Notes under the pieces: generated by a model
Told to the model about the DNA's origin: nothing
Databases searched by the model: none
The model's input: only the letters and a program-made list of their open reading frames with translations
Shown: positions 1-53,046 of the stretch, piece after piece
How positions within the stretch are numbered: the stretch's first letter is position 1
Layout of the letters: the number at the start of each line of letters is the position of its first letter
Translations under genes and position numbers: made by a program
Source: a virus
Taxonomy: Duplodnaviria; Caudoviricetes
DNA length: 53,046 nucleotides
Strand: one strand, 5' to 3'
Virus record (IMG/VR): IMGVR_UViG_3300043112_000103
Coordinates: 1-53,046 of that record

Positions 1-152
1 GCGGGCCAGCTATTAAAAAGGTTGCAGGTTCAGTCGCACCTTTCGGACAGAAGTTTGAAGTCAACAAAGCACTCTTAAATAAGATTTTCAATCCAAGAAA
101 CGATAATGAATTGAAAAGAAATTTAAGACAAATTCTCGACGAAAGTGCAAGA
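1..152. repeat. Terminal direct repeat (left copy), circular-assembly overlap
   Basis: Identical to 52895-53046 except G127 vs A53021; lies inside the capsid gene. Confidence 0.95.
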
Positions 153-830
153 AACGTTCGTTCCGCACAATCCCGTCGTGAATGGTTACGCTGGCAGGTG
201 CTGGCAAAAGGTGCAATCACGTTCAAGGACGAAGCAGAAAATGCAAGATTAGCAGTTGACTTTGGAGTTCCTTCAAATCACAAAATTGCTTCCAGTGCAT
301 TAGAAGGCGACGCTTGGGACGGAACTGCACCAAAACCGTTAAGCGATTTAATTAGTGCTTGCGAAACTTATTACGATACTAATAAAGAAATGCCTACTAA
401 TATCGTAATGAGAAGACAGGAGCTTAGAAAACTGACAGGCTCCGCAGAAGTTGCAAGCGAATTTTCCGATAACGCCACTAGAATTACACTTTCAGTAATT
501 AACGATTACTTGGTTAGCTTAGGTTACCCGGAAGTAATGGTTTATGATGAATTTGTGAAACTAGAGGACGCAAAGGGAAGACCAACTAATACTGAATACT
601 TTATTCCGGAAGGCCGAGTTGTACTTGTGAAGCAAGCGGCCGGACAGGAAATTGAAGATACTGGCCGTCTAGTAATGGGGCCGGTTGCTGAAAACGACTT
701 CAATCCCGGAATTTTCACAACAATATTCGAGGAAAATGACCCTCGTAAATACTGGCACTTTATGAAAACTGAAATGTGGCCAGCGGTTTACAATCCAGAG
801 TATGTATTCTATATGGACGTACTTGCGTAA
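1..830 (+). CDS. Major capsid protein (lambda gpE-like family), 3' part
   Basis: R-R-E-W-L-R-W-Q-V-L..G, VDFGVP..H, W...A.PL.D features typical of gpE-like capsids; synteny. Confidence 0.85.
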   Translation, partial: GPAIKKVAGSVAPFGQKFEVNKALLNKIFNPRNDNELKRNLRQILDESARNVRSAQSRREWLRWQVLAKGAITFKDEAENARLAVDFGVPSNHKIASSALEGDAWDGTAPKPLSDLISACETYYDTNKEMPTNIVMRRQELRKLTGSAEVASEFSDNATRITLSVINDYLVSLGYPEVMVYDEFVKLEDAKGRPTNTEYFIPEGRVVLVKQAAGQEIEDTGRLVMGPVAENDFNPGIFTTIFEENDPRKYWHFMKTEMWPAVYNPEYVFYMDVLA

Positions 831-843
831 TATTGGAAAACTA

Positions 844-886
844 AGGCCCTCGCTGATACGTAATGTTCGTGAGGGTCTATTTTTTT
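844..886 (+). terminator. Intrinsic terminator after capsid gene
   Basis: AGGCCCTCGC...GTGAGGGTCT stem then T-run. Confidence 0.65.
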
Positions 887-903
887 AGAAAGTTGGTGAA
901 ATT

Positions 904-1281
904 ATGAAAAAATCTGATAAAAAAGAAGTAAAAGTTGCTGAAAAGGAAGCTGAAAAGAAGGTTGACAAAAAGACCGTTGAAAAAGAAGTTGAAGTTGGCG
1001 AAGACAAAGTGAAAGTTAAAGCTGTTTGGACTGTTGGATATCCGGCGGGAGAGAATAAGAAAATTTATTCTGACGGACAGATTTTCAAAGCGGATATTAA
1101 ATGGGCAAGGGAACAGGCCCGGGAAGGTAAAGTCGAAATCCTAGAGGAAGCAAAGGCCAAGACTATTGACGAACTTCTAGAAATGTATAAGGCAGAATAC
1201 GGTTGGTATTCAATCCCGGGAATTGAAAAGAATGTGAGAAAAGAAGAAGCGGTAGAGATTTTAAAAGAGAAGAAGGGATAA
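904..1281 (+). CDS. Charged capsid-adjacent hypothetical protein
   Basis: 125-aa ORF between capsid and head-tail adaptor. Confidence 0.6.
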   Translation: MKKSDKKEVKVAEKEAEKKVDKKTVEKEVEVGEDKVKVKAVWTVGYPAGENKKIYSDGQIFKADIKWAREQAREGKVEILEEAKAKTIDELLEMYKAEYGWYSIPGIEKNVRKEEAVEILKEKKG

Positions 1282-1282
1282 T

Positions 1283-1648
1283 ATGCCTACTTTAAGCGAA
1301 GCGGAAAGATATTATTCTGAAAGGCTGTGGACTGAAAACTGGGAAGACGCAAACGAAAATACTAGAAAAACTGCGTTGGCCCACGCTAAAAAAGATATAG
1401 ATAATTTGAGTTCCAGTTCTAAATTCTCCACAGAGGATTATAAAAAGGCCGTATTTGAGCAGGCAATTTTCTTGCTTGACTTAGGCCCGGAAGACTTGAA
1501 AAGGCTTAGCTTGCAGGCACAGGGCGTTAAGAGCATTAGTCTAGATAAGTCGGTCAGCGAGAATTACGTAATAAACGGAACAGCTTATGCTCCGGCAATA
1601 ATGCACTTGAAAGAAAAATATAAACTTCAAGTTGGTGATTTGTTATGA
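1283..1648 (+). CDS. Head-tail adaptor
   Basis: AE.YY..R...W...AL..A...ID...KAVFEQA...QGVKS pattern; synteny. Confidence 0.7.
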   Translation: MPTLSEAERYYSERLWTENWEDANENTRKTALAHAKKDIDNLSSSSKFSTEDYKKAVFEQAIFLLDLGPEDLKRLSLQAQGVKSISLDKSVSENYVINGTAYAPAIMHLKEKYKLQVGDLL

Positions 1649-1956
1649 TAAGAAGCTATTTCAATGCGGAAGCCGAATCTATCAAATTAAATACTGGCCC
1701 GGACGGTTACGGCGACGCAGAACTTTCAGAAATTGCAACAGGGGTCAGTTGCCGCAAAATGAAAATTGATGAATTAAAAAAAGATAATAAAGGAAAAGAA
1801 GTAATCTCTACTGTGGAAGTTTGGCTTCCCGGAGGCATTCAGAGGCTTACTACTGAAAGTGAAATAGTGTTCGAAGGTGAAAGTTTCAAAGTGATTTCCT
1901 CGCAATTTGTATCCGGTCTTATATCAGACAGTTTTCAGAAGGTGTTCTTAAAATGA
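1645..1956 (+). CDS. Head closure protein
   Basis: DGYG motif, beta-rich 103 aa, synteny. Confidence 0.6.
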   Translation: MIRSYFNAEAESIKLNTGPDGYGDAELSEIATGVSCRKMKIDELKKDNKGKEVISTVEVWLPGGIQRLTTESEIVFEGESFKVISSQFVSGLISDSFQKVFLK

Positions 1957-2450
1957 AAGGCGATAATCTTTTCGAAATGAACGTCGAGGAAATGGAAGAA
2001 GATATAAAGAAGGTACAAAAAGCATTTGAACAGGCAGAGGAAGCCGCTTTAAAAGCAATACAAAATGAGATTGCTTCAATTACTTTCGATTTACTCGGTG
2101 AGGGAATGCGACGTGCTCCAATATATCAAGGTTATCTTCGTGGAAGCGGGATTGCTAAATTGAACGGGAAGCAGACAGCACACACAGAGAGTTCCGGAAA
2201 AGGTGATGCTAAAATTGTGAAGGATTTCAAGGCCGGAAATATCAGCCTGCAAACTCTTGTGAATAAGTTAATGGGCGAAATTGCTTTTACAGCAGGATAC
2301 GCAACAACCCAGCACGAAAACCAAGAGTTCAAGCACCCAAAAGGTGGGGAAGCAAAGTATTTAGAAAATCCTTTAAAGGAAAAATATCCCTTATATATGA
2401 CAGAAATTGTAAAAGCTATTGAGAATGCTCTTGATAAAGGAGGACTGTAA
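1953..2450 (+). CDS. HK97 gp10-like tail completion protein
   Basis: API..G.LR.S, YA..QHE and HP.GG.AKYLE.P motifs. Confidence 0.8.
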   Translation: MKGDNLFEMNVEEMEEDIKKVQKAFEQAEEAALKAIQNEIASITFDLLGEGMRRAPIYQGYLRGSGIAKLNGKQTAHTESSGKGDAKIVKDFKAGNISLQTLVNKLMGEIAFTAGYATTQHENQEFKHPKGGEAKYLENPLKEKYPLYMTEIVKAIENALDKGGL

Positions 2451-2834
2451 ATGTCTTTTCACAAAGAAATTATAAATGAGCTTGAAAGAAATAATGTCGG
2501 AACATTCGGCGATAATCTATTTTTGGGGTCAAGTCCTTCTATCGATTCAGAGCATCTGACTGTCTATAATACAGGCGGGCCAACTCCGGAAAAAGACCAA
2601 ACCAAAGTTCTTACATTTCAGTTCATAACTAAGGCTGAAAAATATGTGGACGCAGAGGAATTAATGAAAAAAGCTGATGAAGTTGTGCGTGAAAGGTACA
2701 ATTTCTTTTTAGGGCCGTATCGAGTTTTGCTAATGGAAGCACAGGGCGAGTTCGGTCATATAGGAACAGACGATAATGACAAGCATTTATTTAGTTCAAA
2801 TTATAGTGCTTGGGTAAGAAAATTAAATTATTAG
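2451..2834 (+). CDS. Tail terminator (minor capsid-like family)
   Basis: G..G..LFLG..P, TGG..P, IG.D.N....FS.N pattern; precedes major tail. Confidence 0.7.
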   Translation: MSFHKEIINELERNNVGTFGDNLFLGSSPSIDSEHLTVYNTGGPTPEKDQTKVLTFQFITKAEKYVDAEELMKKADEVVRERYNFFLGPYRVLLMEAQGEFGHIGTDDNDKHLFSSNYSAWVRKLNY

Positions 2835-2848
2835 AGAGGTGAGTTTTA

Positions 2849-3712
2849 ATGACTACTAAAGCAGTTAAAAATCCCGGAAATTTCACAGTCGGGGCAACAG
2901 AGATTTTTGAAGGGCCTTACGGCTGTACTAAAGAGGAAGCAAGGAATGTTGGAATAACTCAAGGTGGCGTTTCATTCAGTCAAGAAGTTTCTTTCAGAGA
3001 GTTTGACGATGCAGACCAGTATTTAGGCGTTGTGGGGATGGCTAAAATTGGCGAAAGAATGGAAATTACTTTCACGATGAAAGAAAACGTTCTAGAAAAT
3101 ATGAAATTAGCTTGGGGCCTAAGCGACGACCAAATCGACGAAGTAAACAACACTTTATTTTTTGGTGGCGACCCTTCCGTTGATTATAAAACTTTATTTA
3201 TGGACGGCCCAGCACCCGGCGGGGGTCAGACAGAATATACTTTTTGGAAAATGTTTCCAATTTCAGCTTCCGAGGTAGAATATACCAAAGAGGAAAACAC
3301 AATTTATGAAGTTACAATGCTGGCAATCGAGGATATTACAAAACCGGAAAAACAGAGAATCGGAAAGAGAGTTGACGTTTATGATGATACCACTCCACCC
3401 GCTGTTAATTCTGTTGTTCCTGCTGACGACGGTGTGGATGTTGCATTAGATACAGAAATCGAGTGGGTATTCAGCGAAGATATTCAGCAAAGAGATATTA
3501 CCGCTGGAAACTTTAACGTTGTGGACGGAACAGGGACAGAAGTTGTCGGGGACTTAGCTTATAATCCCAATAACTTTACGGTAACATTCACGCCGGAAAC
3601 AGCACTCGCAAATGACACACTATATTTAGCATTTGTGTCAGCCGAGGTCAGAGATATGGCAGGCAATGAAATGGGCGAAAATCACAGAACAGCATTTACC
3701 ACAATTGCGTAA
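2849..3712 (+). CDS. Major tail protein with C-terminal Ig-like (Big_5-type) domain
   Basis: G.TQGGV tail-tube motif; C-terminal DTTPP.V..V.P.D....V....I...FSE...FTP...L....Y. Confidence 0.85.
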   Translation: MTTKAVKNPGNFTVGATEIFEGPYGCTKEEARNVGITQGGVSFSQEVSFREFDDADQYLGVVGMAKIGERMEITFTMKENVLENMKLAWGLSDDQIDEVNNTLFFGGDPSVDYKTLFMDGPAPGGGQTEYTFWKMFPISASEVEYTKEENTIYEVTMLAIEDITKPEKQRIGKRVDVYDDTTPPAVNSVVPADDGVDVALDTEIEWVFSEDIQQRDITAGNFNVVDGTGTEVVGDLAYNPNNFTVTFTPETALANDTLYLAFVSAEVRDMAGNEMGENHRTAFTTIA

Positions 3713-3732
3713 ACTTGGTTAATCAAATAAAT

Positions 3733-3765
3733 AGGGGATAGTATTTGAGCTATCCTCTTTTTTTA
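3733..3765 (+). terminator. Intrinsic terminator after major tail gene
   Basis: AGGGGATAG/CTATCCTCT stem plus T-run. Confidence 0.7.
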
Positions 3766-3781
3766 AAGGAGGATTTATTTT

Positions 3782-4183
3782 ATGAGTAAAGCTGATGATA
3801 TTTTAGTGCCAGAAATGAAAAAAGTTGCTGTGGGTCAAGAAACATTCGAAATCGGGCCAATGGTTAGAGCTAAATATGGAAAATTGATAAATGTTTTTGC
3901 AGAAATGTTGCTTGGAATGAGTAAAGAAGAACTTGACAATATTGATGAAAATATCGCTGACGTAGTCGCTTTAATAAGTGATGAAGCACTTCTGACTTTA
4001 TATGCGACCGTTCTTGACAAAGACGAGGAATGGGTGAACGATAATTTATATCTCGGGCAGGAAATTGCCTTACTTGAAACTATTCTTGAAGTAAACGACG
4101 TTGAGATGATTGTCGAAAATTTTACCAAAGTTCTAAAGAGGAAGGCGATAATTCAGAGAGCGAAGGAAAAACTAAACGGGTAA
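3782..4183 (+). CDS. Tail assembly chaperone (G-like)
   Basis: Between major tail and tape measure genes; contains slippery heptamer. Confidence 0.8.
   Translation: MSKADDILVPEMKKVAVGQETFEIGPMVRAKYGKLINVFAEMLLGMSKEELDNIDENIADVVALISDEALLTLYATVLDKDEEWVNDNLYLGQEIALLETILEVNDVEMIVENFTKVLKRKAIIQRAKEKLNG
4117..4123 (+). other. -1 programmed frameshift site A AAT TTT
   Basis: XXXYYYZ heptamer in chaperone frame; -1 frame open 4105-4482. Confidence 0.8.
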
Positions 4184-4482
4184 CAGAAATTGAAGCGATA
4201 GAAAAAATCGCCCACACTTACGGAATAACACCAACCGAGGTTATGTGGACGTATTCTAAAAAACAGATTGAAGAATTGTTTGCTGTGATACAGGATAGAG
4301 AAATAGAAGAAATAAATAGAACGTATAATATGATTAGGGTCGCAATGTCTAAAGACGCACCCGAAAAGTTTATTAGCAAAAATGCTGATACAGGGAACAA
4401 GGAAACTACTTTAGGAAGTGTGGGAATTGCTTCCGAAGAAGAACAGAAAAATCACAATCCAAACCTAAAACTTAGGAGGTGA
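4123..4482 (+). CDS. Tail assembly chaperone GT extension (by -1 frameshift)
   Basis: -1 frame reads ...IEKIAHTYGITPTEVMWTYS...; includes track ORF 4243..4482. Confidence 0.75.
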   Translation, partial: YQSSKEEGDNSESEGKTKRVTEIEAIEKIAHTYGITPTEVMWTYSKKQIEELFAVIQDREIEEINRTYNMIRVAMSKDAPEKFISKNADTGNKETTLGSVGIASEEEQKNHNPNLKLRR

Positions 4483-4486
4483 GTTT

Positions 4487-7147
4487 ATGGCTTATAATGC
4501 AGGTTCAGTCGTCACAAATTTTACAGCAGGAATAAAGGATTTTAGAGCAGGCGTAAAGACTGTGAAAAAAGATTTGCAAGGTCTTTCCAGCTCGGTAAAA
4601 AAGGCAGGAACTAAAATGAAGTCAGCGGGGGCAACAATGACTAAAGGAGTTACCGCTCCGTTACTTGCAATTACAGGTGCGGCAGTTAAATTTGGAACTG
4701 ATTTTGAGGACGCAATGACTAAATCGACTTCTATAATGGGCGACGTTTCAAGTGAAATGAGAAAAACAATGGAAGATACAGCCCGGGAAGTTGCTTTAAC
4801 AACTAGTAAATCAGCAAAAGAAGCGGCAGACAGTTATTACTATTTAGCTTCTGCTGGGTATGACGCCGAGGAAGCAATGGCGGCTTTACCAAAAGTTGCA
4901 AATTTTGCAACGGCTGGTAACTTTGATATGGCGACCGCAACTGACCTTTTGACTGACGCCCAAAGTGCGTTGGGTCTTTCCGTAGAAGATACCGCCGAAA
5001 ATATGGAAAATATGGAACGAGTTTCTGATGTACTAACGGCCGCACAGAATATGGCAAATGCTAGCACACAGCAGTTTTCAGAAGCAATGACTAATAAGGC
5101 GGGTGCAGCATTAAAAGCTGTTAATAAAGATATTGAGGAAGGTGCAGCGTTTTTATCCGTACTGGCAGATAAAGGTAAAAAAGGTTCAGAAGCGGGTGCA
5201 ATTCTTGCAAGAACTCTTGATTATTTGACCGACGCCCAACAGAAAAACGGCGACGTTTGGGAAGATATGGAAATGAGTATCTATGACAGCGAAGGCGAAA
5301 TGAAGAATATGTCAGATATAGTCTCAATGCTGGAAGGCGAACTCGCAGGAATGACTACACAGCAGAAGGACTCTACCTTAAAGCAACTTGGTTTCAACGC
5401 ACAGACTAGAAGTACAATTAAACTTTTACTCGGAAGCTCAGAGCAAATGCGGCAGTATGAATCAGATTTAAGAAACGCCGGTGGTGCTACTGATGAAGTT
5501 GCAAATAAGCAAATGCAGTCAATGAAAGAACAGCTCGGACTTGTAAAGGACGGTTTGATTGATATTGCACTTTCAATCTATGAAACTTTACAACCGGCAA
5601 TAGAAAAGTTACTTTTACCAATGTTACAGGGTATTGTAAAGGCTGTCGGGAAAGTTGCCGAATGGTTTGCGAAACTTCCCGAGCCAATTAAAATATTTGT
5701 GGGAAGTTTGACCGCTTTAGCAATTGCGATTGGCCCAGTTTTAATGGCTTTCGGAACATTTATGACTGTAATCGCTCCACTTATTCCGACAATCACCGCC
5801 GTGGGAACAGCTATTATTGGTTTAGGAGCAGGGCCGTTAGTTGCGATAGTTGCAGCTGTTATTGGTGTAATAGCAATATTTACTACTTGGAAAGAAGAAC
5901 TAATGTCGTTTTTAAAATATTTAGTTGATGTGTTTATAGGAACTTGGTTGAAACTTCCAGAGTATTTTCCACAGATTTGGGAAGATATTACTACAATAAC
6001 TAGCAATGCTTTAAAAGGTTTAAGAAATACTATGAGTGGTTTAATGAATAAAATTGTAACTGTGTTTAGTAATGCTTGGAAGGCAATTCGAACTTCCACC
6101 AAAACTATTTGGACAGGGATAAAAAATGTGTTGAGTGATATACTTGACGTAATTTTAACTTTATTTTTGAACTGGACACCAACAGGTATAATTATTAAAT
6201 ACTGGGATGAGATTCTTAGTTACACTAAAGATATTTGGGGTAAAATTAAAGATTTTATAATAAATATCTGGCAGTCTATTATGGACTTTATTGGTAATTC
6301 TGAATTTATACAAACAGTAATAAATCTTTATGATGATATGAAAATTGCTATTATAGACAGTTTTGTTGCTATGAAAGATGGTGTTGTAAATGCTTGGGAA
6401 ACAATCACAAACGCAATTACAAACTCAGCTATTTGGAAATCTGCTGTTGAAATGTTTCAAAGTTTTATAAGTGATTTTGCAGGTGCTTTTTCAAGAATAC
6501 CAACTTTAATAAAAGAAAGCTGGGGTAAAGTTATAGATTTTACTTCTGATGCTTTTAGTAATTTAGCTAAAGACATGAAAACAATGTTTAATAATGTAGT
6601 GGATTGGATACCAGGAAAAATTGGCGAGATTGTCGGTGGAATTAAAACTTTTTGGACTGATGTTTATGACTACCTTTCAAATCAGAGCTTATATTCTGTG
6701 GGTAGGAATATAATCACCAGTTTAGCTGACGGTATTAGTGCAGCAATGAGCAAAGTTGTAAATTCTGTGAAAAATGTTGCTTCGGGACTTACAGATGCTG
6801 CTAAAAAAGCATTAGGTATTGCATCTCCTTCTAAAGTATTCGCTGGAATAGGAAAAAATATTGGCGAAGGTATGGAACAGGGAATTGAAGGTAAAAAAAG
6901 GGATATTGCCGATAAAATAACACAGGTTAAAGACCTAATGACTTCTAAAATAAATGTGGAAAGTATGCAAGTAAATCCGTTAGCTGAAAAAGCTGTTGGA
7001 ACTACAAACAATTCTAGCAATATTCACAACGACTTTAGGCCAACTGTTAATTTAGGTGGCGGAAATACAGATACAGAATCAGAAAGAAGAAGACAAATGG
7101 AACAGATGTTAAGAAAACTTGGTGCACAATATAAATTGAAAGGGTGA
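4487..7147 (+). CDS. Tape measure protein (TP901-family core)
   Basis: 886 aa; DFEDAM...A..YYYLASAG core, hydrophobic segment, W/F-spaced repeats, LGIASPSKVF motif. Confidence 0.95.
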   Translation: MAYNAGSVVTNFTAGIKDFRAGVKTVKKDLQGLSSSVKKAGTKMKSAGATMTKGVTAPLLAITGAAVKFGTDFEDAMTKSTSIMGDVSSEMRKTMEDTAREVALTTSKSAKEAADSYYYLASAGYDAEEAMAALPKVANFATAGNFDMATATDLLTDAQSALGLSVEDTAENMENMERVSDVLTAAQNMANASTQQFSEAMTNKAGAALKAVNKDIEEGAAFLSVLADKGKKGSEAGAILARTLDYLTDAQQKNGDVWEDMEMSIYDSEGEMKNMSDIVSMLEGELAGMTTQQKDSTLKQLGFNAQTRSTIKLLLGSSEQMRQYESDLRNAGGATDEVANKQMQSMKEQLGLVKDGLIDIALSIYETLQPAIEKLLLPMLQGIVKAVGKVAEWFAKLPEPIKIFVGSLTALAIAIGPVLMAFGTFMTVIAPLIPTITAVGTAIIGLGAGPLVAIVAAVIGVIAIFTTWKEELMSFLKYLVDVFIGTWLKLPEYFPQIWEDITTITSNALKGLRNTMSGLMNKIVTVFSNAWKAIRTSTKTIWTGIKNVLSDILDVILTLFLNWTPTGIIIKYWDEILSYTKDIWGKIKDFIINIWQSIMDFIGNSEFIQTVINLYDDMKIAIIDSFVAMKDGVVNAWETITNAITNSAIWKSAVEMFQSFISDFAGAFSRIPTLIKESWGKVIDFTSDAFSNLAKDMKTMFNNVVDWIPGKIGEIVGGIKTFWTDVYDYLSNQSLYSVGRNIITSLADGISAAMSKVVNSVKNVASGLTDAAKKALGIASPSKVFAGIGKNIGEGMEQGIEGKKRDIADKITQVKDLMTSKINVESMQVNPLAEKAVGTTNNSSNIHNDFRPTVNLGGGNTDTESERRRQMEQMLRKLGAQYKLKG

Positions 7148-7153
7148 TTTTAA

Positions 7154-7576
7154 ATGGCAAGTTTAACAAATGATGGAGAAAAGCTGGTTTTAAATGCTGT
7201 ATTTAGAAATACCGGCTCCCTACCAGCAAATATATATTTAGGACTTGCAACTAATGCTAGAGGAAGTCTTAATGAAACAGTACAGCTTTCAGATTTAACA
7301 GAGGTTGACGACGCTGGTTATGAAAGAAAAGAAGTGATATTTACTGCTCCAGTAGAAAGTAATGATGCTTTTCAAATTGAAAATAATGCTCAAATTGAGT
7401 TCGGGCCGTGGGCAGAAGACGAGGATACTGGAATTGTATATGCTTTCTTAACTGATTCACAGACTGGGACTTCCGGAATTGTGATTGGCTTATATGAATT
7501 TACGTCAGCTAAAACACCTTTAGCGGGAGAAGCACAAATTGTAACTCAAGGAAGTTGTAAATTCAGTATTAGTTAA
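7154..7576 (+). CDS. Minor tail / fibre-associated structural protein
   Basis: YLGLAT...EV...GY.R..V.F.A...N...IEF pattern seen in tail genes. Confidence 0.65.
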   Translation: MASLTNDGEKLVLNAVFRNTGSLPANIYLGLATNARGSLNETVQLSDLTEVDDAGYERKEVIFTAPVESNDAFQIENNAQIEFGPWAEDEDTGIVYAFLTDSQTGTSGIVIGLYEFTSAKTPLAGEAQIVTQGSCKFSIS

Positions 7577-7589
7577 AGTAGGTGAAATT

Positions 7590-8393
7590 ATGTTAATTAG
7601 CTTTATAAATTCAGAGGGAGGTGTTCTAACACTCCCGGAAAATAATAAGTTTATACTGAACGACTGGGCTGGATTTGCGAACACCTCTCACTCTTTGAAA
7701 GAGAATAAAGCACCGGAACAAATAGGTACAACTATAATTAATAGGATTTTTTCTTCTCGAGTAATTGATTTGCAATTTAGAATGGTGCGTCAGAACAGGC
7801 AGAATTTATTTAATCTAAGACGGGAAGTAATTTCTAAATTAAATCCAATGTTAGGTCAAGGAAAGATTGTGTGGCAACAAAATGACGGCACAGTTTTTCA
7901 AATTAACGCTGAATTAGAAAATTTACAAATGCCTTCCGGAGATGCTCAAAGCAACACTTTCCAAGAAGTACAGGTGAGTTTTCTAGCAGAAGACCCTCGT
8001 TGGTATGATTTTGAAATTACTGAAATTGACTTACTTTTAGATTCAGAGGTTGCTTTATTAAATAATGGCGACACCAAAACCCATTGTGAAATTGAGATTA
8101 CTGGGCCGGTCAAGAATCCAAAAATATATAATTTAACCTCTGGGAAAGTCATTATAATAAATAGAGAACTGCTAGCCGGTGAAAAGGTAATTGTAAATAC
8201 AGAATTTGGCAATAAAAATATTTCTTTTATCAATGAAGACGGACAGAATCGCAGGGCAATGAGTATTCTTGATTTAGATTCTGAATTATTTTATTTAGAG
8301 AAGGGTACTAATAGTCTATTTTGTGAGGGTGCATACACGACAGAAGAAACAGATTTTAAAATAAAGTTTTACAACAGATATTTAGGAGTGTGA
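7590..8393 (+). CDS. Distal tail protein (Dit)
   Basis: LNP.LG.G, F.A.DP.WY, N.GD..T...I.I.GP..NP.I.N, F.L.KG.N, YLGV end. Confidence 0.85.
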   Translation: MLISFINSEGGVLTLPENNKFILNDWAGFANTSHSLKENKAPEQIGTTIINRIFSSRVIDLQFRMVRQNRQNLFNLRREVISKLNPMLGQGKIVWQQNDGTVFQINAELENLQMPSGDAQSNTFQEVQVSFLAEDPRWYDFEITEIDLLLDSEVALLNNGDTKTHCEIEITGPVKNPKIYNLTSGKVIIINRELLAGEKVIVNTEFGNKNISFINEDGQNRRAMSILDLDSELFYLEKGTNSLFCEGAYTTEETDFKIKFYNRYLGV

Positions 8394-9862
8394 TAAAAAT
8401 GGCTTTAGGAGACTTAAAAAAAGATTTAAACTCATTACCAATGCCTGTTTCTGTAGCAATTTCAAATAGTGGGAAATATGTAGTTGCTTTGCATGGTGGA
8501 GATATGATGGGAGCTACCAATTATTATATATATAATTTAGAAACAGATGCTCTAGAAGTTAACACAACTTTACCTTCAATAACCGGATTAAGTATAACTA
8601 TTGCTGGTACTGAAGGAAACGAAAAAGTTATTATAGGTGAATTCAATGGAAACATTCATTTTATGGATTTATCAAATATGATAACAGAAACAACAAATGT
8701 TGTTACAGATACATTTGGTGTAGCTGCTGGTAAAATACCATTAAAAATAAAAGATAATGGTTTAGATTTTAACAACCCAGATTTTAGAATTGGTGTTTCA
8801 TACGCTTCTCAAGATAACACTGATATAATGTTGTTAAATCCTTCTAACTTTAGTATCGTTAATAACGTTAGTTATACTAGTATAGATGTACCTATGATAG
8901 AAGATTTTGATTTGTTATATGATGAAACTGTATCTAAAACAACTTTAATTTATCCTGGTTATAATAATAGTACCGCCACTAATTTTTTGCAATTGATAGT
9001 TGAGAATGAAGCAATTCCTGCTCAAATTGAAATACAGAATGCTGACCTAATTAGCAGTGTTATTACTAATATGAGTACATTTAAACAAATAAAACTATAT
9101 AAAGATTCTGCTACTGGAGATAAAATTGCTAAATTATTATTATATGGTTTTGATGAGTCTGATGGAGGTCAAGATAAATATTCAGAAATCATAGATTTTA
9201 ATATAGCTTCTGAAACTATGTTGAATAGCACTACAATTACAGAAACTGCTTATAACACCGATGGACAAGTAATAAATACAGCTATATTGGACAAAGATAC
9301 AGTTATAGCTAATAAAAATGCTACTGATATTGTTGAAATACAAGACTTAAATACTGTAATTACAACTGTTACTAATATTCCAAAATTTGTAGTTTCTAAT
9401 AATAGCGAGGTATTTCTGATATTAGAAATAACTGGTTATCAAACACAAGATGAGCAAATTTCTGATGTCAAAGTTTATGAGGGTATTATTACAGCATCTG
9501 AGCCTAGCTTAACATTTCCAACAGAGGAAAATATATATTTCTTTGATGAAACGAATACTCTAATTACAGAGCTTGATGTAGGACAGCTTTCACCAATCAA
9601 AGACACAGATATTTACCCAGTGAAAATTGCAACAAATATTACAACAGATACATTTGAAAGTGTTACTTTAGGTACTACTCAAAACAACGTTAATTGCTTA
9701 ATGTCAGCAACTGAAGATCCATTTGAGAGTTTAGAGCAGATTACAATTCCGTTTACAAATGAAGACACAGTTACAATTTATTTGAAACTCTCTACTGATG
9801 AAGTACAGACTGTGGGCAGTGCTTCACTAGAATTACTTGTTGTTGGTAATTTAGCGACTTAG
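8390..9862 (+). CDS. Putative receptor-binding / baseplate protein, beta-rich and acidic
   Basis: 490 aa; propeller-like start (SVAISNSGKYVVA); AT-rich; sits between Dit and hub. Confidence 0.5.
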   Translation: MIKMALGDLKKDLNSLPMPVSVAISNSGKYVVALHGGDMMGATNYYIYNLETDALEVNTTLPSITGLSITIAGTEGNEKVIIGEFNGNIHFMDLSNMITETTNVVTDTFGVAAGKIPLKIKDNGLDFNNPDFRIGVSYASQDNTDIMLLNPSNFSIVNNVSYTSIDVPMIEDFDLLYDETVSKTTLIYPGYNNSTATNFLQLIVENEAIPAQIEIQNADLISSVITNMSTFKQIKLYKDSATGDKIAKLLLYGFDESDGGQDKYSEIIDFNIASETMLNSTTITETAYNTDGQVINTAILDKDTVIANKNATDIVEIQDLNTVITTVTNIPKFVVSNNSEVFLILEITGYQTQDEQISDVKVYEGIITASEPSLTFPTEENIYFFDETNTLITELDVGQLSPIKDTDIYPVKIATNITTDTFESVTLGTTQNNVNCLMSATEDPFESLEQITIPFTNEDTVTIYLKLSTDEVQTVGSASLELLVVGNLAT

Positions 9863-9884
9863 AAAATAGGAGGAGGAATAAGAA

Positions 9885-11333
9885 ATGCAAATTAAATATT
9901 ACAATCCTCCTGTGAATAATTTAGATTTGAAATATACACAAGCTCACAATTTCTTAGATATTAATTATTCAAATAAGTTTGTAGGAACTGTGAGCTTACT
10001 TTTTTCTAAAGTTGATAATTTAGTCAATCTAAATTATTTTAATGGGTTTATCAATAATCTAGACTTGGTTTATAATGGCAAGGGTACTAATATCTTAAAA
10101 GCTAATTATGAAATACAGGATAATAAACTTGGTATTAATTATCTTAATTCAGAAATGTACTCATTAAAATTGAATTATGAAAATAAATTAGCTGTTCCTT
10201 TGTCTATTAAATATAATCTCTCTGATAATGGTTTAAACTTAATTTATACTGGAGCTAAATATCTAAATAAACTAACACTAAATTACAACAAAGTTGCGGC
10301 TGACACTTATCAAAACAGTTTAACTATTAAATATGAGTTAACAGAGATACCTGTTTTAGAAATGAGTTTTGAAGCAGTTACAAACTATGAAGTTAGTACT
10401 AGCTTGGCTTATAGTTTAGAAAACAGTATTAACTCTAATTTTAGTTTATTGATTAGTAGTACTTTCGAATCAATTAAATATTTGGCAACTTCTAATTTAG
10501 AGATACAGTCGGTAAAATTAAAAGAGTTATTAGAGGCTTTCAAATTTGAAACAGTTTCAGAATTCAGTTTATTTGTAAAGTCTATTACTAATAATACTGT
10601 AATATACATTCTCACACCAGATTTTGATTTACTTGCTATTTTGGAAGAATATCAAGATTTTGTGTGGAATAGAAAATGGCGTAGTGTTGATGATTTTCGA
10701 TTAACAATTTCTAAAAAACTACCTTCCTCTAAATATTTGCAACTTGAAAATTATATTGCTGTGAAAAAGGGTGATAAAGTTACAGCCGGTAGGATTGCTA
10801 AAAGAAATCTTAAAAAAGAAAATGACAGCGAATTAATAACAGTTTCCGGAAAAGGGCTTGGAGAAATATTTGAAAATAGAATCGCTTTCAATAAGGTAAA
10901 TACTGATAGTGGTTATGATAGTTTCTCTGGGCCAGCTGAAAGTGCTATGAAACATTATGTTGATGTAAATGTTATAAATCCAACAGAGGTTGACCGAAAA
11001 GTAGATAATCTTATAAATGAAACTGACAGAGAAAAAGGTGCGACTATTAATTATAGAGCAAGATTCCAAAAAATTTCAGAAATACTATATGAAATTGCTA
11101 AGACCACAGGACTTGGTTGGGAATTAGAAATTGATTTAGAAACTAAAGAGGTCATTTTTAAAGTCTTGACAGCTAAAATTAGAAAAGGTGTAAGGTTAAG
11201 TCCAAATTTTGACAGTGTAAAAATGATACAGTTTGAGGAAAATAAAAGCTCACAGGAAAATAAAGTTGTTGTGGCAGGTCAAGGTGAAGGTGCAGACAGA
11301 ATGATTAGAACAGTTTCAAGAAATGAGGTGTAG
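9885..11333 (+). CDS. N-terminal repeat region fused to N-half of ReqiPepy6 Gp37-like baseplate hub protein
   Basis: From ~10602: IYIL...L...E.YQ...WNRKW....DFRL...LS..FD.....N.V.VAGQGEGADR. Confidence 0.75.
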   Translation: MQIKYYNPPVNNLDLKYTQAHNFLDINYSNKFVGTVSLLFSKVDNLVNLNYFNGFINNLDLVYNGKGTNILKANYEIQDNKLGINYLNSEMYSLKLNYENKLAVPLSIKYNLSDNGLNLIYTGAKYLNKLTLNYNKVAADTYQNSLTIKYELTEIPVLEMSFEAVTNYEVSTSLAYSLENSINSNFSLLISSTFESIKYLATSNLEIQSVKLKELLEAFKFETVSEFSLFVKSITNNTVIYILTPDFDLLAILEEYQDFVWNRKWRSVDDFRLTISKKLPSSKYLQLENYIAVKKGDKVTAGRIAKRNLKKENDSELITVSGKGLGEIFENRIAFNKVNTDSGYDSFSGPAESAMKHYVDVNVINPTEVDRKVDNLINETDREKGATINYRARFQKISEILYEIAKTTGLGWELEIDLETKEVIFKVLTAKIRKGVRLSPNFDSVKMIQFEENKSSQENKVVVAGQGEGADRMIRTVSRNEV

Positions 11334-11335
11334 TA

Positions 11336-12619
11336 ATGGGTTTAGAAATAAGACATTTTCAAAAAACTCTCTCTTTTAATATTAAAGACACAGAGGAAAC
11401 AAATACGAAGGTTTTCGATTTACAAGGGCATGTTGTAGCTTTCTTAGGTGCAAAGCATATTAATCTTGAGGAAGGCTCTTATTATATAACTTTGAATGAG
11501 GGTGAGGAATATGAGAGTACTATACAACGTAATTTTGGTGTCACAGCTGAATGGTGGTATGATTTAGACGGGGAAAAAAGAGTGTGGAGTATGGGTGTAC
11601 AAGAAAAACACTTTTATCCAAAAGATAGCTTTATACTAAAAACTGTGGACGGTGTGCCGGTAAGACCTAATAAGGTTGCATTTATAACAGGGGGTTTCGG
11701 GCCTAACTTTTATGCACCTATATTTGGCACTACCCCAGCAAAAATTGAAATCGAGTTTTATTATATTACAGAATCGACTACATTTACTTTACCAATAGAA
11801 ACTAATATTGAAGACGGTAAAGAGCTGATTCTTCAAACTGATAAATTAACTCCTGTGGAAGCGGGTAAGTATGAATTAAAGTTAGGTTCAAAGGGAATTT
11901 TAGAAGACGCTTATTTACCATATTTTATTGAGAATGATATGTACACTGCTAGAGAATTAGATTTGATTGAGCAGTATAATGACACTTATTCTGATAGTAT
12001 TGACAAATTCTTTTATGATATTGAAAGAGTTAATCAGACTCCTTTTCTTGATGAGCTTGTTGGTGCTTATGGGTATGTTCCAAAAGAAGTTGATTTCAAT
12101 TTCGACTTACCAATCAATAATAGAATAGAATCAATTGAAGAAGCGGTTACCTTTGAGCTTGACCCAATAAGTGATAAAATAAGAAATCCTGATGATTTGT
12201 TTAATATGAGATTTAGTAAAGACAGTACCTTTGAACTAATGAGTAATATAAACCTAAGTAACTATCAGATACCGGAATATTTTCCGGAAGAGAATAAATT
12301 TATAAGAGGCTCTAATATTGTAGCTAATACAGAGCAGGGAGATTTCCCACCCATAACTAATTACTATGAAGAAGAGGCAGGAACACAATTTTCACTAGAA
12401 GGGAATGGCCACACTATTAGTAATTTTAAAAATCATAGTCAATATAGTTCCAATGGTGTCGGGCTTTTTGGTATGAATGGCACAGCAAGCGGAAGTTATG
12501 ATTGTTATATTCGTAATTTAAATATAGAGAATGTAGATATCTTGGGTAACGATGTTATCGGGTCTATTCTTTCACTATCAATACCCGATACTGATGACAG
12601 TGGTGGTGTTGCAATATGA
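11336..12619 (+). CDS. Tail-associated protein ending in the first part of a GLUG-type beta-helix domain
   Basis: C-terminal IRNPDDL..M...F.L..NINL...EGNGHTISN...GLFG...IRNLNIENVDI.G. Confidence 0.65.
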   Translation: MGLEIRHFQKTLSFNIKDTEETNTKVFDLQGHVVAFLGAKHINLEEGSYYITLNEGEEYESTIQRNFGVTAEWWYDLDGEKRVWSMGVQEKHFYPKDSFILKTVDGVPVRPNKVAFITGGFGPNFYAPIFGTTPAKIEIEFYYITESTTFTLPIETNIEDGKELILQTDKLTPVEAGKYELKLGSKGILEDAYLPYFIENDMYTARELDLIEQYNDTYSDSIDKFFYDIERVNQTPFLDELVGAYGYVPKEVDFNFDLPINNRIESIEEAVTFELDPISDKIRNPDDLFNMRFSKDSTFELMSNINLSNYQIPEYFPEENKFIRGSNIVANTEQGDFPPITNYYEEEAGTQFSLEGNGHTISNFKNHSQYSSNGVGLFGMNGTASGSYDCYIRNLNIENVDILGNDVIGSILSLSIPDTDDSGGVAI

Positions 12620-14751
12620 GTATAACCTTAGAAAATATAACTGTTACCGGAAAAATTGTTGGACAAGACTTTGTAGGAGGTCTTGTTGGAACAGGGGAAG
12701 ACATTACAATAATTAGCTGTAATTTTGAAGGGGAAATTGAAGCTAATAATAATGTAGGTGGTTTAGCTGGTGAAGCGAGTGGTTTAATAGAAAAATCTTC
12801 CTCTGTATGTGATATAAATGGAAGCAGTAATATTGGGGGTTTGGTTGGTAGTGGCGATATCTCTATAATTAATTGTTATTCAAGAAGCAATTTAACAGGT
12901 ACAAGTGTATTAGGAGGGTTAGTAGGAAATGGTGATGGTGCAAGTTTAATAAACTGTTATTCAGCAAGCAGTATTAACACAACCGGTATGAAAGGTAGCT
13001 TAGTAGGAAACAACGGCCAATATGTAGTAAATAGTTGTTACTACAATCAAGAGCTAGTAAACTCGTTAAATTACACTCAAGGTGAAGGTAAAACCACAGA
13101 AGAAATGATATTTCCAATTGATTATGAGAGTATTTATCTTGGCTGGGATTTTGAAGAAGTTTGGGATATAAAAGAGGAAGTAACTGAAGGCTACCCATTT
13201 TTTGGTGGAGACGGAATGCTTTATATGCTATTTAACGCACATTCTAGTTTGAATAGTTTAGAATTAAGTACAGCTTTTTTCATTAATTTAAACTCACAAA
13301 CTGAATATATCTCAGAAATAACTCCCTGGTTTCCGATTATTAGAACTAATATGGTTTCTAGAATTACTAATGGTGCTTTTGCTTCCGGCACTCTGTTAAG
13401 ACCCGGGCCTTATGAAGATGAGCTTTGGAATAGTGGTGTAAAAGGTTTTTTTGAATATGTACCAAATACACAAACATTTGAGGATTTAGCAGCTCAAGAT
13501 ACAATGCCTATTAGACTTCCTGTTAAAAGTGCTGAAACTACTTCTGTGCATATATCAAGAGATATCCATTCTAATGATACAGAAATATATTTAGAAAATT
13601 TACCAAATGAGTGGTCGATAGATTCAGAGAATGAATTTAAGTATTTAGGTATTACAGATGGTAATAGAGATGAAATAATTGGTTATAGTCAGACTGGGTT
13701 TTTAGATGGTGAATATGTAATTATGGATGTTAAAAGAGGATTAAGAACTTCAACAGCACAAAGTTTTTCAGTAGGTGAAGATACAGTTGTTTATTCATCT
13801 TCCTTAGAAATGTCTTTAACTTGGGATGATAAAATTATACCACTTGGAAAGCGAACTGAATATTTATTTAGGGCTGGAATTGAAATAGACACTAGATTAA
13901 GCACTACCGGTGAAAGAGTTACTTTTAGGTTTTATGGTGGAGAGAGAAAACTCGGTATCGATGAAACCGAGCCACTCACCGGTTTAGAAATGGGAGAATT
14001 ATTCATTGACGCTCGAGATTTAGAATTTGAAGATGAGCTTTTTGATAGAGCTAAACTCGAATTTGAAGAGATGGGGTTTGAAGCCTGGAATTTAGATGAA
14101 TTTAAAGAGTGGACTTGGGAAGAATTTAAGGATATAGAAACACCACAATTTGAAACAATGACGCTTGCTGAATTAATTAAAATAGCTTCCAATATCACAG
14201 ATTATACTGAAAGAGATTTGGTAAACAATTACAGCAGAGATGAAATTGAGCAGATAATTCAAGATAAGCTGAATATTGTAACTGCTGATGAAATAAATTC
14301 TTGGGATTTTGATGTCGCTAAATTAGTAGCTCGATTATTAACGGGTGAGCCTTCCGGAGCTTATGAGGATTGGACTGAAAGAGAAGTAAAAGATTTTTTA
14401 ATTACAATGCTGACTAATGAGTTTAATTTTGAAGATTTTGAAGATAACTTTCCATTTGATAAGTGGGAAACTATAATGAAATCTAGACTGGAGCTTGTGA
14501 TTAATAATGACGCTTCAATTGAAGTAGAGTACAATCAGTATGGGCCTTACAATTATATGGTAGATTTTCAGCTGGGCGATATCATTGTTGTAGAATATCC
14601 GGATGTATTTAGAGCTATGATTAGAATTATTGAAGTAAAGGAAGAATATACACCAGAAGGTAAAAAATACACTTTAACATTAGGTAAAGAATTTGACACG
14701 CTTATTTCGGAAATTAAAAAGAATAATGACAATGTCAGTAGGAGGCTTTAG
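12616..14751 (+). CDS. GLUG-repeat protein fused to C-half of Gp37-like hub
   Basis: N-terminal VGGLVG/VGGLAG/IGGLVG repeats, GWDF..VW; C-terminal ELFIDARD...Y..DFQLGD.I.V...RI.EV.E. Confidence 0.75.
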   Translation: MSITLENITVTGKIVGQDFVGGLVGTGEDITIISCNFEGEIEANNNVGGLAGEASGLIEKSSSVCDINGSSNIGGLVGSGDISIINCYSRSNLTGTSVLGGLVGNGDGASLINCYSASSINTTGMKGSLVGNNGQYVVNSCYYNQELVNSLNYTQGEGKTTEEMIFPIDYESIYLGWDFEEVWDIKEEVTEGYPFFGGDGMLYMLFNAHSSLNSLELSTAFFINLNSQTEYISEITPWFPIIRTNMVSRITNGAFASGTLLRPGPYEDELWNSGVKGFFEYVPNTQTFEDLAAQDTMPIRLPVKSAETTSVHISRDIHSNDTEIYLENLPNEWSIDSENEFKYLGITDGNRDEIIGYSQTGFLDGEYVIMDVKRGLRTSTAQSFSVGEDTVVYSSSLEMSLTWDDKIIPLGKRTEYLFRAGIEIDTRLSTTGERVTFRFYGGERKLGIDETEPLTGLEMGELFIDARDLEFEDELFDRAKLEFEEMGFEAWNLDEFKEWTWEEFKDIETPQFETMTLAELIKIASNITDYTERDLVNNYSRDEIEQIIQDKLNIVTADEINSWDFDVAKLVARLLTGEPSGAYEDWTEREVKDFLITMLTNEFNFEDFEDNFPFDKWETIMKSRLELVINNDASIEVEYNQYGPYNYMVDFQLGDIIVVEYPDVFRAMIRIIEVKEEYTPEGKKYTLTLGKEFDTLISEIKKNNDNVSRRL

Positions 14752-14800
14752 AGCACACTTTAAAATAGATATAAAAGTAAAAAGTGGGGTGTTGGATGTA

Positions 14801-15148
14801 GTGGGAAATCAAAGGGAATCTTTAGAAGTCAATAATATTTGGGAGTTACTTGCTAAAATTGAAAATATAGATAATAAAACTTCAAAGCAATATGAAAGTT
14901 TAAGGGAAGAAATGACCGCTGTGAGAGAAGTTTTGAATAATGGGATAGTTTCAGCGACTAAGGCTAACACAAAGGCAATTGAGAATTTAAAAGATATTGT
15001 AGTGGAATTAAATACTTGTGTAGCAACTGATGAAGCTGAAAGGGAAGGTAAAAAAACTGCTTTAAAAGTAATAATTGGAATAGTTTCCGGAGTTGGAAGT
15101 GGAATAGTTACAACGCTGACTATATTATATCAGTTGGGGGTGTTATAG
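14801..15148 (+). CDS. Putative holin / coiled-coil protein with C-terminal TM helix
   Basis: GTG after GGGGTG; hydrophobic C-terminus; directly before endolysin. Confidence 0.55.
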   Translation: MGNQRESLEVNNIWELLAKIENIDNKTSKQYESLREEMTAVREVLNNGIVSATKANTKAIENLKDIVVELNTCVATDEAEREGKKTALKVIIGIVSGVGSGIVTTLTILYQLGVL

Positions 15149-15149
15149 A

Positions 15150-15548
15150 ATGAAAAACGGTAAAGTGGTTAATGATTTTCAAATAACAGAACATTTTAAT
15201 TTAAAAGAATTTGAATGTAATGATGAAACTAAGGCTGTGAAACTGCATCCTAAATTACCACAGAAACTTGAGAACTTGCGGCGACTGGTTTCCAAAGAAT
15301 TACGCCGGGAAACACCACTTTTAATTACTTCCGGTTATAGAACTCCGAAATACAATCGCAAAGTTGGAGGTGCAAAAAAATCCCAGCATTTAAAAGGAAC
15401 GGCGGCTGACATTATTTTACCGGAAAATATCACAACAGATAGGTTTGCTGCACTTGCGGAGCTTGCTGGTTTTGACGGGATAGGAAAGTACCAAACTTTT
15501 GTTCATTGTGATGTCAGAGGATATCCGGCCCGCTGGGATAATCGATAA
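15150..15548 (+). CDS. Endolysin, peptidase M15A family
   Basis: HF.L.EF.C, ITSGYR, VGGA..SQH..G.AADI, FVH.DVR motifs. Confidence 0.9.
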   Translation: MKNGKVVNDFQITEHFNLKEFECNDETKAVKLHPKLPQKLENLRRLVSKELRRETPLLITSGYRTPKYNRKVGGAKKSQHLKGTAADIILPENITTDRFAALAELAGFDGIGKYQTFVHCDVRGYPARWDNR

Positions 15549-15733
15549 TGAAGTTTTCCACAGACTGGGCCGAGTTATTAAAAGACGACGACTTTCAGCA
15601 GGACTTGGTTTTCTTTTCCCTTGTTTCTCTGATGTATATTTTTGGGCTGATTGAAAAATCAAGTTTCGACACTCTATCGACTGTTATCATAATGGGGGAC
15701 GCAGTAAAAAAGTTGGGAAGGAGTCAAAAATGA
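15548..15733 (+). CDS. Small membrane protein, holin candidate
   Basis: 61 aa with hydrophobic stretch, coupled to endolysin. Confidence 0.5.
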   Translation: MKFSTDWAELLKDDDFQQDLVFFSLVSLMYIFGLIEKSSFDTLSTVIIMGDAVKKLGRSQK

Positions 15734-16176
15734 AATTAGAAATGCACAGAGATTTAAATGATTTGGCTCCGGAACAACCAACGATTGATGAAAATATCGC
15801 CCGGGCCAACAGGGAGCTTGAAGAATATAAAAAGCGACTTGATAAAGATTATATAACGTCGAACGGTTATTGGGAGTTTCTGGTTTGGAAATACGAGAGT
15901 TTAGGTCGGCCCGATTCTATGAAAGAAAAGTTATTGGCGGTCGCACTTGAATGGGCCGAATATATTTTCGTGAAAGGAGGTGGCATTATGGATATGACAG
16001 AATTAGCTTTTGACGCTTTGAATTATGTAATGGACGAAACTGACGTTGACGACCAGTTATATAAATTTGCGGCTGATAAAATGAAAGAAGAAATTCCCGG
16101 TAAAAAAGCCGAGCCAGTTATTGGTAAATTAATGGTTGGTTTGGGAACTGAACTTCAAAAACCGGACACAGAGTAA
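15730..16176 (+). CDS. Hypothetical lysis-region protein with in-frame internal start at 15988
   Basis: 148-aa ORF; internal AAAGGAGG 7 nt before an in-frame ATG. Confidence 0.55.
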   Translation: MKLEMHRDLNDLAPEQPTIDENIARANRELEEYKKRLDKDYITSNGYWEFLVWKYESLGRPDSMKEKLLAVALEWAEYIFVKGGGIMDMTELAFDALNYVMDETDVDDQLYKFAADKMKEEIPGKKAEPVIGKLMVGLGTELQKPDTE

Positions 16177-16209
16177 TCAAGTTTTAAAATATAAAATTTT
16201 CCTCCTTCC

Positions 16210-16262
16210 CTCCTGTCTTATTACTGGCACAAAATAAGGCAGGGGGTTTAAATCCCTGCCTG
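16210..16262. terminator. Overlapping terminator hairpins at the convergent junction
   Basis: CCTGTCTTAT/ATAAGGCAGG and GGCAGGG/CCCTGCC stems between converging genes. Confidence 0.6.
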
Positions 16263-16282
16263 GTTATGTTATTCATTTTCAA

Positions 16283-16516
16283 TTATATTTCATAGTTTCC
16301 GTTGCGGTAATCTTCTAAACTTATTACTGGTTTGTGAAATCCAAATCCGAGTTGTATTTCGCCGCTTAAAACTTCAAATCCTTTTGCGTTTCTAGTTACC
16401 GTTCTATTAGCTGTGAGTTGCAGTTGCATTATTTCCTGTCCTTCCCAGTCCTTGTAAATTGTAATTTTTCTGACATTTTTGTAATTTCCGCCGACTTCTA
16501 AATCTTTTACTTTCAT
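16283..16516 (-). CDS. Hypothetical early protein (MKVKDL paralog A)
   Basis: AGGAGG site and own promoter upstream. Confidence 0.75.
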   Translation of the reverse strand: MKVKDLEVGGNYKNVRKITIYKDWEGQEIMQLQLTANRTVTRNAKGFEVLSGEIQLGFGFHKPVISLEDYRNGNYEI

Positions 16517-16547
16517 TTTTTATTCCTCCTTTTGTTATCTTACTACC

Positions 16548-16577
16548 ATTGTAACATATTCTAATCAATATTACCAG
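16548..16577 (-). promoter_or_regulatory. Repeated early promoter, copy 1
   Basis: CTGGTA-N18-TACAAT with TTAGAATATG. Confidence 0.75.
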
Positions 16578-16641
16578 CGTTTCTCAAAGAAACTTGGAAT
16601 AAAAAATGAGCAGAGATTTTATTCCCTGCTCGGTTATGTTT

Positions 16642-16806
16642 TTAATTTCCAATTTTGATTGCTGTTCCTTCAAGAATTTTAAAATCTTTCTTTTTTCCTG
16701 CGATTTTTCTGTTACCATTTAATGTGATTTCATATTCTGTGCCGAAGTCTTTCACAGCGGTTACATTTTCATAAACTTTGCCGAAAACTAAATCTTTTAC
16801 TTTCAT
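16642..16806 (-). CDS. Hypothetical early protein (MKVKDL paralog B, 54 aa; not in track)
   Basis: MKVKDLVFGKVYENV...NGNRKIAG...FKILEG; GGAGGG site. Confidence 0.7.
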   Translation of the reverse strand: MKVKDLVFGKVYENVTAVKDFGTEYEITLNGNRKIAGKKKDFKILEGTAIKIGN

Positions 16807-16807
16807 A

Positions 16808-16993
16808 TTATCCCTCCGCTCTCGCTAATTCTCTCATTGTGTATTGTAGGAGCTTTCTAAAATCTTCAATTCCTAAGTGTTCTTCAAGTCTGATTTCTTC
16901 TAAAATATCGTGGGCTTTCTTGAAACTGATTTCGCCGCCGAGCTGTTCTAAAACTTCCATTGTCAGTTGTTTTCTTTTTGCTGTTCTTAACAT
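16808..16993 (-). CDS. Hypothetical protein
   Basis: ATG 16993 after AAGGAGG. Confidence 0.7.
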   Translation of the reverse strand: MLRTAKRKQLTMEVLEQLGGEISFKKAHDILEEIRLEEHLGIEDFRKLLQYTMRELARAEG

Positions 16994-17045
16994 TTTGTAT
17001 TCCTCCTTAGATTTTTTTATACGCTTTGTCTTACTTACTACTACC

Positions 17046-17075
17046 ATTATAGTATATTCTAACGGAAATTACCAG
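17046..17075 (-). promoter_or_regulatory. Repeated early promoter, copy 2
   Basis: CTGGTA-N18-TATAAT with TTAGAATAT. Confidence 0.75.
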
Positions 17076-17174
17076 CGTTATTCAAAGAAAAATCACTTTT
17101 TTTCAAATTTTTATTGAAACTTTGTAATTACAATCACAAAGAATAATCTTTACCAAAAAACAACATTATTTTCC

Positions 17175-17500
17175 AATATGGTGAATATGGCGTTCATTTC
17201 ACAAAACTTTTATGAAAATCAGTAAAAAGCGGTTAGAATATATTTTAGCGATTTTGATATTTTTTTCCGAAATCGAAGCTATATTGTGAATATGGCGTTT
17301 CTAATCGGAAACTTTTTTATTTCAATCCTTATACTCTTTTCTTTATTTACTTTTTTCTAAAATAGTTTTAAGATATTAAGGGGATATTAAGGATATGGAG
17401 GTAATAAGGGAAAACTTTAATAAAAATCGCTGAAATATATTCTAAAGGCTTTTTACCGATTTTGATAAAAGTTTTGGGATTTGACCGCCATAAATGGCAT
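17175..17500. repeat. Non-coding repeat element A (candidate origin); 17281-17492 is an inverted copy of 44134-44345 and 17186-17268 an extra partial copy
   Basis: Manual ungapped alignment; ATATGG(C/T)G units; AT-rich core; next to primase-helicase. Confidence 0.75.
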
Positions 17501-17542
17501 ATAATTTTCAGTCAGTAATTTATTTCACAAGCATTATTCCTC

Positions 17543-17571
17543 TTGAAATATATTCTATAATATGTTATACT
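17543..17571 (+). promoter_or_regulatory. Sigma-A-like promoter of replication operon
   Basis: TTGAAA-17-TATACT with extended -10 TG. Confidence 0.65.
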
Positions 17572-17607
17572 CTTAGTAACAGTAAAGAACTCAGAGGAGG
17601 TGGTCTT

Positions 17608-17757
17608 GTGGGTAGATATAGAAGCGTTCGAATAAATAAAGGCAACTTGCGTTACTTTGAAAAGTTGCAACGGTTGGCGGATAAAAAAGAGGTCAGCTTG
17701 AACAATTTAATAAATGAAGCGGTCAAAGAATATACGTCTAGGAGGGAAAATATATAA
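17608..17757 (+). CDS. Ribbon-helix-helix DNA-binding protein
   Basis: GTG after GGAGG; SVRI...EKLQRLA....VSLNNLINEAVKEY. Confidence 0.7.
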   Translation: MGRYRSVRINKGNLRYFEKLQRLADKKEVSLNNLINEAVKEYTSRRENI

Positions 17758-20274
17758 ATGACTTATAACAAAAATATGGGGAAGGACTTTTTGCAGAACT
17801 TATACCAAAACTGCACCGAGGGTTTTGTGGAATTTCGGCTGATAAATGGTCGGGGAAGCAAGCAAAAATTCTTTCAAATCGACAAAGAGAGAAATTTCAT
17901 TGATAAGGCACTAGACTTTGCGGAAAATTATGTTGGCAAATACCATATCTTTTTTGGTATTCAGCCGAGGATACAGAAAAAAGGAACTGATAACTCTGTG
18001 GAAAAGCTGGTTTCTTTTTGGATTGACCTTGACGCTAAAGACCACAGCGGAAGTAAAAAGAAGGCCCGACAAGAATTAAATAATTTTGAACTCGAGCCTT
18101 CTCTCCTTGTAGATAGTGGAAACGGATTTCACGCTTACTGGATTTTACAAAATCCTTGGATAATAAACAGCGAAAGTGACAGAAAAGAAATTACTAGAAT
18201 ATCTAAGGCAATTCATAAAATCACAGGTGGCGACAGCACTTTTAATGTTTCAAGAATTTTAAGGTTGCCCGGGACACCAAATATCAAAAATCCTTACGGC
18301 GACGGAATAACTGAAGATAGTTCTTTGTGGAAGGAATGTAAAATCGTCAGCAACTCTTATCAACAGTACAGCATTAAGGAAATAAAAAATGCAATTCCCG
18401 ATAGTGTGGAGACGGAAGTAAAACCGTTTGAGGTCGATTTTGACAGTCCAAACTTCGATAACAGAATAAATTCTATTTCTGATTTAAGAAAATATGTGGA
18501 TTCTAATGTTATTGAACGGGCTAAAAATATGCCTGCTAAACTTGAAAACGACCGTTCCGCAAATGATTACTGGGTTGCAATCCAGCTTTACGAAGCGGGG
18601 CTGAATGATAAAGAGGTTTTTAATTCCTTTGTATTATTCAAAAATAATAATTATGACGCCGGCCACAAGTTTAAAAGACGTGGGCGAGAGTATCTAGAAC
18701 AGACACTCCCAAAGGCCAAAGGCGAATCAGCAAATTTAAAACTTCCATTATTAATGGATAAAGTCCGGGCGGCAGAAGGTATCGACGAAAAGCTCGAGAT
18801 TGCAAAGGACATTTACCCGATAATAAATTACCTTGAAGCAGGGAAAAAAGACGCCAAAATAAATGAGTTACAGGACGCTTTTGGTGGCAGTAGAATGATG
18901 AAAAAATCTACAATAAAAAAGCTAATAAAAGAGGAACAGACAAAGACAGGACCGGGCCGTTTTTTCACAATCACAAACTCAGGGTCAATGAAATTTGTTC
19001 CGAAGTTACTCGGGGATTATCTTTTGGAAAAGCATTCGATTTTGAATATAGAAAGTTACTTACACTATTATAAAGGAGGAGTTTTTCACGAAAAAGCTCG
19101 TAAACGATTATTGAATGATAAAATAATAACTCTGCTTGGCGAAACTTGGAAAGAAAATTACCGGGAGGAAGCAATCAGTTATATTAGCGACAGAACTTAT
19201 ATTGAAACTGAACAGCTTCCGGAAAATAACGGGATTGTGAATATAAAGAACGGAATGTATGATATAAATAACGAGGAATTGTTACCACATTCTCCCGATT
19301 ATAAATCATTGGCCCAGCTTGATGTAAACTTCGACCCGGAAGCAAAATCTGAACGGTTAGAACAATTTATGGAGGAGGTCTTTCCACCGGAAACACTTGA
19401 TTTAGTTTGGGAACACGCCGGTTATATACTCCTGCCGAACTTTGAATTGAAGCAATTTATTGTGTTCACAGGGGAAGGGAATAACGGAAAGTCAGTTTGG
19501 AGTACAATCCTGCAAAGTATTTTGGGCCGGGATAATTACGCCAACCAGTCTATTCAAGATTTATCGACAAGTAAAAATGCAAGGGCCGAGCTATTCGGAA
19601 AACTGGCTAATATTTACGCTGACTTACCAGCGGAAGCAATCAAGGAAACCGGAACAATTAAAATGCTCACTGGCGGTGATGAAATAACTGCCGAGCGGAA
19701 ATATAAAGACCCGTTCACTTTCAAGAATACGGCTAAACTAATATTTTCAGCGAATACACTTCCGCCGGTTAGAGATTTCAATGAAGCGTTCTTTGATAGA
19801 GTTCATATTGTAAATTGCCCGAATCGGTTTGAAGGCAAGGATGCAGACCCATATTTAATTGACAAATTGACGACAGAAGAAGCAAAATCCGCTTGGCTGA
19901 ATAAGGCAATTGAAGGTGCAAAAAGACTTCTAACAAATAAGAAGTTCAGCACTTCGGCAACTGTGGAAGCTGAAATTGAGAATTATAAATACGCTTCGGA
20001 TTCTGTCAGCGAATTTTTAGGTAACGAATTAATGCATAGCAAAGGTAATTTTGAAACCAAAGAAACTTTATATTCAGCTTATACAAATTGGTGCAAAATA
20101 AACGGAAGGTATCCTGTTAGCAGTCGCAAATTCACTCGCCGGGCTAAAGGGAAGCCAAATAATTTAAAAATTTTCCACCCACAAGTTGGTGGCCAACAGG
20201 TGCAGGCGTGGTCTAATGTCAAATTGACAGATATTGCTTCTAAAAAATACTGTCCGGAAGTGCTTGCAAAATGA
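17758..20274 (+). CDS. Primase-helicase: RepB-type (AEP) primase plus P4/D5-family SF3 helicase
   Basis: WIDLD, DSGNGFHAYW, RILRLPGT; Walker A GEGNNGKS, KMLTGGD.I.AERK, FSAN. Confidence 0.92.
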   Translation: MTYNKNMGKDFLQNLYQNCTEGFVEFRLINGRGSKQKFFQIDKERNFIDKALDFAENYVGKYHIFFGIQPRIQKKGTDNSVEKLVSFWIDLDAKDHSGSKKKARQELNNFELEPSLLVDSGNGFHAYWILQNPWIINSESDRKEITRISKAIHKITGGDSTFNVSRILRLPGTPNIKNPYGDGITEDSSLWKECKIVSNSYQQYSIKEIKNAIPDSVETEVKPFEVDFDSPNFDNRINSISDLRKYVDSNVIERAKNMPAKLENDRSANDYWVAIQLYEAGLNDKEVFNSFVLFKNNNYDAGHKFKRRGREYLEQTLPKAKGESANLKLPLLMDKVRAAEGIDEKLEIAKDIYPIINYLEAGKKDAKINELQDAFGGSRMMKKSTIKKLIKEEQTKTGPGRFFTITNSGSMKFVPKLLGDYLLEKHSILNIESYLHYYKGGVFHEKARKRLLNDKIITLLGETWKENYREEAISYISDRTYIETEQLPENNGIVNIKNGMYDINNEELLPHSPDYKSLAQLDVNFDPEAKSERLEQFMEEVFPPETLDLVWEHAGYILLPNFELKQFIVFTGEGNNGKSVWSTILQSILGRDNYANQSIQDLSTSKNARAELFGKLANIYADLPAEAIKETGTIKMLTGGDEITAERKYKDPFTFKNTAKLIFSANTLPPVRDFNEAFFDRVHIVNCPNRFEGKDADPYLIDKLTTEEAKSAWLNKAIEGAKRLLTNKKFSTSATVEAEIENYKYASDSVSEFLGNELMHSKGNFETKETLYSAYTNWCKINGRYPVSSRKFTRRAKGKPNNLKIFHPQVGGQQVQAWSNVKLTDIASKKYCPEVLAK

Positions 20275-22478
20275 TTTTATTCCTGCTCAATGAAAAAAGC
20301 TATGCAGTAAAAAAAGGAAATAAGGACAAAAACTTACAGGTGCTTGAAGTTCTGATTGAAGAATTTCAGATTGAAAATTATGCTGTGAAGTATTTCGAGG
20401 ACGACGACATTTCGGAAATTGAAGCCAAAGTCATTGTAACAATGGGAGCTGAAATAACTGAAAAGATTTTGGGCCGGGAAATAAAAATCAAAAAAGCTAG
20501 ATTGAATTATTATCACTCGGAGGAATATGACGCATATATTCTTCCAACATTCGCTCCTGGATTTATTTTCCAAGAAACTGATTCTTTCATTGATATGCAA
20601 CAGGACTTTGAAAGGCTGAAAACAATTGACGAAAAGTTTCCGCTGGAGCCGGAAATGCACGTCTTTGAAGACCCGGACTATTGTGCAAAATGTTTGCGGA
20701 CTTTAAACAGGAAATATCCTTTACTTGCTTGTGATATTGAAACAAGCGGATTGGACTGGCAGAACAACTGGATAACTGAACTTGGGATATCTCACGAGGA
20801 AAATAAATCGCTTATCATTCCTCACGAGCTTTTGGAAACTGAAAAAGTTCAGCGAGAACTTCAAATACTTTTCAGCAACCAAAAAACTGAATTTCTGTGG
20901 CAGAATGGTAAATTTGATAGTAAGTTTCTGAAATATATTTATGGGCTTCCGGTCAGACAGGATAGAGATACAATCCTGCAACATTATACACTTGATGAAC
21001 GCCAAGGAACTCACGACTTTACTCGCTTGTCGCAATTATATTTGAACGCTGAAAATTACGAGGAAGAATTTAAAAAGTCAATTCCCAAAGGAGGAAGTTA
21101 CGCTGACGCTCCCGACGATAAGCGGCGTAAATACTTAGCAAAAGATACAGCTTATTTACTGCTTTTGAATAAACTTTTCGACCGGAAAATGAGTGAAACT
21201 GATAAATACTTATATGAAACAGTTCTACTCCCGGCCAGCAACTTTCTGACTGACATTGAAATGAACGGAATAAAACTTGACGAACAGCACTTAGAAAAAC
21301 TTGATAAGAGAATGAAAAAACAGATTAAAGAAATGAAAGCTGACTTGCGGGATTACGTGAGAAGTATCGGTTGGGAGCCGGACGGTTATATTGAAAGAAG
21401 CGGCAGTAAAACTAAACCGGAAAAGTTCAATCCCAACTCTTACCCACAGGTCTTTGATGTAGTTTTCGATTTGCTGGAATTACCGAAGCACAATAATAGG
21501 CGGAGTGCCGACGTTGACGCTCGAAAATACTGGCTGAATAAAGTTTGTGCCGAGGGGTCGCCGCAATATAAATTTGTGAAAAAACTGTCGGATTTTAAAG
21601 GTGTGAAGAAACTTCACTCGACCAACGTTGCCGGTTTTAAAAAGCATATAAAAGAGGACGGCCGGGTTTATACTGACTTCCGTCTTTACGGAACAGTTAC
21701 CGGCAGGCTTTCTTCTAAATCTCCGAATATCCAAAATATTCCTCGGAACAAGGATATTAAAAATCTGTTCACAGCCGAGGAAGGTAATCTATTAATGGAA
21801 ATTGATTACTCACAGGCTGAACTTAGAACAATAGCTTACCTATCCGGCGACGAAAATATGAAAGCAATTTACCAGAAAGGTAGCGATTTACACGACGAAG
21901 TAGCAAAGGAATTTTTTGGCCCGGACTTTACTTCCGAGCAGAGAACTTTTGTGAAAGGAATAAATTTTGGGATACCGTACGGGATTTCAGCTTACAGCTT
22001 GGCCGAGGATTTAGACATTCCGGAAAAAGAAGCACAGAAATATATTGACAAGTGGTTTGCTGAAAAACCGAAGGTAAAGAAATTCATTGACGAATATAAG
22101 GCAAAACCAGCGAAGGGCGAGCCGCTCGAAACTCCTTTTGGCCGCAAGCGGAGATTTGGAGCAATAACTTCAAAGAATAAATGGTTAGTACAGCGGGAAG
22201 CAATTAACTTTCCGGTGCAATCTGTGGCAAGTGATTTGACATTACTTTCAGCGGTAAGGCTGAATCCAAAATTGGACGGGCTGGCCCGAATTGTAAATCT
22301 CGTTCACGATAGTATTGTAATGGAAGTTCCGGAAGAAAATGTAGAAAAAGTGGGCCGGATTGCTAAAAAAGTAATGGAGGAAACTCCCGGGCTTTATCTC
22401 GATAATTTAGATATTCCGTTTACAGCGGACGTTGAAGTTGGCAAAAGCTGGGGAAAACTTAAAGAACTTGACTTATAG
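20271..22478 (+). CDS. polA: Family A DNA polymerase with 3'-5' exonuclease and degenerate N-terminal UDG-like domain
   Basis: DIET, NGKFD, TGRLSS..PN.QNIP, DYSQAELR, K.INFG..YG, VHDS; N-terminal IVTMG...LPTFAP. Confidence 0.93.
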   Translation: MILFLLNEKSYAVKKGNKDKNLQVLEVLIEEFQIENYAVKYFEDDDISEIEAKVIVTMGAEITEKILGREIKIKKARLNYYHSEEYDAYILPTFAPGFIFQETDSFIDMQQDFERLKTIDEKFPLEPEMHVFEDPDYCAKCLRTLNRKYPLLACDIETSGLDWQNNWITELGISHEENKSLIIPHELLETEKVQRELQILFSNQKTEFLWQNGKFDSKFLKYIYGLPVRQDRDTILQHYTLDERQGTHDFTRLSQLYLNAENYEEEFKKSIPKGGSYADAPDDKRRKYLAKDTAYLLLLNKLFDRKMSETDKYLYETVLLPASNFLTDIEMNGIKLDEQHLEKLDKRMKKQIKEMKADLRDYVRSIGWEPDGYIERSGSKTKPEKFNPNSYPQVFDVVFDLLELPKHNNRRSADVDARKYWLNKVCAEGSPQYKFVKKLSDFKGVKKLHSTNVAGFKKHIKEDGRVYTDFRLYGTVTGRLSSKSPNIQNIPRNKDIKNLFTAEEGNLLMEIDYSQAELRTIAYLSGDENMKAIYQKGSDLHDEVAKEFFGPDFTSEQRTFVKGINFGIPYGISAYSLAEDLDIPEKEAQKYIDKWFAEKPKVKKFIDEYKAKPAKGEPLETPFGRKRRFGAITSKNKWLVQREAINFPVQSVASDLTLLSAVRLNPKLDGLARIVNLVHDSIVMEVPEENVEKVGRIAKKVMEETPGLYLDNLDIPFTADVEVGKSWGKLKELDL

Positions 22479-22521
22479 AATATATTGTAATATAATATGA
22501 TTAAGGAAGGAGGTTAAAAAT

Positions 22522-22743
22522 ATGATTAATTATAATGGTAAAAAATATTACAATCCAAAGCAGGCTGTTGCTAATTTCCCGGTTGCTGAAAGCACACTTT
22601 ATTACTGGGTAAGTAACGGCGAAATTGAATTGCTGGATATTGACGAATTTTGCGAGAACAATCCGCTTGACAAAGACGATTTAATTGCTAAATACTATAT
22701 TCCGGAAGATATTCTAGTGGAAAAATCGGAAAGGACTGAATAA
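22522..22743 (+). CDS. Small HTH (excisionase/MerR-like) protein
   Basis: YY.P.QA...F.V..STLY.WV..G.I pattern. Confidence 0.55.
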   Translation: MINYNGKKYYNPKQAVANFPVAESTLYYWVSNGEIELLDIDEFCENNPLDKDDLIAKYYIPEDILVEKSERTE

Positions 22744-22746
22744 CAA

Positions 22747-23184
22747 TTGCTGATATTAAGTATTGACCCGGGCGAAACTTCCGGATTTTCCCTAATGAAA
22801 CATTCAGAGAAATTAAATTATAATAAAAAGGACAGGGATTTGATTGTGAACGTTGGGGAAAAATCTGGATATAAAGGTTTCGACAGTTTGATTGAGAATT
22901 ATGAGCCGGACTTAATTGTATATGAAGAATTTAAATTGTATCCTTGGAAGGCAAAACAAAAATCTTGGAGCACATTCCCGACCGTTGAGGTAATTGGTGT
23001 TCTCAAATATATTGCCGAGCAAAAGAATGTTAAAATAATCGGGCAGGGAGCGGACACCAAAACTTATTTTGATGATAAAAAGCTGAAATGGTGCGGCGTT
23101 TATAAAGGATATTCCACACACGAACGGGACGCTTTAAGACACGGATTTTACTTTATTGAATTTGGAGGTGAATCTTATGAGTAA
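22747..23184 (+). CDS. RuvC-like Holliday junction resolvase
   Basis: ILSIDPG.TSG, PD.IVYEEF, H.RDA. Confidence 0.75.
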   Translation: MLILSIDPGETSGFSLMKHSEKLNYNKKDRDLIVNVGEKSGYKGFDSLIENYEPDLIVYEEFKLYPWKAKQKSWSTFPTVEVIGVLKYIAEQKNVKIIGQGADTKTYFDDKKLKWCGVYKGYSTHERDALRHGFYFIEFGGESYE

Positions 23185-23320
23185 TTATGTTGAAGGCAAT
23201 AAGAATACTATATTCGATTATGTTAATTTTAAAAAAGAGCAGTATAAATTACTAAATCAGAGAGTTAAAGAAACAGTTTATAATTATTATAGTAAGAATG
23301 AAAGGGGTGATTCTGATTAA
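23177..23320 (+). CDS. Hypothetical 47-aa protein (not in track)
   Basis: GGAGGTG site plus ATG. Confidence 0.55.
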   Translation: MSNYVEGNKNTIFDYVNFKKEQYKLLNQRVKETVYNYYSKNERGDSD

Positions 23321-23504
23321 TACTTTAGAAGCAACCGTAACTGAAATTTTATCAGACCCGATTAAAAAGAATTGTGCCGACCACAGTTGGTGGGAAGTTA
23401 AAATTAAATATAGTTGTTACGGCAGAATACATTCCGGGGTAGAGGTTTTTGAATTTCTTGACTTGGCACAGGATTTAAGAGTGGGTGATAAAATTTGGCG
23501 GTAA
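23298..23504 (+). CDS. Hypothetical protein (start uncertain)
   Basis: ORF fills gap before helicase. Confidence 0.55.
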   Translation: MKGVILINTLEATVTEILSDPIKKNCADHSWWEVKIKYSCYGRIHSGVEVFEFLDLAQDLRVGDKIWR

Positions 23505-25156
23505 AAAACTTTTTAGAATATGAAACCACACTTGACGGAAGACCAAAGAAACTAAGGCTGAATTGTGAAACTAAATATATGGCAGGCGTTCTTAATATTG
23601 CCGGTGCTAGACGGCAAAAGGACAATTCAATAACGTTGCCGCCCGACCCTTTTAACGCCGAGCAGTTATTGAAGTATATCAAAGATTTAGAACTCGGAGA
23701 AATGGCGGAAAATTGGTATAACAGATATCTTGAAAAAAGAGAAAAACTTGCTAAAATAAAAGAGCAGAAAAGAAGCGAAAAAGTACAAGCAAATTCTGAT
23801 AAATTATATAATTATCAGAGCGTGGACGTTGAATTTTTGAAGGAAGGCAAGCGAACTATCGAAGCAAGCGAAATGGGAACGGGTAAAACTGTAATCGCAA
23901 TTAGTAACGCTGTGGAAACCGGGGCTGAAAATATCTTGATTGTCGCTCCTAAATCAGTTTTATATAACTGGGAAAAAGAAATAAAATTGTGGGATAAAAA
24001 CTGCGGTAATGTAGTTGTAACTGACGGGAGCAGGAAGCAACGGACTGAACTTCTAAAACAGCCCGGGAAATATAAATTGATTAATTATGCAATGCTCCGG
24101 AATAACAAATATCCTTACCTATTTGAGCAGGAATGGGATTTGGTAATTTTTGATGAAGCACACAGATTGAAGGGCCGGAATACTGCACAGTCAGAAGGGG
24201 CTGAAAATCTGCAAGCTAAGAATATTAATATGCTCACAGGGTCGCCAATTCCTAACCACCCGCACGAGCTGTGGCATTTATTGCATATTTTATACCCGAG
24301 AAGATTTAGCAGTTACTGGCAATTCGTAGATAGATTTTGTGTAACGGAGGAAAACTTTTTTTCACCAACTCCGGATATTGTAGGGGTTAAAAATGAAAAA
24401 TATTTGAAGGAAATTTTGACACCAATAATGATAAGAAATAAAAAGGAAAATGTTCTATCAGATTTACCACCGAAAACTTATCAAGAAGTAGAGCTTGAAC
24501 TTGAAAAGAAACAGCGGCGAATATATGACGGAATGGAAGAAGATATGCTGACGTTTATTAACGGCGAAGCCCATAAAATCAGCAATTCTTTAGGCAAGCT
24601 GATAAGGTTACAGCAAATTACCTTATCCCCAAAAATACTGGATTCTGAATATAAAGGAAAAGGTATCAAGACTAAAGCACTTCTTGACTTGCTAGAAGAT
24701 ACAGACAAAAAAGTAGTCGTTTTCAGTTGGTTTAAGACTTATATTGAAATTCTAGACGAGGAATTACAGAAGGCCGGATATAAAACTGCTGTGGTTACCG
24801 GCGGAAAATCCTCCGAAGAACGAGGAAAAGCTGAAAAAGATTTTTGGGAAGACCCGGAAGTCAAAGTATTTCTCGGAACAATCGGCTCGGCCGGTGAGGG
24901 AATGAATTTACAGGTCGCCGACACTCTGATATTTATGGATAAGTCTTGGACGCCGGCCCAAAATAGACAGGCCGAGGACAGAATACACCGGGTTGGCCAA
25001 AAAGGAAACGCCACAATTATTTCATTCGTTGCTAAAAATACAATTGACGTTGACAAGGAAATCACTTTAGCCAACAAGGAACAGGTTATAAGTAAAGTAA
25101 TGTCAATGGAAAATACTGCTAAAAATTTATTAGCAAGAACAGCCGGGAATATGTAA
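23495..25156 (+). CDS. SNF2-family SF2 helicase
   Basis: EMGTGKT, DEAH, LTGSP, EGMNLQ, QAEDRIHRVGQ. Confidence 0.92.
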   Translation: MAVKNFLEYETTLDGRPKKLRLNCETKYMAGVLNIAGARRQKDNSITLPPDPFNAEQLLKYIKDLELGEMAENWYNRYLEKREKLAKIKEQKRSEKVQANSDKLYNYQSVDVEFLKEGKRTIEASEMGTGKTVIAISNAVETGAENILIVAPKSVLYNWEKEIKLWDKNCGNVVVTDGSRKQRTELLKQPGKYKLINYAMLRNNKYPYLFEQEWDLVIFDEAHRLKGRNTAQSEGAENLQAKNINMLTGSPIPNHPHELWHLLHILYPRRFSSYWQFVDRFCVTEENFFSPTPDIVGVKNEKYLKEILTPIMIRNKKENVLSDLPPKTYQEVELELEKKQRRIYDGMEEDMLTFINGEAHKISNSLGKLIRLQQITLSPKILDSEYKGKGIKTKALLDLLEDTDKKVVVFSWFKTYIEILDEELQKAGYKTAVVTGGKSSEERGKAEKDFWEDPEVKVFLGTIGSAGEGMNLQVADTLIFMDKSWTPAQNRQAEDRIHRVGQKGNATIISFVAKNTIDVDKEITLANKEQVISKVMSMENTAKNLLARTAGNM

Positions 25157-25176
25157 AATTCTCGGTTTTTTATTTA
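25142..25176 (+). terminator. Intrinsic terminator
   Basis: GCCGGGAAT/ATTCTCGGT stem plus T-run. Confidence 0.7.
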
Positions 25177-25204
25177 AAATTTTTTAGAATATATTGCAAT
25201 TAAG

Positions 25205-25234
25205 CTGGTAATTCCTATTAGAATATGCTATAAT
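25205..25234 (+). promoter_or_regulatory. Repeated early promoter, copy 3
   Basis: CTGGTA-N18-TATAAT, TTAGAATATG. Confidence 0.8.
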
Positions 25235-25266
25235 GGTATTAACATAAGAAAGAGGGGGAAATAAAA

Positions 25267-25464
25267 ATGAAAATTTTTGAAAAGGTAAACTCTAAAAACA
25301 TAACTAAAATTAAAAAGGCGATTGAAAACTCTAAACTAGACCAAAAAGATATTGAAAATATGAAATTCACAGCGGACATGGCAGTAAAAGGACTTGCAAA
25401 TACTGAAATGCTAGACACAATTGTAAGGGACGAATTACACGATATCATACAGGAGGTGAGATAA
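25267..25464 (+). CDS. Hypothetical early protein
   Basis: GAGGGGG site after promoter. Confidence 0.7.
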   Translation: MKIFEKVNSKNITKIKKAIENSKLDQKDIENMKFTADMAVKGLANTEMLDTIVRDELHDIIQEVR

Positions 25465-25790
25465 TGAAAAGCTGGCGAAAAGCATATTTAAGAAAACTTA
25501 AAACTAAGGCGTGGCAGAACGTAGATTTTGACTTACAAATGAAAGAGATAATTTACGTTGATGATGAAGTGAACGACGAAACAATTCCTTTAACAACTGT
25601 TTTAAATGAATTAATTTGGTACTGGGAACTTCTTAACGACGAAGCGAGTATTCTTTCTAAAGAGTTTAACAGCCGAGAGAAAAAAGCATTTAAAAATGTC
25701 GCTGAAAATTTCATCCGTGAGGCAGGAAGCAAGGAAAATATTTCAAACTATTACTGGAGATTTTTAGACGAAGGAATGAATTTAAGATAA
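25464..25790 (+). CDS. Hypothetical early protein
   Basis: AGGAGGTG site, coupled start. Confidence 0.7.
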   Translation: MKSWRKAYLRKLKTKAWQNVDFDLQMKEIIYVDDEVNDETIPLTTVLNELIWYWELLNDEASILSKEFNSREKKAFKNVAENFIREAGSKENISNYYWRFLDEGMNLR

Positions 25791-25850
25791 AACATAATAC
25801 CCGGGCGGCCCGAAAAGTTGCCCGGGAACTTTCAAAGGAGGAATTTAAAA

Positions 25851-26093
25851 ATGATTGACCAAGAATATATGGACTTACTGGGATTGGTTAAAGTTTATAA
25901 GGATAATGGTTTTGTATATGTGGATTTGGAAACGCTGAACGACTTGACAATTTCACTTACTAGATTAGGGTATTCGTATTACGTTGATGATGAAATAACT
26001 GAAAATAAAGTTTTAGTGATTGAGTGGGATAGAGATAAAACTTTCCAAGAAAATTCAGAAAATATGAGAAAAGTAAAAGAGGAAACCTTATAA
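25851..26093 (+). CDS. Hypothetical acidic protein
   Basis: AAGGAGG site before ATG 25851. Confidence 0.7.
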   Translation: MIDQEYMDLLGLVKVYKDNGFVYVDLETLNDLTISLTRLGYSYYVDDEITENKVLVIEWDRDKTFQENSENMRKVKEETL

Positions 26094-26107
26094 GGAGGAA
26101 ATCAAGG

Positions 26108-26293
26108 ATGAGTGCAGCAGAAAATTTAACAGAAATATTAGAAGGAATGGGATACAAGAATTTTGAAGTCCACGAAGCTAAAAAACTGCAACTCGGATTA
26201 TGGACGGCAGATATAACAATCCGGGGAAATAGGGATAAAGTTAATATAGATTTATATGCAGTTACAGAAAAATTTACTAAAATAGACGAGTAA
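26108..26293 (+). CDS. Hypothetical protein
   Basis: AAGGAGG site. Confidence 0.65.
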   Translation: MSAAENLTEILEGMGYKNFEVHEAKKLQLGLWTADITIRGNRDKVNIDLYAVTEKFTKIDE

Positions 26294-26427
26294 ACTTAAA
26301 ACTGCCGGGTAATCAGTATAAACTGCCCGCTTTTAAATCGGTTAGCCGGGTCAATCCCCGGGCAAACAAAAACTTTTGACGATATGGGCCTACGTTTTTG
26401 GGCCTAAATACAGGAAAGGTGGTAAAT

Positions 26428-26919
26428 ATGAAAACTATTAGCGAATTAGAGGTAATGGCTGACAAGGAAATGGTAAATTTAGTTAGAGAACTCGCTTATT
26501 ACGAATTTGCAATTGTGGAGGACTACGAGGAACGCTGGAACAGCTTGACAGTAAAATACAATCCGAGGTTAAGAAGTACGCTGGGCCGTTTTTACGGAAG
26601 TAAGAAAGACGGTTGTACTGTGGAAATAAATCCCGAGTGCCCGGAAAGTGAAATCCGGGATACAATGCGACACGAATTATTACATTTACTGACGGGCCGT
26701 TCCGATACAAAGAGATTTGAATATATCTGCAATAAACTTGAAATTGGCTTCCAACACAATATTGAACTAGAAAAGGCGGAAAGTTACAAATTCGAAATAA
26801 AATGTTCCGAATGCGGCGAAATTGTTGGCAAAAGAATGAGAAAATCAAAGCTGATTAAACGCCCGGAAAATTACAGAAGCGGTTGCTGTAAGGCAGAATT
26901 AATTGTGAATAAACTTTAA
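26428..26919 (+). CDS. SprT-like zinc metalloprotein
   Basis: N.RLR.TLGRF, HELLH, C-terminal CxxC...RxR...Y...CC. Confidence 0.85.
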   Translation: MKTISELEVMADKEMVNLVRELAYYEFAIVEDYEERWNSLTVKYNPRLRSTLGRFYGSKKDGCTVEINPECPESEIRDTMRHELLHLLTGRSDTKRFEYICNKLEIGFQHNIELEKAESYKFEIKCSECGEIVGKRMRKSKLIKRPENYRSGCCKAELIVNKL

Positions 26920-26935
26920 ATCATTGTGAAAAACG

Positions 26936-26965
26936 CTGGTAAAGTCCTTTAGAATATGTTATAAT
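26936..26965 (+). promoter_or_regulatory. Repeated early promoter, copy 4
   Basis: CTGGTA-N18-TATAAT. Confidence 0.8.
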
Positions 26966-26997
26966 GGTATTAACATAAGAAAAGGGAGGAACTATAA

Positions 26998-27336
26998 ATG
27001 AAAAAACTTACAGTAAGCCCACAGGATTTTGTCGAGCCGGAACTAGAAATAATCAGAATGAAGAATAGAAAGATTGAGGAACTGAAACAGAACGCTTGGA
27101 AATCAGATATCGACCCGGAAGTTTATTACCCGGAAGGCGTTGAAGAAATCGCCGCACACTTAGTCAATTACGAACGGGCCTTAGAAATACTACACGACCT
27201 GTTTAGAATATACAGAAATGTCGCCACTAGACTGGCCGAGGTAAATAATGAAGAGAGAATTGAAAAGCTGGAAAATATGGCAAGAGATAAAGAACGGGAA
27301 ACAGAACTTAAAGTAAGAAAACTTCTCAAATTCTAA
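26998..27336 (+). CDS. Hypothetical helical protein
   Basis: GGGAGG site; monocistronic cassette. Confidence 0.75.
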   Translation: MKKLTVSPQDFVEPELEIIRMKNRKIEELKQNAWKSDIDPEVYYPEGVEEIAAHLVNYERALEILHDLFRIYRNVATRLAEVNNEERIEKLENMARDKERETELKVRKLLKF

Positions 27337-27345
27337 ACATAACCG

Positions 27346-27374
27346 GCGGGCCTAAGAAGCCCGCTTTTTTATTT
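27346..27374 (+). terminator. Intrinsic terminator
   Basis: GCGGGC/GCCCGC stem plus T6. Confidence 0.8.
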
Positions 27375-27394
27375 GTGATTTTCTTTGAAAAACG

Positions 27395-27424
27395 CTGGTA
27401 ATTTGCGTTAGAATATGTTATAAT
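27395..27424 (+). promoter_or_regulatory. Repeated early promoter, copy 5
   Basis: CTGGTA-N18-TATAAT. Confidence 0.8.
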
Positions 27425-27454
27425 TAGACCATAAGATAAAAGGAGGGAAAGAAA

Positions 27455-27682
27455 ATGTATTTCACGATTGCAACTTTAAGAGGGCAACAGGGAAAACTGG
27501 AAGTGGTTTTGAATAAAGACGGAAATAAATATGTGGTTGGATTGATAAATCACGACAAAGAAGAATTTACTCACAAAACATTTGATACTAGAAAAGCGGC
27601 CAAAGAAGTGTTTTTTCAGCTTTCGGAATATGTGATTGATAGCTTATATTCTTACGAAGAAAAGAAAAAACTTCTGAAATAG
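27455..27682 (+). CDS. Hypothetical early protein
   Basis: AGGAGGG site. Confidence 0.75.
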   Translation: MYFTIATLRGQQGKLEVVLNKDGNKYVVGLINHDKEEFTHKTFDTRKAAKEVFFQLSEYVIDSLYSYEEKKKLLK

Positions 27683-27694
27683 TCGTGAATAACA

Positions 27695-27724
27695 CTGGCA
27701 ATATTCATTAGAATATGTTATAAT
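27695..27724 (+). promoter_or_regulatory. Repeated early promoter, copy 6
   Basis: CTGGCA-N18-TATAAT. Confidence 0.8.
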
Positions 27725-27755
27725 CAGAGTAGTAAGATAAAAGGAGGGAAAGAAA

Positions 27756-27968
27756 ATGAAAACGAAATATAGTAAAGTAAAAAAGGGAAAATATAACATA
27801 ATTAATGAAGAAACCGGCGAAAAAATTGGCAGAGTTTGGCTGAAACCGAGGAGCAGAGAATGGGCTTCTAGTTTTAACAAAGTAGGAATAGTTGCCCGAC
27901 ACGCTAACAGCAGGAAACAGGCAACGGAAATGGGAGTTTCGCTTTACAAAAGCAAGCAGAATTTATAA
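27756..27968 (+). CDS. Hypothetical basic protein
   Basis: AGGAGGG site. Confidence 0.75.
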   Translation: MKTKYSKVKKGKYNIINEETGEKIGRVWLKPRSREWASSFNKVGIVARHANSRKQATEMGVSLYKSKQNL

Positions 27969-28003
27969 ACATGACAAAACTTGAAAGGGAAGGAGGTGTT
28001 TTA

Positions 28004-28171
28004 ATGAGATTAGTCATTGATATTCCGGAGGAAACAGCGGCAAAGATACAGGCGATTGCTGAACTTGAAGACGCAAATCCAAATGACGTGATTGAAACAA
28101 TGACAGAAGATTGGCTGGAAGGTTACGCAAATAAAAGTGAAGTAGAAAGGAAGGTAAATAATGAAAAATAA
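28004..28171 (+). CDS. Ribbon-helix-helix-like protein
   Basis: RLVIDIPEE....I..IA........VI; AGGAGG site. Confidence 0.55.
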   Translation: MRLVIDIPEETAAKIQAIAELEDANPNDVIETMTEDWLEGYANKSEVERKVNNEK

Positions 28172-28397
28172 AACATATTACGGATATACTAATTGGGCGA
28201 CTTGGAACGCTTTTACCTGGATGTCAAGTTATGAAAACTCTTACAGATATTTCACAGAAATGGCCGAGGAATTGAATTGTGATATTTTCGAAATGTCGGC
28301 CCGGGAATATTTGAGCAATAGTGAGGATTTTACTGACGAGGATATTAAAAACATAAATTTCAAAGAGGTTTACGAAGCATTGAAAGGAGGTGAATAA
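28161..28397 (+). CDS. Acidic phage protein with Y.G.TN..TW motif
   Basis: N-terminal YYGYTNWATWN. Confidence 0.7.
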   Translation: MKNKTYYGYTNWATWNAFTWMSSYENSYRYFTEMAEELNCDIFEMSAREYLSNSEDFTDEDIKNINFKEVYEALKGGE

Positions 28398-28571
28398 ATG
28401 GCAGTTTTGGCGGTTGTATTTTACGGACTTGGTTTTCCTACACTCACTTGGCTAATTGCGATTGCTGGACTGCTGTGGGATACTCACAAGATTTTAAGTT
28501 GGCTAGAAGAACACAAACGAGGATATTATATGATTGGCGGAAAAAAACGACATATAAAGGAGAAGTGGTAA
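28398..28571 (+). CDS. Small membrane protein (57 aa; not in track)
   Basis: AGGAGGTG site; hydrophobic N-half. Confidence 0.6.
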   Translation: MAVLAVVFYGLGFPTLTWLIAIAGLLWDTHKILSWLEEHKRGYYMIGGKKRHIKEKW

Positions 28572-28572
28572 A

Positions 28573-29079
28573 ATGAAATTAGCAAAAGAACTGGCAAAAG
28601 AGTTCAGAGGAAAAAGAAACTTATTAGTAGAAAAAGACGGCAATGGAAAATACTGGGTTTCCGATACTTATATCGCTGTGCTTCTTGACCCATATGATTA
28701 CGGAGAATTTAAAGCGAAATATAACAGCTATAAAACTACAAAAAGTATTCCGGAGGATATTGAACACGCAATTAAAATTGTCGCCGGCGAACTCACTTTA
28801 CACGACGAAGAAATAATGCCCAACGTTGTAAGCGACCAACTAGACCACAGGGTGCAAACGACTGACGAAGTGATTGCAAGTTTAGGCCAGCCCGGAATTA
28901 GAAGATTAGTTTCCAACGATTTAGGTGATATTTATATGAGTCGAGATTTTGAATTTTTACTAACTGGCCCGTATGATAGCCCGGAAATATATACTTCCGG
29001 AAAACTACAACCGCTCCATATTTTAGAAAACGGCCACTTACGAGCTTTAATAATGCCTGTCAGAGGAATTGATAAATAA
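28573..29079 (+). CDS. Hypothetical protein ending LIMPVR (beta-clamp C-terminus-like)
   Basis: 168 aa; P..I......ALIMPVR resembles the DnaN terminal strand. Confidence 0.6.
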   Translation: MKLAKELAKEFRGKRNLLVEKDGNGKYWVSDTYIAVLLDPYDYGEFKAKYNSYKTTKSIPEDIEHAIKIVAGELTLHDEEIMPNVVSDQLDHRVQTTDEVIASLGQPGIRRLVSNDLGDIYMSRDFEFLLTGPYDSPEIYTSGKLQPLHILENGHLRALIMPVRGIDK

Positions 29080-29258
29080 TGGGTTGTGAATATGAATGTA
29101 AATACGTTGACGTTGCCGAGGATTGTTGCAGGACTTTTTACTTTACAGCCGGCCCGCACGAAAATCCATTACTGCGGGCCAAAGAAATTTTACAGGATAA
29201 GAACGTAGAATACAGAAACATTATTTTAAAAATTGATATGGAAGGCGGGTTACTATGA
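29079..29258 (+). CDS. Hypothetical 59-aa protein (not in track)
   Basis: Overlap-coupled to both neighbours. Confidence 0.5.
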   Translation: MGCEYECKYVDVAEDCCRTFYFTAGPHENPLLRAKEILQDKNVEYRNIILKIDMEGGLL

Positions 29259-30238
29259 TAATTCACAACTCTGGAATAAAGGCATTTAAAGAATGTCGCA
29301 GGAAATGGTACTTACGAGAAAATTACAAACCAATTAAAATAAACGATAATTTGTTTCTTGGCTCGGGAATACACTACTCACTCGAGAAATATTATGCGGA
29401 AGGACAGCATTTACAAGAAGCATTTTTGGAGTGGTTTGACAAGCAGTTACAGGAACTTGAAATTTGGGAAGAACAAATGGATATGCTTAACGAGAAAAAA
29501 GAACTTGGATTAGGAATGTTAAAGCACTATAAGATATTCTCGGATAATAATGACAGCGATTATTTCGAAAAAGTGATAGACACAGAAATTGATTTTGAAA
29601 TTCCTGTGAGAAATTTAAAAGGGAATAAAACCAATTGTAAATATGCGGGAACTGTCGACGGTTTAGCGGTGGACGAGTTCGGAATGTATTGGCTTCTAGA
29701 ACACAAAACCGCAAGCAGAATTGACACAACGCACTTACCGCTTGACGAGCAGGTTGTGAGGTATATTTGGGCAATGCAAGAAAAGTTGGGAATTGAGATT
29801 TCCGGCGTAATTTATAATATTTTACTCAAAAAGACGCCCACTGAGCCGAGAGTTTTAAAAAGTGGTGCTTTATCGAAGGCAAAGAATATAAAAACGACTT
29901 TCGACGCTTACGTGAACAGCTTGATTACCCATTACGGAGGAATTGAAAAAGTTCCTTTTGCGGAATATAATGACATATTGACTGACCTTAGAAGCAGAGA
30001 TAATGAATTTTTTAAGCGGGTTAAGGTAGAAAAAACGCAACACGAAATACAGGATATTGCAAAGAGGACTTACCTTGAATATAAAGAAATGTCAAATCCG
30101 CAGTTAAGAATGTTCCCTTCCCCAACACGACAATGCAACTGGAAGTGTGATTTTAGAGAAGTTTGCATAGCAATGAATCAAGGTTTAGATTATGAATATA
30201 TGCTAGAAAAAAGTTTCAATAAGGTTGAGGAAGATTAA
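29255..30238 (+). CDS. PD-(D/E)XK exonuclease (Cas4/AddB-like)
   Basis: F..C.RKWY, G..IH, GTVD....LEHKT, Q...Y, C-terminal C.W.C....C. Confidence 0.88.
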   Translation: MIIHNSGIKAFKECRRKWYLRENYKPIKINDNLFLGSGIHYSLEKYYAEGQHLQEAFLEWFDKQLQELEIWEEQMDMLNEKKELGLGMLKHYKIFSDNNDSDYFEKVIDTEIDFEIPVRNLKGNKTNCKYAGTVDGLAVDEFGMYWLLEHKTASRIDTTHLPLDEQVVRYIWAMQEKLGIEISGVIYNILLKKTPTEPRVLKSGALSKAKNIKTTFDAYVNSLITHYGGIEKVPFAEYNDILTDLRSRDNEFFKRVKVEKTQHEIQDIAKRTYLEYKEMSNPQLRMFPSPTRQCNWKCDFREVCIAMNQGLDYEYMLEKSFNKVEED

Positions 30239-30289
30239 GAAATATGTTATAATATAATTATAAACTAATGAAAAAGTTGCTAATAACTC

Positions 30290-30318
30290 TTGAAAAGTTT
30301 AAAAGAATATGTTATAAT
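30290..30318 (+). promoter_or_regulatory. Sigma-A-like promoter with AGAATATG box
   Basis: TTGAAA-17-TATAAT, extended -10. Confidence 0.75.
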
Positions 30319-30347
30319 CATCTTATAAGTTAAAAGGAGGTGCAAAA

Positions 30348-30506
30348 ATGAAAGGATTGAAAAGTAAAGGTTTAGAGGAAGTTGAAGCCGTTCAAAAACG
30401 GATTATAAAATTATACGGACTTGGAAGATTGGATGACAAGGAATTTGAAACGCTGAATGAAAAAGTGATGGGACTAAAAAATGCAATGAAGGAGGTGATT
30501 GAGTAA
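30348..30506 (+). CDS. Hypothetical 52-aa protein (not in track)
   Basis: AAGGAGGTG site. Confidence 0.65.
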   Translation: MKGLKSKGLEEVEAVQKRIIKLYGLGRLDDKEFETLNEKVMGLKNAMKEVIE

Positions 30507-31349
30507 ATGCCAAAACTTACTAAACCGGAAAAAGTTGGATATATTAATATGCTAGTTTACGGCGACCCGGGTTCTGGAAAAACTGTTTTTGCAGGCTCGG
30601 CAGATGCTAATGAGGAAACTGGAAGAACATTATTTCTTGACGCTGAAAGTGGTAAAACTTCTCTTTACGAATTTTACCCGGATATTGATGTCGTGCCAAT
30701 CCACAGTATAAAGGATTTTCAAGAAGTTTATGACTTCCTACACACTCATTTGAGATTGAAAGCAATTTTTGACGGAACTAAATCTCACAAGAAGGTCAGT
30801 CCGGAACAGGCCAAAGAAAAAATGGCTGAACTGGAAGCTAAAGTTTTTGGGAGTAATCGGGCCGAAGCAAGAATTTATAACTCTGTGGCAATGGATACTT
30901 TCACAGAAATGCAAAAGTATGTAATGGCCGATATCCAAGGACTTGACACAGAAAAACTGGACTTGATTAGCAAAGAAATTGATATGCCAAAGTTACAAGA
31001 TTGGGGCAAAAATTCAGAAGCGTGCCGTTCTATTGCCCGGGCGTTCAGAAACTTAGAAATGCATACGATTTTAACAACTCACGCCCAAGACAGCAAGGAC
31101 GATAAAACAGGTGCAAACCACACTTTACCGGACTTACCCGGAAAACTGGCCCGTCAGATAATGGGTTTTGTAGATATAGTCGGATATTTATATACTGCTG
31201 AAAATGAGGAAGAAGAAAATGATGATTTCAGAAACATTCTTCTCACTAGACCCAAAGGCAGATATTCCGCAAAAGATAGATTTGATAAACTGGGCGACCA
31301 TATTGAATTGCCGACTATAGAAAAGATTTTTAACTTAATAAATGCTTAA
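30507..31349 (+). CDS. Sak4-like AAA recombination ATPase
   Basis: LVYGDPGSGKT, LDAE.G, DWG, D.VGY, AKDR. Confidence 0.85.
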   Translation: MPKLTKPEKVGYINMLVYGDPGSGKTVFAGSADANEETGRTLFLDAESGKTSLYEFYPDIDVVPIHSIKDFQEVYDFLHTHLRLKAIFDGTKSHKKVSPEQAKEKMAELEAKVFGSNRAEARIYNSVAMDTFTEMQKYVMADIQGLDTEKLDLISKEIDMPKLQDWGKNSEACRSIARAFRNLEMHTILTTHAQDSKDDKTGANHTLPDLPGKLARQIMGFVDIVGYLYTAENEEEENDDFRNILLTRPKGRYSAKDRFDKLGDHIELPTIEKIFNLINA

Positions 31350-31374
31350 CCAAAAAAACTAGGAGGAACAAATT

Positions 31375-31800
31375 ATGACAATTAATGTAGATTTTTCGGG
31401 AGTACAGGCAAACGACGGAAATTTTGACCCGCTACCAGACGGAATTTATAACTGTTCAGTTTTCGAAGTTGTTGTGAAAGAGAATAAGGCCAAAGACGGC
31501 CACTATCTTAACTGGCAATTAAAGGTGCAGGACAGCGGTTACGCAAATAGAAGATTATTCTTTACAACCAGTCTGAAACCACAGGCACTTTGGAAATTGA
31601 AGCAGGTTTTAATAAGATTAGCTCCGGACAAAGAATGGGACGGCAAACTTTCAATAGAAGCGATTATCAATACAGTTGAAGGACTTCCCTGCCGAGCAGA
31701 GGTTTCTTATAATGATGAATATGATAACAATAATGTTGATGATTTATTAGCTCCCGCCGGGGAAATGGGAGAGGACGAGGACGACGATTTACCAATTTAA
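31375..31800 (+). CDS. Single-stranded DNA-binding protein (DUF669-type)
   Basis: FDPLP.G.Y, acidic tail DDDLPI, follows Sak4-like gene. Confidence 0.85.
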   Translation: MTINVDFSGVQANDGNFDPLPDGIYNCSVFEVVVKENKAKDGHYLNWQLKVQDSGYANRRLFFTTSLKPQALWKLKQVLIRLAPDKEWDGKLSIEAIINTVEGLPCRAEVSYNDEYDNNNVDDLLAPAGEMGEDEDDDLPI

Positions 31801-31819
31801 GAACTGAAAATAAAATAGG

Positions 31820-31849
31820 AAGGGGCGGTTTAAAAACTGCCTCTTTTTC
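31820..31849 (+). terminator. Intrinsic terminator
   Basis: AGGGGCGGTTT/AAACTGCCTCT plus T-run. Confidence 0.7.
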
Positions 31850-31859
31850 TATAAGCGAG

Positions 31860-32369
31860 GTGGGCAAAATTAGCGATAATGAGAAAATCTTTATAGGGCT
31901 TGCTTTCATATTTTTGACGCTTATGATTATCACGATACTAATGGCGGTTAAATACGAGGACTTGGATATAGCTTACAAAAAACTGGAACAGAAAAATGAA
32001 AAATTATCTAATCATATTTCTTTCCTCGAGAAAACTCTAGAAAATATAAACACGCAAAAGGAAGTAAATTATATGTGGGGAACAGCGACCGCTTATACAC
32101 CAAGCGAGGGCGGAATAAATTCAGACAGCGACCCGGAAGTAACAGCAACAATGACACCGGCAAAAAATGGAGTTATAGCTGTAAATCCACGAGTGATTCC
32201 TTACGGCTCGGAAGTAATGATAATTCATAATAATACCGTAGTCAGAGGAAGGGCCGAGGATACAGGTGGAGCAATGAGAAAAAATCCGAAGCAAGTAGAT
32301 ATTCTAATGGAAGATATTACTGACGCTGTGAACTGGGGCCGGAAGGAAGTGCATATAATATGGTGGTAA
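31860..32369 (+). CDS. Membrane-anchored 3D-domain cell-wall protein
   Basis: TM plus coiled coil; TATAY, IAVNP.VIPYGS, AEDTGGA, VDI, WGRK. Confidence 0.85.
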   Translation: MGKISDNEKIFIGLAFIFLTLMIITILMAVKYEDLDIAYKKLEQKNEKLSNHISFLEKTLENINTQKEVNYMWGTATAYTPSEGGINSDSDPEVTATMTPAKNGVIAVNPRVIPYGSEVMIIHNNTVVRGRAEDTGGAMRKNPKQVDILMEDITDAVNWGRKEVHIIWW

Positions 32370-32548
32370 AAGATTGCATAAACTGTAAACACAATATAGA
32401 AATGAGTGAAGGAGATTTAGTGTGTGCTCCAGCTTTTGCTAAAGGAGAACTACTTGCTTGGTGTGATTTTTATAATACATCTATTAAAGAGATTTTGTCA
32501 GAAGACCCGGAACTTGAAAAATGCACGGATTTTGTTCCGAATGAGTGA
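32360..32548 (+). CDS. Small Cys-rich protein
   Basis: CxxC, GTG start. Confidence 0.55.
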   Translation: MVVKDCINCKHNIEMSEGDLVCAPAFAKGELLAWCDFYNTSIKEILSEDPELEKCTDFVPNE

Positions 32549-32726
32549 TTTCATAGACTTTGACACCGGGGAACTTATCACAGAAAAGCAGGCCGAGGAA
32601 ATAGAAATGCTGGAAGAATATTTCGAATTTGAAATTCCTGTTGGGAAAATAGAAAAGTACAAAGATATTAGAAGGGATATTGAAAATATCAAATTGGAAG
32701 ATTATGACTTACCTTGGGAGGTCTAA
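32541..32726 (+). CDS. Very acidic small protein
   Basis: MSDFIDFDTGE...DLPWEV. Confidence 0.55.
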   Translation: MSDFIDFDTGELITEKQAEEIEMLEEYFEFEIPVGKIEKYKDIRRDIENIKLEDYDLPWEV

Positions 32727-32727
32727 A

Positions 32728-32880
32728 ATGAATAATAAGGAAACTTGCAGACAGTGTAATAAAGAATTTGAATATTTAGATATTTACCCACACACAGAAG
32801 GCTTTTGTTCTGTTGCTTGCCACGAAAAGTGGAAGAAAGAATATGATAATTATGTTGACCCATACAATGCTTATCATTAA
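32728..32880 (+). CDS. Small zinc-finger-like protein
   Basis: CxxC...FCSxxC; GGGAGG site. Confidence 0.6.
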   Translation: MNNKETCRQCNKEFEYLDIYPHTEGFCSVACHEKWKKEYDNYVDPYNAYH

Positions 32881-33046
32881 AGGAGGTCAAAAATGACTTG
32901 CATGATTTGTGGAAAAACTTGGGTAACTGATGATAGTGTTTGGGAATGGGGTTTATGTGAAAAATGCTCAAAAAAGAAAAAGGAGGTCAAAAATGACTTG
33001 CGTTTATGTGAAAAATGCTCAAAAAAGAAAAAGGAGGTCAAAAATG
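32879..33046 (+). repeat. Direct repeats (45 bp x2; AGGAGGTCAAAAATG x3)
   Basis: 32951-32995 identical to 33002-33046. Confidence 0.9.
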
Positions 33047-33051
33047 GATAA
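32893..33051 (+). CDS. 52-aa zinc-finger peptide with duplicated C-terminus
   Basis: MTCMIC...LCEKCSKKKKEVKN repeated twice; AGGAGG site. Confidence 0.6.
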   Translation: MTCMICGKTWVTDDSVWEWGLCEKCSKKKKEVKNDLRLCEKCSKKKKEVKNG

Positions 33052-33124
33052 CATTTTTGGTTGGGTTTTAGTAATAGGTGCATTTATCATAATGGCTGCT
33101 ACAAGGGAGTAAAGGAGGAAAATT

Positions 33125-33322
33125 ATGACTGAACGTAAAAAAGGCAGTATATTAATTGATATTGATAGTTCAGCATTTGAAGTTATACAAGTTGCAAAAT
33201 GCAGACAATGTGATGGATTAAAATATTATGGAAAAGATTTAGAAACTGGCGTATTTGGTTGGTGGCACGAAGCTGAAGTGGTTGGAACTGAAGAAGAAGT
33301 TTATAAAGGAGGTAAAAAATGA
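33125..33322 (+). CDS. Hypothetical protein
   Basis: AAGGAGG site. Confidence 0.65.
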   Translation: MTERKKGSILIDIDSSAFEVIQVAKCRQCDGLKYYGKDLETGVFGWWHEAEVVGTEEEVYKGGKK

Positions 33323-33489
33323 AAGCTGATGATTGTAAAGTTAAATGTCCGGAGTGCGGATATGAAGATTACCCGAGAATTACAAAAAGTTATGAACAGG
33401 ATGACCGGGACGGTAATAGGGGAATTGAAATTACTTTTATTGAATGTGCTAATTGCGGAGCTGATTTGAAAGGGGTGCTTGAAAATTAA
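33319..33489 (+). CDS. Zinc-ribbon protein (56 aa; not in track)
   Basis: CPECG...CANCG; AGGAGG site. Confidence 0.65.
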   Translation: MKADDCKVKCPECGYEDYPRITKSYEQDDRDGNRGIEITFIECANCGADLKGVLEN

Positions 33490-33697
33490 AGTAACTGAAT
33501 GGCAAGTAGAGATACCGTCGGGCCAATGCCCGTTTACCGAATTTCCTTATAACTATTCACAGAATAAAACTGATATGATTTGTAATATAAAACGGGCTCA
33601 AGAACTGCCGGAAGTTTTTTGTGAGGAAGAAACCTGTCCTTTGAAAACAGAAAAATTAAAACACTTTACCGGATTTTTTATGCAAGGAGGTGAATAA
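33479..33697 (+). CDS. Small Cys-containing protein
   Basis: CPF...C...CPL; TTG start. Confidence 0.6.
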   Translation: MKIKVTEWQVEIPSGQCPFTEFPYNYSQNKTDMICNIKRAQELPEVFCEEETCPLKTEKLKHFTGFFMQGGE

Positions 33698-33952
33698 ATG
33701 AAAGTAAAATGCGACGAATGTAACGCTGAATTTGAGTTCAAGTTTCCGCAGAGTAGAGAAATCAATGACAAAGTAACTGAAATTTATTTTGTGTGTCCAG
33801 AATGCGGGGCTGAATATCACAGCTTTTACAGGACGCCGGAAGTTGATAATTTAATGAGGCAGAACAGATGTTTGACTGACCGAACATTAATCAGAAAAAA
33901 CAAGGAAAAGATTGAAAAAATACAAAGGGAAATTGGTGATGAATTTGCCTAA
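33698..33952 (+). CDS. Zinc-ribbon protein
   Basis: CDEC...YF.CPECG. Confidence 0.7.
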   Translation: MKVKCDECNAEFEFKFPQSREINDKVTEIYFVCPECGAEYHSFYRTPEVDNLMRQNRCLTDRTLIRKNKEKIEKIQREIGDEFA

Positions 33953-34112
33953 TCTAATGGAGCCAGAATACGAAATCGAACATTCAGAATTTTTAGCCCA
34001 AAGACTTGGTTTTATATCAAATTTTGGCCGCAACAATGTTCAGTATAAAAGAATGAGAGAGGATTTACTTAAAATGAGAGATAATTTAAAGGAGGATTTT
34101 ATTAATGATTAA
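33939..34112 (+). CDS. Hypothetical protein
   Basis: Overlap-coupled ORF. Confidence 0.5.
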   Translation: MNLPNLMEPEYEIEHSEFLAQRLGFISNFGRNNVQYKRMREDLLKMRDNLKEDFIND

Positions 34113-34674
34113 ATTTGACGTATTTTCTTGGTTAGTCCGGGAGGACAAATACTTGGTTTTAATTGATGAAACCGGGCAACCAATTCCGGGAACGGAACAG
34201 CAGATAAGGAAAAATCCAATAATTCCTGCTTGGATTGATGTCAAAAAAGTAAGGCAAATTGGAATTGCTGAAAGCGAAACAGATAAATTACTGTGGCTTA
34301 GTGAGAATTTTCATTTAGCCAAAGGAGAAAGTATTCAGCTAATCAAGGAAAGACGGGAAAGTCCAATTAAAAGGGTCGTTACTCACGAGGAAGATACCGT
34401 CAGTCTTCCCGAGGTAAAACACCATTTCGAAGCTGGCGAAATTGTAATATTTATGAGTTCAGATGGCGACGGCATTTATAAACTCTCAAATGTCGGAGAA
34501 GTCAATCGTAAAAGTTACGCTTTTGTGCATATTTTAGGAGAAAACTGGGCTAATGGAAGCAATCATAATATCACAGCTTTAGTTACCGAGGCTTCTGATT
34601 TTGGCAAAATCTTGGTTTTCCAAAATGCAGAAATTTACGTTGAATGGCTTCACGAGTATTATATCGGAAAATAA
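34105..34674 (+). CDS. Hypothetical protein; C-half resembles 42701..43015
   Basis: IYKL..V.....YAF..I.G..W.NGS...LVF.N..Y.EWL shared with 42701..43015. Confidence 0.7.
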   Translation: MIKFDVFSWLVREDKYLVLIDETGQPIPGTEQQIRKNPIIPAWIDVKKVRQIGIAESETDKLLWLSENFHLAKGESIQLIKERRESPIKRVVTHEEDTVSLPEVKHHFEAGEIVIFMSSDGDGIYKLSNVGEVNRKSYAFVHILGENWANGSNHNITALVTEASDFGKILVFQNAEIYVEWLHEYYIGK

Positions 34675-34690
34675 AAGGAGGGAAATTTAC

Positions 34691-35281
34691 TTGAAAATTA
34701 TAAAACCGCAAGCGGAATTAATAAATGAAAGTCCAAATTTAATAAAAACTATCGCAATGGCCGCAAAATTAACACATTCTGAAACTGTGGATTTTGAAAT
34801 GACCGGCCCGGAAGCTGAAAGGCTCACGAGAAAAATGATTGAGCTGGGCCACACTTCCACACTCGAGCATATTTTATTTACCTTTATAATAAAATGTTCC
34901 CGGGTCTGCTCTCACCAGATAGTAAGACACAGAATTGGTTGCAGTTATTCCCAACGTTCTGAACGTTACGTAGAACAGGATAATATGGAAGTTGTGATAC
35001 CGCCGGAAATTGAGAAAAGCGAGCCACAGAAAGAAGTATTTCTCGACCATTTCAGAAGGGCACAGGAGCTTTATGAAGGTTACAGAACATTAGCTGTGAA
35101 AAAGGAGGACGCAAGATTTGTATTACCAAGAGTTGGTACGCAAATTATGATGTCAATTAACGGCCGGGCAATTCGACATTTTATAAATTTACGTGATGAC
35201 CCAGCGGCCCAATGGGAAATTCAAGAAATCGCAAAACAAATGAAAGAGCAAATTCCGGAGGTGTTGACTTATGACTTGTAA
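34691..35281 (+). CDS. thyX: FAD-dependent thymidylate synthase
   Basis: GH.S.LEH, SR..SHQ.VRHR..SYSQRS.RY, EDARFVLP, AQWEI; TTG after AGGAGGG. Confidence 0.95.
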   Translation: MKIIKPQAELINESPNLIKTIAMAAKLTHSETVDFEMTGPEAERLTRKMIELGHTSTLEHILFTFIIKCSRVCSHQIVRHRIGCSYSQRSERYVEQDNMEVVIPPEIEKSEPQKEVFLDHFRRAQELYEGYRTLAVKKEDARFVLPRVGTQIMMSINGRAIRHFINLRDDPAAQWEIQEIAKQMKEQIPEVLTYDL

Positions 35282-35636
35282 ACTAGAAGATATTTTCGAC
35301 GACGCTTTAGAAACTTACAACCGCAAAAATAATGATTACGGCAATAGCTTTTCCCTGCTTTACCGAGAATACGGAATGCTATCTGTGGTAATTCGTTTAA
35401 GCGATAAAATTAATAGACTAAAGGCGTTGGAAAAAGCTGACATCAAACAGCGGGTAAAAGACGAATCAATCGAGGACACGCTGGAAGATTTAATGAATTA
35501 CGCCGCAATGACTTTGCTTGAAAGGAGGAAAATAGAAGCAGAAAAGCACAGCGGTTTTAATAAATTTGGTGTCAAGACATTTGACAGAGCAATGGGAACG
35601 CTGGGGAAGGCACTTAATAATGAGAGGGGAAAATAA
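35271..35636 (+). CDS. Nucleotide-modification-associated domain (Nmad1/DUF1599-like) protein
   Basis: RKN.DYGNSF...RL.DK..RL...DESIEDTL.DL.NYA. Confidence 0.8.
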   Translation: MTCKLEDIFDDALETYNRKNNDYGNSFSLLYREYGMLSVVIRLSDKINRLKALEKADIKQRVKDESIEDTLEDLMNYAAMTLLERRKIEAEKHSGFNKFGVKTFDRAMGTLGKALNNERGK

Positions 35637-35640
35637 ATAA

Positions 35641-37965
35641 ATGCTGATAATAAAAAGAAACGGTGAAGAAGTAACTTTTGACAAATCTAAAATCGAAAGA
35701 GTCTTGACTAATGTATTTCTAGAATATAACAAAGTCGAGGAAAATGTTGTGAAAGACTTGGCTGATATAATCACAGGAAAAGTGGGCGACGGAATGCACG
35801 TTGAAGAAATACAGGATATAGTCGAGAACTCTCTGATTGAATATGGTTACGTGGAGCTGGCTAAGGCTTATATCAAATATCGAGAAAATAAAAATAAAAC
35901 GAGAAATAAAAGATATAAAAAGGGCGGGCTAAGTAAGGAATTTTTGAGCAAATACAAGCACAAAAAAGACCCGTTCCCAACTGAACTTGGAAAGTTCATT
36001 TATTACAGGACGTATTCCCGCTGGCTTCCGGAAGAACAACGCCGGGAATATTGGTGGGAAACAGTCAAGCGGGCTGTGGAATATAATTGCAGTTTAGCAC
36101 CGACTTCTCAAAAAGAAATGGAGGAACTTTTCGACCGGGTTTATAATTTCAAAAACTTTTTAGCCGGCCGTACTCTGTGGACAGGCGGAACAGAAGCAAG
36201 CAGAAAATACCCAATGAGTAACTATAACTGTTCATTTACGGTCGTTGATAATTTCAAATCGTATGAAGATTTATTTTACTTGCTACTAATCGGAGCGGGA
36301 GTTGGTGTCAGAGTTTTACGTGAGGACGTTGAAAAACTGCCGCCGGTTAGAACAGATATCGAAGTCAAGCACGAATATTATTCTCCTGTGGCTAAATCAG
36401 AACGGGCGGAATTTTCAAGATATGAGTTCAATGATGAAAACACTGCGGCCAGCATATATGTAGGGGATTCCAAAGAAGCGTGGGTGCAGGCGTTGAAAAT
36501 ATTATTTGAATTTTTGACTAAGCACGAATACCGTTCAATAAATGAACTCTATTTTAATTATAATTCAGTCCGGCCTAAAGGGGAACGCTTGAAAACTTTT
36601 GGTGGAACTGCTTCCGGACACGAAAGTATCAAGAAAATGTTCGATAAAATTGATATGGTTTTAAAGCAGAAAAAGGAAAACAAGGTAAAATTGAAACCAC
36701 TTGACTGTCTAGATATTGCAAATATAATCGGCGAGAATGTTGTGTCGGGTGGTGTCAGAAGAACTTCCGAAATTGGTTTATTCGACGCTGATAATGAAAA
36801 TATAAAATCTGCTAAAAGTGAGTTATATACTCAAGTTGACGGCGAGTGGCAGATTGACGAAAAAATAGAGCACAGGCAAATGAGTAATAATTCTATTTAC
36901 TATAAAGAGAAACCTACCCGGGAACAGTTAAATTGGCATATCAAGAAAATGCGTTATTCCGGTGAGCCGGGTTTCATAAATGCAGAAGAAGGTGCAAGAC
37001 GCCGGGAAAATTTCAAAGGCGTAAATCCTTGTGCGGAAATCTTGCTTGACGGCAACGGCGTTTGTAATCTAGTTTCTTTGAATGTGAAAGCATTTGTTAA
37101 AAACGGCGATATTGATTTTGAGGATTTAATGAAATCACAGAGAATGAATGTTCGTTCCGCTTATAGAATGGCCTTAGTAGAATTTGAACTGCCAGAGTGG
37201 GATTATGTGAACAGCCGGGACAGGTTGGTGGGCCTAAGTCTTACAGGTTGGCAGGACGCAATGAACGCTTTAGGCTGGGAAAATGAGAAAGAAAAACAGG
37301 TAGGGTTATTGAGGAATTTGAAAAAAGTTGCCGAGGAAGAAGCAGAAAAAGTTGCGGCAGAATATGACGACGAAGTTCCGGTGCTTGTAACGACTGTGAA
37401 ACCGGAAGGAACACAAACTCAAATGCCAACAGTTTCCAGCGGCTTACATTATAATCACTCTGCTTATTATATCCGCCGGGTAAGAATTTCAGCTTCCGAC
37501 CCACTGGTAAAAGTGGCCGAGGAATTAGACTGGAATGTAAAAGACGAAGTGGGCGACAATCCGAACACAAAAGTTTTGGAATTTCCTGTCAAAGCTCCGA
37601 AGGGAAAAATCAAATCAGACGTTTCCGCAATTGAACAGCTAGAAACTTATAAAATGTTTATGAAGGAATACGTCGACCACAACGCTTCAATTACAATCCA
37701 CGTTCGAGATAATGAATGGGAGGCCGTAGAACAATGGCTGTGGGAAAATTGGGATTCAGTTGTTGGCGTGAGTTTCATTTCTTACGACGATAATTTTTAC
37801 GACCTGATGCCTTATGAAGAAATCACAGAAAAGGAATATCAAGAAATGGCCAAAAATATGAACACTTTCAAAACTCACTTGGTAAATAAATATGAGAGAG
37901 AACATCAAAAAGAACGGGAATTGGAACAAGACGAATGCGAAAATGGTGTTTGTCCTGTTCGATAG
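35641..37965 (+). CDS. nrdJ: Class II (B12-dependent) ribonucleoside-triphosphate reductase with ATP cone
   Basis: IIKRNG..V.FD..KI cone; RTYSR, NCSF, GGVRR, NPCAEI, TVKPEGT, C-terminal CENGVCPVR; no small-subunit gene. Confidence 0.93.
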   Translation: MLIIKRNGEEVTFDKSKIERVLTNVFLEYNKVEENVVKDLADIITGKVGDGMHVEEIQDIVENSLIEYGYVELAKAYIKYRENKNKTRNKRYKKGGLSKEFLSKYKHKKDPFPTELGKFIYYRTYSRWLPEEQRREYWWETVKRAVEYNCSLAPTSQKEMEELFDRVYNFKNFLAGRTLWTGGTEASRKYPMSNYNCSFTVVDNFKSYEDLFYLLLIGAGVGVRVLREDVEKLPPVRTDIEVKHEYYSPVAKSERAEFSRYEFNDENTAASIYVGDSKEAWVQALKILFEFLTKHEYRSINELYFNYNSVRPKGERLKTFGGTASGHESIKKMFDKIDMVLKQKKENKVKLKPLDCLDIANIIGENVVSGGVRRTSEIGLFDADNENIKSAKSELYTQVDGEWQIDEKIEHRQMSNNSIYYKEKPTREQLNWHIKKMRYSGEPGFINAEEGARRRENFKGVNPCAEILLDGNGVCNLVSLNVKAFVKNGDIDFEDLMKSQRMNVRSAYRMALVEFELPEWDYVNSRDRLVGLSLTGWQDAMNALGWENEKEKQVGLLRNLKKVAEEEAEKVAAEYDDEVPVLVTTVKPEGTQTQMPTVSSGLHYNHSAYYIRRVRISASDPLVKVAEELDWNVKDEVGDNPNTKVLEFPVKAPKGKIKSDVSAIEQLETYKMFMKEYVDHNASITIHVRDNEWEAVEQWLWENWDSVVGVSFISYDDNFYDLMPYEEITEKEYQEMAKNMNTFKTHLVNKYEREHQKERELEQDECENGVCPVR

Positions 37966-38056
37966 CAGAGTAGTATTTTGGGCTGTTGTGATTTGGGCAG
38001 TTGTGATTATTCATTTGACAGGTGAGAAGTTAAAATAAATATATAAATGGAGGAAT

Positions 38057-38503
38057 TTGAAAATGGAAACCATAGAAGTGAAAGTGGAAAAAATCAACAA
38101 TTTAGCAGTTTTACCGAAGTACGCACACGAAGGCGACGCAGGTTTTGACTTATATTCGACAGATTGCGGAAGTCTTAAACCAGGCGAAACCAAAGTTTTC
38201 GGAACAGGTCTGAAAATGGAAATCCCGAAAGGTTACGCTGTGGCAATCCGACCTCGTAGTGGAATGAGTTTGAAAACCAGTTTGAGAATTGCAAATGCAC
38301 CCGGGACAATTGATTCTATTTACCGGGGTGAAGTTGGAATAATTTTGCAGAATACTGGAAAGAAAACTCTGCACATTGATATTGGCGACAGAATTGCGCA
38401 GGGCGTTCTTGAAAAAATTCCAACAGCTTCCTTTATAGCTGTGGACGACCTGTCAGAAACCGAACGGGGAGAAGGCGGTTTCGGCTCGACAGGAAAACAA
38501 TAA
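38057..38503 (+). CDS. dut: Trimeric dUTPase
   Basis: AGFDL, RSG, GTIDS.YRGE, RIAQ, RGEGGFGSTG. Confidence 0.96.
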   Translation: MKMETIEVKVEKINNLAVLPKYAHEGDAGFDLYSTDCGSLKPGETKVFGTGLKMEIPKGYAVAIRPRSGMSLKTSLRIANAPGTIDSIYRGEVGIILQNTGKKTLHIDIGDRIAQGVLEKIPTASFIAVDDLSETERGEGGFGSTGKQ

Positions 38504-38535
38504 ATAATATCCATTGATAATGAAGCATTTGAACT

Positions 38536-38566
38536 GGGCTGGCCATTCTTGGCTGGCCCGTTCTTT
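38536..38566 (+). terminator. Intrinsic terminator
   Basis: GGGCTGGCCA/TGGCTGGCCC stem then T-rich tail. Confidence 0.65.
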
Positions 38567-38606
38567 AAAAGTTTTTTAGAATATATTACAATTTCTTTAA
38601 AAAACG

Positions 38607-38636
38607 CTGGTAATTTGCCCGGAAGTTTGCTATGAT
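38607..38636 (+). promoter_or_regulatory. Repeated early promoter, copy 7 (lacks AGAATAT box)
   Basis: CTGGTA-N18-TATGAT. Confidence 0.7.
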
Positions 38637-38668
38637 GGTGTTAGTAAAGAAAGAGGGGGTGAAAAATA

Positions 38669-38737
38669 ATGAAAAAACAACTAACAGCAGAAGAAAAAAA
38701 GAACTTTAACTTAGGCGAATATCTATTAAATAACTAA
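38669..38737 (+). CDS. 22-aa peptide MKKQLTAEEKKNFNLGEYLLNN
   Basis: GAGGGGGTG site; FNLGEYL shared with 42178 ORF. Confidence 0.6.
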   Translation: MKKQLTAEEKKNFNLGEYLLNN

Positions 38738-38763
38738 ACCAAAAAATCGAGGAGGAATAAAAA

Positions 38764-38910
38764 ATGAGTAAGAAAATTGAAAGAATGAATGCTAAAATTA
38801 GAAATTTACAGCAAACACTGGCGACAGTAAGACAGCAGGAAGCGGATCTTAAAAGAGAACTTGAAAAAACAGTGCAGGAAAAAATTCAAATTTTAAATGA
38901 GGAGTTGTAA
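38764..38910 (+). CDS. 48-aa coiled-coil peptide
   Basis: GAGGAGG site; heptad pattern. Confidence 0.65.
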   Translation: MSKKIERMNAKIRNLQQTLATVRQQEADLKRELEKTVQEKIQILNEEL

Positions 38911-38914
38911 AAAA

Positions 38915-39040
38915 ATGTATAAAAAATTAGCACAAAAACTAAAAAATTCAGAAAGAATTATAATTCAAAAAGACAGGAAAGGAGGTTGGGTTTCAGACGG
39001 ATATAAGGCAATCGCTAAAGTTCTATTTAATATAATTTAA
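38915..39040 (+). pseudogene. Truncated paralog of 28573..29079
   Basis: KKLA..LK...RIIIQKD..GGWVSDGY vs KELA.EFR...LLVEKD..KYWVSDTY. Confidence 0.55.
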
Positions 39041-39141
39041 CTTTAAATTTGAGATTTGAACTTTGAAACCAAAACATAACTGCTGGGCAACAGGCAAAAC
39101 TGCCCGAAATATTTTTAAAAAAATCAAAGGAGGAATTTAAA

Positions 39142-39546
39142 ATGAATGAACTAGACAAAAAGTTACGTAAGTTGGACGAGGAAGGTAAAGTTGGCTGGAA
39201 CGAGGAAGGTTTCGAAAAACTGGATTATGATGAAAAGCTGGCGGCAAGTGTTGGTAATTTGATAGGACAGGTTTACAACGGTGGGCTACTTCAATATTAC
39301 GGAAATGGATATGGATTCGCAGACGAGTTTTTATTTCAAGAAGTTTCAGCGAAGCTGGACGTTCCAAACTTCCGCAATTGGCTCGACGAAGCAATAAGTG
39401 CCAACAGAGAATATGAAAATTTAGAGCCAATGCAATCGGCGTTCGACCTTGAAGTAACTTTCGACAGGCTCGACAGAAAGTTTTACGATAAATTAGGCGA
39501 AGCATTAGAAAAGGCAACCTGTGAATATTTGAAGGAGGAAAAATAA
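39142..39546 (+). CDS. Acidic DMP19/DUF4375-like protein
   Basis: QVYNGGLLQYY.N and FD.LD..FY motifs. Confidence 0.65.
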   Translation: MNELDKKLRKLDEEGKVGWNEEGFEKLDYDEKLAASVGNLIGQVYNGGLLQYYGNGYGFADEFLFQEVSAKLDVPNFRNWLDEAISANREYENLEPMQSAFDLEVTFDRLDRKFYDKLGEALEKATCEYLKEEK

Positions 39547-39782
39547 TGAATAAACAAAAACTTTTAAAAGAAGTCAGAAAAGCGGTCGATTACAACGAGC
39601 CACTTTTTATGAAAGGCGACCTTGAAGAAATGGTTTATGTGTATTCGCCGGAAGTTGAGCAGGAAATTTGGGATCCATTTTATGATTATACCGGGCTTTA
39701 TCCAGTCGACCCACTTGAAGAATATTCAAAGGAAACTTTGCTAAAATTTGTGAAAAACTTCCGGGAACAAGTGGAAAAATAA
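39546..39782 (+). CDS. Hypothetical acidic protein
   Basis: AGGAGG site. Confidence 0.7.
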   Translation: MNKQKLLKEVRKAVDYNEPLFMKGDLEEMVYVYSPEVEQEIWDPFYDYTGLYPVDPLEEYSKETLLKFVKNFREQVEK

Positions 39783-39826
39783 ATCAGAAAAAACTGGCGG
39801 GATTCGGAAAAAACTTCCGTTTTCCG

Positions 39827-39856
39827 CTGGCTTTATCTATTAGAATATGTTATAAT
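39827..39856 (+). promoter_or_regulatory. Repeated early promoter, copy 8
   Basis: CTGGCT-N18-TATAAT. Confidence 0.8.
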
Positions 39857-39888
39857 GGTATTAACATAAGAAAGAGGGGGAAATAAAA

Positions 39889-40092
39889 ATGAAAATTTGG
39901 AAGGCAAGCATATCTGATAGAAGGAATAACATAGACGACGACATTTACGCTTTGACTAAAGAGGAACTTGACAGCATAGGATTTAACGGCGTAGTTACTT
40001 GGGTCGGCCAAATCACAGGTGAACAGTTTTTAGAAGAATGTAACTGGGGATATAAAAAAGTAAGAACAGCCGTAGAAAAGGAGCTGAAATAA
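39889..40092 (+). CDS. Hypothetical early protein
   Basis: GAGGGGG site. Confidence 0.7.
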   Translation: MKIWKASISDRRNNIDDDIYALTKEELDSIGFNGVVTWVGQITGEQFLEECNWGYKKVRTAVEKELK

Positions 40093-40247
40093 TGAGAAAA
40101 TTTAAAATAATTTTAACTGGCGACAGCGAGATTGAACAGGAATATACAGTTTCAGCCGAGAATGAAGCGGCGGCTTATGCGAAGGCGTACGAATACCGGA
40201 AACATAATTACGGTACAAAAATAAAATCAGTAAAGGAGGTGAAATAG
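40092..40247 (+). CDS. Hypothetical 51-aa protein (not in track)
   Basis: AAGGAG site, TAATG coupling. Confidence 0.6.
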   Translation: MRKFKIILTGDSEIEQEYTVSAENEAAAYAKAYEYRKHNYGTKIKSVKEVK

Positions 40248-40248
40248 G

Positions 40249-40527
40249 ATGTTACGTAAAGAAATACTCACTGAACTGGAAAAAGAAACAGCGGAAGGAA
40301 GGCTGAAATATAGTTTTACGCTGGGCGAACTTTATGATATTGACCCGGAAACAGCCAGGAAAATTGAAAAGGAATTTAAAATGGGCGTTGATGATAAATT
40401 GGTAATTATTATTACTGACTGGACTATTTGTGGTTTTGCTGACTGGGAAGAAATGGTACCACTATTTGCTGAAAAATACGAACATTTCGATACTGAAACT
40501 CTGAAAAGTTACTTGGAGGTGATTTAA
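40249..40527 (+). CDS. Hypothetical acidic protein
   Basis: AGGAGGTG site. Confidence 0.7.
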   Translation: MLRKEILTELEKETAEGRLKYSFTLGELYDIDPETARKIEKEFKMGVDDKLVIIITDWTICGFADWEEMVPLFAEKYEHFDTETLKSYLEVI

Positions 40528-40606
40528 AATTAAACCAAACTGCCTGTGTGCAATAGCACCGTTTATTGAAGCACTATTTATTACAAATATAAGGGAGGAA
40601 TTTAAA

Positions 40607-41122
40607 ATGAAAATTAATGTTTATGAAATAGGGACACGTGTTAGGCTAAACAAAGATGTGCAGAATGATTATTACAAATTTGAAGAAGGAGAGATTGGAA
40701 AAGTAATTGAAACTGAAATTTACGAATCAGTGAAAATGGTGAAAGCAGAATTTGAAGGTGGTCGGAAATTGGTAACAGTGGTCGATAATTTAGAAATAAT
40801 AACCGGCTTTGTGGAAGGCGACGAGGTCGTTTTTGAGAATAGAAAATATGAGGTTTGGGGAACTTCCGAGGATTGTGTGGCCATAAAAAGGCCGGGCGAT
40901 TACAGGTTGGCGAAGGTGGGAGATTTAAAGTTGGCCCGGAATAGGTTTAACTTGAAAACAGGCGACCAAGTGGAATTGGTTACAGGCACAACTCATAGAA
41001 TTTTAGGCGGCGGTTTGGATACTTCCGACCAAGTTTATAAATACTTTACCAAGAATTTAGAAATTGGCTCACTTGGAATAGTCTGGGCCAATCAAATTAA
41101 AGAAATAACTTACTTGAAGTAA
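40607..41122 (+). CDS. Tandem SH3/KOW-like beta-barrel protein
   Basis: Three units: YEIGTRV, FVEGDEV, LKTGDQV. Confidence 0.6.
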   Translation: MKINVYEIGTRVRLNKDVQNDYYKFEEGEIGKVIETEIYESVKMVKAEFEGGRKLVTVVDNLEIITGFVEGDEVVFENRKYEVWGTSEDCVAIKRPGDYRLAKVGDLKLARNRFNLKTGDQVELVTGTTHRILGGGLDTSDQVYKYFTKNLEIGSLGIVWANQIKEITYLK

Positions 41123-41151
41123 TTGGGATATTTAAAATAGGAGGGTTTTAA

Positions 41152-41385
41152 TTGCTAAATAAAATTATAGATTGGTTTTCAAATCTCGGAACTAATGAGA
41201 ATAATAGTAGTGATGAAGGTATTGTGTTTTATACGAGTAAGTATGATGTCAAAGAAATGTTTGAGAAAGAAAAGGAAGCACATGTCTTAGTCTGTTTCTC
41301 ACTTTCTGATGAGGGTTGCCAAGACAATGATTATTATACCAAAATTAAAATAATAGAAATGAAGGAGGATTCTGATGAAGAATGA
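41152..41385 (+). CDS. Hypothetical acidic protein
   Basis: TTG after GGAGAGG. Confidence 0.55.
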   Translation: MLNKIIDWFSNLGTNENNSSDEGIVFYTSKYDVKEMFEKEKEAHVLVCFSLSDEGCQDNDYYTKIKIIEMKEDSDEE

Positions 41386-41572
41386 CGTTATAATCGAGCC
41401 GGGAATGAAAGTTACTTATAAAACTGAATTTGCAGAGGAAAAAGGAATTTTGAAAAGTTTAAGTGGCAATGAACACGCTTTCGTCGTTTACAATTGTAAC
41501 GGCGACTGGGATAGTTACGAAAATTATACAGCCGAAAGAACTAGAATTTGCGATTTAGAAGAGGGGTGGTAA
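41375..41572 (+). CDS. Hypothetical protein
   Basis: AGGAGG site. Confidence 0.7.
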   Translation: MKNDVIIEPGMKVTYKTEFAEEKGILKSLSGNEHAFVVYNCNGDWDSYENYTAERTRICDLEEGW

Positions 41573-41637
41573 GGCCCATAAACGCAAATGGATTTGTGTG
41601 CCGGGCCAACCACCCGGCTTTCTTCTTTATGGGCCTT
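41571..41637 (+). other. Predicted three-way-junction RNA structure / terminator
   Basis: 12-bp perfect outer stem enclosing two hairpins. Confidence 0.55.
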
Positions 41638-41681
41638 GCTTAAAAGAAGTATTTTTTATTGTGAAAAAACTTCCGATTATA

Positions 41682-41711
41682 TTAGCAATACCTGTTAGAA
41701 TATGTTATAAT
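41682..41711 (+). promoter_or_regulatory. Repeated early promoter, copy 9
   Basis: TTAGCA-N18-TATAAT, TTAGAATATG. Confidence 0.75.
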
Positions 41712-41757
41712 GGTCTTAGTAAGGAAGAAGGACATAAAAACCGAGGGGGAAATTAAA

Positions 41758-42012
41758 ATGAAAAACACAATGTTAGATAACTTAGAAGCAGAACTTGAAA
41801 AGGAAGGAATCACAGACTTCCGAGTTGACGGTGATATGGACGGATATACAGTTACAATCGGAGGCGGCTACCGACAGGTTTTAGTCGATATCCCAAACGA
41901 CTCCGAGTGGCACTATTTGGAAGTTTACAATCCAAATAAAGACACTTTTCATTATACAGCGAAGCGGAAAGGTTTAAAATCCGTAATCAATTACATTTAC
42001 AAGCACCTGTAA
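41758..42012 (+). CDS. Hypothetical early protein
   Basis: GAGGGGG site before ATG 41758. Confidence 0.7.
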   Translation: MKNTMLDNLEAELEKEGITDFRVDGDMDGYTVTIGGGYRQVLVDIPNDSEWHYLEVYNPNKDTFHYTAKRKGLKSVINYIYKHL

Positions 42013-42115
42013 TTGAAACTGAAATTTGAAATTGAATAACATAACGGAGCTGGGCCACTCCTTAAACGGCCCAAAAAATTTTCTTGAAAAAAACTTGAAA
42101 AACTTATGAAAAATG

Positions 42116-42145
42116 CTGGCTTTATTGGTTAGAATATGCTACAAT
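42116..42145 (+). promoter_or_regulatory. Repeated early promoter, copy 10
   Basis: CTGGCT-N18-TACAAT. Confidence 0.8.
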
Positions 42146-42177
42146 GGTAGTAGTAAATAAGAGAGGGGCGAAAAATA

Positions 42178-42438
42178 ATGAGAGATTTTAACTTAGGAGA
42201 ATACTTAAATAACAACGGGAAAGAGAAAATGAAGGAACGGGAAAGCAAAAGAACAGCCGACAGCGAACTGATAGATAAATATAAAAATGAAATTGAAAGT
42301 AAGATAGGGGATTTTGGAATTTGTGAGGTTTTTGAAGACGGCGAAGTAATTGTAGAAAATGAGTACGGCGAACTTTATTCAGTATTCGAATCATCAATAA
42401 TCGACAAACTATATATAAGAAGAAAGGAGGAATATTAA
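42178..42438 (+). CDS. Acidic early protein starting FNLGEYL
   Basis: GAGGGG site. Confidence 0.7.
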   Translation: MRDFNLGEYLNNNGKEKMKERESKRTADSELIDKYKNEIESKIGDFGICEVFEDGEVIVENEYGELYSVFESSIIDKLYIRRKEEY

Positions 42439-42439
42439 A

Positions 42440-42670
42440 ATGTTAGGGATTAGAACAGGGAATGATTGGCAACAAATTTTAAGAGAGGAACACGCAGAAC
42501 AGCGGCGAATGAGAAATGAACGTTGCCGGGAATTAGAGGAAAGTTTGGAGAACTGCCGGGCCATTTATGGAAGGCTCGAGGACGCAGGTTTCAAGGACGA
42601 GGAAGTTTTCACAAGGCTGGATAATATCGAAGAAAGTCTGCTGGAAGTTCTAAATAAATATAACGGTTGA
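42440..42670 (+). CDS. Hypothetical helical protein
   Basis: AGGAGG site. Confidence 0.7.
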   Translation: MLGIRTGNDWQQILREEHAEQRRMRNERCRELEESLENCRAIYGRLEDAGFKDEEVFTRLDNIEESLLEVLNKYNG

Positions 42671-42700
42671 GTTTTTAAAAAAATCAAAGGGGGAAACATA

Positions 42701-43015
42701 ATGAAAGAAGTAGTTAGTAAGGAATTTGTTTTGACACCGGAAGCGGCAGAATTGGCATTTAAAAGACATGATTCAATCGTAGTGGCCATTTGCGACAATG
42801 AAATATATAAACTAAATACTGTGAAAATGAATTTAGGTGATAATTACGAATATGCTTTTATTGCAATTAACGGTAAGACTTGGCTTAATGGAAGTTCCAA
42901 GGATATTTACCAAATGATTGAGCAATGTCAGAGTTATTGCAGACTGCTGGTTTTTGAAAATGAAATAGAATATTTCGAATGGCTCGCCAAAAAGGGAAAG
43001 GGGATTGTTAAATAA
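42701..43015 (+). CDS. Hypothetical protein, paralog of C-half of 34105..34674
   Basis: Shared motifs; AGGGGG site. Confidence 0.7.
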   Translation: MKEVVSKEFVLTPEAAELAFKRHDSIVVAICDNEIYKLNTVKMNLGDNYEYAFIAINGKTWLNGSSKDIYQMIEQCQSYCRLLVFENEIEYFEWLAKKGKGIVK

Positions 43016-43350
43016 TGAAAAAATTAGATTACATTTTAGAAGTGCATGACTTGGTGCGGGAACTTTACCGAGATTATAATGTGTTGGGAATATCAGAGGA
43101 TAGTATTCATTTGAAGATTGGTGAGTTTTTGAAGCACTTCGGGAATGAAATCGAAAGTTATTCTTGGGTCTTTGACGAGGATAGAGTTTCCGGAGGGGCT
43201 TTTCACTTATACTCCTATTATCAAGGAATGAAATTTGTCGGAGTTTTCAATGATTATAATATGAATGAATATTTCCGCTTTGTGAACAATAATGAAAAAG
43301 TTGGCAACTTACGGGAAGCAATGCAAATCAAATTTAAGGAGGTAAATTAA
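43015..43350 (+). CDS. Hypothetical protein
   Basis: TAATG coupling. Confidence 0.65.
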   Translation: MKKLDYILEVHDLVRELYRDYNVLGISEDSIHLKIGEFLKHFGNEIESYSWVFDEDRVSGGAFHLYSYYQGMKFVGVFNDYNMNEYFRFVNNNEKVGNLREAMQIKFKEVN

Positions 43351-43351
43351 A

Positions 43352-43609
43352 TTGAAAAACAATAATTTTGCAGATAACAAGCATTTAGAAAAACTTGGGG
43401 CGGCCGGAAAAACTGAATTGCTTTGCCCGGAATGTGGCTGGGCGACTACTATCAAGAATATTGATTTTAAAACTATAATTGTAATGCACCGAATGCAAAG
43501 AATGAGTGGTTTTGAATCTATACAGGCCAATTTGGATTCGGAGGACCGGACTTATTTCTGTCCGGTGTGTGGTGAGGGAAGTATTGCTAAAGAATGGGAG
43601 GTGGCATAG
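43352..43609 (+). CDS. Zinc-ribbon protein
   Basis: CPECG...CPVCG; TTG after AGGAGG. Confidence 0.7.
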   Translation: MKNNNFADNKHLEKLGAAGKTELLCPECGWATTIKNIDFKTIIVMHRMQRMSGFESIQANLDSEDRTYFCPVCGEGSIAKEWEVA

Positions 43610-43610
43610 A

Positions 43611-43907
43611 TTGAAATATATTACAAAAGAGGGCGTTTTGCTACTTAAAGCATACAGGATAGACGAGCTGGAAAAATTCCCAAAGGCTGTTGCAATAAAA
43701 AAACTGTCAGAGTTTCAGCCGTTCACTAAGGGTGATTTCACAGAGGAACAAATCATTCAGTTCAGCAACGCAAATGAGTATCTATACACCAAAAAGGGCG
43801 AGCATATTCCTCTAATATACACAGTTGGCCCGTCGGGAAGTATCTGTGCAATGAATTTGAAAGTGGCCGGAGAGCAAATTCCGGTGAAAATTCAGAGCAA
43901 ATTTTAA
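43611..43907 (+). CDS. Hypothetical protein
   Basis: TTG after GGGAGG. Confidence 0.55.
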   Translation: MKYITKEGVLLLKAYRIDELEKFPKAVAIKKLSEFQPFTKGDFTEEQIIQFSNANEYLYTKKGEHIPLIYTVGPSGSICAMNLKVAGEQIPVKIQSKF

Positions 43908-43967
43908 TAAATATGGCCCATTTTATATAAAATGAAATAAAATGAAATAAAATTTTATATAAATTCA

Positions 43968-43995
43968 GCTCCCGTTTTACACAGCGGGAGTTTTC
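43968..43995 (+). terminator. Intrinsic terminator ending early region
   Basis: GCTCCCG/CGGGAGT stem plus T-run. Confidence 0.7.
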
Positions 43996-44121
43996 TATTT
44001 CCAAAATATGTCTGCTTTATGTTAAATTCGTTGGATATTGTGCGAACTTTGTACAAGGTTTTAAGGCGTTTTATATAAAAAGGGCCATAATTACTTTGTA
44101 CTTCATTTCACTTTCGAAAAA

Positions 44122-44350
44122 ATATATGGCAAATATGGAGGTCAAATCGGAAAACTTTTTTAAAAATGAGGGAAAAGGCGTTAGAACATATTTTAGCGAT
44201 TTTTAAAAAAGTTTTCTATTATTACTTCCATATTCCTTATATGTACTTTCTTTTCTAAAACTATTTTAAAATAAAGTACATATAAAAATAAGTATTTAGT
44301 TTGAAATAAAAAAGTTTTCGAAAAGAAACGCCATATTCGCCATATTTTTT
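44122..44350. repeat. Non-coding repeat element B (inverted copy of 17281-17492)
   Basis: About 167/212 identical, ungapped, by manual count. Confidence 0.85.
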
Positions 44351-44564
44351 CCTTATATTACCAATGCTGACAGTAATAACTAACAATTAGTAAAGGCTTC
44401 CATATATGTTTTATGCTGTAATTGACTGGTCTTTTTTGGGCTTCACTTCCTTATTAAAACTTTATTTCCATTTATACTCTTTTATTGGTTTTTATTTCCA
44501 AAGAGAAAAAATTCACAAGGTTTTATATAAAAACGTTAATTTTTACTATAAATGTAATATATTT

Positions 44565-44593
44565 TTGACAAAGTTATTAAAATCAGATATAAT
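44565..44593 (+). promoter_or_regulatory. Consensus sigma-A promoter for ParB/ATPase/GNAT/terminase operon
   Basis: TTGACA-17-TATAAT. Confidence 0.85.
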
Positions 44594-44621
44594 TAGGGTA
44601 GAATACAAGGAGGTGGAAATT

Positions 44622-45164
44622 TTGAAAATTTCAGACAAAATTGTAAAGATGAGTGTCGAGGAAATTCTTCCTTACCACAACAATCCAAAAAAGCACCCGG
44701 CAGAACAGGTCGATAAAATTGCGAGCAGTATCAGACATTACGGTTTCGTTCAGCCGATTGTAATTGACGGAAATAATGAAATAATTTTGGGCCACGGAAG
44801 ATTTCAGGCCGCAAAGAAACTTAAAATGGAAGAAGTGCCTGTTGTAGTGAAAGACGATTTAACCGAAAGCGAGGTCAAGGCTTTAAGAATTGCCGACAAT
44901 AAAGTGGCCGAGAGTGATTGGGATATGGATATGCTAGAACTAGAATTTGAGCAGATAGAGGACGAGTTTTCCGGTTTTGACCCGGACGAGATAGAGGATA
45001 TTATGGCCGACTTTAATGACGAAGTAAAGGACAAAGAAGACCTGTCGGACAAAATTCACGAAGAATTTCAAGTGATTGTAAAGTGCGAAACGGAAGCAGA
45101 ACAAGAGCAACTTTTTTACCAGCTTACAGAGGAGGGTTACAATTGCCAAGTTTTAACATTGTAA
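44622..45164 (+). CDS. ParB/Srx N-terminal domain protein
   Basis: PY..NP..H...QV..IA.SI..YGF..PIVID....I..GHGR..AA, RIADNK; TTG after AGGAGG. Confidence 0.9.
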   Translation: MKISDKIVKMSVEEILPYHNNPKKHPAEQVDKIASSIRHYGFVQPIVIDGNNEIILGHGRFQAAKKLKMEEVPVVVKDDLTESEVKALRIADNKVAESDWDMDMLELEFEQIEDEFSGFDPDEIEDIMADFNDEVKDKEDLSDKIHEEFQVIVKCETEAEQEQLFYQLTEEGYNCQVLTL

Positions 45165-45850
45165 AAGAAATTGAGCCGGTTGATTCATTTAGAGTGTCTA
45201 GTGTTAAAAGTGCTTTTGACTTAAAGGTTGAGAGGGTCAAGGAACAGTTCAAGGGCAATATTGATATTGAAGGTAAAGACTGGAACGTTGGTTTAATTGT
45301 GGGAGGAAGTGGAACAGGAAAAACCACAATTGCTAAAGAGGTTTTTGGCGAGGAATATATTACTGATTTTGAATACAGCGGTGGTAGTATAATTGACGAA
45401 ATGCCAAAAAGCAAATCAGTAAAGGAAGTCGAAAAACAGTTTACGTCAGTTGGTTTTGCAAGTCCACCGAGTTGGCTGAAACCTTATCACGTTTTATCCA
45501 ACGGTGAAAAAATGAGAGCAGATTTGGCCCGGGCGTTACTCGAGGAAAAAGAAATGGTTGTATTCGACGAGTTTACTTCTGTGGTCGACCGGGACGTTGC
45601 AAAGACCGGAAGTTTTGCCGTCAGTAAGGCTGTGCGAAAAGCTGGTAAGAAGTTTATCGCTGTGGCCTGTCATAAGGATATCATTGACTGGCTGGAGCCA
45701 GACTGGATTTATGATACAGACCAAAAGAAGTTTTTTTTTACCCAGAACAGGAAAGACCAAAACGACCCGAAATCAAACTCGACATATATAGAGTTGATAA
45801 CGCTCTTAAAGGGAAAGTTTGGGACTTATTCAAAAAGTACCATTATCTAG
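45143..45850 (+). CDS. Soluble ABC-type ATPase (N-terminal part of ATPase-GNAT fusion)
   Basis: GGSGTGKTT, LSNGE..R..LA, VFDEFTSVVDR, ACH.DI..WL.PDW; TTG after GGAGGG. Confidence 0.88.
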   Translation: MPSFNIVKEIEPVDSFRVSSVKSAFDLKVERVKEQFKGNIDIEGKDWNVGLIVGGSGTGKTTIAKEVFGEEYITDFEYSGGSIIDEMPKSKSVKEVEKQFTSVGFASPPSWLKPYHVLSNGEKMRADLARALLEEKEMVVFDEFTSVVDRDVAKTGSFAVSKAVRKAGKKFIAVACHKDIIDWLEPDWIYDTDQKKFFFTQNRKDQNDPKSNSTYIELITLLKGKFGTYSKSTII

Positions 45851-46251
45851 ACCACGATTTGCACAAGGCCGCTGAACAATGGGTCGGAGTTTGGGAAGGT
45901 AATATTGTGGCCCACACAGGTGTCATTCAGTTTCCGCTCCGTAAAGGCTGGAAAAGAGTTCACAGGCTGGTAGTTCTCCCGGACTTTCAAGGAATAGGAA
46001 TCGGAACGAGATTTATAACAGAAGTGGCCCGGGAATATATAAAGCGGGGAAAGAATATGAGTTTAATAACGACCACTCCCGCTTTAGTTCACGCTTTGAA
46101 AAAACACAAAAACTGGCCGCTTGTGAGATACGGGAGAATTAAAAGCACAATGGGTAAAATGAACAATAAATATGGGCTTGATAATAAACACTTAGGTGAC
46201 AAAAATTCGACAGGCAGAATAACTTATTCATTTGAATTTGTGAAAGATTAA
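45715..46251 (+). CDS. GNAT-fold acetyltransferase in the -1 frame (track start 45859)
   Basis: RPEI...W.LFK.YHYL, RLVVLPDFQGIGIG; frame open from 45715. Confidence 0.85.
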   Translation, partial: YRPKEVFFYPEQERPKRPEIKLDIYRVDNALKGKVWDLFKKYHYLDHDLHKAAEQWVGVWEGNIVAHTGVIQFPLRKGWKRVHRLVVLPDFQGIGIGTRFITEVAREYIKRGKNMSLITTTPALVHALKKHKNWPLVRYGRIKSTMGKMNNKYGLDNKHLGDKNSTGRITYSFEFVKD

Positions 46252-46267
46252 CAGGAGGTGATTTACA

Positions 46268-46696
46268 ATGGGAAAGGGATATCCTTGGGCGGAAATAAAA
46301 AACCGTTACGAAACAGGGCAATACTCTATGGACGAACTCGCTGACGAATATGGTTTCCACCCGGAATACGGTCGGACTAAAGCAAGGAAGAACGGCTGGG
46401 AAAAAGGTCGTTTAGCTGAAAAGATAGACGCAGAAGCGGCCCGGAAATTAATTGGCGAGCAGTCAGATAAGGAAGCAAAATTGAGGGCTGAATATGAGAA
46501 AATTATAACCAATATCAGACGTGGAGCTTATAACGCTTTATTCAAGGAAAAAAATCATTCAAGGCTAAGACAGTTCAAGACAGCCGCCGGAATAATGGAA
46601 AAGTGCCGGAAAGAGCAATGGGAAATCAATGGGATAAAAGAAACAGCCAAAGACGTAAATCAGCTCGTTCAGATTGTGGATGATATTGATGAGTAA
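46268..46696 (+). CDS. terS: Terminase small subunit
   Basis: W..IK..YE.G......LA..YG...W HTH; C-terminal IVDDI; precedes TerL. Confidence 0.75.
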   Translation: MGKGYPWAEIKNRYETGQYSMDELADEYGFHPEYGRTKARKNGWEKGRLAEKIDAEAARKLIGEQSDKEAKLRAEYEKIITNIRRGAYNALFKEKNHSRLRQFKTAAGIMEKCRKEQWEINGIKETAKDVNQLVQIVDDIDE

Positions 46697-46874
46697 TCCA
46701 TATCTTAAAGACAAATTTGAACGCTGGCTGATACGCTTTCGGCCCGAGTTACTTTGTGAATATGAACGAGGTTACGACCGAGGAAATATAGAAATTCATT
46801 TAGTTGATTGTGAACAGTTCCGGGCTTATCATTTATATCACGAAGGAAAACTGCTCGGAACATTGCTTGAGTGA
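46689..46874 (+). CDS. Small hypothetical protein between terminase genes
   Basis: ATG overlapping terS end. Confidence 0.5.
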   Translation: MSNPYLKDKFERWLIRFRPELLCEYERGYDRGNIEIHLVDCEQFRAYHLYHEGKLLGTLLE

Positions 46875-46894
46875 AACAGGGAGGTGGTTTTTGA

Positions 46895-48166
46895 ATGGCG
46901 AACGTACAATTAAGCGACATAGTATTAGATAATTTTTACGATTTTTGGAATGCAACGAAGGACGACAGTTATATTTATTACGTTCTTAAAGGCGGTCGTT
47001 CTTCCGGAAAATCCTCCCAAATTGCTTTAAATAGACTTCTTGAAACAATGAAAAATCCGGTAAACGGACTGGCTGTCAGAAAATATGCTAAATATGTGCG
47101 TGAATCAATTTTCACAGAATTTAAATGGGCCGCTCGAATGTTGGGCGTCCGTCATTTATTCCAGTTCAAGACTTCGCCAATGGAAATCATTTATAAACCG
47201 AGAGGAAATAAAATCCTGTTGGCCGGTGCTGACGACCCACAGAGAATTAAGTCATTGAGTACCGAGGAATTTCCTTATACTTGGCTGTGGATAGAAGAAC
47301 TTGCGGAGTTCAGAACAGAAGAAAAAGTAACTGTAATAGAAGATAGTATAATGAGAGAGGAAACCGGGTATTCATATAAAATATTCTTTTCTTACAATCC
47401 GCCGCAGAGAAAAACTAATTGGTGCAACAAGAAATTCAATTCCGTTACAATCCCGGACTTCTATTATATACATCATTCTGATTATACAAGCAATCCATAT
47501 ATCGCCCAGCAGACCTTACAGAAAATAAATCACTTGAAAGAGGAAAATGAAAGAAAATATAGACACACTTGGCTCGGTGAGCCGATTGGCTCGGGTGTTG
47601 TTCCCTTTGATAATCTAGAGTTCAGAAAAATAACTGACAAGGAAATAAGAAGGTTTGATAATATCCGGCCCGGGATTGACTGGGGCTATGGAGCAGACCC
47701 GTTTTCTTATGTCCGCTGGCACTTAGATAAAAAACGGAGAATTTTATATGCAATTGATGAGATTTATGAGGTAAAATTGAGCAACAGGAGAGCGGCTAAT
47801 AAAATAAAGGCAAAAGGTTATGAAAATGATTTGATAATTGCTGATAGTGCCGAGCCAAAGTCAATTGATGAAATGAAAGAATACGGAATCAGAATTGAAG
47901 GTGCTTCCAAAGGCCCGGGGTCAGTCGAGTATGGAGAAAAGTGGCTGGATGACCTTAATAAAATTGTGATTGACCCGGACAGAACTCCGAATATCGCAAG
48001 GGAATTTGAGAATATTGATTATGAAACAGACAAGGACGGGAATATAAAAAACAGGTTAATGGATAAAGACAATCACACAATAGACAGCACCCGTTACGCT
48101 TGTGAAAGAGATATGGAACGACAAATTGATTTACGACCAAGAAGTAATAAACCGAGAGGATTTTAG
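46895..48166 (+). CDS. terL: Terminase large subunit, PBSX/SPP1-like
   Basis: KGGRSSGKS, WIEE, SYNPP, GIDWGY..DP, ADSAEP, NH.IDS.RY. Confidence 0.95.
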   Translation: MANVQLSDIVLDNFYDFWNATKDDSYIYYVLKGGRSSGKSSQIALNRLLETMKNPVNGLAVRKYAKYVRESIFTEFKWAARMLGVRHLFQFKTSPMEIIYKPRGNKILLAGADDPQRIKSLSTEEFPYTWLWIEELAEFRTEEKVTVIEDSIMREETGYSYKIFFSYNPPQRKTNWCNKKFNSVTIPDFYYIHHSDYTSNPYIAQQTLQKINHLKEENERKYRHTWLGEPIGSGVVPFDNLEFRKITDKEIRRFDNIRPGIDWGYGADPFSYVRWHLDKKRRILYAIDEIYEVKLSNRRAANKIKAKGYENDLIIADSAEPKSIDEMKEYGIRIEGASKGPGSVEYGEKWLDDLNKIVIDPDRTPNIAREFENIDYETDKDGNIKNRLMDKDNHTIDSTRYACERDMERQIDLRPRSNKPRGF

Positions 48167-48179
48167 GAGTTGATATTAA

Positions 48180-49583
48180 ATGAGCTATCTATCACAAGGC
48201 GATTACTGGCCGCCAACCGAGGAAGACAGAAAACGGTTGGAAAGATACGAAGAAAATAAAAAACTATTTGAAGGAAGGCACGACGAAGTTTTCAAAAAAG
48301 TACAGCGTCAGCTTGAAAGTTCTGACGAAGCCGCAATAACTTATCTAGTGGCAAACTACTGTGGGCTTTTGAGTAAACTTTCAGCCGATATGCTATTCGG
48401 GGAACATCCGGAATTTAAGGCCGAGAGTGAAAAGACTGACGAACGCTTGCAAGAATTGATACAGAGTAATGACCTGTTTACTAATTTATATGAATCAGCT
48501 TTAGGAAATAGTTACCGGGGCGACGCTTGTTTCAAAGTTCGTTACGCCAAACCGAGTGCTTACGCAGAGGAAAGAGAGATTTTAATTGAAACGCAAAATC
48601 CCACTTACTTTTTTGTAGAGCAAGCTGATGATGATATTAGACAAGTGAACAGACAGATAATCGCTTGGGAATTTATGAAAGACACAACCGGCGACGATAT
48701 AGAAGATACTCGCTTTCTGAAACTTGAAGTACACGAGCCGGGAAGAATTTACCACGAACTTTATATTATTTCCGGACTTACAATTCAAGAACAAGTTCCG
48801 CTTGAAACTTTATATCCCGAGCTGGAAGAGGTCGAGGAAACAGGAATGGACGACTTCATTATTGTGCATACTCCAAACTGGAGGAGCGACGAAAACTACT
48901 GGGGCTATTCTGATTACCTTGATATGAAAAGTTTGCAGGACGAAGCAAATAACAGAATATCTCAAATATCAAGAGTTCTAGACAGGCACGCCGACCCAAA
49001 AATGAAAGGCCCAGCCGAAGCTATGGACGAAAATGGTAATGTGGATATAAGTGGGAGCAGATACTTTCCGTTCACTAAAGAAACAGCCGAGCCGAATTAT
49101 TTGACTTGGGAAGCTAAACTAGAATCAGCTTTCAAGCAGGTTGACTATATGCTGAAAATGATGTTTCTAGTTACTGAAACTTCTCCCGACGCTTTCGGTC
49201 TAAGTGAAAGTAGTATGGCTGACAGCGGAATTGCATTGAAATATAGGCTTATGAGATTGTTCTCAAAAATTGCCCGTAAGAAAATGTATTATGACAGCGG
49301 GATAAAAGAACTCCTGTATAAAGCACAGCTAATGGATGTTTATCACAATAATAAAAATTATGAACCGGAAAGACCTTCTGCAACTTGGCGAGATGGAATA
49401 CCCGACGACCCGAAAGAACTTTCCGAGATAACAGAGAACTTGAATAGGGCAAAGGCTATAAGTGTCGAGCAGAAAGTCAGAAAGAACAATCCGGACAAGA
49501 GTGAAGATTGGATACAGAAGGAAACAGCCCGGGTCGAAACTGAAATAGACGAAGCAAATAATTCAGCACCACAGACGATATAA
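48180..49583 (+). CDS. Portal protein (SPP1-like)
   Basis: 467 aa after TerL; GYSDY, SGIALK. Confidence 0.88.
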   Translation: MSYLSQGDYWPPTEEDRKRLERYEENKKLFEGRHDEVFKKVQRQLESSDEAAITYLVANYCGLLSKLSADMLFGEHPEFKAESEKTDERLQELIQSNDLFTNLYESALGNSYRGDACFKVRYAKPSAYAEEREILIETQNPTYFFVEQADDDIRQVNRQIIAWEFMKDTTGDDIEDTRFLKLEVHEPGRIYHELYIISGLTIQEQVPLETLYPELEEVEETGMDDFIIVHTPNWRSDENYWGYSDYLDMKSLQDEANNRISQISRVLDRHADPKMKGPAEAMDENGNVDISGSRYFPFTKETAEPNYLTWEAKLESAFKQVDYMLKMMFLVTETSPDAFGLSESSMADSGIALKYRLMRLFSKIARKKMYYDSGIKELLYKAQLMDVYHNNKNYEPERPSATWRDGIPDDPKELSEITENLNRAKAISVEQKVRKNNPDKSEDWIQKETARVETEIDEANNSAPQTI

Positions 49584-49595
49584 GGTGGTGGTTAA

Positions 49596-51074
49596 ATGTC
49601 AATCTATAAAGATTTAAAAGGTAAGCTCGAGCTAATTGAAAAAAATCCGGTCGAAAAAGAAATAAATCAGATTGTGAAAAAATATAAACTGGTTACAACG
49701 AGTATTGACGGGGATTTAGCAAGGCTTCAAGGAATGGATGACCCGGAAAATATTCTGCCGGAAATGCGGAAAATAAAAAAACGGGCTGACGACGCTCTGA
49801 AAGACCTTTCAAAAAGTGCTGAAAACTTTGCCCGAATTGCCGCACCAAAGAGTGAGCTTTCCGGCGAACAATTAGCCAATAGTTTTATTAAAAGGCAAAG
49901 CAAAGTTGTGGATAAAGACGGCAACGTTGAAAAGCTATTTGACTTAGTTCCCAAAGACAAGGAAGCGGTAAGGCAAATCACAAAAAGTGTCACCGAGGAT
50001 ATGCTTCGGGACGTCAATTTAATAAATAATGATTGGCGAAAGCGATTTGACGACACAGTCCGTAAGGGAATAAATGATATAAGCAGTCTTAATTTCAAAA
50101 AGGCGGCCGCAGGGCAAAAAGAAGGTATCGGCCGCAACCTTTATAATCAAATAAAAGACGAGGGTCTTAAATTAGTCGATAGGGCCGGGCGGAAATGGGA
50201 GCCAGATAGATATGTGAAAATGTATTCCCGGACACGTTCAAGGGAATTGCAGACACAGGGAATAAAAAACAGAATGAATGATTACGAGTTTGACCTTGTG
50301 AAAATTTCAGACCACGTTGACGTTGACGGAATGGATATTTGCAACGTCTATGAAGCTAACGTTTATTCGCTTTCCGGAAACCACCCGGACTACCCAGCTT
50401 TATCAGACGAGCCACCGTTCCACCCGAATTGTGCACACGTAATGACGCCTTGGATTGAAAAATATAATAAGGCGGTCAATGAAAATCCAGTCGTTACTGA
50501 TGTCAATCCGGACTATAAAAAATTGCACCCGGAACTTCCAAATGAAACACTTAAGAATTTAGAAAAAACTCATAATGAAGTTCTAGAAAAAGGTCTTAAA
50601 ACCGGGAATGAAGAACTTTCATTGATTTACAAACAAGACGGCCGTAGAGCTTTCAAGAACATTGGTGGCGATTCAAGTTCAGTTACTTTTCCACCGGAGC
50701 TTACTGATACTTTGAGAAAAGGAAAGAAAAATGAGTTCATTCTAGTTCACAACCACCCGGGAAGTTCTTCTTTTTCTGATTCGGACTTGATGATTTTAAA
50801 TAAATTCGATTCGATTGACAGTTTAACGGTACAGGGCCACGACGGTACAATGTATCGAATGTCAATGAAACCAAATACAGTTCAGCCAACTCTTAAAATC
50901 CCAGACTATTACAGCGAGGAAAAGATGAATTTATATGACAAATATACAATCAAAGTAAGGAATGAGGGAATGGCCCAAAATAGAGCTTGGCAGGAACACA
51001 GTAATGAAATTTCAGAAAAACTGGCAGAGAAATTTGGTTGGGAATATAAACGAGTGAAACCAGAGGGGGTATAA
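49596..51074 (+). CDS. Minor head (MuF-like) protein with C-terminal JAB-like extension
   Basis: DRAGRKW...Y..M..RT, C......YS.SG....YP, HPNC.H; then HNHP......S..D. Confidence 0.8.
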   Translation: MSIYKDLKGKLELIEKNPVEKEINQIVKKYKLVTTSIDGDLARLQGMDDPENILPEMRKIKKRADDALKDLSKSAENFARIAAPKSELSGEQLANSFIKRQSKVVDKDGNVEKLFDLVPKDKEAVRQITKSVTEDMLRDVNLINNDWRKRFDDTVRKGINDISSLNFKKAAAGQKEGIGRNLYNQIKDEGLKLVDRAGRKWEPDRYVKMYSRTRSRELQTQGIKNRMNDYEFDLVKISDHVDVDGMDICNVYEANVYSLSGNHPDYPALSDEPPFHPNCAHVMTPWIEKYNKAVNENPVVTDVNPDYKKLHPELPNETLKNLEKTHNEVLEKGLKTGNEELSLIYKQDGRRAFKNIGGDSSSVTFPPELTDTLRKGKKNEFILVHNHPGSSSFSDSDLMILNKFDSIDSLTVQGHDGTMYRMSMKPNTVQPTLKIPDYYSEEKMNLYDKYTIKVRNEGMAQNRAWQEHSNEISEKLAEKFGWEYKRVKPEGV

Positions 51075-51077
51075 ACT

Positions 51078-51239
51078 GTGGCTGAAAAAGACGGACTTGA
51101 CTTGATAGACCAAAAACCGGACTATTCTAAAACGCCGCTTGAAAATATGAAAGACCTCGCAAAGCAATATGAAAGTATTCAAGGTAAAGTTCCTAAGTGG
51201 CTTTCAGACAGAATAAAAGCTTATGAAAAAGAAAAATAA
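51078..51239 (+). CDS. 53-aa protein, candidate immunity partner (not in track)
   Basis: GTG after GAGGGGG right after the MuF gene. Confidence 0.6.
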   Translation: MAEKDGLDLIDQKPDYSKTPLENMKDLAKQYESIQGKVPKWLSDRIKAYEKEK

Positions 51240-51267
51240 ACTATTTAAGAAATTCTTTGTAAAATAT

Positions 51268-51296
51268 TTGAAAGTTGTAACATTTTAGTATATAAT
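51268..51296 (+). promoter_or_regulatory. Sigma-A-like promoter for scaffold/capsid operon
   Basis: TTGAAA-17-TATAAT. Confidence 0.7.
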
Positions 51297-51416
51297 GAAC
51301 TTGATGAGAAGTCCAGTCCAAACTGTGAATGACTTAAAAAGCTCCTGGTAAAAGCTGACGAGCTTCTAATACGGCAGGCCACGAGCCTAAAAATCGGAAA
51401 TGGGAGTTGTTTACTA

Positions 51417-52076
51417 ATGGAAGAATTAATTAATTTTTTACAGGAAAACGACGTAGAAATAACTGACGAACTGAAATCAGAGATTAAGAATATTTGGAAT
51501 GAAAATATTCCAAAGACTGACGACCTTTTTACACAAGAGGACGTCAATAAGATTGTGGAAAAACGTTTAGCCCGGGCAGAAAGCAGTTACCAAACTGAAA
51601 TTGACGAGCTTAAAACAGCAATGGAAGATATGATTGACCCAGAGAAGGTTGAAGCATACGAAACAAAGATAAGCGAATTAGAAGAAGCGGCAACAGAGCG
51701 GGAAAAAGAATTAAAGACTGATTATGAATTACAGCTTTCCGCAAAGGAAGCCGGCGTTTCTGATTTGGACTACTTTGAGTTTCTTGTAACAAAGAAAGGA
51801 ATGCGGGATAGACTAAAACTTGACGAGGAAGGAAATGTTGTTGCAACAGATAAAGAAGGCAATATTCTGACCGAAGACGGAAAGAAATTAGGTGCTTCTG
51901 CTCTTGTGAAAGAATTGGCAGAAGAAAAACCGGACATCATTGGTGAACAGAAAAAAGGAAAAGACATTGGTGGTGGCGGTGGAAATCCCGGAGGAAGCGG
52001 CCCGAAAGATAAAATGAAGAATACCCAAAGTTTAGCCCAGCAACTAGGGTACAAATCTAAGAAGGAGAGTGAATAA
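51417..52076 (+). CDS. Capsid scaffolding protein
   Basis: FTQEDVN.IV..RLAR motif, acidic coiled coil, Gly-rich tail. Confidence 0.85.
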   Translation: MEELINFLQENDVEITDELKSEIKNIWNENIPKTDDLFTQEDVNKIVEKRLARAESSYQTEIDELKTAMEDMIDPEKVEAYETKISELEEAATEREKELKTDYELQLSAKEAGVSDLDYFEFLVTKKGMRDRLKLDEEGNVVATDKEGNILTEDGKKLGASALVKELAEEKPDIIGEQKKGKDIGGGGGNPGGSGPKDKMKNTQSLAQQLGYKSKKESE

Positions 52077-52078
52077 GA

Positions 52079-52645
52079 ATGACTTTAAAACCAAAAACAA
52101 GTGAAGAATTAGAATTTATTAATATATTAAAGTCAAAGCACGCAAGATACATTGACGGTGCAAGAGTTATTGACAAAGACAAAGTGGCGGCAGACTATTT
52201 AGCTCCCGGAGCGGCAATTGGAAAAATTACCGATTCAGCTAAATATGGCCCAGTTACTAGAAGTGAGTTGGATACTGTGGATAATTCCGCAAATACTTTC
52301 ACTTTAAAAGCAGAAGCATTCAATTTTCAAGTTGGCGACGTTCTAGAAACTTTAGACGCTGACGGCGTTATTGAAGAAAACGCTTCTGATGACTTAACAG
52401 TAACAGCGGTTGACGGTGTGGTCTTGACTGTAAATAACATTGAAAGTACAGAACACAACGCCGCTTTATTTGTGCAAAAAGCTGACGGCACAAGCAAAGC
52501 TGAATTTATTTGTACTGAAATGGTTGACGTTTCCGAGGAAGACGCACTCGTTGGTGGAATTGTGCACGGTGCAGTTTACGCTGATAGACTTCCAAACTAT
52601 GACGAAAAAGTTGCCGCAGATTTACCAATGATTTCTTTTGAGTAA
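52079..52645 (+). CDS. Head decoration protein with internal insertion
   Basis: G..IGKIT.S.KY.P and HG.V...RLP; between scaffold and capsid. Confidence 0.75.
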   Translation: MTLKPKTSEELEFINILKSKHARYIDGARVIDKDKVAADYLAPGAAIGKITDSAKYGPVTRSELDTVDNSANTFTLKAEAFNFQVGDVLETLDADGVIEENASDDLTVTAVDGVVLTVNNIESTEHNAALFVQKADGTSKAEFICTEMVDVSEEDALVGGIVHGAVYADRLPNYDEKVAADLPMISFE

Positions 52646-52677
52646 TATAAAATTTAATTCACAGGGAGTGAGATTTA

Positions 52678-53046
52678 ATGCCTAAAACAAAATTGATTGA
52701 AACAATAGAAAATGAATTTGGAATTGACTATAAAGGATTTTTACAGGAAGTTGACGAGCCGGAAAATTATATCGGTGCGAATTTCCTTCCAGTAACACAG
52801 GAATACGATTATGACTGGGTGTATCATATTTTCGATAACACCACAGCAATGGCTAAACTAATGTCAAGGGGCGACGCCGAAGCACCTATTGTAGGCGGGC
52901 CAGCTATTAAAAAGGTTGCAGGTTCAGTCGCACCTTTCGGACAGAAGTTTGAAGTCAACAAAGCACTCTTAAATAAGATTTTCAATCCAAGAAACGATAA
53001 TGAATTGAAAAGAAATTTAAAACAAATTCTCGACGAAAGTGCAAGA
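52678..53046 (+). CDS. Major capsid protein, 5' part (continues through the junction to 830; 348 aa in total)
   Basis: ATG 52678 after GGGAGTG; in frame with ORF 111..830 across the overlap; follows scaffold and decoration genes. Confidence 0.88.
   Translation, partial: MPKTKLIETIENEFGIDYKGFLQEVDEPENYIGANFLPVTQEYDYDWVYHIFDNTTAMAKLMSRGDAEAPIVGGPAIKKVAGSVAPFGQKFEVNKALLNKIFNPRNDNELKRNLKQILDESAR
52895..53046. repeat. Terminal direct repeat (right copy)
   Basis: Matches 1-152 with one mismatch. Confidence 0.95.

Follow-up and report, generated by a model that had tools for sequence, protein, structure and literature searches.

Genomic setting of the two loci

The genome of the uncultured phage analysed here (the window, a 53-kb stretch of 53,046 nucleotides taken whole) forms a circle of 52,894 bp, as deduced from a 152-nt overlap of the record ends in which 151 positions are identical. 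ORF lists leave two long non-coding stretches, at ~17048-17607 and ~43908-44621, and each holds one copy of a long inverted repeat. The first copy lies in locus A, which sits amid divergent early promoters beside a replication operon, and the second in locus B, which has the early terminator on its left and the late promoter on its right. The genes and signals beside the loci are as follows.

17039..17090, minus strand: early-type promoter of three small minus-strand genes, leftward
17281..17508, no strand: inverted-repeat arm 1, in locus A; 179/228 identical to the reverse complement of 44118-44345
17543..17571, plus strand: early promoter, TTGAAA-17-TATACT with TG, serving the RHH-primase operon; box A4 lies 35 nt to its left
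17608..17757, plus strand: ribbon-helix-helix (RHH) protein, 49 aa, encoded first in the replication operon, from a GTG preceded by GAGGAGGTGG; match to a PHROG Arc-like repressor at E 1.8e-4
17758..20274, plus strand: primase-helicase, 838 aa, with D5_N, DUF5906 SF3 helicase and Pox_D5 C-terminal region (Pfam/PHROG); candidate box-binding initiator
20271..22478, plus strand: family A DNA polymerase with 3'-5' exonuclease
43967..43992, plus strand: intrinsic terminator ending the early arm; locus B begins 126 nt further right
44118..44345, no strand: inverted-repeat arm 2, in locus B; 179/228 identical to the reverse complement of arm 1
44565..44593, plus strand: promoter of the ParB-like/terminase/structural arm, 12/12 sigma-70 consensus; 215 nt right of box B3

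The 49-aa RHH protein gives weak RHH_5/RHH_1 matches, and the polymerase gene begins (20271) before the primase-helicase gene has ended (20274). To the right of locus B, by 270 nt, a gene for a protein with a ParB N-terminal domain (44622-45164) is followed by an ATPase gene (45083-45850); the ParB-like gene starts with a TTG at 44622, behind an RBS and the promoter at 44565-44593. All three copies of a further 12-nt palindrome, TTTTATATAAAA, are located around locus B.

A long inverted repeat half a genome apart

An earlier note on this DNA had described a 212-bp inverted repeat, and its figure is reproduced exactly: the reverse complement of 17281-17492 matches 44134-44345 at 167/212 positions in an ungapped alignment. 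At its full extent, the repeat covers 17281-17508 and 44118-44345, with 179/228 positions identical (79 %). The arms differ at 49 positions (17 transitions and 32 transversions) with 0 indels over the 228 nt, as the note had claimed for the shorter stretch. Beyond these limits, identity drops to 9-11/30 and 20-21/60. BLAST of the record against itself returns the repeat at E 6.4e-51, and the inverted repeat is real, far beyond chance. Both copies fall within the long ORF-free stretches, and their cores have an AT content of 78 % (A) and 84 % (B), versus 63 % for the genome, in agreement with the description of the copies as non-coding with an AT-rich core. The arcs that separate them measure 26,609 and 25,829 nt, and the centre-to-centre distance of 0.507 of the circle bears out the claimed half-genome separation. 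GC skew shows no inflection at locus A or locus B, an observation that counts against an origin at either place.

The same note had suggested that the arms could be sites for inverting the early arm. This arm, of 26.6 kb, is indeed bracketed by two inverted homologous sequences, and a homologous module in another contig (L021, described below) has the other orientation. However, no recombinase, integrase or invertase family was matched by any of the 42 ORFs scanned against Pfam and PHROGs (a set without many of the ORFs under 100 aa and without several structural ones), and the arms, at 79 % identity, have no exact run in common longer than 17 nt. Moreover, contigs from three other studies (X3, X4 and X5) are colinear with the window where they pass from the end of the early arm across locus B and on into the late arm, although rare isomers would be invisible in such contigs, and inversion would leave the early genes all opposing the direction of the late arm. 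Recombination between the arms is therefore an extremely improbable explanation.

Boxes around an AT-rich core

The inverted repeat is part of a larger module, in which boxes of ~45 nt are arranged around an AT-rich core. Each box consists of two tandem AATATGGYG 9-mers followed, after ~10 nt, by AAAACTTTT. Locus A (17175-17508) has four boxes and locus B (44118-44350) has three, as listed here.

17174..17224, plus strand: box A1, AATATGGTG AATATGGCG, ~10 nt, AAAACTTTT; outer left box, locus A only; nhmmer E 4.6e-11 and box alignment
17276..17325, plus strand: box A2; 35/40 identical to box B3; nhmmer E 1.4e-9
17321..17384, no strand: AT-rich core A, 78 % AT; base composition, low duplex stability
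17381..17432, plus strand: box A3, a weaker copy; nhmmer E 1.9e-8
17454..17506, minus strand: box A4, inverted relative to A1-A3; its unit 17420-17492 is complementary to 17186-17258; nhmmer E 4.1e-10
44121..44169, plus strand: box B1, inverted relative to B2 and B3, counterpart of A4; nhmmer E 1.9e-10
44194..44246, minus strand: box B2, counterpart of A3; nhmmer E 2.6e-8
44238..44297, no strand: AT-rich core B, 84 % AT; base composition, low duplex stability
44298..44350, minus strand: box B3, counterpart of A2; nhmmer E 1.3e-10

Successive boxes are 102, 105 and 104 nt apart, or about ten helical turns. One box per locus is inverted, at a distance of 125 nt in both A and B, making each locus an imperfect palindrome of 235-335 bp. 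The extra unit of locus A (17175-17279) includes an arm, 17186-17258, that is 86 % complementary to 17420-17492. Identity between the loci amounts to 78-88 % in the boxes and 70 % in the core. Of the 52,794 windows of 100 nt in the genome, the least stable is 44199-44298, at core B, and core A is 10th among non-overlapping least-stable windows at 100 nt and 6th at 60 nt (17318-17377). An nhmmer profile of the box finds seven boxes in the window, all within A and B, and no further one at E<=10; since the profile was built from these same seven boxes, their own matches arise by construction and the informative part is the absence of boxes elsewhere. No additional copies were found in 929 kb of loci, nor in two further collections measuring 979 kb and 1.3 Mb.

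Variation among the boxes lacks codon periodicity (0.70/0.73/0.66 by position). When the seven boxes were folded as single strands in both directions, 13 of the 14 folds were no better than shuffles (z -1.35 to +1.29), the sole outlier being the plus strand of A2 (z -2.5). The lack of codon periodicity and of single-box hairpins indicates that the constraint acts on duplex DNA. A structured RNA or a small coding gene was considered and rejected: an Rfam search at gathering thresholds gave 0 matches, no tRNA was detected, the boxes show no coding signature, and the frame of a mini-ORF is lost in L021. These observations also bear on the earlier proposal of one strand-specific origin per locus, which is contradicted by the presence of both box orientations at each locus and by folds that do not exceed shuffles.

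The module in relatives and strains

Evidence for conservation of the module comes from the metagenomic contig L021, whose primase N-terminus is 63 % identical to that of the phage (164/261). L021 carries a homologous four-box palindrome between a divergent gene and its RHH-primase operon, with box spacings of 109/100/120 nt and outer inverted arms of 63 nt at 78 %, but the module is flipped. Both promoters pointing outward from it have a -35 hexamer in contact with an outer box. In local alignments scored against dinucleotide shuffles, locus B and L021 reach 57 (z 14.6), and locus A and L021 33 and 30 (z 7.3 and 5.6), making B the copy closest to the L021 module. The flip indicates that orientation relative to the neighbouring genes is not fixed, and since the primase-proximal module of L021 has the opposite orientation, the opposite orientation of A and B probably has no significance of its own.

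Other relatives differ. The closest, L005 (primase 79 % identical), shows none of the boxes ahead of its promoter, where the contig extends for another 110 nt and ends in A/T-rich sequence. Three contigs with primases of 37-41 % identity (L019, L020 and L022) have no such array upstream of the primase, an absence that counts against the origin reading. Relatives with the terminase and structural genes in common have neither the ParB region nor boxes. Conservation in related phages, which the earlier note had proposed as a check, is accordingly seen for the primase-proximal module in L021, while locus B is found only in near-identical strains, 1-6 % diverged, and in no distant relative. In those strains, no indels occur in locus B among the variants listed (40 of 280), whereas the flanking non-coding DNA has some. 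Two of the five variants listed in B restore consensus motifs, including 44131 A>G in box B1, which restores the consensus GGCGAATATGG. Among the variants listed for strain X3, B has 5 in 228 nt compared with 43 in 3,829 nt for the whole contig; this density, which is not lower in B, counts against an origin there.

The same density would be expected if the module were a relic or selfish duplication, partly derived from an early promoter, copied once or MITE-like, and now drifting at B or at both loci. The units do hold decayed early-promoter-like sequence, the fourth unit is missing from B, and the terminal inverted boxes, the two opposed copies and the flip in L021 are all in keeping with such an element. 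Drift does not readily account, however, for 0 indels in 228 nt at 21 % divergence, for boxes that are better kept than the core, or for a module that remains syntenic beside the primase operon with its spacings kept at 63 % primase identity. It is also unexpected in a decaying duplicate that B should be the most L021-like copy. Furthermore, no other copies exist in the window or the three larger sets searched, and a target-site duplication is not evident by eye. A relic is thus distinctly unlikely.

Candidate binding proteins

The positions of the modules raise the possibility that a transcription factor of phage or host origin uses the boxes as operators or enhancer-like sites, acting at both early/late borders without a role in replication, for example in early-promoter shut-off or late-promoter timing. 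Divergent early promoters flank locus A, and locus B follows the early terminator and precedes the late promoter; the outward promoters of L021 both have a -35 hexamer that an outer box overlaps or adjoins. Promoter-like sequence also occurs in the outer units, in the form of TTAGAATAT, which is found in 12 early promoters. This tail motif and the box core GAATATG recur in the spacer of every early promoter, and TTAGAATAT has 16 occurrences in the genome, those in the early promoters and two in locus A among them. Ribbon-helix-helix proteins bind tandem sites, which the tandem 9-mers resemble, and an RHH gene adjoins A. The 12-nt palindrome confined to the surroundings of B would also fit regulation. 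Nevertheless, the distance from box to promoter varies from 35 and 90 nt at A to 215 nt at B and ~0-5 nt in L021, and the other early promoters carry no box. The flip in L021 also means that the inner boxes can face either way with respect to the promoters. In addition, the adjacent RHH proteins of this phage and L021 are unrelated in sequence (no alignment at E<=100), although the boxes are conserved. A purely regulatory role is rather unlikely on these grounds, and, given that the RHH proteins cannot be aligned while boxes and primase are conserved, the primase-helicase is the likelier binder.

A second group of candidates is suggested by the ParB-like and ATPase genes that begin 270 nt right of B: the boxes, which are repeated and phased, could be partition or DNA-organising sites for these two proteins, or for another protein bridging A and B. 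The ParB-like protein, however, matches ParB_N only, with no DNA-binding HTH found, and the ATPase matches ABC_tran/AAA models and no ParA-type family. The L021 module adjoins the primase operon instead, and the relatives that have the terminase and structural genes in common lack the ParB region and the boxes alike. Partition is a highly unlikely function for the boxes.

Support for the primase-helicase as initiator comes from a family profile of nine homologues, which matches PDB 7OLA at E 1.3e-32 (positions 379-792 against chain 326-744), a span that takes in the helicase and the beginning of the C-terminal domain. As judged from this match, the protein is an SF3-type helicase homologous to Rep/PriRep. 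7OLA is PriRep5 of SaPI5, a self-loading initiator helicase whose C-terminal winged helix is described as reading iterons that flank an AT-rich centre (PMC9371898). The C-terminal region of the phage protein, residues 701-838, matches Pox_D5 at E 2.5e-6 and an RFX winged helix only at E 0.025; its AF2 model has a mean pLDDT of 55, and a single-sequence PDB search with it gave no matches. It is the most diverged domain among close homologues, at 59-65 % identity versus 74-90 % elsewhere (P0002-P0004). The N-terminus shows sub-threshold matches, in the correct order, to RepB_primase (E 0.025; 14.9 bits, cutoff 24.3) and RepB_primase_C (E 0.11), and a PDB search with residues 1-330 returned no match.

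A proposed origin module

Loci A and B may best be described as two copies of a cis-acting, duplex protein-binding module, most likely an iteron-type origin similar in organisation to SPP1 oriL/oriR, a reading that, on sequence comparison, we give somewhat less than an even chance. The earlier note had suggested that the repeats are origins for the RepB/D5 primase-helicase, with one strand-specific origin per locus. The second part of that proposal is not supported: apart from the box orientations and folds, RSF1010 itself has its two ssi sites in a single oriV, the likeness to a RepB' primase stays below threshold, and the L021 module is flipped. Origin-type function is the best fit in view of the homology to PriRep5, the two-orientation boxes around an easily melted core, and the location of the module beside the L021 primase operon.

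As proposed here, the PriRep5/P4-alpha-like primase-helicase would recognise the boxes through its fast-evolving C-terminal region, load on both sides of the AT-rich core, and melt and prime there, with the adjacent family A polymerase extending the primers. Locus A, which has four boxes between divergent early promoters and lies beside the RHH-primase-polymerase operon, would be the primary origin. Locus B could be a second origin or an initiator-bound auxiliary site, serving as a fork barrier, a role modelled on the proposal for SPP1 oriR, or as a looping partner, a role modelled on P4 crr.

Comparison with known systems

In RSF1010, ssiA and ssiB lie together in one oriV and are primed by RepB' (PMC8567376). 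They are described as two ~40-nt inverted repeats on complementary strands of a single origin, much as both box orientations occur at each phage locus, and the phage primase N-terminus weakly, below threshold, resembles RepB_primase followed by RepB_primase_C. Each ssi site, however, forms a hairpin at nt 7-27, which single boxes do not, and RSF1010 has separate RepC iterons and a separate RepA helicase. The hairpin result does not support RSF1010-type ssi priming signals in the boxes. In the archaeal plasmid pRN1, a small repressor gene precedes a primase/SF3-helicase replication protein in one operon (orf56-orf904), as in the phage; the sequences needed in cis amount to 64 bp ahead of the operon and 166 bp beyond it, and the abstract of that study mentions no distant second copy (PMC4234260).

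With SaPI Rep/PriRep5, a homologous helicase acts at an origin of a few hundred bp with repeats in two orientations on both sides of an AT-rich centre (PMC9371898; bioRxiv 10.64898/2026.10.17.759575). At least two iterons lie on each side of the centre, in opposite directions, within ori fragments of 318-367 bp (PMC9371898). As reported there, SaPI iterons are 5-6 nt long and number 6-12, half on each side of the centre of a single-copy ori directly downstream of rep (PMC9371898). The phage has instead composite 45-bp boxes with two 9-mers at ~105-bp spacing, 3-4 per locus; one module lies 250 nt upstream of the primase-helicase gene and the other 24 kb downstream, half a genome away. The unlikeness of the boxes to SaPI iterons and the different position of the SaPI ori count against the origin reading.

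A distant second site is familiar from satellite phage P4, whose crr is a cis-acting region of ~120-bp direct repeats 4.5 kb from ori. The C-terminal domain of the P4 primase-helicase binds the same iterons, 8-mers, at ori and crr, looping the intervening DNA. The ~105-nt repeated units of the phage resemble the crr direct repeats in layout. P4 regions named crr and ori are mentioned in PMC9942202.

A parallel in organisation is offered by SPP1, like the present phage a pac-type siphovirus, the present phage having an SPP1-like portal and Dit. The distant pair oriL/oriR has a like organisation, the second member having been proposed as a fork barrier (PMC6316719; PMC3485210). The replisomes differ: SPP1 uses the origin-binding protein gp38, the loader gp39 and the DnaB-type helicase gp40, whereas the phage has a primase-SF3 helicase and a family A polymerase, and none of the 42 scanned ORFs matches a DnaB-type helicase or loader family. 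Moreover, oriL lies inside gene 38, the SPP1 copies are ~13 kb apart on a 44-kb circle, and there is no sequence likeness between the two systems. In both phages, nonetheless, repeats and an AT-rich unwinding element occur at two distant loci, one by the replication genes and the other intergenic in the late region, and it is the second of these that in SPP1 has been proposed as the place where forks stall and the theta-to-sigma switch is set off (PMC6316719).

Two diverged copies of one module at the arm borders

The ends of the record overlap by 152 nt, 151 of them identical, so the window is either circular, with 52,894 bp, or from a genome that is circularly permuted, and nearly all genes lie on the plus strand. 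The 212-bp ungapped inverted repeat that the earlier note had described around the early arm is borne out (167/212 identical). It extends to 17281-17508 against 44118-44345 (179/228, E 6.4e-51), and in its flanks identity falls to chance level. The two copies differ by 49 substitutions (17 transitions, 32 transversions) with no indel, and their longest common exact run is 17 nt. Also as described, both copies are non-coding, lying in two long non-coding stretches of the genome, and they stand half a genome apart (about 26.9 kb on the 52.9-kb circle; arcs of 26,609 and 25,829 nt). The loci that contain them, A and B, fall precisely where the early arm meets the late arm, one at each border. The reported AT-rich core was recovered in each (78 % AT in A and 84 % in B; genome 63 %). 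By nearest-neighbour stability, no 100-nt window anywhere in the genome is less stable than the B core, and the A core ranks 10th among non-overlapping windows. GC skew, put forward earlier as a check on a replication origin, gave no origin signal.

Features of the two arms and their borders
up to 16176: end of the late arm
16283-17047 (-): three small genes driven by early-type promoters
17175-17508: locus A; boxes + at 17174, 17276 and 17381, - starting at 17506
17543-17571: early promoter at the start of the early arm
17608-17757: 49-aa ribbon-helix-helix (RHH) protein, early arm
early arm, also: 838-aa primase-helicase, family A polymerase, SNF2 helicase, PD-(D/E)XK nuclease, AAA_24 ATPase
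early arm, further: SSB-like protein, thymidylate synthase, ribonucleotide reductase, dUTPase
43967-43992: intrinsic terminator at the end of the early arm
44118-44350: locus B; boxes + at 44121, - starting at 44246 and 44350
44565-44593: late promoter (12/12 sigma-70 consensus) ahead of the ParB-N-domain gene
44622: TTG start of the ParB-N-domain gene, first of the late arm, RBS upstream
late arm after the ParB-like gene: ATPase, small and large terminase (Terminase_3), SPP1-like portal, Dit, tail genes
16541-16592(-), 17039-17090(-), 17536-17592, 25199-25276, 26930-27007, 27389-27445: early promoter family, copies 1-6
27689-27766, 30283-30339, 38606-38678, 39821-39898, 41676-41732, 42110-42187: early promoter family, copies 7-12

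The twelve early promoter copies, each about 57 nt, all lie within 16.5-42.2 kb and share the motifs …AAAACGCTGGTAAT…TTAGAATATGTTATAATGG…. Each has two overlapping -10 candidates, TAGAAT and TGnTATAAT, and the conservation of the spacer suggests that a factor besides sigma may act there. The sole leftward genes, which diverge from locus A, are two paralogues, 16283-16516(-) and 16642-16806(-), and a third small gene; both paralogues start MKVKDL…, share a 47-nt repeat at 79 % and returned no family match. Elsewhere in the early arm, a gene start (AAAGGAGGTCAAAAATGAC…) occurs in three tandem copies at 32879-33061, including a 51-nt tandem duplication at 94 % identity. Around locus B, and nowhere else in the window, the 12-nt palindrome TTTTATATAAAA occurs three times (43921-43932, 44069-44080 and 44521-44532; 0.16 expected from mononucleotide shuffles), with one copy on each side of the early terminator and the third 33 nt ahead of the -35 of the late promoter; a regulator of the late switch may use it as an operator. 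A long ORF from ATG 44406 is probably not real in its 44406-44621 extension, inside which lies the perfect TTGACA-17-TATAAT promoter; the gene itself is 44622-45164, behind AAGGAGGTGG. That the two loci serve as partition sites is very doubtful, since no DNA-binding ParB domain and no ParA-type ATPase were found.

Architecture of the boxes

Both loci are built from a box of about 45 nt that comprises two tandem 9-mers (consensus AATATGGYG), some ten variable bases and then AAAACTTTT. The ATATGG(C)G units noticed earlier at the repeat ends are present as this 9-mer and are part of the larger modular box. A profile was built from the seven copies, which therefore match it by construction; at E<=10 it found no other box in the window. 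Direct boxes follow one another at 102, 105 and 104 nt, or roughly ten turns of the helix, and in A and B alike the start of the inverted box is 125 nt away from its neighbour. Because layout and spacings match, B is A minus its leftmost unit. This extra unit (17175-17279) repeats the rightmost one in inverted orientation, 17186-17258 being 86 % complementary to 17420-17492. With boxes inverted within the module, each locus is a large imperfect palindrome, with single-strand folds at z -11.4 for A and -7.2 for B. Identity between A and B is 88, 78 and 82 % in the boxes, 79 % in the segment between inverted boxes and 70 % in the AT core.

Three explanations for this conservation were considered and set aside. 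Five of the seven boxes hold a 12-codon ATG ORF (for example 17187-17225 and 44232-44194(-)) with the pattern M-[AE]-[FV]-x-x-[EQ]-N-F-[FYN]-x-N-x. The boxes have no codon periodicity (mean entropy 0.70/0.73/0.66 at codon positions 1-3), no Shine-Dalgarno sequence lies at a normal distance, and the frame is not kept in a related contig, L021; the ORF is most likely a by-product of repeated DNA. Searches for Rfam families and tRNAs were empty. The third explanation bears on the earlier note's proposal that the two copies are strand-specific origins for the primase-helicase. The ssiA and ssiB sites of RSF1010 form a hairpin at nt 7-27 (PMC8567376). The boxes are unlike these sites in not being self-contained hairpin signals, as 13 of 14 single-box folds (single-stranded DNA, both strands) are no more stable than shuffles. 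The proposal of one strand-specific site per locus is thus not supported, while an origin-type interpretation is plausible. With the coding, structured-RNA and hairpin readings set aside, the remaining constraint is on the sequence of the duplex and on box spacing, which is the mark of an array bound by protein.

Conservation in relatives

Close relatives are rare. Primase homologues include P0006 (61 % identical), on a 17,330-nt contig, and P0001, on a 53,110-nt contig. Neither 17000-25000 nor locus A had a nucleotide match in the phage collection, and exact or degenerate box patterns in IMG/VR gave unrelated single matches or none among the matches listed. A primase-helicase search of IMG/VR and JGI metagenomes yielded only fragments of one phage at 79 % (L005/L018 and L006), and a search of genome contigs found nothing closer than 37 %. 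Searches for relatives that carry B were made with the ParB-like protein, where one contig (L098) starts inside the gene and four (L099-L102) are unrelated in DNA, and with the last early ORF, which gave none. The sequencing runs that hold the sequence are labelled as oil-field, shale-gas and subsurface metagenomes; no RNA runs are listed among them.

One relative is informative: L021, a metagenomic contig of 1,751 nt. At the N-terminus, its primase and that of the window agree in 164 of 261 positions. Between an unrelated divergent gene and the RHH-primase operon it carries a 330-nt element with four weak matches to the box (E 0.27-4.6; + at 403, - at 523, 623 and 732), laid out as in A with three direct boxes and one inverted, which are 109, 100 and 120 nt apart. 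The outer arms of the element, inverted to each other, match over 63 nt at 78 %; it also has a 205-nt direct repeat at 85 %, and its centre is AT-rich. Its single-strand fold has z -6.95. In gapped local alignment against dinucleotide shuffles, B(+) and L021(+) score 57 (z 14.6), and A scores 33 and 30 against the two L021 strands (z 7.3 and 5.6). Ungapped identity between A and L021 is at null level, homology being visible in the gapped local alignment and box profile only, and in the three-way alignment identity is concentrated in the boxes. It follows that the module is an old companion of the primase operon, and under constraint. The L021 module is flipped relative to the primase gene by comparison with locus A, so its orientation relative to neighbours is not fixed and the inversion between A and B need not be functional.

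L021 also bears on whether the boxes are a regulatory array, a somewhat unlikely reading. There, each of the two outward promoters has its -35 hexamer in contact with an outer box; in the window, the outer units hold promoter-like hexamers and TTAGAATAT, a motif otherwise typical of early promoters (16 occurrences), and the distinct palindrome TTTTATATAAAA is confined to the surroundings of B. Against regulation stand the variable distances from box to promoter, the flipped orientation in L021 and the other early promoters, which have no boxes. It is quite improbable that the module, at B or at both loci, is a relic or selfish duplication, given the lack of indels, the synteny of the module and the preserved spacing. 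B is also closer to L021 than A is, which is not what would be expected of a decaying duplicate.

Conservation in related phages, an earlier suggestion for a check, holds in part. On the positive side, L021 keeps the primase-proximal module, and in contigs from three other studies (runs X3, X4 and X5) the end of the early arm, B and the late arm follow in colinear order, with 43 differences in 3,829 nt, 56 in 3,505 nt, and 81 plus 27 gap letters in 1,343 nt, respectively. Among the 40 of 280 rows listed in the variant table, none is an indel inside B, indels lie in the non-coding flanks (43897, 43902 and 44076), and substitution density in B is no lower than in its surroundings, which is weak evidence either way. 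Of the five variant positions listed inside B, in the same 40 of 280 rows, two bring a motif back to its consensus: GGCGAATATGG arises by 44131 A>G and TTAGAATAT by 44187 C>T. Another run, X7, leaves parts of the stretch uncovered. L005/L018 and L006 are uninformative here: they contain no box, but the contigs stop 391 nt upstream of the primase, in A/T-rich sequence. On the negative side, phages at 37-41 % primase identity have no such array upstream of the primase. In L005, the closest relative, about 110 nt of A/T low-complexity sequence with a poly-A run (1-110) occupies the place expected for locus A, which may reflect either a true difference or an assembly that broke off at a repeat. 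A 21-nt 'joint' (43694/44255) in X3 and X4 was discounted, as it comes from foreign contigs in which 6,012 other letters intervene. The other half of the earlier proposal, that the copies are sites for inverting the early arm, is hardly credible: no recombinase was found in the 42 ORFs scanned, the homology is poor for general recombination, and inversion was not seen in the three other samples.

Searches with the tail protein and terminase found mosaic relatives that share structural genes, at about 70-89 % nucleotide identity, and lack the ParB region and the boxes. The tail module (2754-14718) is 89 % identical over 12 kb to a 42.3-kb IMG/VR record classed as a provirus (L231/L232; G001, classed provirus, and G002), itself without the ParB region, locus B or boxes; the window thus shares its structural arm with a relative that may be temperate. 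Among small early ORFs, a 292-nt piece (33032-33323) is 94 % identical in three viral contigs (L234 1466-1757; L235 and L236 5758-6049) that match the window in their terminase genes at only about 72 %; recent exchange of a mosaic segment seems to be the source. Among cultured phages the nearest is Oceanotoga phage vB_OteS-UFV02 (primase 34 %); its first 50 kb contain no inverted repeat of at least 40 nt, and a literature search found no paper on its genome. It has four to five tandem 11-bp repeats (TTTGAGTTATG), with an inverted and a distant copy (OR420712.1, 44026-44094 and 44324-44337), all within a divergent intergenic region of 931 nt that adjoins the packaging genes and is some 25-28 kb away from the primase gene.

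A candidate box-binding protein

The candidate binder is the 838-aa primase-helicase. A profile of this protein and eight homologues matches PDB 7OLA (E 1.3e-32, positions 379-792), which is SaPI5 PriRep5, described as a self-loading initiator helicase whose C-terminal winged helix reads iterons on both sides of an AT-rich centre (PMC9371898). SaPI iterons are described there as at least two per side, in opposite directions, within ori fragments of 318-367 bp (PMC9371898). Among close homologues, divergence is greatest in the C-terminal 138 residues (59-65 % identity against 74-90 % in the rest, for P0002-P0004), as would be expected of a specificity domain; for the last 150 residues, AF2 gave a model of too low quality for a structure search. 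The N-terminal primase part has a sub-threshold likeness to RepB' (E 0.025 and 0.11). The RHH protein is a less likely binder because the RHH proteins of the window and L021 are unrelated (no alignment even at E<=100) though the boxes are conserved.

Models for the function of the module

The array is conserved, phased, palindromic and present twice, around the most meltable DNA of the region and beside a homologue of an iteron-binding helicase. To the origin family of readings, including variants in which B is a fork barrier or a looped partner, we give slightly less than an even chance. The helicase would bind the boxes, load on both sides of the core, melt it and prime, and the family A polymerase would extend the primers. 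Through twin-domain supercoiling, divergent transcription favours melting of the DNA between, and the divergent early transcription flanking A would act in this way. In a more elaborate model, unlikely as a whole, A and B would act as a coupled pair, with initiator on the two modules either bringing about their synapsis across the circle or stopping forks at B. The genome would be divided into near-equal early and late halves, and the replication state would set the switch from theta to concatemer synthesis and perhaps that from early to late expression.

Many phages encode a fused primase-SF3 helicase with a family A polymerase, and their origins are mostly unmapped. This genome offers a sequence-defined candidate with predictions for the DNA bound by the helicase, the start of melting and the effect of the second copy on forks. 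If the origin reading is true, a palindrome of composite 45-bp boxes with ten-turn phasing would be a new origin architecture for SF3 primase-helicases and, duplicated half a genome away, a new variant on the iteron design. If the modules are regulatory instead, they would mark the early/late borders in this phage group.

Known systems suggest several roles for B. In P4, ori has in crr a distant cis-acting partner that is looped to it, and B could be such a partner to A. The published descriptions of SPP1 give two origins of like organisation, the late-region one being proposed to stall forks when initiator-bound and so trigger the concatemer switch (PMC6316719, PMC3485210). By analogy with SPP1, B could be a second origin of like organisation or an initiator-bound site of fork stalling that triggers the switch. 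Were B a fork barrier or looping partner, the SPP1 oriR idea would extend to an unrelated replisome, and the self-loading helicases of SaPIs would be linked to lytic phage biology.

Follow-up and report, generated by a model that had tools for sequence, protein, structure and literature searches.

A recurring frame break at a T9 run in a ParB-linked ATPase-GNAT phage gene suggests that the gene yields two proteins, one short and one long

Examining the window (the whole stretch of DNA analysed, 53,046 bases), we found a gene module that opens with a sigma-70-type consensus promoter (TTGACA-17-TATAAT, 44565-44593), which matches at 12/12 positions and is the top score of the scanned region; this and all features below lie on the + strand. 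Upstream of the promoter is an AT-rich intergenic region (43921-44532) with a terminator-like hairpin that ends the preceding operon (43967-43992) and three copies of the palindromic 12-mer TTTTATATAAAA, whose 3 matches all fall within 43921-44532 against 0.05 expected from shuffles. The promoter is followed by a ParB_N-domain gene (44622-45164, TTG start after GGAGG; Pfam ParB_N, E 7e-12), whose 3' end overlaps by 22 nt the start of a zero-frame ATPase ORF (45143-45850, TTG start after GGAGGG; Pfam ABC_tran, E 2e-9), and then by an open stretch in the -1 frame that encodes a GNAT domain (45715-46251; Pfam Acetyltransf_1, E 6e-8). Immediately downstream of the GNAT segment come a small-terminase-like ORF (46268-46696) and the large terminase TerL (46895-48166), and further on a portal and a minor head protein. 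At the junction of the ATPase and GNAT domains lies a T9 run (45731-45739), the proposed -1 slip site, as three Phe codons after AAG. The sequence statements of the original prediction hold at each of these points, namely that a single consensus promoter precedes the ParB_N, ABC-type ATPase and GNAT frames and leads into the terminase genes, that the T9 closes the ATPase domain (AAG TTT TTT TTT), and that the GNAT frame is open only from 45715 with no ATG before it, its first start codon being TTG 45859.

Translated in the zero frame, the ATPase ORF would yield a short product comprising residues 1-199 of an ABC-type ATPase plus a 36-codon tail, with Walker A at 45302-45325, the signature LSNGE at 45494-45508 and Walker B at 45557-45571. 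Residues 9-202 align to positions 8-196 of phrog_11143 (profile of 357 positions; E 1e-63), and 11 residues are invariant in 40 homologues (G54, S56, G57, G59, K60, L118, S119, G121, D142, E143 and H177), so that this half carries the Walker A, signature motif, Walker B and H-loop of the ABC-type nucleotide-binding domain (NBD) of phrog_11143. The -1 frame is closed by a stop at 45712-45714, opens at 45715 and runs to its own stop at 46249-46251; its segment aligns to phrog_11143 positions 194-349 (E 2e-34) and contains an acetyl-CoA loop, Q-G-I-G-I-G (45988-46005), of which Q279, G280 and G282 do not vary among 25 fused homologues, giving the Q-x-x-G-x-G of an acetyl-CoA-binding GNAT in phrog_11143. 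As to which GNAT this is, the segment matches generic GNAT models only (Pfam; viral GNAT clusters of the ESM Atlas); a PDB sequence search with it gave a best E of 0.1 or worse, and the single segment found no relatives as a query against viral contigs, where an alignment query did find them.

Taken together, the ATPase ORF and the -1-frame GNAT segment cover phrog_11143 end to end, a family that IMG names 'ABC-type ATPase with predicted acetyltransferase domain', and in the window the two domains are not one uninterrupted ORF, the GNAT standing in the -1 frame behind the T9. Fused homologues of 350-400 aa exist, and a model of one is an ABC NBD plus a GNAT (pLDDT 88), with GNAT beta1 (E210-213) and alpha1 (H218-227) in the region that corresponds to the sequence between the T-run and 45859; a Foldseek search with this model listed ABC NBDs only among its matches and no GNAT kin. 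Judging from this profile homology, the ATPase ORF represents one half of a widespread, ParB-linked gene family and the GNAT segment the other. In 141 of 161 related loci that hold both domains, the immediate upstream neighbour in the same orientation is a ParB_N gene (median gap -18 nt). The ATPase is 231-235 aa long in all of the best 120 homologues listed (64-100% identity), each ending at the equivalent position.

To evaluate the frame break across this family, we compared the frame state of the 161 loci, which are mutually related such that counts are not independent events: 98 carry both domains in the same frame, 60 have the GNAT at -1 and 3 have it at +1. On a FastTree tree the frame state requires at least 11 changes, only 3 of which are forced by well-supported branches, and Sanger-era genomes show the same -1 arrangement. 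The original prediction had asked whether homologues keep the T-run and the frame break, and had held that a full-length product needs a -1 frame change at the T-run; both points are borne out, the break being conserved, directional (60 at -1 versus 3 at +1) and tied to homopolymers. In the parts of the literature available (PMC5009743, PMC3711429, PMC4066793, PMC10853773, PMC12839542), no recoding is described for the phrog_11143 family, which may be included in the GeneTack supplementary clusters.

At the junction itself, the final beta-strand of the ATPase domain is specified by the Phe codons of the T9, and the run lies exactly at the domain boundary. The T9 is the one homopolymer of at least 8 bases in the window, first-order Markov simulations of which gave a mean of 14.2 A/T runs of at least 9; the window otherwise avoids long runs, and the T9 is more than chance. 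Among the 60 loci at -1, a T-run of at least 6 marks the junction in 30 and an A-run of at least 7 in 18 (48/60 with T6-T9 or A9-A10), while the other 12 have no long run, either T4/T5 or no run at all; T4/T5 only is found in 9, including Lactococcus P335, Streptococcus 315.4/phiNIH1.1 and Oenococcus phages. These runs are further constrained in context and phase. All 12 unique T9 loci (the window and 11 others) have a G before the run, T7 relatives always keep the phase NNT TTT TTT with an Arg, Cys, Ala, Ser, Tyr or Thr codon, always ending in T, before the Phe pair, and T6 relatives read T_TTT_TTC, a canonical X_XXY_YYZ heptamer. A9 or A10 runs occur in 17 unique loci, and in the sister subgroup they stand in varying phase.

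Beyond the T9, the sequence is dual-coded over 45740-45850, where the zero-frame tail overlaps the N-terminal part of the -1-frame GNAT (beta1 and alpha1) and ends at a TAG (45848-45850) inside the Y-H-Y-L codons of the GNAT frame (45838-45849). Codon-position entropy of the overlap in the -1 frame is 0.97/0.70/1.19, the third position being the most variable, and changes that are synonymous in the GNAT frame number 142 versus 66 of the reverse class; by this substitution pattern, the -1 frame is protein-coding and under selection within the overlap. The overlapping tail ORF is 24-37 codons long across the family, in the +1 frame relative to the GNAT, and it is kept together with its stop in 146 of 147 unique loci, fused loci included. 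Its conservation in fused loci was unexpected, and the original prediction had overlooked both the conservation of the zero-frame tail and the further putative recoding signals found in fused relatives.

A break that recurs in this manner across many related phages looks like a deliberate arrangement by which a single gene makes two proteins, a short one and a long one, and we put at roughly 0.75 the probability that programmed recoding of this gene yields a short ATPase-tail and a long ATPase-GNAT isoform, a reading that we draw from comparative sequence analysis. Under this reading, standard decoding would stop at the TAG and give a short protein of the ATPase plus a tail of about 36 residues, whereas a fraction of expression would move to the -1 frame at the T9 and give the long ATPase-GNAT fusion. 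The main route in the window would be slippage of RNA polymerase that inserts one U in the run, with a second and possibly concurrent route in which tRNA-Phe slips by -1 on the heptamer U_UUU_UUU, which stands in phase here. We infer the synthesis of both proteins, the route and the ratio, such that one late-operon gene would, like dnaX, supply its two isoforms in fixed proportion rather than act as an ON/OFF DNA switch. The AF2 model of the short product is confident in the ATPase part and has pLDDT <50 in the tail (predicted disordered); this predicted disorder was counted against the two-isoform reading.

Which machinery would slip bears on the route and leaves the two products the same. 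Bacterial transcription slips efficiently at runs of 9 A or T, as in Thermus dnaX and Shigella mxiE (PMC5009743, in its available part), and the pattern expected of transcriptional slippage, a conserved stretch of about 9 A or T where the frames meet, is seen in the window and in its T9, A9 and A10 homologues. No conserved RNA structure was detected downstream of the junction, RNAalifold finding 0 pairs across 22 loci and the fold of the window's junction region having z = +0.29, which favours polymerase slippage over stimulated -1 frameshifting. If the shift were instead mainly ribosomal, a -1 programmed frameshift on U_UUU_UUU with polymerase slippage as the minor contributor, one would expect the X_XXY_YYZ heptamer in zero-frame phase that the T9 does hold (T_TTT_TTT), the strict heptamer phase of the T7 relatives and the canonical T_TTT_TTC of the T6 relatives; the runs of these T7 and T6C relatives are also short for efficient polymerase slippage. 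The lactic-acid-bacterial phages with T4/T5 only lean the same way in that a slip of the P-site tRNA alone is conceivable there, and neither route is expected to be efficient in such loci. Against a mainly ribosomal shift stand the lack of a conserved downstream hairpin or pseudoknot, the lack of a GGAGG-like sequence 6-17 nt upstream of the window's run (the 17 nt upstream of the T9 contain no GGAG, GAGG or AGGA that could stimulate a -1 frameshift), the varying phase of A9/A10 in the sister subgroup, which fits the polymerase better than the ribosome, and U_UUU_UUU being a weak shifter in E. coli, less shift-prone there than A_AAA_AAG (PMC5009743, as far as available). On balance we regard a mainly ribosomal shift as rather unlikely.

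A different account has two separate proteins, the ATPase ending at its stop and the GNAT being translated separately, either with TTG 45859 as its start or through termination-reinitiation. Gene callers and GenBank do list two ORFs (for example Orf24/Orf25 of P335), and in some loci a TTG overlaps the zero-frame stop, but -1-frame homology and purifying selection extend some 40 codons further upstream than 45859, as far as the T-run, and the stretch before 45859 contains beta1 and alpha1 of the GNAT. Across 53 unique -1 loci, the first ATG, GTG or TTG of the GNAT frame moves between -57 and +69 codons around Y-H-Y-L, lies at or after Y-H-Y-L in 28 and follows an SD-like sequence in just 4; by this survey of start codons, the GNAT is without a conserved independent start. 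Two separate proteins are improbable on this evidence. As for termination-reinitiation at the zero-frame stop, the Leu codon there is often CTA, which is not a start, the window's own codon included, and because of this we dropped a reinitiation role for that stop.

The original prediction had also allowed the fusion to arise by phase variation, that is, by slipped-strand mispairing that toggles T9 (OFF) and T10 (ON) in the phage population; the -1 frame change that it called for is supported by the 60 versus 3 loci, while this DNA-level part of the proposal is not supported. Homopolymers of 9 are mutable in replication, and three loci have irregular frames at or close to a junction run, one with T6 where its kin have T7 plus a second frame break at a C-run (L021), one with an A9 run in the +1 class (L102) and one with T9 plus a G7 further downstream (L022). 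However, an in-frame T8 or T10 allele was absent from 27 unique T-run loci, from the best 120 protein clusters and from 4 independent assemblies of this phage lineage. Lineages just 64-70% identical share a fixed OFF state, and close relatives would be expected to display both states at a contingency locus. Lacking ON alleles, the run is not a DNA switch, and we hold phase variation to be very improbable. The contigs that span 45731-45739 come from 4 runs of 4 studies, one of them (X8) labelled RNA-Seq and probably DNA, and all read T9 with 0 gaps and 1-11 substitutions; they were compared as assembled contigs, in which minority run lengths are not visible. This agreement also speaks against the uniform T10 that the original prediction had named as a sign of assembly error, and though homopolymer frameshifts are a common sequencing artefact, a decaying pseudogene or assembly error has the slightest chance of all given concordant independent assemblies, the same -1 arrangement in Sanger-era genomes, the 60-to-3 direction bias and GNAT motifs that are intact and under selection.

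Returning to programmed recoding, the fused relatives suggest that it may extend further than the loci with a frame break, since they carry either an invariant in-frame A10 or an RF2-like SD-N3-CTT_C motif. At fused junctions with no run, GG[AG]GG, a 3-nt spacer and [CG]TT_C occur in 38 of 47 unique junctions, with no second in-frame occurrence within those 38 fused genes; the motif uses rare codons in 16/16 high-GC loci, and the codon after its slip site is CGG, CAA, CGT or CAG, with no A-site stop. It was found in 0 of 25 T-run junctions and is absent from the window. We tentatively propose, at a little less than even odds, that the whole ParB-linked ABC-ATPase-GNAT family is dual-coded, with three interchangeable devices each giving an ATPase-tail and an ATPase-GNAT product. 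The first, which is the one proposed for the window, would be slippage at T7/T9 or A9/A10 that leads into the GNAT frame; the second would slip out of the GNAT frame at the invariant in-frame A10, where one extra A leads to an immediate stop; and the third would be the RF2-like cassette, an SD-like GG[AG]GG, 3 nt, and CUU_C or GUU_C, then a sense codon. In nearly every member the alternative C-terminal ORF would end at one homologous stop within the Y-H-Y-L codons.

The likeness of the third device to prfB (RF2) lies in its SD-like element, spacing and CUU slip codon, and the sense Arg or Gln codon after the slip codon recalls CUU_AGG_C of yeast Ty1 (PMC5009743 for both, from its available part); unlike prfB, the fused relatives have no in-frame stop in the A site. 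We infer frameshifting at this motif from its conservation, and if that is true, prfB would cease to be the only known case of an SD-stimulated +1 programmed frameshift.

Among known systems, the closest parallel is with dnaX tau/gamma, which in E. coli uses a -1 frameshift at A_AAA_AAG and in Thermus thermophilus transcriptional slippage at a run of nine, and whose lineages differ in device and even swap the default product (PMC5009743 and PMC3711429, available parts). Here, too, long and short isoforms would share an N-terminal ATPase, an A/T homopolymer or heptamer sits at the domain boundary, and lineages differ in device (T-run, A-run and fused loci). The two differ in that dnaX is a clamp-loader AAA+ with a near-immediate stop, whereas the present gene joins an ABC-type NBD to a GNAT, keeps an overlapping ORF of 24-37 codons as its alternative C-terminus and has no downstream stimulatory hairpin, and its proposed recoding is read from sequence comparison. 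Shigella mxiE/spa genes and IS transposases likewise have a T9 in the coding strand and make the fusion from slipped transcripts only (PMC5009743, in part); these are cellular or IS genes with experimental proof, while the evidence for the phage gene is comparative.

Within phages, the tail assembly chaperone G/GT is encoded among tail genes and uses heptamers such as G_GGA_AAG. Like the present gene, it belongs to a phage late operon and has a conserved change to the -1 frame, and its short major and long minor products match the pair proposed here; the difference is that the gene here precedes the terminase and encodes enzymes. As to biochemistry, TmcA/NAT10 is an ATP-dependent RNA cytidine acetyltransferase in which a P-loop NTPase is coupled to a GNAT-fold transferase, and Mu Mom is a DNA modifier with an acyltransferase fold. 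The family shares with TmcA/NAT10 the coupling of these two domain types, with an ABC NBD in place of the helicase-type domain, and sequence kinship to TmcA/NAT10 or Mu Mom gave no match (Pfam, generic GNAT only; PDB, E 0.1 or above).

If programmed recoding is true, a large phage and prophage family of bacteria and archaea would join the short list of conserved programmed recoding genes, and it would offer a natural test bed for polymerase versus ribosomal slippage and for an RF2-type SD-CUU cassette on a sense codon. Annotation pipelines list the gene as two, one labelled 'ABC transporter' or 'iron siderophore transporter' and the other 'hypothetical protein', and the conserved ParB / ATPase-GNAT module that heads the packaging operon is thereby obscured.

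For function, our guess is ATP-driven acyl transfer in which ParB takes part and the acceptor is either DNA or a protein of the packaging stage. A complex prediction for the short ATPase form and ParB, made without controls, reached no verdict (score 0.00), and NCBIfam and PADLOC scans returned no match above curated cut-offs. The sole hint toward the gated modification of packaged DNA that the original prediction had suggested comes from the ParB_N gene, whose type in the window is similar to the N-terminal domain of phage DNA methyltransferases (phrog_498; PADLOC MTase_II).

The window has the aspect of a phage genome, with genes read on one strand and with terminase, portal and head genes downstream of the module. 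A terminator-like hairpin (43967-43992) and an AT-rich spacer of 570 bases precede a perfect sigma-70-type promoter (44565-44593, 12/12), which is followed by a ParB_N gene (44622-45164) and an ABC-type ATPase ORF (45143-45850) that overlaps it by 22 nt. The GNAT segment, open from 45715 to 46251, is readable in the -1 frame only, where the earliest ATG, GTG or TTG lies at 45859, and the T9 run (45731-45739) forms three Phe codons. Rechecking the promoter, ORFs, T9, frames and start codon, we found every sequence statement of the original prediction to be correct. The spacer between terminator and promoter holds all three copies of a palindromic 12-mer, TTTTATATAAAA (43921, 44069, 44521; within 43921-44532), with none elsewhere in the 53 kb and 0.05 expected, and these repeats could be a late-gene control operator or a packaging-related site. 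Further upstream lies a large ribonucleotide reductase gene (35641-37965; phrog_367, E 5e-171) whose N-terminal match is NrdD-like; an anaerobic host would be consistent with this gene and with the oil-field, shale and subsurface metagenomes in which the sequence is found.

Profile matches suggest that the ATPase ORF and the GNAT segment are one gene, broken in frame. Positions 8-196 of the phrog_11143 family profile (357 positions) align with the ATPase ORF (E 1e-63) and positions 194-349 with the -1-frame segment (E 2e-34), such that the two matches abut at the T-run. Uninterrupted ATPase-GNAT homologues of 350-400 residues are common, and an alignment of 25 of these fused homologues revealed a variable linker between the ATPase P-D-W and GNAT R-P-x-I motifs. 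An AlphaFold2 model of one fused homologue (mean pLDDT 88) places an ABC nucleotide-binding domain, matching solved structures of such domains, ahead of the GNAT domain, and in both predicted models the T-run-encoded residues form the last ATPase-domain strand (E196-199). Catalytic motifs are intact in both domains. The GNAT domain matched generic acetyltransferase models only.

The frame break itself is very probably neither a sequencing error nor a pseudogene. Contigs of four runs from four studies, which are unable to reveal minority run-length alleles, span T9 with 0 gaps and 1-11 substitutions; T9 is thus common to diverged strains, and an assembly error at the run finds no backing. The best 120 of 7654 ATPase homologues (64-100% identity) vary in length only between 231 and 235 residues, share one stop position and keep an invariant Phe pair. 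We then compared 165 sources (160 related loci, four phage records and the window), locating both domains in 161, the other 4 being contigs that end before GNAT. Relative to the ATPase, the GNAT lies in the same frame in 98 loci, at -1 in 60 and at +1 in 3, and this asymmetry between -1 and +1 argues against random indels. A FastTree phylogeny built on the ATPase portion requires at least 11 changes of frame state (3 of them forced by well-supported branches), so the split arrangement was gained or lost repeatedly. Two of the three +1 loci have unusual run lengths, which may be natural or artefactual: L021 (2580-2650) carries T6 in place of the T7 of its kin and has another frame break, at a C-run, and L102 (2590-2640) has an A9 run of a length unlike that of its kin. 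A further locus, L022 (1830-1950), combines T9 at the junction with a G7 about 25 codons downstream, after which most of the GNAT returns to the ATPase frame; this is either a compensating indel scrambling GNAT beta1 or an assembly error.

Homologues retain the run together with the break: a T6-T9 run occupies the Phe site in 30/60 loci at -1, and 18/60 carry A9-A10 about 10 codons past it, in a Lys run just before R-P. The 12/60 loci at -1 without such a run include 9 with T4/T5 at the same site, among them Lactococcus P335, Streptococcus 315.4/phiNIH1.1 and Oenococcus phages. T7 always takes the phase NNT TTT TTT while the preceding residue varies, T6 loci read T_TTT_TTC, and G precedes T9 in 12/12 unique loci, features suggesting that the run itself is under selection. 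Within the 53,046-base window T9 is the only homopolymer of at least 8, although under a first-order Markov model fitted to that sequence 14.2 A/T runs of at least 9 would be expected on average; long homopolymers seem to have been purged genome-wide in this phage.

Coding signatures suggest that translation proceeds in the -1 frame from the T-run onwards. Across the overlap, which encodes GNAT beta1 and alpha1 in the predicted fused model, GNAT-frame codon position 3 is the most variable (entropy 0.97/0.70/1.19), and in the T-run class GNAT-frame-synonymous changes number 142 vs 66 of the reverse class. The 53 unique -1 loci share no conserved independent GNAT start: their earliest start codon ranges from -57 to +69 codons around Y-H-Y-L, falling at or after this motif in 28/53, and an SD-like sequence precedes it in 4/53.

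As to how ribosomes would enter this frame, we favor polymerase slippage, with one U inserted, as the principal route at T9 and A9/A10, since phase variation is unlikely, frameshift helpers are absent and runs of nine slip in transcription. Passages of PMC5009743 describe efficient slippage in bacterial transcription at runs of nine A or T, with Thermus dnaX and Shigella mxiE as productive uses. A second route, yielding the identical protein, would be slippage of tRNA-Phe on U_UUU_UUU, which may dominate in the T7/T6C relatives. Of the slippage in the original prediction, a conserved, directional -1 break at runs is supported, but a stimulated ribosomal form lacks the usual helpers: no downstream RNA pairs are conserved in 22 loci, the window RNA folds no better than shuffles (z = +0.29) and no SD-like element lies upstream of T9 in the window. 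T9-to-T10 phase variation, also proposed there, is unlikely, as no in-frame T8 or T10 allele occurs in the T-run loci, the best 120 protein clusters or the contigs of four runs. In the window (45558-45791) the third frame after T9 is open for just 19 codons, and transcripts one U shorter would give a third, shorter ATPase product.

The zero-frame tail does not look like a random run-on. It spans 28-37 codons in 27 unique T-run loci, always ending at TAG, TAA or TGA inside the Y-H-Y-L codons; over the rest of GNAT this relative frame is interrupted by 279 stops in 3539 codons. A +1-frame ORF with this stop is kept in 146/147 unique loci, including 44/44 fused A10 and 47/47 fused run-less loci, at up to 68% GC. 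At Y-H-Y-L the Leu codon is never CTT/CTC and is always xTA before Asp, and a following Ser is always AGY, codon choices that fit selection for the tail stop. When the GNAT coding sequences were resampled synonymously, with protein and per-gene codon usage kept constant, ORF and stop were expected together in 31.5/141 loci, vs 139/141 observed. Relative to a control stretch within the same genes, the overlap shows a two- to threefold scarcity of GNAT-frame-synonymous changes, and does so in each of the four classes; both tests agree with selection for the tail ORF and stop. The tail is predicted to be disordered (pLDDT below 50).

Fused relatives carry recoding signals of their own. An in-frame run of nine or ten A occurs in 50/98 same-frame loci (A10 in all but one), with flanking sequence that hardly varies; insertion of one A leads to an immediate stop (46/46 unique loci), and loss of one to the tail ORF. 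Run-less fused loci instead have GG[AG]GG, three bases and [CG]TT_C, in frame and at the junction only (38/47 unique junctions), a motif found at 0/25 T-run, 0/42 A10 and 0/17 A-run junctions. Its layout is that of the RF2 cassette, with an internal SD, a 3-nt spacer and a CUU slip codon, except that a sense codon replaces the stop of RF2, as in Ty1 (PMC5009743). Its conservation leads us to infer +1 frameshifting here, and such a slip would enter the tail ORF. Among 16 high-GC loci the motif has AGG in 15/16 and GTT or CTT in 16/16; outside the motif, these genes use the three codons for 4.6%, 5.5% and 6.4% of the respective synonymous sets. The motif could alternatively mark a rare-codon pause at a domain linker, but this rival reading would leave the conserved +1 ORF unexplained. 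Four fused loci on methanogen-associated contigs (L057, L088, L090, L092) have neither long run nor SD-like motif; their junction reads TTT TCC TTT CGG (or TTT ACC TTT CGC), with +1-frame ORF and stop kept.

This class of mechanism is already known from dnaX, mxiE, IS elements and phage G/GT, and in the parts of the literature searched we found no description of recoding in phrog_11143. If confirmed, family-wide dual coding with an RF2-like cassette would be more novel than the T9 case. In 141/161 loci the gene immediately upstream, in the same orientation, encodes ParB_N (median overlap 18 nt), and a window-like terminase lies within 2 kb downstream in 36/161. The single point favoring the DNA modification originally envisaged is the similarity of this type of ParB_N to the N-terminal domain of phage DNA methyltransferases. 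With low confidence, we guess at ATP-driven acyl transfer, with ParB, on DNA or a packaging-stage protein; equally a guess is that the short isoform might set the count of GNAT domains per ATPase dimer. In GenBank, the ATPase halves from Lactococcus P335, Streptococcus 315.4 and phiNIH1.1 and Oenococcus unk162 (L001, L003, L004 and L002) are named 'ABC transporter' or 'iron siderophore transporter, fused permease and ATPase', names that are misleading because a permease domain is absent, and their GNAT halves are hypothetical or unannotated.
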